A stretch of 36,625 bases of DNA from Catajapyx aquilonaris (taxonomy: Eukaryota). Position numbers and translations under genes: made by a program. Numbering within the stretch: the stretch's first letter is position 1; the number at the start of each line of letters is the position of its first letter. This document shows positions 1 to 36,625 of the stretch, piece by piece. The notes beneath the pieces were generated by a model. The model saw nothing but the letters and a program-made list of their open reading frames with translations, had not been told where the DNA came from and made no database searches. Where the stretch lies: contig JYFJ02003895.1 of NCBI GenBank assembly GCA_000934665.2, positions 1 to 36,625 on the forward strand. The letters run 5' to 3'.

Positions 1-1724
1 TGACTCGGTTCTGTTATCATGCCGTGTGGGTTGCTTAGGATAGCCAGGATAAAGCTCGTTTGCGGGGTGTATGAAACTATATGTCGTATACTGTACAACT
101 GAAGGCAAAGGCCACGCAAAGAGACTGCATATCCAAATAATGAGTATTTGATATATGCTAATGCACAAGGTAGTCCTTTACATGGACTTTGGCTATGTCA
201 CTTATGTCTACATAAAGAAAAGAGTAATTAACCGAGGATTCAGTCTACCACTAATGAACTCCCATAGAACTTGCTGCAAATGTTTCTGACAGGAACCCAA
301 ACATTGAATGAATATTACTGTTATTTTCTTAGTGTGGAAAAAGCCACTCATTTGGTATAACAGCAATTTCTCAATTTTGTAACATCCTAGTGCAGCTTCT
401 CGACAGAACTGTTGTGTGCCTATAATACATGCCACTCTGAAGTCCATCACACACACACACAAGGAGTTCAAGTTATACATATGAATAATATAACCATTTG
501 AATATTTTAAGTAATTAAACATTCAACACTAGCCAAAAAGAAGAGAGGAAAGACAGGCGTGTCTCTTTGAAACCTGTCTCCTACCCAAAAAGACTGTTCC
601 GCTTTACATGACCCACCCAGTAGGACAAGCCACTGCTGATGTAGGGCCTTCCACAAATACAACCAAAATACAACGGTTCCGACAACAAATATGTTTAAAG
701 TTAATGAATGACACAAATGCAGCAGAACTTGCTGTTACATTTCTATTGTTACATTTCAACCTGACATGTTATTAATGCTCTTCTTATAAACAGCAGTACC
801 TACGACCTACAACACCAAAACCATGGCACAAATCCCATCATAAAATTTTACTTGACATGCCTGGGCATGTCCACAAATCCATGTTCAGGTCAAGGTTGGA
901 CTCCGCCACAATGAGAACAAGAGGGACTTCAGAAATGGTGTCAAGGAGGCTGTAAATGTGAGCACAACAGCGTTCCCAACTTGAGAAATGTTGACACGAC
1001 ACGTAGAAGAAAACGGAAATTGTCATAAAAGTATCTTTGATGGACGTAATAATGTGATAAGTAAGAGACACTCATTTTCTTCGGCACAATACCTGATACA
1101 AAGTGATGACAAATAGGTAAGTTACCAGTCTTTCCAGCTAGGGCACATGATGACCCTTGGCTGCCCCAGCACAATAAGTGGCTCATTGTACATCCAGCAC
1201 ATTGGCTGAACAGCTTATGCTTTATATTATCACACCCATAGAACCATTCTTCAAACAATTGTGCTTTTATCCAGTAATAATTGTATATCATGTTACATCA
1301 CTGTAAGCACTGCATAAGTGTAAACATAGCAAAGCAAGTAGGCCTAGTACTATGAGCAGCTCCAAACATTCCTACTTCCTTTACACAACACCGAGACTCA
1401 CAAGCTCAGTAATGCCAGGTCACCATATTGTAACTACCACGCAACCTTCATTCACCCTTTGCACGGGTCAACAGGCCACAACTAGAACCCAGTTAAAACT
1501 CACCGTCCGACCAACATGATTAAACGGATCTGTGTCTATCCATGACAAGCTACAGATAAATAAACCACACTGCAGAAAACCATGGCTAATTTGAGCCGAC
1601 ATCTAGAGAAAGTTGAGCATGAAGCTGCACTGTTCTATTCCTAAGAGTGGACAAGACGCCTCCCTGTAATACCAACCACAGACAATGTTCGACCTGCTTC
1701 TCACCAAGTCCTCCCCGTGTTACC

Positions 1725-2143
1725 CCAATCGCCCCGGGGCCGCCCCTAGGCCGCCCCAGTACGTGAGACCCCCTCCAAATCCACCCAGAAGAGCCGACCT
1801 TCCCTTCGCTCCAAAGTGAGGCGAGCGGAACACACAAGATGGCCGACCTGTATCGATATATTGGCAACGATATTCACGATACATCGGTCCAGTATCGATA
1901 CATCGGATGTGACGACACCATGTGACGTCACGGTGCGTAGGGTGGGAAATAGGGTAGCCAGCATCCTGCTAGTGTTGGGGAGTGGCATGTCCAGTGTTTC
2001 CAACCCTGGCAGCCTTTTTCTCCCTCTCCCTCTTATTCGGCAGGATGGAACGGAATGGGGAGGAAGTCGCTCTGGGTTCGGCCCCGGGGTCGGCCCCTNC
2101 CCGGGGTCGGCCCCTGGTGTTGGCCCAGGGGCGGTCTGATTGG
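1725..2143. promoter_or_regulatory. CpG-rich, probably bidirectional Pol II promoter
   Basis: Two perfect DREs TATCGATA (1851-1858, 1893-1900), YY1-like CAAGATGGCCG (1835-1845), CRE TGACGTCA (1923-1930), CCAAT/ATTGG at 1725-1729 and 2139-2143, and a 22-nt pyrimidine tract at 2013-2034. By eye the + strand is A/C-rich to the left and G/T-rich to the right. A minus-strand donor G|GTGAGT lies at 1504/1503. Confidence 0.6.
2074..2133 (+). repeat. GC-rich ~12-bp tandem repeat (GGGGTCGGCCCC-like, 4-5 copies)
   Basis: Directly visible; contains an ambiguous base n at 2099. A related repeat in mirror orientation lies at 1730-1759. Confidence 0.8.
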
Positions 2144-2894
2144 TTTCATTGCAATGTTCAGGTTGTCTTTGTGTAGGTACAAGTACAGGTTAAGACTTTT
2201 GATCGAGAGTTTGTCTTGGTGTGATGTACGCCATGGTCACTCGCCACTTGTTGGTAATGAGGAATTGAACTTCATTTGTGGTTCATGTCTATGATTGAAA
2301 TTACATGTGACTCGTGCACATTTCAAGCGCACTTTGCATCTCGATTGCGGTCATGCAGAAAATTTGCTGCATCGCATGTGGATTCAGGCATTGAGAGTAC
2401 GGTATGGAGTTGGTACAGGTTACATGAAGTACTGCGGTAACTGTTGTGTTGAACTAGGAAAGTTGTGTGAGGCACCGGAACAGTTTCGCTTTATGCGCAT
2501 TTGTAACTTATCCAGTACACATGCATGCCACTATTTTAATTGCATCCAGTCTTGTCTTACACTGCAGATATAGCTATGGGTGCAAACTATGTCACAATCT
2601 CTGTCACCATTGGCCAAGGCCTGTAAGGTGCTGTGTGTGTACATCAATTAATTACATCAGGGGCACCATCCTCATACTGACAAGTGATGCAAATGCATGA
2701 GTGGTTGATGGCAGGGTGAACCAACGTAAGCATAGTTGGATGCGTCTGATTCGTGCGTTATTGCCTTACAGTTTATGCAAGAGTGTTTGTTATCTTCCAA
2801 TGTGTGTGCTCGGTGAAGCACAACTGTGGCTCTGATTTCACTTCGTCCGTATTTCTTTGTTTATTTTGTTGATGTCTGGTTCAAGTGAATCATG

Positions 2895-3113
2895 GGGCCG
2901 AATTCAGAGAGGTTGCTTAACGTAAACGCGCCCGATTAAATCCTTTAGTCATCCTCGATTAGCAAATTTAACCAACCTGCTAATACAAAGACGGCGATTA
3001 GCGCTAAACGCCCCCTAATCGCACTTTCTAGCACTTTTAAATTTGCTAATCCAGGATGACTAAAGGATTTAATCGGGCGCGTTTACGTTAAGCAACCTCT
3101 CTGAATTCGGCCG
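2895..3113. mobile_element. 219-bp palindromic MITE, possibly PIF/Harbinger-like
   Basis: 76-bp inverted arms 2896-2971 and 3037-3112 with 1 mismatch; the interior also pairs partly. ATG lies on both sides (2892-2894, 3114-3116) as a candidate 3-bp TSD. The GGGCC terminus suggests Harbinger, but the superfamily is uncertain. Confidence 0.85.
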
Positions 3114-3498
3114 ATGGTGTCTACCTTGCCAATAGAGGTTTGAGTATGGTTCTTGGAAAAGTTTGTTGTCTATTAATAAGTTGTACAAGGTACTGTAACA
3201 AATATGAGTGAAAAAAGTTGTTACTGAGTGTACAATGTAATGCAAACTGGTTGTCTACTGAAGAAAAGGTGGGCAGCCATAGTTAATGTATAACATTACA
3301 AAAACAACTAATTGGGATGGAGACAATAATAATTAACTCCACAATGCTCGCCATTCAGAAATAAAAGAGTGCTTGTCAAACTATTCTGGTCCTTCTACTT
3401 GAAAATTTCCTTGATTTTGCAAGATTTTGTACCATGAAACCTCAATATCTCTTTATCAATTCTTATTTCTTTTGCGAGTATTGACTATATTCAATACT

Positions 3499-4178
3499 TT
3501 AAATAATAGTTGAGTGGGGAAGACCCGGCCAATATGGCCTTGCACCCCTGCTGGAGCAAAGCTCCTCAAAATTCTACTGGAGTTGAGGACCAAGAATGCC
3601 AAAACCCTAAAACCAAGAACCTCCCGGGCTTAAAACTAAAATGACCAAGGAAAAGACGTCTCGAGACAGAAACCCCAAAGGAAAATCCAATAAGTGGACT
3701 GTGTCCACATGAACAAGGAACCTAACCTAGAACTAAAACCTAATAAATGATCGCAAATGCCTCCATTCAGGCCTATTTATTCAGCTCCCTCAGCAGGACA
3801 TCTACAGCCAGATATAAAGCGTTGAAGCTCTCAAAGAGGACGCCAAATACACGGCGTGGGGACGGGGGCCACCCTGCTCCACAGCGCATCGACAAACTTC
3901 TAATCCTAGAACGGGCCTCCCCCAGGCCCTGTAAACGACAATGCCATAGCATATGGTCAGGATTTTGGAGTCCACCACCACACGGACAAGCTCCCTCTCC
4001 TCTACGTATCCCAAAACGTACGAGGTAAGTCAAAAAAGGACCATGGCCTGATATAAGCCGCGCCGTATGACCATGTATAAGTGTGTCCTTGCTAATTTTG
4101 ACGCTAGGAAAATACCGAAAATACTGCTTATCACAGGATTGATTCCAGCGGGCCTGCCACTTCTCCTCCGCCACTCTG
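3499..4178 (-). mobile_element. 5'-truncated R1-clade non-LTR retrotransposon (ORF2 C-terminus plus 3' UTR)
   Basis: ORF 3773-4174 has WQARW, LISGHGPFLTYLVRF and the CCHC finger CPCGGGLQNPDHMLWHC typical of R1 ORF2 ends. A perfect 19-bp TSD ATTGACTATATTCAATACT lies at 3480-3498 and 4179-4197. Confidence 0.9.
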
Positions 4179-6529
4179 ATTGACTATATTCAATACTGTC
4201 TTGAGTGGCCCCTTTCTCTTCACTCTAACTGGATATGTTAGAAAAAAATTGTCAGATGATCGGTGGCATATGGTGGTGATGGTATAATGACATTTATTAT
4301 GTACATGGTAATTGTGAACATCCACCCATGTGACGGCCCGTCCTTCTCTGCCTTTGTCTAGTTTTATGATGGTAGTCCTCGGCAGTTATAATATTCCGTT
4401 GAAGAGGTCTGAATGTACCATTCTGCAATGCCACACTGTCAGATGCAATATCAGTGCTACTAAGGAATGAAAAAAATTAGAGCATTTTTGTAGGTTCATT
4501 TATTGTATCATTTGTTGACTCCTGCATCTAGTAAGGCTCATAACCTGTGTGTGTGTGTGACCTTTTGTGTCAGTTGGATTGGACATGAGCCGAAAGTGAT
4601 GTCTTGCAATAATATGCTTGGTGCATTTATGGCTCTCTTTTTTTGTTTGAAAATTTCTGGTTTCTCCATTGACCAAGAGAGGTATGTCAGCAGTAGCTTC
4701 AGATATTGTCAAGGTCACCCGACTCAGAAGGATCTACATTGATATAGTGGCCCTACCCTAAGTGGATGCCAGACTGTTTTGGTGTATTTTTTCCAAGTCA
4801 TATTGTGAATAATTCCAATTGTCATTAGAAGTCTTGAGTTTCTGGCAATATTGTTGGTTGGTAGAAATAGTCTGCATGAAAACATGTGGTCAGAGTGCAA
4901 TCACCTTTTATATCTCGAATCCGCCTACTCCCAAGTTGTTGACATCTTTCCTACAGAGAATTTACATTTCTTCTGTAGGCAATTTATAATGAAGACATGC
5001 TTTACTCTTCCGGGCACATGACCATTGTTGAGTCAACAACATTTCTGTCCGTACATATTTTCATTCATCGGTTGTAAACTTTTGCAGATGTCTTGCTTGA
5101 CAAGCTGCCTGTCTGATGGACACTTAGTACTTCAGATCCTGTGTCAGAGTTACGGCGACCCGACCATAAAGGCCCCGCGCCAATGTATCTCATCATCCAC
5201 AATTATTCAAAAGCTAATCAAGAACAAGAATTTACATTTACTGTCCTCACAAAAGGAACTCCAATCAAACGATTAATAGAATTTACGTTAGAGAAATTAC
5301 ATTTATATTTTAAAATGAAGCTGAGCCAAATAAGATCTGAAAAGCTGATAGTTCACAACAGTTTAATTTTAATGTACATTTAATGCAAGTTTTCGGTAAA
5401 TTTATGCACTTCAGATCCTATGTGTCTGAGGTCTTTAGCTGACATTTGTATCCTGTATATTTTTCACGCATATTAAATTGTTAGCGTCCAATTTCATGTG
5501 CATGTTATTCTTTGGAAAATTGAGGAAATGACAATAACTGCTGGAGTAGGTATGCATACCTTGAGAGTTCATGGCCTTCTCATGCTTGAACGATGTAACA
5601 CCAATCTTGCTATGTTCCCATTTTAACTATGCTGCACTTCTAGCTTCTTGCTTCTTGATATTGGGTTTCATGTCGTTTTCATTGGAGCATGATCCCTCAT
5701 TTACCTAAGTCCTAAGGTGTCACATATCATATGAATCAAGCATAGTAGATAGTGACCCTTACAATGCCTACAATACCGTGACATGAAATTCCCCAGCAAG
5801 TAACTGATTTGGCATCATTTTAATATATTTCTCTGCTCATTGCAATGCATTTTTTTTTAAATTTGTAGAGTTACATTTGCTATATACTGAGTCCTCTGTA
5901 TGGTGCAGTGTGGTGTCTTGAACTGGAGGTGTATTTGAGAAGCATTCCAAAGCTGATTTTGTAAGCATTTGTAATCACCCTGTGACATGGTCACAACCTT
6001 CTGGCTGCCTGCTCACTGAGCTCTTCCTAGGGGATTGGTTCACATCATAGCACATGTACATGTGTTTGATGTAAGATAGAAGTAAATAGCCATCAGCCGT
6101 TGCTTTTTTTTGCCACACACTAGTGGCAAATTATTTTGAAATGCTACGTATATAACTTGATCCTTCATTGGCTATTGGAAACTAGCTGTGTAAGCTGAAT
6201 TTCTCAGTGCTGGTTCATCTTTGGTGGATCACCTGCATTTAATGGCAATCACATTGCATGGGAATAGATTGTAAATATTATTACCTGGTGTATTAATCAG
6301 GTGTTATCAACAATGTGCTGTGGAATACTGGTATTACCATAACATGGTCTCTGATCAAACTGATGCACATCATTTCCCTATAATTCTGCATTCCTGCTAG
6401 GTGGTTTGGTTCATGAAACTTTCTTCTTTGATGTCCAGGCTTGATGTGACATGTGATTGATTATCTGATGGCGGTGCTAAAACAGCAGGGCTAGGAAGTT
6501 CAAATGGTGTGATGCAGCAGTTACAAGAC

Positions 6530-6780
6530 ACAATGGGATAGTCAGACATGAGTGGCTGATGTGCTGCATTCCATTGCGCCTGATATTTTCAGTATTGTAC
6601 GTATATACAGCATATGCATTGTATATTGAGACTTTTCGATTCTGCAAAATGTAATGGGCAATGATGAATTGGGCGCCACCTTTTCTCACAGCTTTGTCTT
6701 AATAGTTATCTCCGTTAGTCCGATCTACATATCTTTTAACAGCCAGGAAGCCTTAGTTGCATATTTTGGAAACTGCTTCC
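6530..6780 (-). pseudogene. Degenerate BIR (IAP-like) domain remnant, copy 1
   Basis: Manual translation gives QFPKYATKASWL (compare PxYAxxAARL) and then CICC-x15-H-x6-Y-P, with stops and frameshifts. The paralog at 12957-13190 keeps HQQLNPGCP. Confidence 0.35.
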
Positions 6781-7249
6781 CATAAGTGGTCTTGTCAGGG
6801 TCGGATCATGGCTTGCTTCTTGGTTTTGTTCTGTTGGTTATAGATTATTATTTTTTTCAGTCTGCCCCGGAACATAATTGGGCTTAATTTTCGTCACAGT
6901 ACTCAGAAAGAGCTCTCCCGGAATTGGGCATTATTGTGAGGAAATGAGATGACTGATGAAATATGTCAAAGGGGGTTGCTTGCATCCAAGGAAAGAGCTG
7001 GAGTTGCCTCAGCTGATGACCCAGAGAGTTGGCAGCCACCAGGACTTTGATCTCCCTTTGAACCTCGTGTTTTGCGTTTACTTCTCTCTTCGTCCAACTT
7101 GTGGAGCTCATACTGTAAAAATATGTCGGAATCAAGCTTCTCTCAGAATGATAGCTCGTAGTTAACACTTGTATCTTGAATGGACATTATGACACCCACA
7201 GTATATTTTGAACTAATGGACATCCGTTGAGCCTTTCATGAGTTTAGGA

Positions 7250-7420
7250 TATTCGGTGGTTCTTTAGCCTGCTACCACCACATTTTTGCGACATGGTCAA
7301 CTGAATGTCTTTCTGATATTATGAAGAAACCTAGAGGTGAGCCTGTTTGGCAAAAATACTTGCCCTCTCATGCGGTTATTTAGAATGCCAGCCCACACTT
7401 TTACTGACCACTTTGGTCTA
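7250..7420 (-). mobile_element. Tc1/mariner (Tc3-like) transposase fragment
   Basis: KWSVKVWAGILNNRMRGQVFLPNRLTS, then frameshifted KMWW*QAKEPP (compare FSVNVWAGI...GPYFLP.RLT...MWFQQDGAPPH). Confidence 0.65.
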
Positions 7421-7830
7421 GAGCCGAGCTGCAACAAAAGAAAAAGTGTAACCACTTTCAAGTCACCTCAGACATTCCAAGCATACTTTTCATATTGGAT
7501 CTTTTCAAAAATAGTTTCATGTTAAGAAATGAGGCACTTGCGTCAAAATTAGGATCATATACTGCTGTCATATATCTACCTTTTTAGTAGAAGAGTTTCT
7601 GCATTTTGGTCAGCGCTGTTATTGCCTTTTGTCTTCCTCACTGTACTTTTTTCATCTGGAGGCTTTTGAACAAGAAAATCTTCAATGTGAGGCACATGCC
7701 TCATTGTAAAAGGCAAACGTGGGTATTTTATGATGTGTATAGAATTTGAGGTGATTCCTTTTCTGCCTGTCAATCGAAAATAACAGTCAGAAGAGTTGTC
7801 TTTCGGCTCTATCACGAAGCGTGTTACGTC
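7421..7830 (-). mobile_element. Chapaev3 (CMC)-like transposase remnant, internally deleted
   Basis: EPKDNSSDCYFRLTGRKGITSNSIHIIKYPRLPFTMRHVPH (ORF 7576-7881) and EKIQYEKYAWNV*GDLKVVTLFLLLQLG match two separate conserved blocks of this transposase type. Confidence 0.7.
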
Positions 7831-7889
7831 TATGGCTAGAACCACTCGTCCATTCCGTGAGACGCGTAGCGCCGGTAGCACAAGAAATG

Positions 7890-8149
7890 TGAGAGTCCCA
7901 GTACTTGGTCACCTTTACAACCAAGGCTCCTAGCCATTCGTAATATCTCCTGCCTCTTGGATCTTCATCCTGGCCACCCCTGACACTGTCATGAGGAGGG
8001 TTGTGTGGTCGTCCTTCCTGATGAATTCTCTATCCGACCTGACGGCCACCCTCAGTCCACTGTGACCCTTGGCCATTGCCCCCATAAGGGATCAGGGCAA
8101 TTTGTTGCTTAACCGATGTGGCCACTGCCTTGATGATGATGATGATGAT
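7890..8149 (+). mobile_element. Possible LINE/SINE 3' end with (TGA)6 tail
   Basis: GC-richer segment ending in TGATGATGATGATGATGAT (8131-8149). No TSD found; the left boundary is approximate. Confidence 0.35.
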
Positions 8150-9070
8150 AATACATTTTGCCCATCGTCACATTCAGAGACGAAAAAAATACATAACAAT
8201 GAATATGATGATAATAAATGCCACAATTTTTACACCACGTTGATATTTCACCAGGCATTATCGAATGGTGTGTACGACTATACCAGTTGGAGCATTCGTG
8301 GCACTTGGACGAATGTTGAGTTACCGGGTAGACTGGTACTTCCATCGATTTACTACATTATTGCCCAGCGCCAAATGTGGTAATACATACTTCCATGTTG
8401 GTACCGTCAGATGAATCTTTCGGCCTGAAGCTTTGAAATAATTAATACCATGATGTTATTAGTTCATGTTTTTCAGAGGGCTTGCAAATCCATGAAATGA
8501 TGATTAATGACCCACATTGATTCAGATTATGGCAGTGGGCGATCTATAAAAGAAACTCAGAATAGCTTCACATGGTTCCCGGTATACTTGAACAAAATCC
8601 GTGTAGGTGAGGTAAATTCGGTTTGTCATTTTCCGAGCCTGGTGCTAGATGATGTCATCCGCCTGGACATAGGATGTAATGTCCTGCGCGTATCTTCTGA
8701 TAGCCCGATTTTTATTATCTTGACGTCATGTGCGTTATTTTGAATAAACGGAATGGGAGTAGGGGGCAAAGCACTACCCTAGATACGTAGTACAGTAAGA
8801 TCGTGTTTTATTACAGAATTGGCACTATTTTCCACAGAGGACCATAGCGAAAATGTCAGTTCCCGCCCACGTTCCGTCTAATTACGAGGTTAGACATTTT
8901 TTGTACCATGTTGATCTTCGTCTTTCGTCGCGAAAAATCTTTCATATGGTTAAACTTGTTGCTCTCAAGTTCTCACATTCGGCTAATAGTTTTTCTGAGT
9001 CAAAATTTTCTAGAAAGGTGCAGGCCTTAGAAATGATTGCTTCTGTTGATTGTTTTCAGATCAACCTCCT
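8150..9070 (-). pseudogene. Decayed OTU-like protease plus PHD-like finger
   Basis: WYKKCLTS*LDGTWAGTDIFAM (~8845-8910), a GHY motif in another frame (~8670-8690), and CHEC...WCKNCGIYYHHIHC in ORF 8109-8345. The catalytic Cys block was not seen. Confidence 0.3.
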
Positions 9071-9084
9071 TTAAACTTCTTTTC

Positions 9085-9300
9085 TTGTCTTTTGCACCTT
9101 CTTGAGTGTCTTCTAAATGCCCGTATGGCCGCCAGTAACTGGGTCACCATGGTACTGTTTTAAATTGTCAGACACAATTGAAGGGCCGACGATTTTGAAC
9201 GCATATTTAGCTTAGTCCTCGTCTAGCTCCTTCCTCGGGATAATGTACTTGACAAGTACATTATTCCTTTTGGTGGTGTAGGAGTCTATATGTCCTTGAC
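9085..9300 (-). mobile_element. Gypsy pol fragment (integrase zinc-binding region)
   Basis: LKQYHGDPVTGGHTGI*KTLKKVQK at ~9090-9165; boundaries approximate. Confidence 0.7.
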
Positions 9301-9623
9301 CCACGACTGCGCCAGATTCGTGCACCCGGAAGCCATTTTTTCCAGGTACTCACGAATAGCTGGAGTCCTCGGGTCACCCATCTGGGCTTGGACAAACCGC
9401 TCGACTTCTAAAGTGGAGCTCTCCCACTATCAATTTTGCCTTGGGGTCCGAGTCCTTTTTGGCCTTTTGGCATGTCCACCACTTCAGCATACTCCGGTTC
9501 GTCTCCCAATACAACCCTAGGAGCGGAGACTTTTCAATGGTCTGGCTGCTTACTGTGCTTTCTTCATCACATAGAGGGGTAGGGTCAGGCTTTCTATTGC
9601 TTACAGCCGTGTCAGTCATGACG

Positions 9624-10360
9624 TTGTGGAATAAGTGACAGGTAAAATAAGTTAATGTTCATCAATAAATTAACTACCTTTCAGTTAATACGGATCTTTA
9701 CGTTCAGTTAGGTTCAATCTGGTGGAAGTACAAGAATTGTGATGTCCTGAGTAGCGTTACTTTTAATGCAAGGTTGCTTGTTGAGAGGTTGCTTTCATTC
9801 CAGAACATGATTCTGTGATGCATGAGTCTTGGATTCAATGTATTACCCACAGTAGCATTTTTTATACTGTAATGTCGACATGTAATATACTAGGCTATGT
9901 AGGTGCTGCTGCTGCTGCAATATAAGGATTATTATCGTCCAAGCTATATTCATATGAAGTAATAAATATGTAAATAATACATATCATACAGAGGCATTGA
10001 ATTTATTTCAGACGTATTTTTCAAAATATACTTTGTATTACGTAAGTTATAATTTCGCAGGGTTTCATTTGAATAATAAGTACCGTGTGACACCTGAACA
10101 TAAAACTTTGCAAGAGTGGTGTAAAACACCCTTAAATTCGTGTGAGTAAATGTTCGTTTACTGACACAATAGACATCACGTGTTCCTCAACATGTTTTTA
10201 TACTTTGGGACAGTTTCCTGCGTCATGTGCAGTAGGGTCTTCATCTGAGAATTTTGGCCATTCACGAACATACATGATTTTCTTGCATCGCGGACATGTT
10301 ATATTACGACATTTCCCTATTACAGACTAATAAAATTATCACCCCCTTGTATGCAATGCT
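9624..10360. repeat. Dispersed paralogous block; second copy at ~15315-16070
   Basis: Colinear match starting TTGTGGAATAAGTGACAGGTAAAAT and including AATAAGTACCGTG...AAAACTTTGCAAGAGTGGTGTAAA. Confidence 0.9.
10201..10320 (-). pseudogene. Zinc-finger remnant, loosely BIR-like
   Basis: In-frame ITCPRCKKIMYVREWPKFSDEDPTAHDAGNCPKV (C-x2-C...W...DP..H...CP); spacing differs from canonical BIR. Confidence 0.25.
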
Positions 10361-12070
10361 ATACGCCCAAAATCATGCCACTGCACTGGACAAAAATCCA
10401 GTCGAATGCTGAAACTTGGTGTTGCTAATAGTTGCATTAAACAAGCTGGATATTCCAGGCATTGACTGAATGTTATTGTTCGTATACTGCTGGGGGATAA
10501 CACCATGTACTTTATTGCTGTGTTGAGTATGTTACAAGACTGTGGTCTCTGCTGTTATTGCTTTCAGAACCACCAAGCAAGTACGGCCTGTTTAATAGAC
10601 AACCGGAGGCGCAGGCTATTGCTCTCCAGCCCTGCGGCAAAGAGACACCCTGGATGATGCAGATCTATAGGCAGCTCCAAGTGCACTACAGGGGTAAACA
10701 TCATGAGAGGATTTTTCTGTGCCGATATTTATACACCTCATTTTACTAATTTTTGACAAGGTATTGGATCTAAACGACATGGTGTGCTTAGCACGCCGTA
10801 GGTTCATCACCTGGTAGCTTTGCAACTAGTTTGCGGGATAACGACTTGCCTCTTTTTTACACTTAAAAAGGACAGGCCGCATTTTCTTAACAAGCTTGTC
10901 CTTGACGGCAATAAAACGTGCATCTGTGACATCCCAGTAAATTATGGCGCCTGAAAATATTACAGTTTTGCGGTTAGATATCTTTCGTCATGGAGATCTG
11001 CGTTTGTTTTAACAGTTCCTTGGATGTCCCATGATAGTGTTAGAAAACACATGCTATTTTGAAGCACAATAACCGGATTGCGTATTTCCGTTCTCTACTC
11101 CATTTTGGCCTCGATTAATGTCCAACACTGTACTATAACGTGTGTCTTGCCTCTTGCACAGGTTTCTTAGCTCATCCTAATAATTTTTCTATTATTCATA
11201 TGCCCAATTGTGGCTATTAAATCAGATGGCGAGCGATACCGCTGATATAGGCCCTAATGTCTGCTCACTTATTGACTAGTCAACACCTCCAGTGTACTGT
11301 TCTGTGTGCATGAACCTGCCATGAAAATAAATATCCTTCTAGACCTGAGTGTTAAATTGAAACATTTACAATATATTTTTATTACAGTTATTTTATTTCA
11401 TTTCAAATATTTGTTTAGCCAATAAACTTAAATTTATCCCTAAACCTAACCTAACCTAATTTTGTTTCCCCTTCGAAACATTGCACTAAACTCCCAAATC
11501 AGCCCGCTGCTACCCCCATCCCTGCGATACTGTACTCACTATTTTTGTAGCAAAGCCTGGCAGGGCCACAAAACGGAGAGTACTGATGCGGTCACTCCAA
11601 CGCCTCACAGACAACTCCAACACAATAGGCAGTGGAATATATGCTTTGAGTAATCAACAATAATAAGATGCCTTTTCGGAAACACTATACTTATTGAAAG
11701 ATTATCCATATTACGCAGCTATCCCTCGGCCATGAATGCTCCTCAGTGAATGTAAATTAAACACCTGATGTAGTGTACATAATCCACGATGCAAATGCTC
11801 ATCAAACAGCTGCTGGTACTATTTCCTACCTGATAAATATTGACTGGATGACTTTGTGGGTGTAAAAAGGAAGGAAAGGGGACATAACCTGGTGGCGAGG
11901 TCTGCAACAGCGAGTGAGAAATAGTCTGCAATAGAACGAACTCAAGTCATGTGTACGTTTGAAATTGGCCTGTTAATAGTGGTACTGTACTTACCCAAGC
12001 TTTGCTAATACATCTTCCATTGGCGGACTCCAGGGACATGAAAGAGACTGGCAATGGCGCACTCGTGTTG

Positions 12071-12540
12071 TGTAGTAATTATTACATAACTGAGCACGTA
12101 ACGATCTGTATCATTGTAGGTATACCCAAAGAGTTTGCTATAATATACAGTATAATATATCTAGAGAGAGAACTCTGGGTGAAATGTGAGGCAGGCAACA
12201 ATATTACCTGAGTAAGATGACTATTGGACTAATTGTTGTCCCAGTGTTATCATTGTTGGCTGTTGTCGCAGTTGCTAGACAACTGTTAGAACAACAATAT
12301 TTACCTGAGTAAAGTTGGCGGCTGCCTCACCCTGGCTAATGGGGAAGGATAGAGAGTACTTCCTCTAGGTATATTATATATTATAGTAGAACTATAGTTG
12401 GGTATACCAAGTTTTCTAACTCGGCGTTTGACGGCATATCGCGCAGGAAGATGCCTCCTCGGCTAACTAGCTATTAGTAATAATACTTAATAATAAACAT
12501 TCTGCTCTATAGTTACGTGTTTCAATTCCAGTATGTTACA
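12071..12540 (+). mobile_element. Candidate solo LTR (~470 bp)
   Basis: TGTAG...TTACA termini, AATAAA at 12492-12497, flanks GTTG/GTTC (4-bp TSD with 1 mismatch), and an internal duplication ACAACAATAT(T)TACCTGAGTAA. Confidence 0.45.
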
Positions 12541-12574
12541 GTTCATCAGAGCATATACATGATATTACACTACA

Positions 12575-12766
12575 TTTCGCGATCTATGCATTTGTTTTGT
12601 ATTGTTGACATTTCCAACGCCACCGGTTACACCCACTCCACCATAAATAGTGCTGAGACCAACAAATGATTATTCTTTCAAGTTCTCCACTAGACATTCC
12701 TTGATGATGGAAAAGCCTCTTTCAACGTCTGCATTTCCATGGATATGTAGAATTGCATTTGCTATA
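12575..12766 (-). mobile_element. hAT-like transposase C-terminal fragment
   Basis: HGNADVERGFSIIKECLVENLKE*SFVG resembles the hAT dimerisation-domain motif (ERxFS). Confidence 0.7.
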
Positions 12767-12809
12767 CCGGGTCCTCTGGATGGTACGCTGTGATGTTTTT
12801 GATGGTTTT

Positions 12810-13196
12810 GTTTACATGAAACTGTTCTTCTTTGATGTCAAGGCACAGTGTTTGCAGCTTGCTCATGACCAGCATGATAAGAACATGTGATTGTCTGAGG
12901 GTGGTGCTAGAACAGTAGGGCTTTGAAGTGCAAATGGTGTGATGCAGTTATCAGACATAATGGGGCAGCCTGGATTGAGTTGCTGATGCATCGCATCACT
13001 CCTGGTATTTAAAGTATTGCGACACTGACCTGTAGGCTATATTTAGGCTTTCAATTATGGCTAAAAGGTAATGCGTAATAATGAGTTGGGCACCACCACA
13101 GCTTTGTCTTCAGCCATCTTCGATAGTCATATCTATACTTTATATCCAGGCCAGGAAGCCTTAGTTGCATATTTTGGAAACTGCTCTCCATAAGTA
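12810..13196 (-). pseudogene. Paralog of 6410-6790 (BIR-like remnant, copy 2)
   Basis: Shares GCCAGGAAGCCTTAGTTGCATATTTTGGAAACTGCT and CAAATGGTGTGATGCAG. Translation gives YGEQFPKYATKASW...HQQLNPGCPIM. The paralogy is certain; the BIR call is tentative. Confidence 0.45.
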
Positions 13197-16024
13197 AAAT
13201 CTTTTAGGTGTTCTGTGTTTTAGCCTGCTTCTCACTATGAACTTGCCCAATCATCGCTCTGTACGAGTATAAGATATATTGGTAACGGCGTAAATGGAGC
13301 AAACATGTCCTCACAAGTCGAAGAAGAGATGCTAACCAGTTTCGTGAATTCTGAGGCTCCAGATGTATTGTGAAGATACGAATTCTCTACTAGATGTTTT
13401 CTCTTCCTCTGTCCCCACTAGTTTCTTAGGGTAGATGAGAGACAAGAGAGCGACAGCGGTTCATGTTTTATTAATTTCTCAATCAACACATTTGCATAAG
13501 CCAGATGAACTATCATTGCATTCAACAACTTGGACTGCACATCTTATTTGCAACCAATATTGAATCCACACCCTGGTACACCCGTCACTGCTGAACCGTC
13601 ATACTTCGTTCTCGAATTGTGAATCGATAGCAATTCGGAATTGAAGGAATTGCATGGCAGGTTGGCAAGGAATCCCTTTATGCTGAGTGTAGTAGTTCTA
13701 GTACTTCCGTTATCAGTGTGCATCACCTGGGTCGCGATTGAAGGTGGGACGGGGATTGGTGTGATTGGTATTTACAGAGATTGTGCAATGATTTTTAATT
13801 AATAACCTCTAATGAGTGTCAGGCCTTGATGAAGTCATGAGTCACAGACATATCCCTCTCAAGCAAACCTTATCTGCTGTTTGGCTCCCGAATATTAACA
13901 TCGAATAATAGAGAATAGGAGTGTTTCGTCCAGTTTCAAGTTCAAATATATTCCTCCAGTAGCTTCACCTCAAGTCGTCGTGATTCTTAGGGCTTCAGAG
14001 GGACAAAGTAGTCACCTGTATATTCTTTACATTGGAGAGGCTTTCCTATACATAAGCAGCAATGGCACAGCGAGTCCTCGAATGTCGCTGTTATACACAA
14101 ACTGACCCGTTGAAGTGACGCATGGATAGCTATCCTTCATTATGTGTCGTTAAAAGTACTCAGGTCAACACAATTGTACATGGTAAAGAAAACCTGTATG
14201 AACACATGTGAATGAATAAGGGGTAGTCATATTGTACGTGTGAAGGATTTAGCCTAGTAAAATTGCATTTTTGTACTGAGAATGACGTAAATCCTGTTGG
14301 GTGTAACTAACAAGAGGCCACAATTACCCTTCAGCCCCTTGCGGGTGAACGGCTTTCGGGATAATTCCAGACTTGAAGCTCAGGCAGACATAAGGTGCGC
14401 CAGTCTCAAGTTTCGTAAGGTTGACATGAGTATTGCACATTGTCAGACATTGTCGCTTGAGAAAATTCTCAATGGGTAATATATACATTGTGTGCTGTTG
14501 TTTACTACAGTAGTGAGTATTATTATTATTATGTATTAAAGTTCGCTCAGGAATATTAAGTAGAGACATTTCGATGTCCACATTATATGTCATGGAAGCG
14601 TACATGCCATTCGTGAGAGAAATTGAAATTTTCAAACATGTGATCAATGTTCCATGCGAAGGTTGTTTAATGGACATCAAAAATGTTGCTGTTTGTACTT
14701 TTTGTAGCATTCAAGGACAAGAGAGTAATGGCGCCCTTATCTGATGGGCCAGTGTCTCATGGATCGTATGCCACTAGTTATAATTACAAGTTTTTAATGA
14801 ATGGATTTATATACTGTCAAGGAAAAGGTTGCTTCCAAACGCATATCATAATTTTTTGGTGTAGTATTGATACCGTATGGGAATTCAGTGGGCATTACAG
14901 TGCCAAATTAGACGATATATTGCCATTATTGTCATGAATATGATTATTTTTACCGAAATAATTTTTGGTCATTTCATGGAGTACGGGAGAAGCCAGTACA
15001 GGAACTATTGATTACTCTTTGCTTGTGTAAATTTGGATTAGTAGTAGATGATCAGTGACAACGTTAATTACAACCCAAAAGTCCACGTTTTGTTTTCTCG
15101 TGTGGATCAATTGCTTTTTTTTTTAACTAGTCGAGATTCGACAATACAAAATGTGATTATTTGGACGCTACAAAGGTCATTGTTTTTCAGAAACGGAGTG
15201 ATTCACTACTGTGATTGTTGCTGCTTTTTTTCAATAATTATATTGACTTTTGGATTAAGAATTGCTGGGTTCTCTCATTTTTCCGTTACATAAATAGGCG
15301 TGGGTTCACTAAGTTTTGTGGAATAAGTGACAGGTAAAATGAGTTGATGTTCATCAATAAATTAACTACCTTTCAGTTAATACTGATCTTTACACTAAGT
15401 TCGGTTCAGTCTGGTAGAAAACAAGTATTGTGATGGGCTGAATAACATTACTTTTAATGCAAGGTTGTTTGCTGAGAGGTCGATTTCAGTGCAGAACATG
15501 ATTCTGTGATACATGAGTCTTGGATTCAATGTAACATGGCATCATCTGTAATGTGACGTCGACACATGAGTGAGACATTTCCTTGATTGCGGCTGAAATA
15601 TAAGGACTACTATCCAAGCTATATTCAGATGACGTAATAATACGTACATCATACAGGGGCATTGAATGTGAGATATGTAGTTTTAAAAATACACGTTGTA
15701 TTACGTATAATTTCGCAGGGTTTCATTGGAATAATAAGTACCGTGTTACACCTGAATAGAAAACTTTGCAAGAGTGGTGTAAATGAATTTGTGTGAGTTG
15801 GTACTTGTTTATTGGCACAAAATATACCAAGAGTTCCTCAACATATGTTTGCATACTTTGTGACAGTTTTCAGTGTCCTCTGACGCGGTAGATCGCCTCT
15901 TGCACACCTGTATATTATAACTCTAGCATTTTGGCAGACTCATCCAGAGCAGATCTTACATGGTTCGACTTTTGCGTGCCACTAATACTGCCAACATATC
16001 ATGTGTACATCTATTTCCCTATTA

Positions 16025-16315
16025 TGTACATATTAATAAAATTATCACGCGGGTTGTAGGCAATGTTACGTACGTAATGAGTGTCTCAAACATGAAGCTG
16101 ACATCACGATGTATTATGCTGCCTGATAATTTGGTAATGTATTGGACAGCCATTTAAAATGTTAACTTAATGCTTTCAAGGAACGTTACCCTTAATTCGT
16201 ATTCATTTGAAGAAAGTGTGCTTTATCACGATTTTTGGACGCATGATTTGCTAACTGATTGCGGCTTTGATTTCGACGATTTCTACTGATACTTACACGT
16301 CGCTTTCCAAGATCA
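16025..16315. repeat. Dispersed paralogous block; second copy at ~23455-23735
   Basis: Near-identical from GTACATATTAATAAAATTATCACGCGGGTTGTA to CGTCGCTTTCCAAGATC. Confidence 0.92.
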
Positions 16316-16627
16316 GCTGTGCGGTACTTGTGCTTGAGTTGGCCATGTTCAGAGCACGTGAACAGGTCATCATCAACTCTCTTCACCACTGCTAGGATGT
16401 TGTTGGGGAACCCACGAGCCCTGTCGACATTAGGAATTGATAGAATCAACACACTTCCCAACGAACCGTGGGAACCGTGGGCATTATACAGTATAAAATG
16501 TCTGGGCTTTGGTCTGGGCCATGTGTGAATGCCTTCCCATTATACACACTGCCCAAAAAATTGGGCATTCTATACAGTGCCCCGGTCATTTTACAAAATG
16601 CACGGGTTGGACACATTGACCGTAACA
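16316..16627 (-). mobile_element. Deleted Ginger2/KRBA2-like integrase-type DNA transposon (terminus plus C-terminal fragment)
   Basis: VGSVLILSIPNVDRARGFPNNILAVVKRVDDDLF...HGQLKHKY resembles the KRBA2-like C-terminus. The minus strand begins TGTTACGG at 16627 with repeated GGGCA/TATACA subterminal motifs. Confidence 0.55.
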
Positions 16628-16779
16628 TAATGCATCAAGAAAATATAGAAATGGCGCTTGTCAGATGGTCATCACCACGAGGATCATGTGACTCTTTATA
16701 ATTACATTAATGGTACGGACGATTATTATTTTTCGACGGATATTCATCGCCTTACATTATTTTGAACAAATTAATGTAT

Positions 16780-17745
16780 TTTTTGACTTGTCAGGAACAG
16801 GTGCAATTCCTTCCAAACACCTGGATGTGGGTCTTTTAGCCATGGTATCTTCAGTCTTTCCGGAAAGTGACATCTTGTAGTCGTCAGGGGCTATATATCC
16901 TTCTTCTTCGCTTTACTTAATACTGGATCAGTAAATACGCCAAAACGTAACACGGTCTTCGTGAAGGTGGACTCCGTTGCCTTCTGTTTTTGATCTTGGA
17001 ACGAAACCTTTGTGGGCTTTCTCCTCTGCTGGCCAGGCGCCTTCGCCTGGGATGGAGGGAGGACAGTGTCCGTCTGGACCCCTATGGACCGGGTCTGCTT
17101 GGCTACAGGAACGTAAGAGGGCTTGGCCGAAGCGGCCTTTGCCAACTGACGTGCCTCGAGACACTGCGTGTCGCGCGAATGTTCTCGACTTCATCCTGCT
17201 TCTTCCTCAGGGTTATGCGGAGAACCGCAGTCACCCATTGGGGTTCCAGCTCGGCAAGGATGCTCTCCTTCGAGTCGTGCAGAAGCCCCATCTTGCGGAT
17301 GTAACCGCTGGACGTGTTTAACGTGCGATGCGGGCTGACTTTGACTGCCAGCCCGAAAAAGTGTTGTGCAACATCATGATCTTTTTGGAATCTTCGTCCC
17401 GGCAGGTCTCCACAAAGAGGTCGCCAGAACGGAGCTCCCTGATGGTTTTCGGAGTCACATTAAGGACTTTAAATTCCTTGTTCACAAGGATTGGGGATTT
17501 CTCCCCAAAATATGCAATGGATGTAGAGTGGATGATCAGATAGCGCGGGATCCGACGCTGCCTGATCGGTTGGTCTATTGTTACAGCACTTTCGGTCTTC
17601 CTCCTCTTGTTGGAGGAGGCGATCTGAGACGAAGTCTCTTGCATAGGGGTACCCATAAAAAGAGTCGGTACTGTTCACTCCCCGCTCCACGCCCACTTAG
17701 GAGCCCAACAAGGGGACGCCCTTTCGGGGTCGCCGCCCGCTTGAC
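16780..17745 (-). mobile_element. I/Nimb-clade LINE 5' UTR plus ORF1 remnant (frameshifted, zinc-knuckle region deleted)
   Basis: RYLIIHS...SPILVNKEF...PKTIRELRSGDLFVET (17318-17656), then LLHDSKESILAELEPQWVTAVLRITLRK; GC-rich 5' UTR at 17660-17745. Confidence 0.8.
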
Positions 17746-18856
17746 CTCTAAGACGCTTATAAATTACTTTGCATCAATGTACTGCTCTTGCGAGAGCGTA
17801 ATTTTCTACCAGATTTCTCAAAGTCGTTGGTGTCAGGTGTCCATGAAGAATTTTTCACACAGATGCCAGACCTAAACCTCAGGTACTGTACACACTATTG
17901 CGTCAGTTAATAGTTTTGTAATTGTGACATGCGCATTGTCATATGACAATATATTGTACTGTCGTATGACAATATATTGAACTTCATTATTTTGAGCAAA
18001 TAAATGCCGCTATTGACTATCAGGAAGTGGTGCATACTACGTGTTATAAGATTATAACTAATTGAGCTCCGGCATGGTGCGTTGTTGGTGACGGTAGGTG
18101 TGTTACGTTCTAGGCGTCCTATCTTCCTAATTCGGCCTCCGCTGGGCATTCTGGTGGGATTGGACATTTTTACACAATGCTGCTGTGTACCGAGGCAGTG
18201 TTACACTAATTTGTAAATCTTGCACAACGATACTTGATTGCTTTATTATTTATCCATTATGTACTCCAAGATTATTTCTTGCTTGAGTTTTAATGTGATT
18301 TGGATGAATTCTTAAGGTACTGTACTTTTCCTGAGCTGCAATTGGTATAAGCTAAGGGTGAGGGAGTAAGGGGACATAAATCATACGATATTATTAGGGT
18401 GATCGTTTTTAATGAATTACAATAGTTCCTTTACATGTGGACAAGCACTTTACAGGAGGTAAAGTAGATATTTCCATGGTAACCCTCATGGGTATGAAAT
18501 GGCATGATAAAATATGGGACCCCGTTGTTACATCAAAGGTCCTCCTTCAACTTCGATTTATCGACGTTGGCCCTCCACAAGACGGATAGAGCCTGTTGTG
18601 TTCTTCGGGGATCGTCACTTACACAACGGGTCCATTAGCCACGTCTAATATGCTCAGTTGCAGGTAAAAACCCAGCAAGTAGTTTGTATTAAATAGAGTA
18701 ACACTCCATTCCGTTCAGGAAATAAAACGCAATGTCATCAAGGTTCATTCATCTTCTCGCAGATATGGTCACACATCCCGCAAGCAGTGACAAATGGAGT
18801 AGCCCATCTGGGTTTCCTCAAAGAAAAGTTTTAACTACCAAGCCTAGTGCACTCAC

Positions 18857-19291
18857 CTGAAGGCCACACGCCCATGGACTTGCTGCACTGAATGTCGCAA
18901 TCGTCCAGGTCTAGCAATTCCAAGTTTGGAATCAGGGTTGCGACAGCCACCATGATCTTATCTACCCAAGCAGACGACATGTCGTCTGCTTGGGTAGATA
19001 AGATCATGGTGGCTGTCAGATGGAACAAACTGTCGCGACAGTTTGTTCCATCTGACCAGTCGTACCCGTTTCAGTTTATTCATGGGCGCGATCACCTGCT
19101 TGGCCCTCTGTGCAGATACAAACTGCCCGTCTAATTTCACTTCCTTCCAGAGCGATACATGCATGACCATCTCTCTCCAATTATGGCATACAAGGGCTGC
19201 ACTTTTCAACAGATCGGTTTGTGGCAAATAGGCAAACACTAGAAGGAGTACCTCATTAGGGGATCCGAGGTACCTGACCAACCGCATCAGC
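18857..19291 (-). pseudogene. F-box/LRR-type exon disrupted by a 61-bp palindromic insertion
   Basis: PNEVLLLVFAYLPQTDLLKSAALVCHNWREMVMHVSLWKEVKL (F-box) and LIPNLELLDLDDCDI (LRR). Acceptor TGTTTCAG at 19292; donor CAG|GTGAGT at 18857/18856. Confidence 0.85.
18942..19056. repeat. Two abutting perfect palindromes (76 bp at 18942-19017; 42 bp at 19015-19056)
   Basis: Checked base by base. Neither has a spacer, they overlap by GTC, and CGACA is duplicated at 18975-18979 and 19036-19040. Confidence 0.97.
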
Positions 19292-19894
19292 CTGAAACAA
19301 GCCAATGTTAACTAATCGGTATTACAAATTTCCACATGAGAAATTCACAATTTCGGATGTTTTCCTTTTAGTTTTTCAAGCAATGGTAATAGAAGCTCTA
19401 AGTGTAAGAGTTTTAAAAGGATCATGTGGAATGAATACAATATATCCACCTTATTACGGTGTCTCATGGTGTAAGGACAGTAGCTGCCTAAATATGCGAA
19501 TGTACACTCATATAAGTATGCACTAACTCGTTATGAACTAGGCAACAACGACATCTTTGAACAATCTTTCAGTCAATCGACAATTTGAGTAACTTAATTT
19601 TATTTCATTGTGTTAAAAAAATGATAAAAAGGTCAAACGATCTATGTGACGCCAGGGTTGCAGAATCATCGAAGGCTCTATTAATAGATAGGAGTCTGAG
19701 TAAATAAACACTGAGTTTTATGTCCCAATTTGTGGCTTTCCGCCGTGCCATTTGCGTTGTCCGCTCCGTTCCTGTTGTGGTTTTATTTTGGGTGATGATG
19801 ATGTAACTTTTCTATTGCCAGTTCATCAATTTCGGATTTCTTTCTACTTGAGGGTTCCAACAAGGGTAAGTGCTTCGTGTGTTGCAGGAGCCAA

Positions 19895-20690
19895 TCTAAA
19901 GGGAAAGTTTGCATGACCAATTTTCACGTTAGAGTGTTAATATTTATTCATGTTTGTAAGTTCAGTGTCCAATGTTACATATGTCTTGATAGTACAATAT
20001 CCAATGATTGTTCGAGACGCCATCCTGAAGTTCTTGCATGGGGAGACAGCAAGCTCACCATCCTTGTGTTTCGTCCAGCTGCAGCTTCTTTACGCATTGC
20101 TGTGTTCTTTTCGTCAATTCAGGTATTATTTGAAATGATTAAGTCTTCCGTGACTGTCACCTTCCTCGGTGGTTCGCATGACTTGAATCTGCTTAGGAAA
20201 AAAAAAGCAAACATGAGCTGTAGTTTATAATAGTATAATATGAAAGCTTTTATTCACTTCATGAGGTAGTAGTAAATTGAAATATATTGTATAGCACTCC
20301 AGTCTGTAGATAATAAGTTATGTAGTACATAGTACGTGCTGTGGCTTGAGTTGTCCCAGGAAGGTTAGTCTCCTTTCGCAATTCAGAGATGTTTTGGTCC
20401 TTCCTCTCGCCATCTCTTGCACACTTCTGGTAAGTTATGGTGGCCAATGTTTACATGAGTTTGCAAAATGTGGGCTAGGACCCATTGCATTCTGTCTTAA
20501 TTGGCCGTTTCAAAAACGTGCAGCTTCTGCATCGGACGTACCTTTCATAAGGTAAACCTTCCTTTTTTTATCGGCAGCAATCTGCTTCTCCTCCTCAGTG
20601 ATCTGCATGCGCAGCACCTCCTTTCTTGCGTCATGTTCCTCTCTTGCCATTTCAAGGACTTCCTTCTCACGTGTCCGCCTACAGAAAGGG
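19895..20690 (-). pseudogene. Decayed paralog of the orphan multi-exon gene at 28.4-29.5 kb
   Basis: Colinear with 28405-28930. The GT-AG intron 20189-20335 (147 bp) corresponds to 28678-28820 (143 bp). A charged segment EKEVLEMAREEHDARKEVLRMQI follows an acceptor at ~20680. Confidence 0.6.
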
Positions 20691-20769
20691 AGACAATTTA
20701 CAGTAGGGGACCAAGTAGATTACGTAAGACTGCTCAATCCCTGGTCAATACATAACACTAGGGAGATCT

Positions 20770-21380
20770 ACTAACCACTAAGCTAGCAGATGCAAGCTGT
20801 TCTCGAACTTTTGTTGTAGAGATAGAGGGTTGCTCCGATTTCAAAGGTAAAAAAAGCGTCAGTGGATATAATGAATGGTTTACTGTAATCTGGGCATCTC
20901 ATAAGAGGATACTTGAGAAGTTAATCAAGTAGAGTTTTCAAAGCCGATTATTGTTCAGGACCCTATGGAAGAGGGTGTAGCATGTTGGTCTGCTTTCTAG
21001 TGAGCATTGTTAGAGGTATGGCTATGTCGGCGAACCCTTTTTACAAATCTACGATAGAAACACGCTAACCTCAAGAAAGGTCCGACTTCTTTTACATTGG
21101 TTGGTCGAGGGTATGTTTCGATTGCTTCCACTTTTTTTGGCGGAGTGGGGAGGGGGGGTGTTCTGGTTTACCGTCATATGAAACCACGTTACCTAAAATA
21201 ATGCACTTTTTTTTTGAAAATGATAATGGCGAATTTTAGCAAATAATCTAGCTCTGATGATGAATTCATGATAAGCGTAAACTGGAATTACCCTAGAAGG
21301 CAAATGCAGTTATGATGTTTGCTCAACTCATCCTCTCATCCCGCTAGGGCCAAGTCAAGTACACATCATCTTAACCACAA
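20770..21380 (-). mobile_element. Gypsy pol fragment (RT C-terminus to RNase H start)
   Basis: KKVEAIETYPRPTNVKEVGPFLRLACFYRRFVK/GFADIAIPL and YPLMRCPDYSKPFIISTDA...EIGATL, with frameshifts. Confidence 0.85.
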
Positions 21381-21461
21381 CTTGACCTTGTCTGGTCCTT
21401 AGTGTAACAGCACATAAATGAGCTTGTTATTCAACAACACGTGTTAATTTTAAATAGCTTT

Positions 21462-23390
21462 TGACCCATTGCTGTTGGTTATTTATCAATGCTTCATCTG
21501 TTCCCTACTGATGAGTGATGACTTACCAGGGAATAATCCAGTACATTTTCCAATTGATGCCTGCAAGTCCGTGATCACCCACAGGATTCAACTTTAGCCG
21601 TACTGCAACATGCACCTATTTTGACACTTATTAGAACTTGCCAGTAAGTGCCCATCAACTGAAATCAATAAAATTGCTGAAAGTACTTTGTTGGGTTTCG
21701 AGTGGATTGACTATCTGGATTACTATTAATATTAATATATATTAATATATTTTAAAAGTTAATAAGATAAGTAAAAAAGTGATTGTCATTGAAATGCAAT
21801 TGTAATAATTATTGACTGTGCCCTGCACATATTACTGCTAGTAATTGAACTAGTCTCAGGAAAATAGGCACCTAGTGGGACAGGATAAGCCCGAGTGATT
21901 ATAGGAAGTCACTTGTATATCTGGTTTTATTTGCTGCTGTGGTAACAGGGAATAAGAAGAAGGGGAAGGATGAAAGGGATAGGAAGAGGGAGAGGCCACC
22001 CAAGGATATTCTCCCTGGGGTGAGGCCCCGACCAGTTCCCGGGTGGTTTGTCCCCGGAAAAAGGCCCCGAGAGGAACTGGACGGGAGCTTAAATAGACGT
22101 CCAGCCGCAATGCATGGTGGTTATAGTGCAGGTCACTCCACAAAAGGGAAGGTGGCAATTATCGGCTGGAGGGCATACAAGCGGAAAAAAGGAAATATGG
22201 CGTAACAAGGTAACGCAAGTCTGATGGGAATTGGTTTGACCGGGTCGAGGTCACACACTACGGACAAATGCTGTCACACTAGCAAGTTGCGAAAAGAAGG
22301 AAGAACAGGTGGACTAATTAACTGGGTAAATCTGACAACAGGGCTAGTAATTTCAATATATTTGATAATAAGGGCATACAAGGGAGGTAAGTAGTGGGGG
22401 AAGGAGGACCGGGTCGTCCGACTCGCCACCCTCGTCCAAGTGTGCAAGGGGCGAGCGAAAGGAATCATCCGAGTCCTCCTTTATACTGTAATACACACCG
22501 GAGGTAGTCGCAAGCCGGTCCGAAGTAGTCCATCTAAGATGAAGCACCTTGGATTCGATATGACTACTTTTTCCTCTCCGTCCTGTTAGAAGGCTGTCGT
22601 TGAATGTTTTTGAATACAGGATGGCAGAAATAGTACATTCAGTAGTCATATATAGCTCTTGGTTTCACCACGTATAATGGACCAAGTAGAAAAAAACATG
22701 CAAATATTTGAATTGGTCCTCCCCTGATGCACTTTCAATTAATTCTGCAGTATTTCACTGCTCTTGCGAGAGAATAATTTTCTAGCAGGTTTTTGAAAAT
22801 CTTGCAGGTGTCAGGTGGAAAGGAAGGCTTCCCAGACCTTAAGCTCAGCCAGTCTCAAGCTGCAACAGTCTTTAAGTTTTGTATTAGTGACATGGGTAAT
22901 GCACATTGTCGTGTGTCAAAATATTGAACTTACTTGGCACATTATTATGAACAAATGAATGGATATTTTGACTATCGGGGAAAATGCTTAGTTGCTCTCC
23001 CTGTGAATTAGCCTGTGAATCTAGCAGCTTCCAGTATATTGTATTATTATAATTATTTTAATGAATAAATGAATATTGTTCCTATGCATGTGGACGATAA
23101 TTTGCCAAGATCTGAAGTGTATATTTCCATGGTGACTCCGTTAGGTCTAAAGTGAGTGTAAATGGGTATGAAATAGGTCAAATAGGTATGAAATAGGTGC
23201 ACTGTGCCATTGCATTGGGTTATGCCATGGGTTACCAATCTTACCATCCCCTCCCTCTCTAGCTCCCCTGTACCTGGACAAACTTTCCCTTTATATGTGG
23301 AAGATGAATGGAGACAGGAGGTTGTATGATGTATTTTTTTTAGTTCCGAAGTTTCAATATACAGTGTCAAGTAACCAAACGTCTTTCTAC
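21462..23390. repeat. Segmental duplication copy A (copy B at 25434-26882)
   Basis: High-identity direct repeat starting TGACCCATTGCTGTTGG. Copy A carries an extra 403-bp solo LTR and an extra 59 bp at 22672-22730. Confidence 0.95.
21876..22278 (-). mobile_element. Solo LTR (403 bp), Gypsy-type 4-bp TSD
   Basis: TGGGACAG...CTGTCACA termini; CTAG TSD at 21872-21875 and 22279-22282; empty site CAC-CTAG-CAAG at ~25838-25848. Minus-strand TATTTAA (~22089-22095) and AATAAA (21926-21931) give the orientation. Confidence 0.9.
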
Positions 23391-23869
23391 GAAAGTCTGT
23401 GCGAAGGGTTGCTTCAAGACCAGGATAAAGTGGCCAAATGTATTTGAACCCTATGGTACATATTAATAAAATTATCACGCGGGTTGTATGCAGTGTTGCA
23501 CGTAATGAGTGTCTCAAACATGAAGCTGATGTATTATGTTGCTTGATAATTTGGTAATGTATTGGACAACCATTTAAAATGTTAACTTAATGCTTTCAAG
23601 GAACGTTATCCTTAATTCGTATTCATTTGAAGAAAGTGTGCTTTATCACGAATTTTGGACGCATGATTTGCTAACTGATTGCGGCTTTGATTTCGACGAT
23701 TTCTATTGATACTTACACGTCGCTTTCCAAGATCTGCGCTGCATTTTTTTCCAACAAGTTACAGCCCACCGGAGCACTTATACATGATACTGTATAACAA
23801 TACATATTGTCTGTCAAGTCGCGATCTGTGGATTGTGTGCACACTGGTTTTGTTTTTACGTGGTGTGCA

Positions 23870-24008
23870 CGCAAGGAACTCAAATCCAAAGAGCACGATT
23901 CAAGAGAATTTACGTTAGAGAAATTACTTTTTATATTTTAAAATGAAACGAACTGACAAATATGAGCCAAATATGTTCTGAAAAAGAGTCAAATGTACAT
24001 TTAATGCA
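23870..24008. repeat. Dispersed paralogous block; second copy at ~5250-5390
   Basis: Shared AGAATTTACGTTAGAGAAATTAC...TATATTTTAAAATGAA...ATGTACATTTAATGCAA. Confidence 0.85.
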
Positions 24009-24009
24009 A

Positions 24010-25433
24010 ATCCCGGCTGACCGGTAGCTCTGCACGAAACCAGACCTCGTCTTTGGGAAATATCTCCCCCAGTCGCAGGTGGATGTATCTGAGGAGAAGG
24101 TTCGAGACCATTGACACCTCGTCTATAATGAGCCGCTTCAGATCCCTGAAGTAGGACCGCATCACCTGCACCGCGTCTTCCGAAAGTGGCCTGTAGGCTG
24201 CTGTGGATCCGTGCTCTACGGGAAGCTGGAGGAGTTTATGGATGGTCACCCCGCCCACGTTAAATGCGGCCAGTCCGGTAGGGGCTGTCACGGCCACAAC
24301 GATGTTCTCCGACGGGAACATGTCCATTATCATGACCTTGACCGGGTGGATGAGGAAGCTCTTCCCCGTTCCTCCACAGCCGCTAACAAACATCCGGAGC
24401 GGATCTGCTGACGCCAGCTTTATGCGGACAAACACTCGAGACTGGTCGGCGTTGAGGCGCAACACCATATCCTCGAGATTGCTCGTCACGGGGTCAGGTC
24501 TCATGGCTGCTACCAAGTCCTCCATGGCTTGGACAGCTGCCGTCTCCACCTCGGCCCCCTGAGCAAACCCTTCTCCAGACTGAGCATCTGGTCCTGCCTC
24601 GTTGTTCTGCGTGGTCGCCTCCAAGTTCTCCATCAGCTCCTCCTCTGCCTCCCTGATGGCTGTCAGCTTCTCATGATAGACATGTAGAGCCTGCATCTTC
24701 GGTAGGAGTGCCGAAAATGCTGACTGGTAGGTGGAGTGGTCCTGAAGAAACTCACTCTCCACGCGCCACGGGTAGAACAGGAAGAGTATGGCGAAGTAAT
24801 ACTGCTCCCTCTCGGTGTCCTTTGAAGGGTTGAACAAGCGGTGGTTGATCAGGTGAAGCTTGCTGCGCAGCCGCACAAACCCCTTTCCCTTCATAAGTAC
24901 CACGAGTCCCTCCGTGTTCTTTGCCGACTTGACATAGTCGTGAAGTCGCATGAAATCAAAGAGGCAGAGGTTTTCCATAGACAGCGGGCGATTAGGATAG
25001 TAATCATCTACCCAGCTGTTTTCATAGATGCCTCGTGACTCCGGAATCTTCTCCCGAATGGTCTCGATGGCAGCCAATGTCTTTAAGCCCCGCGTTCGCA
25101 CGTGGGACATGTGCACGTTGACGTGTTTCACGGAGGCCGTCTTGCCGTATAGGTGGACGCCGATGAGCCGCCTCGCTGCTTCATAGGCTCCGTACTCGCG
25201 GTTTGTCAAGACGCGCATGGCAAATTTCCAGAGGCGCTTGCAAAGGGTCTCGGAGTTGGCAATGTCGTCCCAAACATCTGACAGGACGGTCTTCTCTCCC
25301 TTGGTTATATACTTAGTCACGCAGTGACAAAGGGAGTTCTGGCTGTCGGCGATATGCTGCAAATCCATGTTTGCCTCCCACAGCAGCAGAACAGTCGGAT
25401 TATAATCGTTGATGCGCTCCTCTCCACGACCCC
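24010..25433 (-). mobile_element. Helentron/Helitron2-type RepHel internal fragment (end of Rep, linker, N-half of PIF1 helicase)
   Basis: Open frame 24001-25461: INDYNPTVLLLWEANMDLQ...KYITKGE, LFYPWR, Walker A SGCGGTGKS, APTGLAAFNVGGVTIH, Walker B LIIDEVSMV. It is truncated at both ends and GC-richer than its flanks. Confidence 0.92.
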
Positions 25434-25757
25434 TGACCCATTGCTGTTGGTTATTTATCAATGCTTCATCTGTTCCCTACTGATGAGTGATGACTTACAA
25501 GGGAATAATCCAGTACATTTTCCAATTGATGCTTGCAATGTCCGTGATCACCCACAATATTCAACTTTAGCCGTACTGCAACATGCACCCATTTTGACAC
25601 TTATTAGAGCTTGCCAGTATGTTGCCCATCAACTGAAATCACTGAAATCGATAAAATTGCTGAAAGTACTTTGTTGGGTTTAGAGTGGATTGACTATCTG
25701 TATTAATATTAATATATATTAATGTATTTTAAAAGTTAATAAGTAAAAAGGTGATTG

Positions 25758-26357
25758 TCATTGAAATGCAATTGGAAATATTGACTGTGCCCTGCACATA
25801 TTACTGCTAGTAACTGGACTTGTTTCAGGAAAATAGACACCTAGCAAGTTGCGAAAAGAAGGAAGAACAGGTGGACTAATTAACTGGGTAAATCTGACAA
25901 CAGGGCTAGTAATTTCAATATATTTGGTGATAAGGTCATACAAGGGAGGTAGTAGTGGGGGAAGGAGGACCTGGTCGTCCGACTCGCCACTCTCGTCCAA
26001 GTGTTCAAGGGGCGAGCGAAAGGTATCATCCGAGTCCTCCTTTATACTGTAATACACACCGGAGGTAGTCGCAAGGCGGTCTGAAGTAGTCCATCTAAGA
26101 TGAAGCACCTTGGATTCGATATGACTACTTTTTCCTCTCCGTCCTGTTAGAAGGCTGTCGTTGAATGTTTTTGAATACAGGATGGCAGAAATAGTACATT
26201 CAGTCGTCATAGCTCTTGGTTTCACCACACTTTCAATTAATTCTGCAGTATTCCACTGCTCTTTGCGAGATAATAATTTTCTAGCAGGTTTTTGAAAATC
26301 TTGCAGGTGTCCGGTGGAAAGGAAGGCTTCCCAGACCTTAAGCTCTGGCAGTTTCAA
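25758..26357 (-). CDS. 199-aa open frame of unknown function in duplication copy B (probable exon remnant)
   Basis: Open in copy B, disrupted in copy A. More distant homologous DNA lies at ~17780-18000 and ~14360-14460. No domain recognised. Confidence 0.3.
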   Translation of the reverse strand: MKLPELKVWEAFLSTGHLQDFQKPARKLLSRKEQWNTAELIESVVKPRAMTTECTISAILYSKTFNDSLLTGRRGKSSHIESKVLHLRWTTSDRLATTSGVYYSIKEDSDDTFRSPLEHLDESGESDDQVLLPPLLPPLYDLITKYIEITSPVVRFTQLISPPVLPSFRNLLGVYFPETSPVTSSNMCRAQSIFPIAFQ

Positions 26358-28419
26358 GCTGCAACAGTCTTAAGTTTTGTATTAGTGACATGGGTAATGC
26401 ACATTGTCGTGTGGCAAAATATTGAACTTACTTGGCACATTATTATGAACAAATTAATGGATATTTTGACTATCGGGGAAAATGCTTAGTTGCTCTCCCT
26501 GTGAATTGGCCTGTGAATCTAGCAGCTTCCAGTATATTGTATTATTATAATAATTTTAATGAATAAATGAATATTGTTCCTATGCATGTGGACGATAATT
26601 TGCCAAGATCTGAAGTGTATATTTCCATGGTAACTCCGTTAGGTCTAAAGTGAGTGTAAATGGGTATGAAATAGATGCACTGTGCCATTGCATTGGGTTA
26701 TACCATGGGTTACCAATCTTACCATCCCCTCCCTCTCTAGCTCCCCTGTACCTGGACAAACTTTCCCTTTATATGTGGAAGATGAATGGAGACAGGAGGT
26801 TGTATGATGTATTTTTTTAGTTCCGAAGTTTCAATCAAAGAGATTCAATATACAGTGTGAAGTAACTAAACGTCTTTCTACGAGCTGGGATAGTTTGATC
26901 AAATATTTTTCTAACTACGTCTGTTTGAGTAATAAATCTCCTCCACCGTGGAACTCTATGCCGGCGGGCTATTGGCAGGGTACTCAAGACGGAAATGTCA
27001 TTTTCGAGTTGGGTGGGCAGAGAAGAAATCTCTTCCAGGACAGTTATTTCTTGTGACTGCTTCATTTTAGTGGAAACTGTTTACTGGTAACATAATGTAT
27101 GATAACGAAGTGAATCGTAGTTTTCTTCCATATCTGCGTGTGTATTCAGTTTCACAAAATTCCACATGTGAAATTCATTCGCCTTGCTCCGATTAAGGGA
27201 ACACTAAATATCACCAAAAACACTTCATTAAATTCATGCTGTTGCATAGATTTTATAAAAATGATTGTTTTAATAAGTTGTGCCGATTCAAAACAATCTA
27301 CCACACGTGCGGGGCATTTCCACTTACAATATCTTAATCATCTTGTATCAGGAAAATATTGTTTTTGTATGTTTGCCCCATGCCTCTGCTTCCCATTTAC
27401 CTCGATACACATTTGTCATATTGTGATCTAATCACCTTCTATGTCATGGATCATATCTCTTGCGTGATTGTGCAGTTAAAAATAATATGTCGGGTGAGTA
27501 GCGCCTATCCACAGGAGGCAATATGATATAATAATTATATAATGCGTATCCATACTTATGTTGTAAGTAGGGAGCGATTTCCATTTTTGACTTTCCAGTC
27601 CCATATTGTTATGTATGGATGGCATTTTCCAGAATGCTCCTGTTTGTTTGTGTCGAGACATGTTTCCACTTCTTAGTCCTCGGGCTTTTCTTCTTGGTCA
27701 AATGGCTGTTCCTCGCCTTCTGTTTCTTTCTGATGTGGTCTTTCATTGCTTTCAGGTCAGGTTGCCCTTAATGTGACTTGAGGTCATGGTACGCATTGAA
27801 TCTATTTGGAATGAGTGCGTCATCTTTCTCCCGCCGAGATTTCCATTTACGCGATAGAAAAACATGTTCTTCACATCAGATCAGCGAAAGTCATGTAGGT
27901 ATCAGGTGCCACTGAAGGTTTTTTAATATTAACACAATGGAAAGCCAGTCTTAAGATTTGTAAATGTGGCGTGAATAATGTCAGTTATCATATGACAAAT
28001 AGTATATTAATGTTAATTGGCATATACTTGTGTGTGAGTGAATACTTGTGGGCTGTAGTTTACTGTCTACTGAGCACAATTTTACGATTAAAATTGGCAC
28101 AAGGTTACTAACTAGTGACAAATCCAATTTTGTTGAATCATGTTTGAAGCATCAGTACGGATGATTATGATGAATGCGGATGAAGTCAGTGTCGCGATGT
28201 ACGGCATCATGTTCACATTCACAACCTCCTCCATCACTGAAGCAAGGCGCTTCGCATTTTTGCAATAGTCATATTAATGGGACAACAATTTCATTTTATA
28301 GCCTTACATTATTTTGAACAAATGAAATGGCTCTATTTATACTATCAGGATCTTTTTGGTGGTTCCATACACCTACCTGTGAGCCTACTGTGTGAAAGGA
28401 CCCATATCAAAGGGAATGT

Positions 28420-29500
28420 TTATATGACCAATTTACACGTTCGATTTATGTCCAGTATTAAAGTTGTAGTACAATATCCGATGATCTTCCGAGCATCCCA
28501 GCTGAAGTTTCTTGCATGGGAAGACAGCAAGTTCATGATGATCGTGCTTGGCTGAGTCGCAGCTTCCTTGCTCCATGCTCCGCCTTCTTTTCGCCCATTC
28601 AGGGTGATGGTATTTCTTGAAATGATGAGAGTTATTTCATGACGGTCACCTTCGTCAGTGGCTCTCATCACTTGAATCTGCTTAGGAAAAGAGAAAACAG
28701 GGGCTGTAATTTATCATAATAATATAATATGAAAGCTTTTGATCACTTCATGAGGCAGAAGTAATTAAAAATTTGTACGGCTTTCCAGTCTATAAAGTGT
28801 AAGTTATGTAGTGTACTTACGTGCTGGTCGTACGATGGCATGCATGGTGTAAGTCACTGAATGTTCAAGGTTAATCTGTTTCCACAATTCAGAGGGAGTG
28901 GTACTACCTCTCCCCATCTCTTTGGTGTTGAAGTGAACAGAGGAGCGGATGGAGGCGGCGAGCGCCCTGTCCATTTCTTCCTTCCGGTTGTCGTTCGTCA
29001 GGACGTCAGCATTATATCCACACATTATTATACAGTGCACATCTGCGTTGTCTCCATCTGGCTTCGTGTCGATTTTAAATTTTATTTCATAGCAATAAGT
29101 AATGATTTTATAACAAACCTTACACTTGGGAATTGTAGCAAATCCTGATTATAAATTTGCAGCAAGCTAGGGAAATGCTGCTGGCCTGAATGTCCGTACC
29201 TTTCGACTTTTTCATCTGACGGCCGTTTGTGTACGTTACTTCCGGTCCGCACTCCACATCTGCCTTGGGGACCTGATCTGGATCGGGAAACAAAGCTGCA
29301 GACACTAAAAATCGATCTTTTTCGATATAATTATCAATCCGCATATTTACCTCGCCCTAAAAATAAGTACTGTAGCTTTAAGGTGAGCCGCTTCAACCTC
29401 TCCTCGACCAAGAGGGGAGAGCTGGTGATGGGCGAAGCTCCTCCATGGGCTGAGTCGAATGACACTATTCCTTGGGTGGAGAAACGTGTCGTTAAAGAGT
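28420..29500 (-). pseudogene. Four-exon orphan gene or pseudogene with short introns
   Basis: Candidate GT-AG introns at 29296-29350, ~29058-29123 and 28678-28820 separate the short ORFs 29120-29344, 28804-29040 and 28420-28671. The last intron is conserved in the paralog at 20189-20335. Confidence 0.5.
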
Positions 29501-29539
29501 AATTGAATTATGAAATTGCAAGTAATTAACAATCCTTGC

Positions 29540-29820
29540 GTTGTTTGGCCGAGCCCTCTGATTGGTCCGCCGCCGCGTATTGTTGCCGTCACCTCTTCCT
29601 ATTGGTCCCCGTTACTGCGACGCATTGTTACCACGACGCCTCCAATTGGCCCCGTTCCGAGCATGGGTGGGAGAACGCCACAGCTTGCTGGACGTCAACG
29701 AGGACGACACATCTCCTCTCCCGTGAAGACCCCTCCACCCACCCACGTCTTCACGGTGACCTCACGACATGGGAAGGGGAGAGGAGGAGGGGGAAATGGA
29801 ACGTCGTGTCGTAAACAAAC
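29540..29820 (-). promoter_or_regulatory. CpG-rich CCAAT-box promoter upstream of the minus-strand orphan gene
   Basis: ATTGG at 29561, 29601 and 29645 (40-44 bp spacing), GACGTCA at 29691-29697, high CpG density. Confidence 0.5.
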
Positions 29821-30323
29821 CGAATTAGCCCAAGCATTTTAGGATTTGACCCGGTAAAAAATAATGTAAATCTGAAAATAGGAGGAAATGTTCTGTTAAG
29901 TGTGCTGAACAACATATTAAATGTCCTAAGAGCTCCTATGCCGGCGTCATGTTTTTTTCGGCGCTTGAAGTACATAAGTGACACTCGCCGTGGAATTGGC
30001 TATAAAAGCAAAACTACTCCTCCGATTTTGTTCGGATTTCTCTTGGAATGTGAAGGATTGTATGTACAACGATATTATGAGGTCAACATGCCACCGTCAG
30101 GTCAAGGGGGCCACTTCATAAACATCGAAATAATACGTCCTGATGCGCAGCTGACTTGACAAAATGTGTAGAGCATAAAATGATTCCCCGTACTTTACCC
30201 TTTTCAACGATATCTCTGGCATGTTTGAGCGATCATCTGTTTCATAATTGTAACACATGATTATAGCGCTCGTGCAGCGCGCTGCCGTCGTCACTCCCTA
30301 CGAGCCGCGCCCGGCCCGCCTAT

Positions 30324-31465
30324 TAGACCAGGAGTGCATGATCTTGAGAAAAATAATACTTATGGAGCTGAAAATTGGCAGGCAGGTCCCAAGATGGTCC
30401 TGCACAACTTAATAAATGTCGCCAAAGTTCCATGTGTTGTATGCGAGAAAGACGTCGTCATTTTTGCCGCATTTGTGTCGTAGGCCCAAATGCGACAGTA
30501 GAAATGTGACTCATAGGTTGAAATATTCAACAAAATCCTATTTATTTATTGCTTTTTTGCATGCAGGATGGGAGTAATAAGTGCTAACGCTACATCAGCT
30601 TTGTGCAGTTATGTATTATTTCTGCGTTGAGACCTATAGAGACAGAAAGGAAGGCAAGGTTAAACATTCCTTTATTAAAGCAAAGAGTACTGTCTTATTA
30701 GACTTACTCCGGATCGTCTGCTTCCTCCATTTCATAACCTGCAGCGCCATTTAAGCAGCTTCTGCCCTTGCAGTAGATGCACATCATGGAGCAAGCGAGA
30801 CCCGTAGTCTTGCAGGAGCATCGTGATCCGCAGTCGTTCTTGCTACCGCAAGATATCATATGCAGGAGCTCGTCTGGGGCAGGTGACAAATGAGTCGTGA
30901 CAGGAACCAACATATCACCACATTTCTTCCATCCCCAAGCCTCAGGAGAGATAGAATTTCCAATCCATTCTTGGACCTGGAAGAAAAGATGACATAACTA
31001 TTACGTGAGATGAGCGACGCGCAAAATTATGCCCCAAGTATTGAAATGGAAATACGCCTACCTGCAGGTAAGTTCTCAATGAATGCTGTTCACATGCGGC
31101 ACTTGTTGGTGGAAGCGTCGCCAGATCAAAAGCTGCAGTGACAGCTTGCCTGGCAAGAGTGCGAGCATGTATTCTGTCGCGGAGTTCGTGTAATAAGCTG
31201 GAGAAGACATCACTGCTGTACAGATTCATCAGGAATTTCTCTCCGGCAGCAAGTATATCTGCTTTCGCCGCTGACGAATTGTTGAAAACAGCGACCAAGT
31301 CCAGCATCTCAGGCTTCTCCAGAAGCTTGAAGGCCTTCTTCTTGCCCTTGCCGAAAATAGCCGACGTGGTGTCACACCCTGTGACGGCATGGGCAAACAA
31401 CAAGCAGTCCTTCGTGGAGCCCAACTGTTCCTGGATGTCTCTGACTGTGAACAATTTTTTTTCGG
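30324..31465 (-). mobile_element. AcademX-type transposon 3' part (XPG-like nuclease plus Cys-rich finger, one intron, putative terminus)
   Basis: FAHAVTGCDTTSAIFGKGK...LPPTSAACEQHSLRTYLQ; an 85-bp GT-AG intron at 30977-31061 splices in frame to VQEWIG...WGW...APDELLHMISCGSKNDCGSRCSCKTTGLACSMMCIYC (stop at 30704). The TAG-starting terminus at 30324 is tentative. Confidence 0.8.
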
Positions 31466-32627
31466 CCCAGACCTACGGAGAAATTCCCACTTGGTGGCAA
31501 GTAAACCACCACCAGAGTGAACTCCCGGCCCACGCCAGCCACCCGGAAGACCCCGGTGTAGCGAGTGCACAGGGCTGTCTCCCGTGCAATCCGGAGACCG
31601 GAATGGAAGACCTCCAACGCCACCTTCGAACTGCCGGTGGCCCAAGTGCGGGCGGCCAGCCTGCTCCGTAGGGAGAGCACGTAGGGCTCCAGAAAGCACA
31701 GGATGTCCAGTCTCGTGTCCACCGCCCAATCCATGGCACGACCCGTAGCCTCCTGCCCCCCACCGGCGTTGTACTGCCCGATTCGGAGAGGTCTGACCTT
31801 AGCAGCCATCTCCGTTCCTCCTCCGGATCACCGCCATCCTCTGCTGCCAAACGGGGCACCGGGCCGCCCACACCGAGTGACCACTAGGCCATCCCTGCGC
31901 CTTACAGTGGACGCAGCCCACCACCGTCGACCGACACGTCTGGGCCTCGTGTCCGTTCTCCCCGCATCGACCACATCGCGGTTCACGCTGACATTTGCGG
32001 GGTCCCTGAGCCGAATGACCATAGGCACAACACCTGAAGCATCTGTCGCTTCGAACAATCTCCTCCACGATGCAGTCGTTGAGGTCGACCTGCAGTCGCC
32101 CCTCCTTCATCAGGTCCGGGTAGAACCCCGCCGACACCTCCAAGGTCCAATTTTCACGTGTAGGATTTTGGCATCCCCGGTTCGTTATCACCTTAACGTG
32201 GTCCCGAACAGACCGGCCCTGAAAGAGCTCGCTGTTGTCCTCTCCGATAATGTCCAACAGCTGCTCTGCCGTGAAACCCACGCGCACCCCAGTCAATCGG
32301 ACCCTCGGAGGAGCCCTCGTAACCGTCCTCGACATCGCCACACCCGGCTGATGTTGAAATGCAGCCACCACCGCCTCCCTCTGCTGCGGGGTCCTGCATG
32401 CGATGCGCACACGCTTCCCCACCTTGGTCACAACCCGAAAGCCACCCTTCCGCACCGCCTCAGGGACGACCAATTTGATCGTCTGGGAAATCTCAGGATC
32501 TGGCACCTCCTCCACGAAATCGACCACCGCAGGGAACGACGGCTCCGCCCGCGGCAGGGACGGAAAGGCCCGAGCCACGTCGGCGAAGGACGGTCCCACC
32601 CCCGGACCGGACACCTGGCGCTCCAAG
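31466..32627 (-). mobile_element. R1-clade LINE: ORF1 with three zinc knuckles plus start of ORF2 AP endonuclease
   Basis: ORF1 (to 31799) contains CFRCCAYGH...C, CGRCGENGHEAQTC and CVHC...GH...CP. ORF2 from 31809 reads LRIGQYN...LDILCFLEPY...VVVYLPPS. It is cut by the LTR at 32628 and by the Academ junction. Confidence 0.9.
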
Positions 32628-33709
32628 TGTGCTGATAGACCCCTAGGAGCCCTTGGGCGGCCCTCTTGAGACCCCCTTGAGTTAGGCACGTCCTGAGTCT
32701 AACAGAATTACTTATTGACTGGTTACTATAACAATGCCAGTTGACCTGTCTCAGGTGAGCCAACTGGCTAACAATACATCTCCCTTTTCTGGTTTGTTAT
32801 CAAATTATACATAAACATTATACGCCGTCTTGTCCTGGCAGCTGGCCGTCTTTAGTGGACTCGGGAGGCTGTCCAGCTCCGTCACTTCCATACGGAAGTA
32901 GATGGCGCCGGTTGACTCGTACAATGGAGCCGTTGTCGAGTTCACACCAATAAGACCGTGGGAACTCCGTCTTCTGCTTCACTATCGCTGGAGTCCTCGC
33001 ATCTGACACCCATACTCTGGTTCCGTCTTCCAGCACCGGTAGCTCCTTCACGCGGTGACGGCGGTCATGGCTTGCCTTCTGCTTCTCCCTCCATCCAATT
33101 GGAGCCTTTCCGACAGAGATTTGTCCCGCAATCCAACAACAATACGGTCACAAATAAGTTCATCCCTCAATCCTGCAAACTCACAATGTTCTGCCAACCC
33201 GTGTAGTGCCGTGACAAAGCCTTCCACATCTTCCCCTGGCTGCTGGACTCTGGTATTAAATTTTGCACGCTCGTACGTTCGATTCTTCTTGATTACAAAA
33301 TGTTTTTCAAAGCACAACAACACATTGTCGTAGTTGCTCATGGCAACGTCATCCAAATGGAACGTAATACGTAGTTCCTGCCTGAGGCCCCATCGAGTAT
33401 ATGAGGGCACTCACCTGCTCGGCCGCTGGCTTCCTGTCAAGTTTCGACAGTGTTCTGTACCTCTGGAATCTCATCTTCCACATAGGCCATCCTTCTGGAC
33501 GTTGGAAGTCCAGAGGTTCTGGAGGTCGAAATCCCAAGCTTGCCATATCCAAACTTGTGCAATAGTTGACTCTCCAACTACGGTAGGGGTAGAACTTCTC
33601 ACCCGGCTGCCACCATGTGCTGATAGACCCCTAGGAGCACTTGGGCGGCCCTCTTGAGACCCCCTTGAGTTAGGCACGTACTGAGTCTAACCCTGGTCTA
33701 ACAGAATTA
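32628..33709 (-). mobile_element. Internally deleted Mag-clade Gypsy LTR retrotransposon
   Basis: 3' LTR 32628-32778 (151 bp, TG...CA), PPT AGAAAAGGGAGA 32779-32790, truncated 5' LTR 33616-33709, PBS TGGTGGCAGC 33606-33615 (tRNA-Leu-like). gag WPMWKMRF...YERAKFNTRVQQPGE...DRIVVG is joined at ~33092 to the pol C-terminus HDRRHRVKELP...PRSY...RVNRRHL. Confidence 0.92.
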
Positions 33710-33972
33710 GGATAAGCTATTGTTTATCCGCACGTTAACAACAAGGCCTCCCGACGGTTGGCAACGTTGCGTCGCAAACAATCGGGTGCCTATTGATACT
33801 GCTGCATGGTTACATGGAACTGTGCTTTATTTTTCTTTTCGGGATTTTGAGGTGATTAAGTGGATGGAATATCCCTTTGTCTTGGTATTGCTGTTTGTTA
33901 CCGCAACAGTACTGTACATTGTTGTGGCCCTGCCAGGTACGGTACGTCGCCCGTGCGTGATATTTTTAGTTT

Positions 33973-34293
33973 TTGCGGAGCGATAGCGGAGGAGGAGCTC
34001 CTTATGATGCACACGGGTCAAGAATCACGCGAGTAAAAGATCCAGAAGAGGAAGGAGATGCAGCCAACAAAAATTATGTGGACCAGCAAAGAGGTGACGT
34101 CATCGTATTGTTCCGAGGCACAATGTATTTGACCCTGGAAAAAATTCATCAATGGTTGGAGCAGGTACTGAAGACAGGAGCAGGAGGGAAGCAGACAATA
34201 GAAGAGCATGATGGGATATTTAAACACCTGTTATCATTCGTTAGTCACCTTCATCCCAATATTATGCAAGAGGAACGCAGCTTATTTCTTTAA
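33973..34293 (+). CDS. Small ORF with RIxxVxDP...DAANKxYVD motif (Polinton/Maverick-like accessory protein)
   Basis: YDAHGSRITRVKDPEEEGDAANKNYVDQ resembles the DAxxKxYVD fibre/adhesin-neck motif seen in Polinton and virus ORFs. It is preceded by a short hydrophobic ORF and followed by GGTCA-rich repeats. Confidence 0.5.
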   Translation: MRSDSGGGAPYDAHGSRITRVKDPEEEGDAANKNYVDQQRGDVIVLFRGTMYLTLEKIHQWLEQVLKTGAGGKQTIEEHDGIFKHLLSFVSHLHPNIMQEERSLFL

Positions 34294-34403
34294 TCGCCTG
34301 TATGTACGTACGTACCTTGTAAAGAAAAGAAGAAGAAGAAGAAAGAAAAATAAAGAAAGGAAGGAAGGCAGAAGTCTCCATAATTTTTCCCTCTCCCTTC
34401 CCT

Positions 34404-34890
34404 AAGGTCAACGGTCATTTTACGTAGAGGTCACATGTTAATCATTCGCGACGTTATACATGGTAGGCTAATTAGCTACTAATTAGCGCTGTAAGTTTCT
34501 GCTGTGCTATCTATCATTTCAGGATTTTGAAGTTTTTTAAATACTCAATAAGCAAAGGTCAGGGGTCATTTTATGTAGGGGTCACATATTAATAGCTTGG
34601 CACCTTCTACATGGTAAGCTAATTAGCTAGTAATTAGTGCTGTAAGGTTCCGCTGTGCTATCTACATAATTAATTTTTTTAAAAATAGGGGTGCCCTACT
34701 CGTGTATGAGGTTTTAAATAGCATTAAATAGCTTTAAATAGCTTGGTGGAGGGGGGGAGCCTGGTAGCCTGGCTATGTGGCTGTGTGGCTTAAGTGGGCT
34801 TTAAATAGCTTGGTGGAGGGTCAGTCTGGACTGCCTGGCTATACTCGTCTACCAGGAGGTATTTAAATAGCTTGGTTCAAATAGCTTGGG
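34404..34890 (+). repeat. Two 110-bp direct repeats (34404-34513, 34555-34664) plus clustered TAAATAGC repeats
   Basis: AAGGTCA..GGTCATTTTA.GTAG.GGTCACAT...GCTAATTAGCTA.TAATTAG...GCTGTGCTATCTA occurs twice. AAATAGC occurs six times between 34716 and 34886. Confidence 0.85.
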
Positions 34891-35086
34891 GTCACTAGTA
34901 GCCAGGCTGCCCTATACGAGTACGTGGGGGGTCCTTGACTCAGAGGTGTCATTGACTCGGAGGGTCGTCTACGTGGAGGTCAGCCGGTCGGAGGATCGTC
35001 TACGTGGAGGTCAGCCACTCGGAGCGTCTGCCTCTGGGGGTCAGATCACGCGCAGCTGCTACCTCCACCCTCTCTCTCCCCCTCCC

Positions 35087-35087
<1 letters not shown>

Positions 35088-35120
<33 letters not shown>
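35088..35120 (+). repeat. (CAA)11 microsatellite
   Basis: Directly visible. Confidence 0.95.
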
Positions 35121-35467
35121 AACACGCTAGGCCCAGGCCCAAAAAGGGGCACAAGAAACCCGTCCCCTCGCGCCCCGAGGCGGGACGGATGTCCAAAAGG
35201 ACGTCGGGGCCACCGTAGTGCCACCAGCACAGAAACGAGGCACAAACCTCGTCCCTCGTCTCCTGTGGCCAAGAATTCCGTAAGAGCGACCGTTAGAGCT
35301 GATCCTGCTCCGACGCCATCTTTGATGTTCCACTGATTGATGTTCGACTGAGGCATCTCAATGTCTGCATGAGGTACTTGAAGACCCGGAAGAAGTGGCG
35401 CAAGATGCGTAAGGTCGCTAATTGATGTGGGCCTATGCCTTGATTTATAGACTATATTATGTACTAA

Positions 35468-35640
35468 TCCCTATATATATAAAGCTCAAAATTTGTACAT
35501 ATATTTATTTATCACGCCTAATTAAGCCACTTCCCGGGTACGGAGAGCGCTCAAATTTCTCAGAGCCATGTTTTACATATCACTGACCCCGGGAAAAGTC
35601 CCAAAGCCGAACTTTTTTGAGCCTAAGGGTGGTTTTCAGC
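35468..35640 (+). mobile_element. Possible non-autonomous Helitron 5' end
   Basis: A|TC-CCTATATATATAAAGCTCAAAA resembles arthropod Helitron 5' termini; no convincing hairpin-CTRR 3' end found. Confidence 0.3.
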
Positions 35641-36074
35641 AGATTAAGCAATTGCCTAGCTACCCTAAGCTGTCAACAAGCCCAAATGATGGATCTGCCT
35701 CTCGCACTTCATGTTCTACAATAAAAAACATTGCATATTCAACAATGAGAACAATAGAACAACGGGCAGGTTGGCAAGAATAATGTAACTGCAGCAAGAA
35801 TTGCAGTATGCGAGTAGGGTATTGTAACAATGAACGGTTGGAGTACTTAGGGGAGTGCCGAGATCAACAATACCGAACAATACGGTACTGTACAGTTCAT
35901 ACATCGATAGAACCTGCCACAAGGCACCAGGAAACACAGAGGAAAGAAGAGCAGGCATACGTTCGTGTGTTTGGTCTCAGTAGTGTTGGAGTGATGCCTT
36001 CATGTTCAGATTGTGTTATCGTCAAATATTTTTTAAAAAAATCTGATACAAAATTTTCAAATGTAATTGTAAAA

Positions 36075-36285
36075 CCAGGGTTAATTCGAAACGGCGTAAA
36101 ATGGAGCGGCGTAAAACGGGTACTTCCCGCATGGGAAATCTTTCTTGGCCACTTCACAACCAGCAAGCTATCATAATTTCCACGTTATCACAATTTTTCA
36201 ATTTAAAAATTTTCTGATGTCATTTTCAAACCGGCGTTAATGTAGAACGGCGTAAAATGGAGGGGTGTAAAACGGGTACCTACTG
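36075..36285. mobile_element. pogo/Tigger-like transposon terminus with duplicated subterminal repeats
   Basis: Two copies of AACGGCGTAAAATGGAG.GG.GTAAAACGGGTAC. The end reads CAGTAGGTACCCG on the minus strand; the expected TA flank is absent. Confidence 0.55.
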
Positions 36286-36471
36286 GATTATTTTGATAAT
36301 TGGACGGTGTTATGCAATAATGCGTCAACCCACGCGAGATCAGTTTTGAGAAAAAGGGCTTTGAAGGTCATACCTGTGAAATTAATTCGGTGTTCTTTTC
36401 GGTCACATATGGCAGAAGTATGCAGATTTCACGTGCATGATTTTAACTGAATTAAGTAGGATCATTTAGGT

Positions 36472-36625
36472 CAGCGGTTCTTAGCCTGGGGTGCCCCGCA
36501 CCTCCAGGGGGCGCGAGGTGGCTTCCCTGGGGGTGCGAGCAAGGTGCACCTCTAAACAAGAGTTAATATAAACGGGTCTAACCATGAACGTAATCAATCA
36601 CCCCTGGTAAAGGGGGTGCGACAAG
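36472..36625. mobile_element. hAT Charlie/Buster-type MITE, running off the window end
   Basis: Starts CAGCGGTTCTTAGCCTGGGG after ATTTAGGT (central TA, NTCTAGAN-like target); internal GGGGGTGCGA repeats. Confidence 0.75.

Follow-up and report, generated by a model that had tools for sequence, protein, structure and literature searches.

The region from about 1.9 to 33.7 kb of the window (the whole 36,625-nucleotide stretch of Catajapyx aquilonaris DNA analysed) is a mosaic of truncated, abutting pieces from many unrelated transposon families, together with an F-box remnant, and the sense strands of all of these lie on the minus strand. This coherence of unrelated transposable element (TE) fragments and one host-like remnant exceeds chance. 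Strand coherence, fragment diversity and truncation, a motif cluster and a compositional domain that starts at the cluster were all obtained directly from the window. The most likely single reading, with a probability of roughly 40%, is that the locus may be a one-strand (unistrand) piRNA source. The features are listed in table 1.

Table 1. Features of the window, ordered by position.
Feature	Position	Strand or orientation	Basis and remarks
Motif cluster, candidate promoter/regulatory element	1851-1930	no strand	TATCGATA at 1851 and 1893; TGACGTCA at 1923
Palindromic MITE-like element, long inverted arms	2896-3112	no strand	self-inverted match, 226 columns, 84% identity
136-aa ORF, candidate (earlier label R1)	3776-4183	minus	Cys/His motif by eye
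Repeat family, copy 1	5861-10361	direct to copy 2	72-88% identity in blocks
Repeat family, copy 2	12743-16068	direct to copy 1	hAT-like candidate 12673-12837 adjoins
115-aa ORF like integrase C-terminal region, lead only (earlier label Ginger-like)	16195-16539	minus	language-model match
118-aa ORF like non-LTR ORF1, lead only (earlier label I/Nimb)	17321-17674	minus	language-model match
F-box(-LRR) gene remnant	18834-19311	minus	interrupted by perfect palindromes 18942-19017 and 19015-19056
Gypsy-type RT thumb/RNase H piece	20780-21332	minus	Pfam, tblastn; stops and frameshifts
Repeat X, copy A, non-coding	21462-23392	direct to copy B	about 1.45 kb plus two internal insertions; 90-96% identity
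Helitron-type Rep/helicase, internal fragment cut at both sides	24007-25530	minus	Pfam PIF1 and homology
Repeat X, copy B	25434-26883	direct to copy A	meets Helitron fragment exactly at 25434
C-terminal ~230 aa of a eukaryotic protein family, large (1050-1500 aa) and widely repeated (earlier label Academ)	30707-31496	minus	frameshift near 30988
Non-LTR retrotransposon, 5' part	31675-32698	minus	299-aa ORF1, three Cys/His knuckles, first ~40 aa of a putative R1-type endonuclease
LTR retroelement, internally deleted, gag fused to integrase C-terminus (earlier label Mag)	32803-33564	minus	homology
76-bp direct-repeat pair flanking the LTR remnant	32628-32703 and 33616-33691	no strand	97% identity

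Both strands were searched symmetrically. A Pfam scan of 477 stop-to-stop ORFs of at least 40 aa (240 plus, 237 minus) gave three matches to TE or host domains, all on the minus strand. The other 14 matches (E 0.0019-0.047; six plus, eight minus) belong to unrelated families and were treated as noise; apart from these, no Pfam domain was found in the 240 plus-strand ORFs of the span and its flanks, a scan that short or lineage-specific exons would escape. When 323 TE proteins (120 Helitron proteins, 53 gag/pol proteins and 150 relatives of ORF 30945-31472) were compared with both strands by tblastn, every match at the thresholds used was on the minus strand. Database-supported coding remnants are thus six on minus and none on plus: (i) a Helitron-type Rep/helicase, (ii) an LTR gag with integrase tail, (iii) a Gypsy-type RT/RNase H, (iv) a non-LTR ORF1 with the start of a putative R1-type endonuclease, (v) the C-terminus of a large protein from a repeated family and (vi) the F-box remnant. 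Five further minus-strand remnants comprise two language-model leads and three recognised by eye. Inspection by eye of plus-strand ORFs of at least 45 aa, which is no formal test, recognised no remnant. The two-sided probability of such an orientation is about 0.03 for the six supported remnants and about 0.001 for all 11 with the leads. Self-comparison adds the non-coding repeats: wherever distant parts of the span match each other, the HSPs (19 of 19) run in direct orientation, which, grouped as roughly eight independent same-orientation outcomes, gives p of about 0.004 by themselves, and the only three inverted rows are self-palindromes.

These counts bear out the claim of the initial annotation that the recognisable fragments share the minus strand. 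Its tally of 12 TE fragments is verified for five, the remainder being unconfirmed or leads only. The span holds at least five element classes, namely a Helitron, two LTR-element remnants, a non-LTR element and a large TE protein of no assigned class. All of them are truncated; the initial annotation had called most fragments short and without termini. The bias had been said to stop at 33710; past 33691 no coding remnant was found on either strand, so that an end at 33710 stays a proposal.

In the Helitron fragment, PIF1 helicase is matched directly (minus ORF 24004-25476, E 2.7e-16), and 192 relatives were found (best E 2e-147) that carry Helitron_like_N and PIF1, some of them together with OTU/UCH. 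Of a relative 1826 aa long, the fragment covers only aa 661-1146. Its relatives join a Rep domain (Helitron_like_N, PF14214) and a PIF1-type helicase (PF05970) in one protein, the arrangement by which Helitrons are recognised. The 120 Helitron proteins match only minus 24007-25530. Helentrons, the subtype named in the initial annotation, are characterized by a C-terminal apurinic-type endonuclease domain; among the 120 listed of the 192 relatives, OTU (PF02338) or UCH (PF00443) was seen and no endonuclease family, and the fragment itself lacks the C-terminal part.

Retroelements are represented by three remnants. For the internally deleted LTR element 53 relatives were found (best E 2e-32), of which many contain RVT_1, rve or Integrase_H2C2, and tblastn reaches E 8e-40. 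The integrase tail of this element aligns with aa ~1186-1307 of polyproteins about 1300 aa long (E as low as 3e-9), and no RT lies between gag and the integrase C-terminus. The 53 gag/pol proteins (tblastn, E ≤ 0.01) match only minus 32803-33564 and 31838-32062. In the Gypsy-type piece, RT_RNaseH_2 is found in minus ORF 20786-20920 at E 7.8e-4; reading through stops as X improves this to E 1.3e-5 (25.6 bits, under the gathering cutoff of 29.8), and gag-pol proteins give 32 weak tblastn HSPs there (best E 0.016). R1-clade elements are recognised by an ORF1 with Cys/His knuckles and an ORF2 that opens with an AP-type endonuclease closest to R1; the non-LTR remnant lacks the rest of ORF2, including the RT. 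Its knuckle region is matched at E 0.002, and all four PDB matches to its endonuclease start at E ≤ 1 are R1-clade ORF2/endonuclease chains, although weak (E 0.068-0.45 over ~40 aa).

The F-box gene remnant that had been placed on the minus strand is confirmed by an F-box-like domain in minus ORF 18961-19311 (Pfam, E 1.2e-12) and by 20 F-box proteins in the PDB (best E 5e-5). ORF 30945-31472 has 2244 representative relatives at E ≤ 0.001 (best 9e-48); the 150 used as queries produced 247 HSPs, all minus and only at 30707-31496, and six of seven long relatives contain no Pfam family. The 115-aa ORF scores 0.94 in feature similarity to unnamed eukaryotic clusters, with the integrase C-terminal family DUF5641 at rank 14 (0.85), and the 118-aa ORF scores 0.92 to unnamed eukaryotic clusters, with a PRE_C2HC cluster at rank 30 (0.84). 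A second R1 copy had been proposed; the candidate ORF at 3776-4183 carries a Cys/His motif of a kind that we take to be typical of non-LTR ORF2 C-termini, and homologue search and Pfam returned nothing for it. Proposed Tc3-like and hAT elements fared no better, the first candidate (7300-7467) having no Pfam or PDB match and the second (12673-12837, minus, with a C-terminal motif by eye) no Pfam match. Chapaev3 and a solo LTR could not be located. No BIR match supports the suggested IAP-like genes among ORFs of at least 40 aa; one candidate drew nine PDB matches, none of them a BIR domain.

The left boundary of the coherent span coincides with the motif cluster. It contains the only two TATCGATA sites in the whole window (0.24 expected) and one of the window's three TGACGTCA sites. 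Both motifs are palindromic, so the direction of a promoter cannot be read from them, and CpG o/e is 0.75, not that of a strong CpG island. The plus-facing promoter described earlier therefore stands as a real motif cluster, but not in its direction. A domain of T>A and G>C skew extends from the cluster to ~29.6 kb. Over 2201-29500, S_TA is +7.0% and S_GC +3.0%, T exceeds A in 24 of 28 1-kb bins, and the skew is the same once coding remnants are taken out. The cumulative curve of (T-A)+(G-C) skew is lowest at 1920, within the cluster, and the left flank has the opposite sign. Transcription-associated TA skew in Drosophila introns is 0.8% overall and 2.3-2.6% in top germline-expressed genes, as given in the available part of PMC5786239. 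Since +7% exceeds these values, it is more simply put down to TE sense strands being rich in A than taken as independent proof of transcription. Canonical poly(A) hexamers (AATAAA, 22 plus and 23 minus; ATTAAA, 14 plus and 20 minus) show no plus-strand depletion, although base composition predicts fewer there (about 0.6 : 1), and hence do not indicate that termination signals were selected against. Runs of at least six A (22 plus, 48 minus) follow base composition, and splice-site-like GTRAGT hexamers are even (18 plus, 17 minus).

The locus had been likened to Drosophila flamenco. With flamenco and flam-like clusters, so far as the partial texts of PMC10643416 and the FlaHMM study (PMC11400887) describe them, it shares one-orientation TE fragments downstream of a discrete candidate start, truncation and mutual abutment of these fragments, and a predicted product antisense to the elements. 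Strong TE strand bias, by which flam-like clusters are recognised, is present here (six of six minus, 19 of 19 HSPs direct). In the same part of PMC10643416, Gypsy-family LTR elements drive both enrichment and strand bias, whereas the content here is mixed Helitron, non-LTR, LTR and unclassified. There is no Gypsy-family/ERV enrichment: the two LTR remnants (~20780-21332 and 32803-33564) amount to ~1.3 kb of 31.7 kb (~4%), a share that represents the detectable part, as degraded LTR sequence may be missed without a species repeat library, and Gypsy-type sequence occupies only two of ~6 five-kb bins. Flam-syntenic clusters measure 227-1085 kb in that account, compared with a coherent span of ~28-32 kb here (left edge 1920, right edge uncertain, as the window ends at 36.6 kb). 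Flamenco further has somatic follicle-cell expression, a Ci/Inr promoter and one-strand output of 24-31-nt, 1U-biased piRNAs, whereas the present locus is known from sequence alone. The one-strand layout of the comparison thus survives; the Gypsy enrichment does not, and the size seen within the window is far smaller. In the narrow Drosophila meaning of the term, the locus does not qualify as flamenco-like. Unistrand germline piRNA clusters of mosquitoes, other arthropods and vertebrates (pachytene-type) have a long single-stranded precursor, a canonical promoter and mixed repeats, and usually extend over tens of kb; many show no strict TE orientation bias. Mixed repeat content and size are as in the present locus, for which a long precursor and promoter are only predicted; those clusters are defined by mapped piRNAs, this one by orientation alone.

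An alternative that involves no piRNA function takes the span for part of a plus-strand transcription unit, either a long intron or a stretch of long non-coding RNA, from which sense insertions were purged because of the splice and termination signals they bring, so that antisense elements remained. This explanation is somewhat less likely than the piRNA reading, even though introns are far commoner than piRNA clusters and a skew domain with its origin at a motif cluster would suit any germline-transcribed unit. That LINEs and LTR elements within introns are biased towards antisense is established in the part of PMC3088655 available, and the locus agrees with TE-rich introns in having elements antisense to the presumed plus transcript and an excess of T over A along the presumed sense strand. 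The intronic bias described there is partial and concerns LINEs and LTR elements, whereas the bias here is complete, far stronger and extends to more TE classes, with the Helitron, the non-coding repeats and the gene remnant coherent too and no exception detected. Nor do the 240 plus-strand ORFs of span and flanks yield an exon or domain, and the undepleted plus-strand poly(A) hexamers also count against it.

Chance combined with old, local, direct-orientation duplications in a neutral transposon graveyard is improbable. Tandem duplication always yields direct copies, and the locus was chosen from a very large scan, where rare chance patterns surface. Several repeat pairs are near-collinear at offsets of 8465, 8474, 8151 and 8511 (~8.1-8.5 kb), which hints that a block at ~14-20 kb was long ago duplicated onto ~22-29 kb and means that the number of independent events may be inflated. 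Sequence between the collinear blocks shows no similarity, however, and both termini of repeat X coincide in its two copies while the flanks differ, which indicates a discrete element inserted separately rather than one block duplication. The two copies of the other repeat family give five of five HSPs direct and collinear. The six supported remnants belong to unrelated families at separate sites, with the orientation probabilities given above, to which the repeat pairs are additional. Very improbable is an origin of the span, or much of it, as cargo of a large composite mobile element or amplified unit, its orientation fixed once. Helitrons can pick up pieces of genes, and the span does contain a Helitron-type fragment with the F-box host fragment nearby; but this Helitron piece is itself internal and without ends, no long terminal or inverted repeats surround the span, and repeat-pair identities from 63% to 96% argue for accumulation over a long time.

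The reading of the locus as a unistrand piRNA source has against it that the coherent span (~30 kb) is small for a major cluster. Transcription, transcript direction and processing into piRNAs are predicted from the layout. Pol II would start at or near the TATCGATA/TGACGTCA cluster (~1.85-1.93 kb) and read the plus strand for ~28-32 kb, so that the long transcript would be antisense to every captured element. From this transcript piRNAs would be cut, through which PIWI proteins would find the sense RNAs of transposons, and selection would retain antisense insertions and purge sense ones.

The orientation pattern in this stretch is real and exceeds chance, and it has been verified only partly element by element. 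Truncated fragments of unrelated element classes, abutting one another, form a 30-kb run that starts at a cluster of palindromic motifs near 1.9 kb, and no exception to a single orientation was detected along it. The coding remnants were sought on both strands alike. (i) All stop-to-stop ORFs of at least 40 aa (477: 240 plus, 237 minus) were compared with Pfam. The three matches to transposon or host domains all lie on the minus strand. The other 14 matches (E 0.0019-0.047; six plus, eight minus) belong to unrelated families and are regarded as noise, and X read-through of the minus strand at 1-9300 returned no family. (ii) The 323 transposon-related proteins from homology searches served as tblastn queries against both strands of the window. 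At reporting thresholds matches were confined to the minus strand, at the four tabulated footprints. At E<=5, chance-level matches are scattered on both strands; the sole dense additional cluster is on the minus strand at 20825-21332 (32 HSPs, best E 0.016), and the densest on the plus strand holds 10 HSPs (best E 0.42). Reading all plus-strand ORFs of at least 45 aa by eye, which is no formal test, brought no recognisable transposon motif. All six database-supported coding remnants share one orientation (two-sided p ~0.03), as do 11 of 11 when leads are included (p ~0.001).

Coding remnants, leads and repeat families of the span
Feature	Position	Orientation	Evidence
Helitron-type PIF1 helicase ORF, 491 aa	24004-25476	minus	Pfam E 2.7e-16
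Helitron tblastn footprint	24007-25530	minus only	
F-box-like remnant	18961-19311	minus	Pfam E 1.2e-12
RT_RNaseH_2 fragment	20786-20920	minus	Pfam E 7.8e-4; 1.3e-5 with X read-through, still under the Pfam cutoff
gag/pol-related ORF	33048-33410	minus	53 relatives, best 2e-32
gag/pol tblastn footprints (LTR element; non-LTR ORF1 knuckle region)	32803-33564 and 31838-32062	minus only	E<=0.01
C-terminal remnant of a large family	ORF 30945-31472; tblastn footprint 30707-31496	minus only	
Candidate R1-type endonuclease start (ORF)	31375-31827	minus	PDB at E<=1: 4/4 matches are R1-clade ORF2/endonuclease chains, weak (E 0.068-0.45)
Ginger-like lead	16195-16539	minus	language-model score 0.94 to unnamed eukaryotic clusters
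I/Nimb-like lead	17321-17674	minus	language-model score 0.92 to unnamed eukaryotic clusters
~3-4.5-kb repeat family	5.9-10.4 and 12.7-16.1 kb	direct	
~310-bp element	16.0 and 23.4 kb	direct	91% identity
Repeat X	21.5-23.4 and 25.4-26.9 kb	direct	90-96% identity
Further repeat family	19.9-20.4 and 28.4-28.9 kb	direct	

At E<=0.001 the homology search gave 192 relatives of the Helitron-type ORF (best 2e-147); they carry Helitron_like_N and PIF1 domains, often together with OTU or UCH. The F-box-like remnant was also confirmed against solved structures (PDB). Within it, two adjoining perfect palindromes of 76 and 42 bases (18942-19056, 100% self-complementary) represent either a genuine inverted micro-duplication or an assembly artefact; because they are perfect, the same peptide is read on both strands there. 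Many of the 53 relatives of the gag/pol-related ORF are gag-pol polyproteins in which RVT_1, RNase H and integrase domains occur. A 76-base direct repeat (32628-32703 and 33616-33691, 97% identity) flanks the internally deleted LTR element; too long for a target-site duplication, it supplies the opening 24 codons of the ORF1 frame and also of a frame upstream of gag. At E<=0.001 the large-family remnant matches 2244 proteins representative at 50% identity (best 9e-48), and the match falls in the C-terminal end of these proteins, which reach ~1500 aa. Among the 150 relatives listed, seven long ones were compared with Pfam: six have no family and one a weak DUF6589, and this footprint therefore belongs to an under-described eukaryotic transposon protein family, for which the Academ label is tentative. 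The non-LTR ORF1 is matched on the plus strand by an exactly antisense open frame of 316 aa (31685-32632). G+C content peaks in this part of the window (up to 62%), and the frame, for which Pfam gave no match, is probably driven by composition. The Ginger-like and I/Nimb-like assignments are leads, for which integrase-tail and ORF1-type families score only 0.84-0.85.

The initial annotation had assigned every coding transposon fragment to the minus strand. Under symmetric searches this holds for each database-supported remnant, whereas the list of elements was verified only in part. The Tc3-like candidate (7300-7467) has no Pfam or PDB match and the hAT candidate (12673-12837) no Pfam match; X read-through in three minus-strand frames, over 7000-7800 and 12400-13200 respectively, yielded nothing from Pfam. 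ORF 3776-4183, proposed as a second R1 copy, has no Pfam match and no homologue at E<=0.001 among 343 candidates in a search of longer proteins. These three candidates are recognised by sequence motifs only. Neither the Chapaev3 fragment nor the solo LTR could be placed in the window. The IAP-like label was not confirmed: no ORF of at least 40 aa matched a BIR domain, and the single candidate, at 10201-10326, matched no BIR structure in PDB.

Repeats within the window are also uniformly oriented. Every interspersed pair in the self-comparison is direct, several short families included, and the inverted rows are three self-palindromes only. At more sensitive settings, each of the 19 HSPs linking distant segments of the span is direct. 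Repeat X, a ~1.45-kb non-coding repeat, also occurs at 17.7-18.5 kb as a partial copy of greater age. Its two tabulated copies have the same two termini and unrelated flanks, and are therefore separate insertions of a discrete element; a block duplication was rejected on these grounds. The possibility that repeat X is the upstream part of the Helitron was also rejected, since Helitron homology begins exactly where X ends. Conservatively counted, the repeats provide ~8 independent same-orientation outcomes (p ~0.004).

Base composition follows the same layout. On the plus strand of 2201-29500, T exceeds A by +7.0% and G exceeds C by +3.0%, in 24 and 20 of 28 1-kb bins, respectively, and these values are unchanged after removal of the coding remnants. 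The cumulative skew is lowest at position 1920 and peaks at 29629. The 80-bp motif cluster spans this lowest point and contains both of the window's TATCGATA sites (0.24 expected) and one TGACGTCA. The skew shift at 1920 looks like the jump at a transcription start. Transcription-associated skews reported for Drosophila introns (PMC5786239) are several-fold below this TA skew, which is therefore explained more simply by A-rich sense strands of elements on the minus strand. As independent signs of transcription, both the TA skew (explained by base composition and element orientation) and the A-run asymmetry (which follows from base composition) were set aside. The plus strand shows no depletion of poly(A) hexamers. 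The skew extends the orientation finding into the unannotated bulk of the span, without proving transcription. The motif cluster may face either way, because its motifs are palindromic and it is not a strong CpG island. About 150 bases downstream, a 17-base G+C-rich unit occurs twice (2083-2115), with the single N of the window (2099) between the copies.

The window, 36,625 bases long, is animal repeat-rich DNA. Its G+C content is ~42%, CpG shows a moderate deficit (o/e 0.71) and TpG/CpA an excess, and long intact genes are absent. Relatives of the coding remnants are eukaryotic transposon proteins scattered among arthropods, sponges, fish and one bivalve. The tRNA scan found no genes in the window and Rfam no matches, and neither revealed oriented RNA-derived repeats. 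In the left flank (1-1700) both skews are reversed, A exceeding T and C exceeding G on the plus strand; several minus-strand open frames of 95-147 aa there have no Pfam match. This flank may represent a divergent transcript or else an A-rich element in plus orientation. The right flank (33710-36625) has short tandem arrays at 34404-34664, 34931-35024 and 36050-36279 and an (ACA)13 run at 35087-35124, and its plus-strand open frames have no database match.

The span may be a one-strand piRNA source locus (probability about 0.4), a reading from DNA sequence that is plausible, specific and unproven. In a promoter-driven locus of this kind, selection for antisense capture would leave truncated pieces in a single orientation; PMC10643416 describes such anatomy as its outcome in unistrand loci. 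Antisense elements would also be favoured in an intron or a long non-coding transcript lacking piRNA function. This is a somewhat unlikely source of the pattern, as the intronic bias described in PMC3088655 applies to LINEs and LTR elements and is incomplete, and no plus-strand exon emerged from the Pfam comparison of ORFs of at least 40 aa. Some repeat pairs are offset by similar distances (about 8.1-8.5 kb), so that an old block duplication may explain part of the pattern. However, the DNA between these pairs has no similarity in the self-comparison, and the repeat X copies inserted separately. The p values of repeats and coding remnants, taken together, make chance unlikely; chance combined with local duplication is a distinctly doubtful origin, and derivation of the run from one composite or amplified element is more improbable still. 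It would be similarly surprising if a bidirectional piRNA locus had the motif cluster as its divergent promoter, with a right arm supplying piRNAs antisense to at least five transposon classes and to an F-box gene family, as a transposon trap doubling as host-gene regulator. The skews do change sign exactly at the cluster, from -12% each on the left to +7% and +3% on the right.

A one-strand piRNA locus here would, if it works at all, work as flamenco does. The flamenco-like description first given to the span is borne out in its strand coherence and fails in its content. In PMC10643416, flam-like loci are enriched in Gypsy-family elements, to which the strand bias is wholly due, and flam-syntenic loci measure 227-1085 kb; detected Gypsy-type sequence makes up only ~4% of this span, which is not flam-like by the published definition. 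FlaHMM scores per-strand Gypsy coverage in 5-10-kb bins (PMC11400887); of the roughly six 5-kb bins of this span, Gypsy-type sequence would fall in just two. A generic unistrand cluster with mixed content and a length of tens of kb is the nearer likeness; mapped piRNAs define that category, which is approached here through DNA anatomy alone.

If the span turns out to be intronic, or a neutral graveyard, it would be a repeat-rich region of the ordinary kind whose orientation pattern is unusually clean. Confirmation by small RNAs would mean that DNA anatomy alone had revealed a one-strand piRNA source locus in an animal other than the Drosophila models, with mixed content (Helitron, non-LTR, LTR and unclassified) in contrast to the Gypsy-only content of flamenco-type loci. 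It would then bear on whether selection for antisense capture generally marks promoter-driven clusters, and on widening sequence-only predictors past Gypsy content.

What the first reader, a model, noticed from the sequence alone, without database searches (positions are those of the whole stretch)
18942..19056. Double palindrome with 5-bp duplication in an F-box exon: a V(D)J coding-joint-like excision footprint
Seen: the structure is L, rc(L), rc(R), R, with perfect 38-bp and 21-bp arms and no loops, joined through the 3-bp microhomology GTC. L ends and R begins with the same pentamer CGACA. Deleting 18980-19040 (61 bp) fuses ORFs 18958-19305 and 18831-19028 into one frame: ...RLVRWNKLSSAWVDKIMVAVATLIPNLELLDLDDCDI. 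The order rc(L)-rc(R) is not a simple inversion. Established: RAG, Transib and hAT leave hairpins on flanking DNA that open into P nucleotides, and Transib/RAG transposons make 5-bp TSDs. Inference: a 5-bp-TSD element excised and both hairpins opened unusually far from the tip. Snap-back synthesis during Pol theta end joining is the alternative.
Basis: partly seen in the sequence, partly recalled or inferred. Interest (0 to 1): 0.8.

Follow-up and report, generated by a model that had tools for sequence, protein, structure and literature searches.

The report
Transib excision scar with long palindromes
This double mirror-image insertion is very probably the scar left when a Transib jumping gene, the ancestor-type relative of the enzyme that assembles antibody genes, cut itself out, and the same genome holds at least eleven more such scars with far longer mirror arms than antibody-gene joints show.

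Summary
The anatomy is exact: L(38) rc(L) rc(R) R(21), zero-loop centres, duplicated CGACA, 3-nt GTC overlap. Scar-specific contigs occur in 4 of 4 runs, all from one sample, at 0.6-0.8 of flank depth. Paralogs are collinear across the site without the 61 bp. The genome carries Transib (HzTransib E=1e-59), whose ends sit beside CGNCG: 22 of 36 exact, 30 within one mismatch. Two tight patterns gave 12 hits against 0 for reversed controls; all 12 are full double-hairpin scars. Arms run 8-54 nt, median 23.5, and the joints show 0-3-nt overlap or templated filler. None occurred in 300 kb sampled blind. Best reading: germline Transib excision, hairpins opened far from the tip, microhomology joining (about 0.85). 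Corrections: the even-centred geometry excludes classical hAT, and the exon has two other frameshifts, so it may already have been dead. No filled allele was seen. Hairpin footprints are known; I found no report of natural long-armed Transib scars in 10 searches. The scan earlier noted double-palindrome scars of other types here and in other genomes.

The parts
18942..18979 (+). Left arm L: original host DNA ending in the first TSD copy
   Evidence: aligns with paralogs
18975..18979 (+). Left target-site duplication CGACA; hairpin tip falls exactly after 18979
   Evidence: motif matches resident Transib target CGNCG at 4 of 5 positions
18980..19017 (+). rc(L): 38 P-type nucleotides from the left hairpin
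   Evidence: 100% complementary, zero loop; mechanism inferred
19015..19017 (+). GTC microhomology joining the two opened hairpins
   Evidence: arms 38+21 minus 56 between centres = 3
19015..19035 (+). rc(R): 21 P-type nucleotides from the right hairpin
   Evidence: mechanism inferred
19036..19056 (+). Right arm R: second TSD copy CGACA (19036-19040) plus original host DNA
18980..19040 (.). Net 61-bp gain over the empty site (56 inverted + 5 duplicated); shifts the F-box frame into a stop at 18958-18960 (-)
18857..19291 (-). F-box exon with an LRR-like stretch, between a conserved TTTCAG acceptor and a GT donor; 435 nt observed, 374 without the scar; paralog exons 375, 380 and 368 nt
   Evidence: 'LRR-like' is by eye, Pfam was run on the F-box part only
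19253..19258 (-). Extra base near 19258 relative to all three paralogs, giving TAA TGA right after PRIP in the paralog frame
   Evidence: alignment
18870..18871 (-). One base missing relative to all three paralogs, near the 3' end of the exon

Best explanation
A Transib element inserted at CGACA in this F-box exon, and the gaps were filled, duplicating the 5 bp. Later its transposase excised it RAG-style, leaving a covalent hairpin on each host end flush with the outer edge of the TSD. Host enzymes opened the hairpins by nicks about 38 and 21 nt from the tips, not at the tips. The two new ends paired through 3 nt (GTC/GAC) and were filled in, giving L rc(L) rc(R) R in the germline. Shown: anatomy, 61-bp gain over paralogs, resident Transib and its CGNCG 5-bp TSD, 12 scars of this anatomy on that motif. 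Established from papers: Transib forms flank hairpins and 5-bp GC-rich TSDs. Inferred: that an element once sat here, where the nicks fell, and which host enzymes acted (internal nicking plus Pol theta-like joining is my guess).
For: Transposase fragment L057:613-1191 hits HzTransib 6pqn, E=1.3e-59, next to a CACAGTGG end shared by 9 places. YGNCR+CACWRTGG..AAAA: 134 matches against 13 control (the motif is imposed there). Unselected flanks: 22 of 36 ends exact CGNCG and 30 of 36 within one mismatch (counted by eye); 4 of 8 exact and 7 of 8 within one for a second family; background of CGNCG 0.16%. Paired ends with identical 5-bp TSD in 2 of 3 elements checked, one central mismatch in the third. 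X rc(X)..rc(X) X patterns: CGACR class 8 against 0 control, CGCCR class 4 against 0. All 12 have long zero-loop arms on both sides covering the insert; 10 are joined by 0-3-nt overlap and 2 by 16-18 nt of locally templated filler. Chance of 12:0 given motif backgrounds about 5e-5. Blind scan of 300 kb: 0 double palindromes. Several scars have 1-3 arm mismatches, so they aged in the genome. Passages: PMC1131882, PMC5499845, PMC4840297.
Against: No allele with an element between two CGACA, and no empty allele from the same locus, was seen. The scar patterns were chosen after seeing the motif and require arms of at least 5 nt on both sides and 10-70 nt between centres, so short footprints are invisible. 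The window's own scar is 1 of the 12, and 5 of the 12 had been seen in earlier listings. Looser patterns showed no useful excess (163 against 158; 21 against 31, only 1 of 21 a true scar). A 2-bp-duplication double palindrome exists in L113, so long zero-loop scars are not confined to 5-bp sites. The 0-in-300-kb sample bounds generic events only to under about 10 per Mb. That Transib nicks exactly flush, as RAG does, is recalled and was not read in a passage.
Confidence: 0.85

Rival explanations
1. Generic break repair: both ends of a staggered break folded back (snap-back or Pol theta/Pol delta synthesis, or replication template switching) and were then joined by microhomology, with no transposon involved.
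For: 1-3-nt junction overlaps and two templated fillers are what alternative end joining leaves. Yeast makes 5-34-bp fold-back inverted duplications at breaks (PMC11724301 passages). A 2-bp-duplication double palindrome also occurs.
Against: Described fold-backs need a pre-existing inverted microhomology and leave a loop: 41 nt, and spacers of about 30 bp in small inverted triplications (PMC13334657 passages). All 12 scars have zero loop on both sides at the edge of a 5-bp duplication that matches the resident Transib target; reversed control motifs, which are slightly commoner, gave 0.
Confidence: 0.06
2. Same hairpin-excision mechanism, but the element was not Transib proper: a RAG-like (RAGL) transposon or another 5-bp-TSD, flush-hairpin family with a CG-rich target.
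For: ProtoRAG also has 5-bp TSDs and favours GC-rich flanks (PMC8289069 passages). The element is gone, so its family cannot be read.
Against: The elements actually found beside CGNCG here have CACAGTGG ends and a Transib transposase. The RAG1 Pfam search found nothing, but it is insensitive. hAT gives odd-centred palindromes and 8-bp TSDs.
Confidence: 0.05
3. Library or assembly artefact (fold-back chimera).
For: All support comes from one sample that may be the assembly's source. The 53-nt left-hairpin contig has about 0.9-1.2x flank depth where 2x is expected for a homozygous scar.
Against: Scar-only words are at depth 14-27 in 4 of 4 runs, with no competing joint. Sister scars carry arm mismatches that a fresh chimera would lack. 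An artefact would not select the Transib target motif.
Confidence: 0.03
4. Abortive insertion: a transposase joined an element to the target and the intermediate was resolved by hairpinning, without a stable insertion.
For: It would also centre on the target motif; no filled allele has been seen.
Against: By inference from the 5-nt stagger, hairpins made before gap filling would carry a 5-nt unpaired centre and would not leave the full 5-mer inside both stems; the observed stems include the whole duplication on both sides.
Confidence: 0.01

Closest known systems
V(D)J coding joints (RAG1/2; hairpin coding ends, P nucleotides)
   Same: Hairpins on the flanking DNA, palindromic additions, both flanks kept full length; RAG transposition also gives mostly 5-bp TSDs (PMC2193825; PMC1131882; passages).
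   Different: P additions are normally 1-2 nt, and typically 1-7 nt (mean 3.6) in Artemis-deficient cells. Here arms are 8-54 nt, median 23.5, on both sides (selected for at least 5 nt), heritable, and flanked by a TSD.
Transib / HzTransib (PDB 6pqn) donor-site cleavage
   Same: Nick-hairpin cleavage on the flank, invariant 5-bp GC-rich TSD (PMC4840297; PMC5499845; passages); resident transposase and CAC ends.
   Different: The passages read cover in vitro or cell assays and TSDs of filled sites. I saw no description of natural germline Transib donor scars or of their length spectrum. The primary HzTransib papers (Hencken 2012, Liu 2019) were not read.
Ac/Ds (hAT) excision footprints in yeast and plants
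   Same: P-nucleotide palindromes with microhomology at 85-100% of joints; arms up to 20 nt in budding yeast (PMC5873905 passages).
   Different: hAT palindromes are centred on one complemented base and the TSD is 8 bp. Here the centres are even, the TSD is 5 bp, and the median arm exceeds the yeast maximum. Long Tam3 and Ascot-1 footprints are recalled, not read.
ProtoRAG host DNA joints
   Same: 5-bp TSD, RAG-type excision, rejoined host flanks (PMC8289069 passages).
   Different: Measured on plasmids in human cells and scored mainly for deletions; the passages read do not mention palindromes (0 occurrences of the term).
Fold-back inverted insertions and small inverted triplications
   Same: Short local inverted copies with microhomology junctions.
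   Different: They have loops or spacers (about 30-41 nt), are one-sided or DUP/INV/DUP in order, and have no fixed 5-bp duplication or motif.

Membership tests
Transib excision footprint | 5-bp target-site duplication | tested here: met
   CGACA twice; paralogs lack the 61 bp
Transib excision footprint | TSD fits the target preference of resident Transib | tested here: met
   One mismatch to CGNCG; 30 of 36 ends within one mismatch (by eye), 7 of 8
Transib excision footprint | Transib transposase and CAC-ended elements with 5-bp TSD in the same genome | tested here: met
   (2 of 3 paired elements with identical TSD). An intact, active copy was not tested here.
Transib excision footprint | Palindromes centred flush at the outer TSD edge on both flanks (RAG-type hairpin) | tested here: met
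   Zero loop on both sides here and in 12 of 12 pattern hits; the pattern imposes the innermost 5 bp. Flush cleavage by Transib is recalled.
Transib excision footprint | Filled allele with a Transib between the two TSD copies | not testable with these tools
   Only one sample holds the locus; no relatives held
Transib excision footprint | No transposon end sequence left behind | tested here: met
   All 56 inserted nt are explained by rc(L) and rc(R)
hAT excision footprint | 8-bp TSD | tested here: not met
   5 bp; 8 bp for hAT (passage)
hAT excision footprint | Palindrome centred on the complement of the base next to the element (odd centre) | tested here: not met
   Even centres against PMC5873905
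Fold-back / template-switch inverted insertion | Loop or spacer with pre-existing inverted microhomology | tested here: not met
   0-nt loops
Pol theta-type end joining (final joining step) | Short junction microhomology or locally templated filler | tested here: met
   10 of 12 with 0-3-nt overlap, 2 of 12 with 16-18-nt templated filler. Suggestive only; NHEJ also uses 1-3 nt.
Pol theta-type end joining (final joining step) | Genetic dependence on POLQ | not testable with these tools
   needs mutants
V(D)J coding joint proper | RAG1/2 acting on RSS-flanked receptor segments in somatic cells | tested here: inconclusive
   Context is an invertebrate-like germline F-box exon; the RAG1 family search was blank but insensitive. 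It works like a coding joint and is not claimed to be one.

The most novel reading that the evidence does not exclude
This animal's germline opens transposase-made hairpins mainly by an internal nick about 15-35 nt from the tip (MRN/CtIP-like or another non-Artemis route) and joins them by microhomology. That would make long double palindromes a regular product for several hairpin-forming superfamilies (5-bp Transib scars, the 2-bp CA scar, the hAT-type scar noted earlier). The genome would then hold a fossil record of how RAG-ancestor breaks are repaired without the vertebrate tip-opening pathway, and a steady source of new perfect inverted repeats. In support: 22 of 24 arms are 13 nt or longer although the search admitted 5, and only 1 of 12 scars has fewer than 35 nt between centres.
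Probability: 0.35. Interest if true: 0.75.

Novelty: new variant of a known kind. Interest (0 to 1): 0.55.

Why it matters
Transib is the accepted source of the RAG1 core, but the passages I read describe its hairpin chemistry from test-tube and cell assays. Twelve natural scars show the flush, coding-end-like geometry in a germline and give a first length spectrum for how an invertebrate opens such hairpins: arms roughly ten times longer than V(D)J P nucleotides. That makes the question of what hairpin repair looked like before Artemis-style tip opening testable from sequence alone. It also supplies a simple signature, X rc(X)..rc(X) X, for counting past excisions, which TE annotation does not see. 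The locus itself is of little functional weight: the exon has two other frameshifts, and paralogs with open exons exist.

Tried and rejected
PF12940 search of the genome: blank, and blank in controls, so uninformative. The commonest CACAGTGG family is an internal motif of a TA-bounded MITE, not Transib. One search's pattern was mis-specified (0 hits). Loose scar patterns were swamped by CG-rich repeats: 163 against 158 control (100 listed), 206 against 97 (100 listed), 21 against 31. They served only to find candidates; of the extra loci fetched, L159-L162 gave no scar in the de novo scans. dN/dS used wrong frames and is discarded; no valid dN/dS was obtained. No RNA holder was listed. Zygosity from contig depth is unresolved: the 57-nt and 42-nt pieces give 0.55-0.84 of flank per copy, the 53-nt piece fits a heterozygote, and no empty-allele joint is listed, but contigs drop variants. 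Only this one exon matched between the window and 38 kb around three paralogs, so the rest of the gene was not defined. PMC4763223 passages gave no nick offset. The blind sample reached only 300 kb. Artemis and DNA-PKcs were not searched. The CGNCG preference of HzTransib itself is recalled; one search did not return it. Considered and dropped: re-insertion of a 51-bp circle of the same site in inverted orientation, which is formally equivalent but would need the circle cut at the same 5-mer in all 12 cases.

Full report
Observation. The structure is exactly as described. Inverted arms of 38 nt (18942-18979/18980-19017) and 21 nt (19015-19035/19036-19056) are 100% complementary with no loop. 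They share GTC at 19015-19017, and CGACA ends L and begins R. Nothing comparable occurs elsewhere in the window, and the fold z-score is -20. Three paralogs of the exon lie on other contigs. With 18980-19040 left out, the window aligns to paralog L002 in one piece (77% over 429 columns, only a 3-nt gap at the site), and all three align across it. The 61 bp are therefore a gain.

Is it real DNA? Four runs hold the locus, all from one sample that may be the assembly's source. Their contigs tile it without differences. The 57-nt contig unique to the scar has depth 23.3, 25.6, 26.9 and 14.4, or 0.62-0.84 of the mean flank depth, and no joint for an empty allele is listed. The left-hairpin contig is at about 1x rather than the 2x expected of a homozygote, so zygosity is open (hairpin dropout or a second allele). 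Raw or long reads were not available.

Resident elements. A search for heptamer-like ends led to L057, whose ORF matches the HzTransib structure 6pqn at E=1.3e-59. Its end occurs at 9 places; of 8 distinct flanks, 4 are exact CGNCG and 7 are within one mismatch. For two other CACAGTGG-ended families searched without constraint on the five flanking bases, 22 of 36 ends are exact CGNCG and 30 of 36 within one mismatch (counted by eye); the background of CGNCG is 0.16%. I did not link those two families to a transposase. Of three elements with both ends in view, two have identical 5-bp duplications and one differs at the centre. CGACA is one base from the consensus. Transib is described as having 5-bp, GC-rich TSDs and CACAATG-like ends (PMC1131882, passages) and as cleaving by nick-hairpin on the flank (PMC4840297; PMC5499845; passages). 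A 2026 preprint cautions that TSD length varies within Transib (10.64898/2026.08.26.747230, passages).

Sister scars. Loose patterns were dominated by CG-rich repeats but exposed candidates. Two self-consistent patterns, X rc(X) N0-60 rc(X) X, gave 8 hits for X=CGACR and 4 for X=CGCCR, with 0 and 0 for the reversed controls. All 12, the window's included, have the full anatomy. Left/right arms are 38/21, 31/15, 8/8, 18/25, 54/15, 26/22, 34/23, 19/16, 24/17, 27/13, 35/25 and 35/31. Ten are joined by 0-3 nt of overlap and two by 16-18 nt of filler that repeats nearby sequence (filler origin read by eye). The median arm is 23.5 nt, and 22 of 24 arms are 13 nt or longer. Given motif backgrounds, 12:0 has a chance of about 5e-5, or about 1e-4 without the window's own. 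Several scars have 1-3 arm mismatches, so they aged in the genome; the window's has none and is young. A de novo scan found 0 double palindromes in 300 kb taken blind. In about 440 kb of other fetched loci it found only these scars (11 of the 12; the 8/8 one is below that scan's threshold and was found) plus one with a 2-bp CA duplication in L113. Limits: the patterns were chosen after seeing the motif, need at least 5 nt on both sides and 10-70 nt between centres, and cover only part of the target space. Twelve is a floor, and the share of short footprints is unknown.

Mechanism. Insertion with gap filling duplicated CGACA. Excision left hairpins flush with the TSD edges. Nicks about 38 and 21 nt inside opened them, and the ends paired by GTC/GAC and were filled. 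The even centres separate this from hAT, whose palindromes centre on one complemented base (PMC5873905, passages). Zero loops on both sides separate it from fold-back synthesis, which leaves 30-41-nt loops or spacers (PMC11724301; PMC13334657; passages). Whole TSDs inside both stems argue, by inference, for excision after a completed insertion. The host enzymes are inferred, not shown. Normal V(D)J P additions are 1-2 nt and typically 1-7 nt without Artemis (PMC2193825, passages); Ac/Ds arms reach 20 nt in yeast.

The gene. The exon runs 19291-18857 (-) between conserved splice sites and encodes an F-box. Against all three paralogs it has one extra base near 19258, giving TAA TGA in the paralog frame, and one base missing at 18870/18871. 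L157 and L158 have open exons and L155 is broken. The scar therefore sits in an exon that is defective on other grounds; the order of events is unknown. No other exon matched.

Novelty. Hairpin footprints are textbook for hAT and V(D)J, and flank hairpins are known for Transib. Ten full-text searches (listings seen, ten papers read as passages only, no supplements) returned no account of natural Transib donor scars or of arms this long as a recurring class. The library lacks most subscription papers, and the primary HzTransib and ProtoRAG papers and the Tam3 and Ascot-1 reports are recalled only. Earlier notes of this scan pointed to Transib in this genome, which I then tested, and to double-palindrome scars of other types here and in other genomes, which I did not check. 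Verdict: real, very probably a Transib excision footprint, a new variant of a known kind; interest 0.55, more if long internal opening proves to be this animal's normal route.

Noticed in passing
L113:2946-3021 (G000:C140, centres 2971 and 3008): A second zero-loop double palindrome, arms 26/13 with a 2-nt overlap and a 2-bp CA duplication; possibly the scar of a 2-bp-TSD hairpin-forming family such as CACTA/EnSpm (family guess recalled). It lies 1.4 kb from a 5-bp scar.
   Followed up: partly
L152, L153, L154 (G000:C3280, C4354, C1754): Complete CACAGTG-ended elements of about 1.5, 1.35 and 2.2 kb with 5-bp CGNCG duplications; several distinct Transib-like families share this target.
   Followed up: partly
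L044, L046, L048, L050 and others: A many-copy TA-bounded MITE of about 1-1.5 kb with GGGGAGAC ends carries the RSS-like heptamer CACAGTG as an internal repeat, which can mislead RSS/Transib searches.
   Followed up: partly
window 2896-3112: 217-bp palindromic MITE-like element with long terminal inverted repeats (84% self-match).
   Followed up: no
window 24001-25476 (-): 491-aa Helitron-like open frame with a PIF1 helicase domain (E=2.7e-16).
   Followed up: no
window 21462-23392 and 25434-26883: Local duplication at 90-96% identity; the small palindrome clusters at 21724-21750 and 25701-25723 are AT-simple sequence within it.
   Followed up: partly
window 31372-33700: GC-rich retroelement-like debris (gag-like and endonuclease-like frames by eye; no Pfam hit), with a 76-bp direct repeat at 32628-32703 and 33616-33691.
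   Followed up: no
L155 (G000:C751): The closest paralog exon is itself broken (several indels and a stop), so this F-box family has at least two decayed copies of four.
   Followed up: partly
G000: Short tandem runs of CGNCG words are frequent (206 against 97 control at 0-24 nt spacing); some could be short Transib footprints rather than microsatellites.
   Followed up: no
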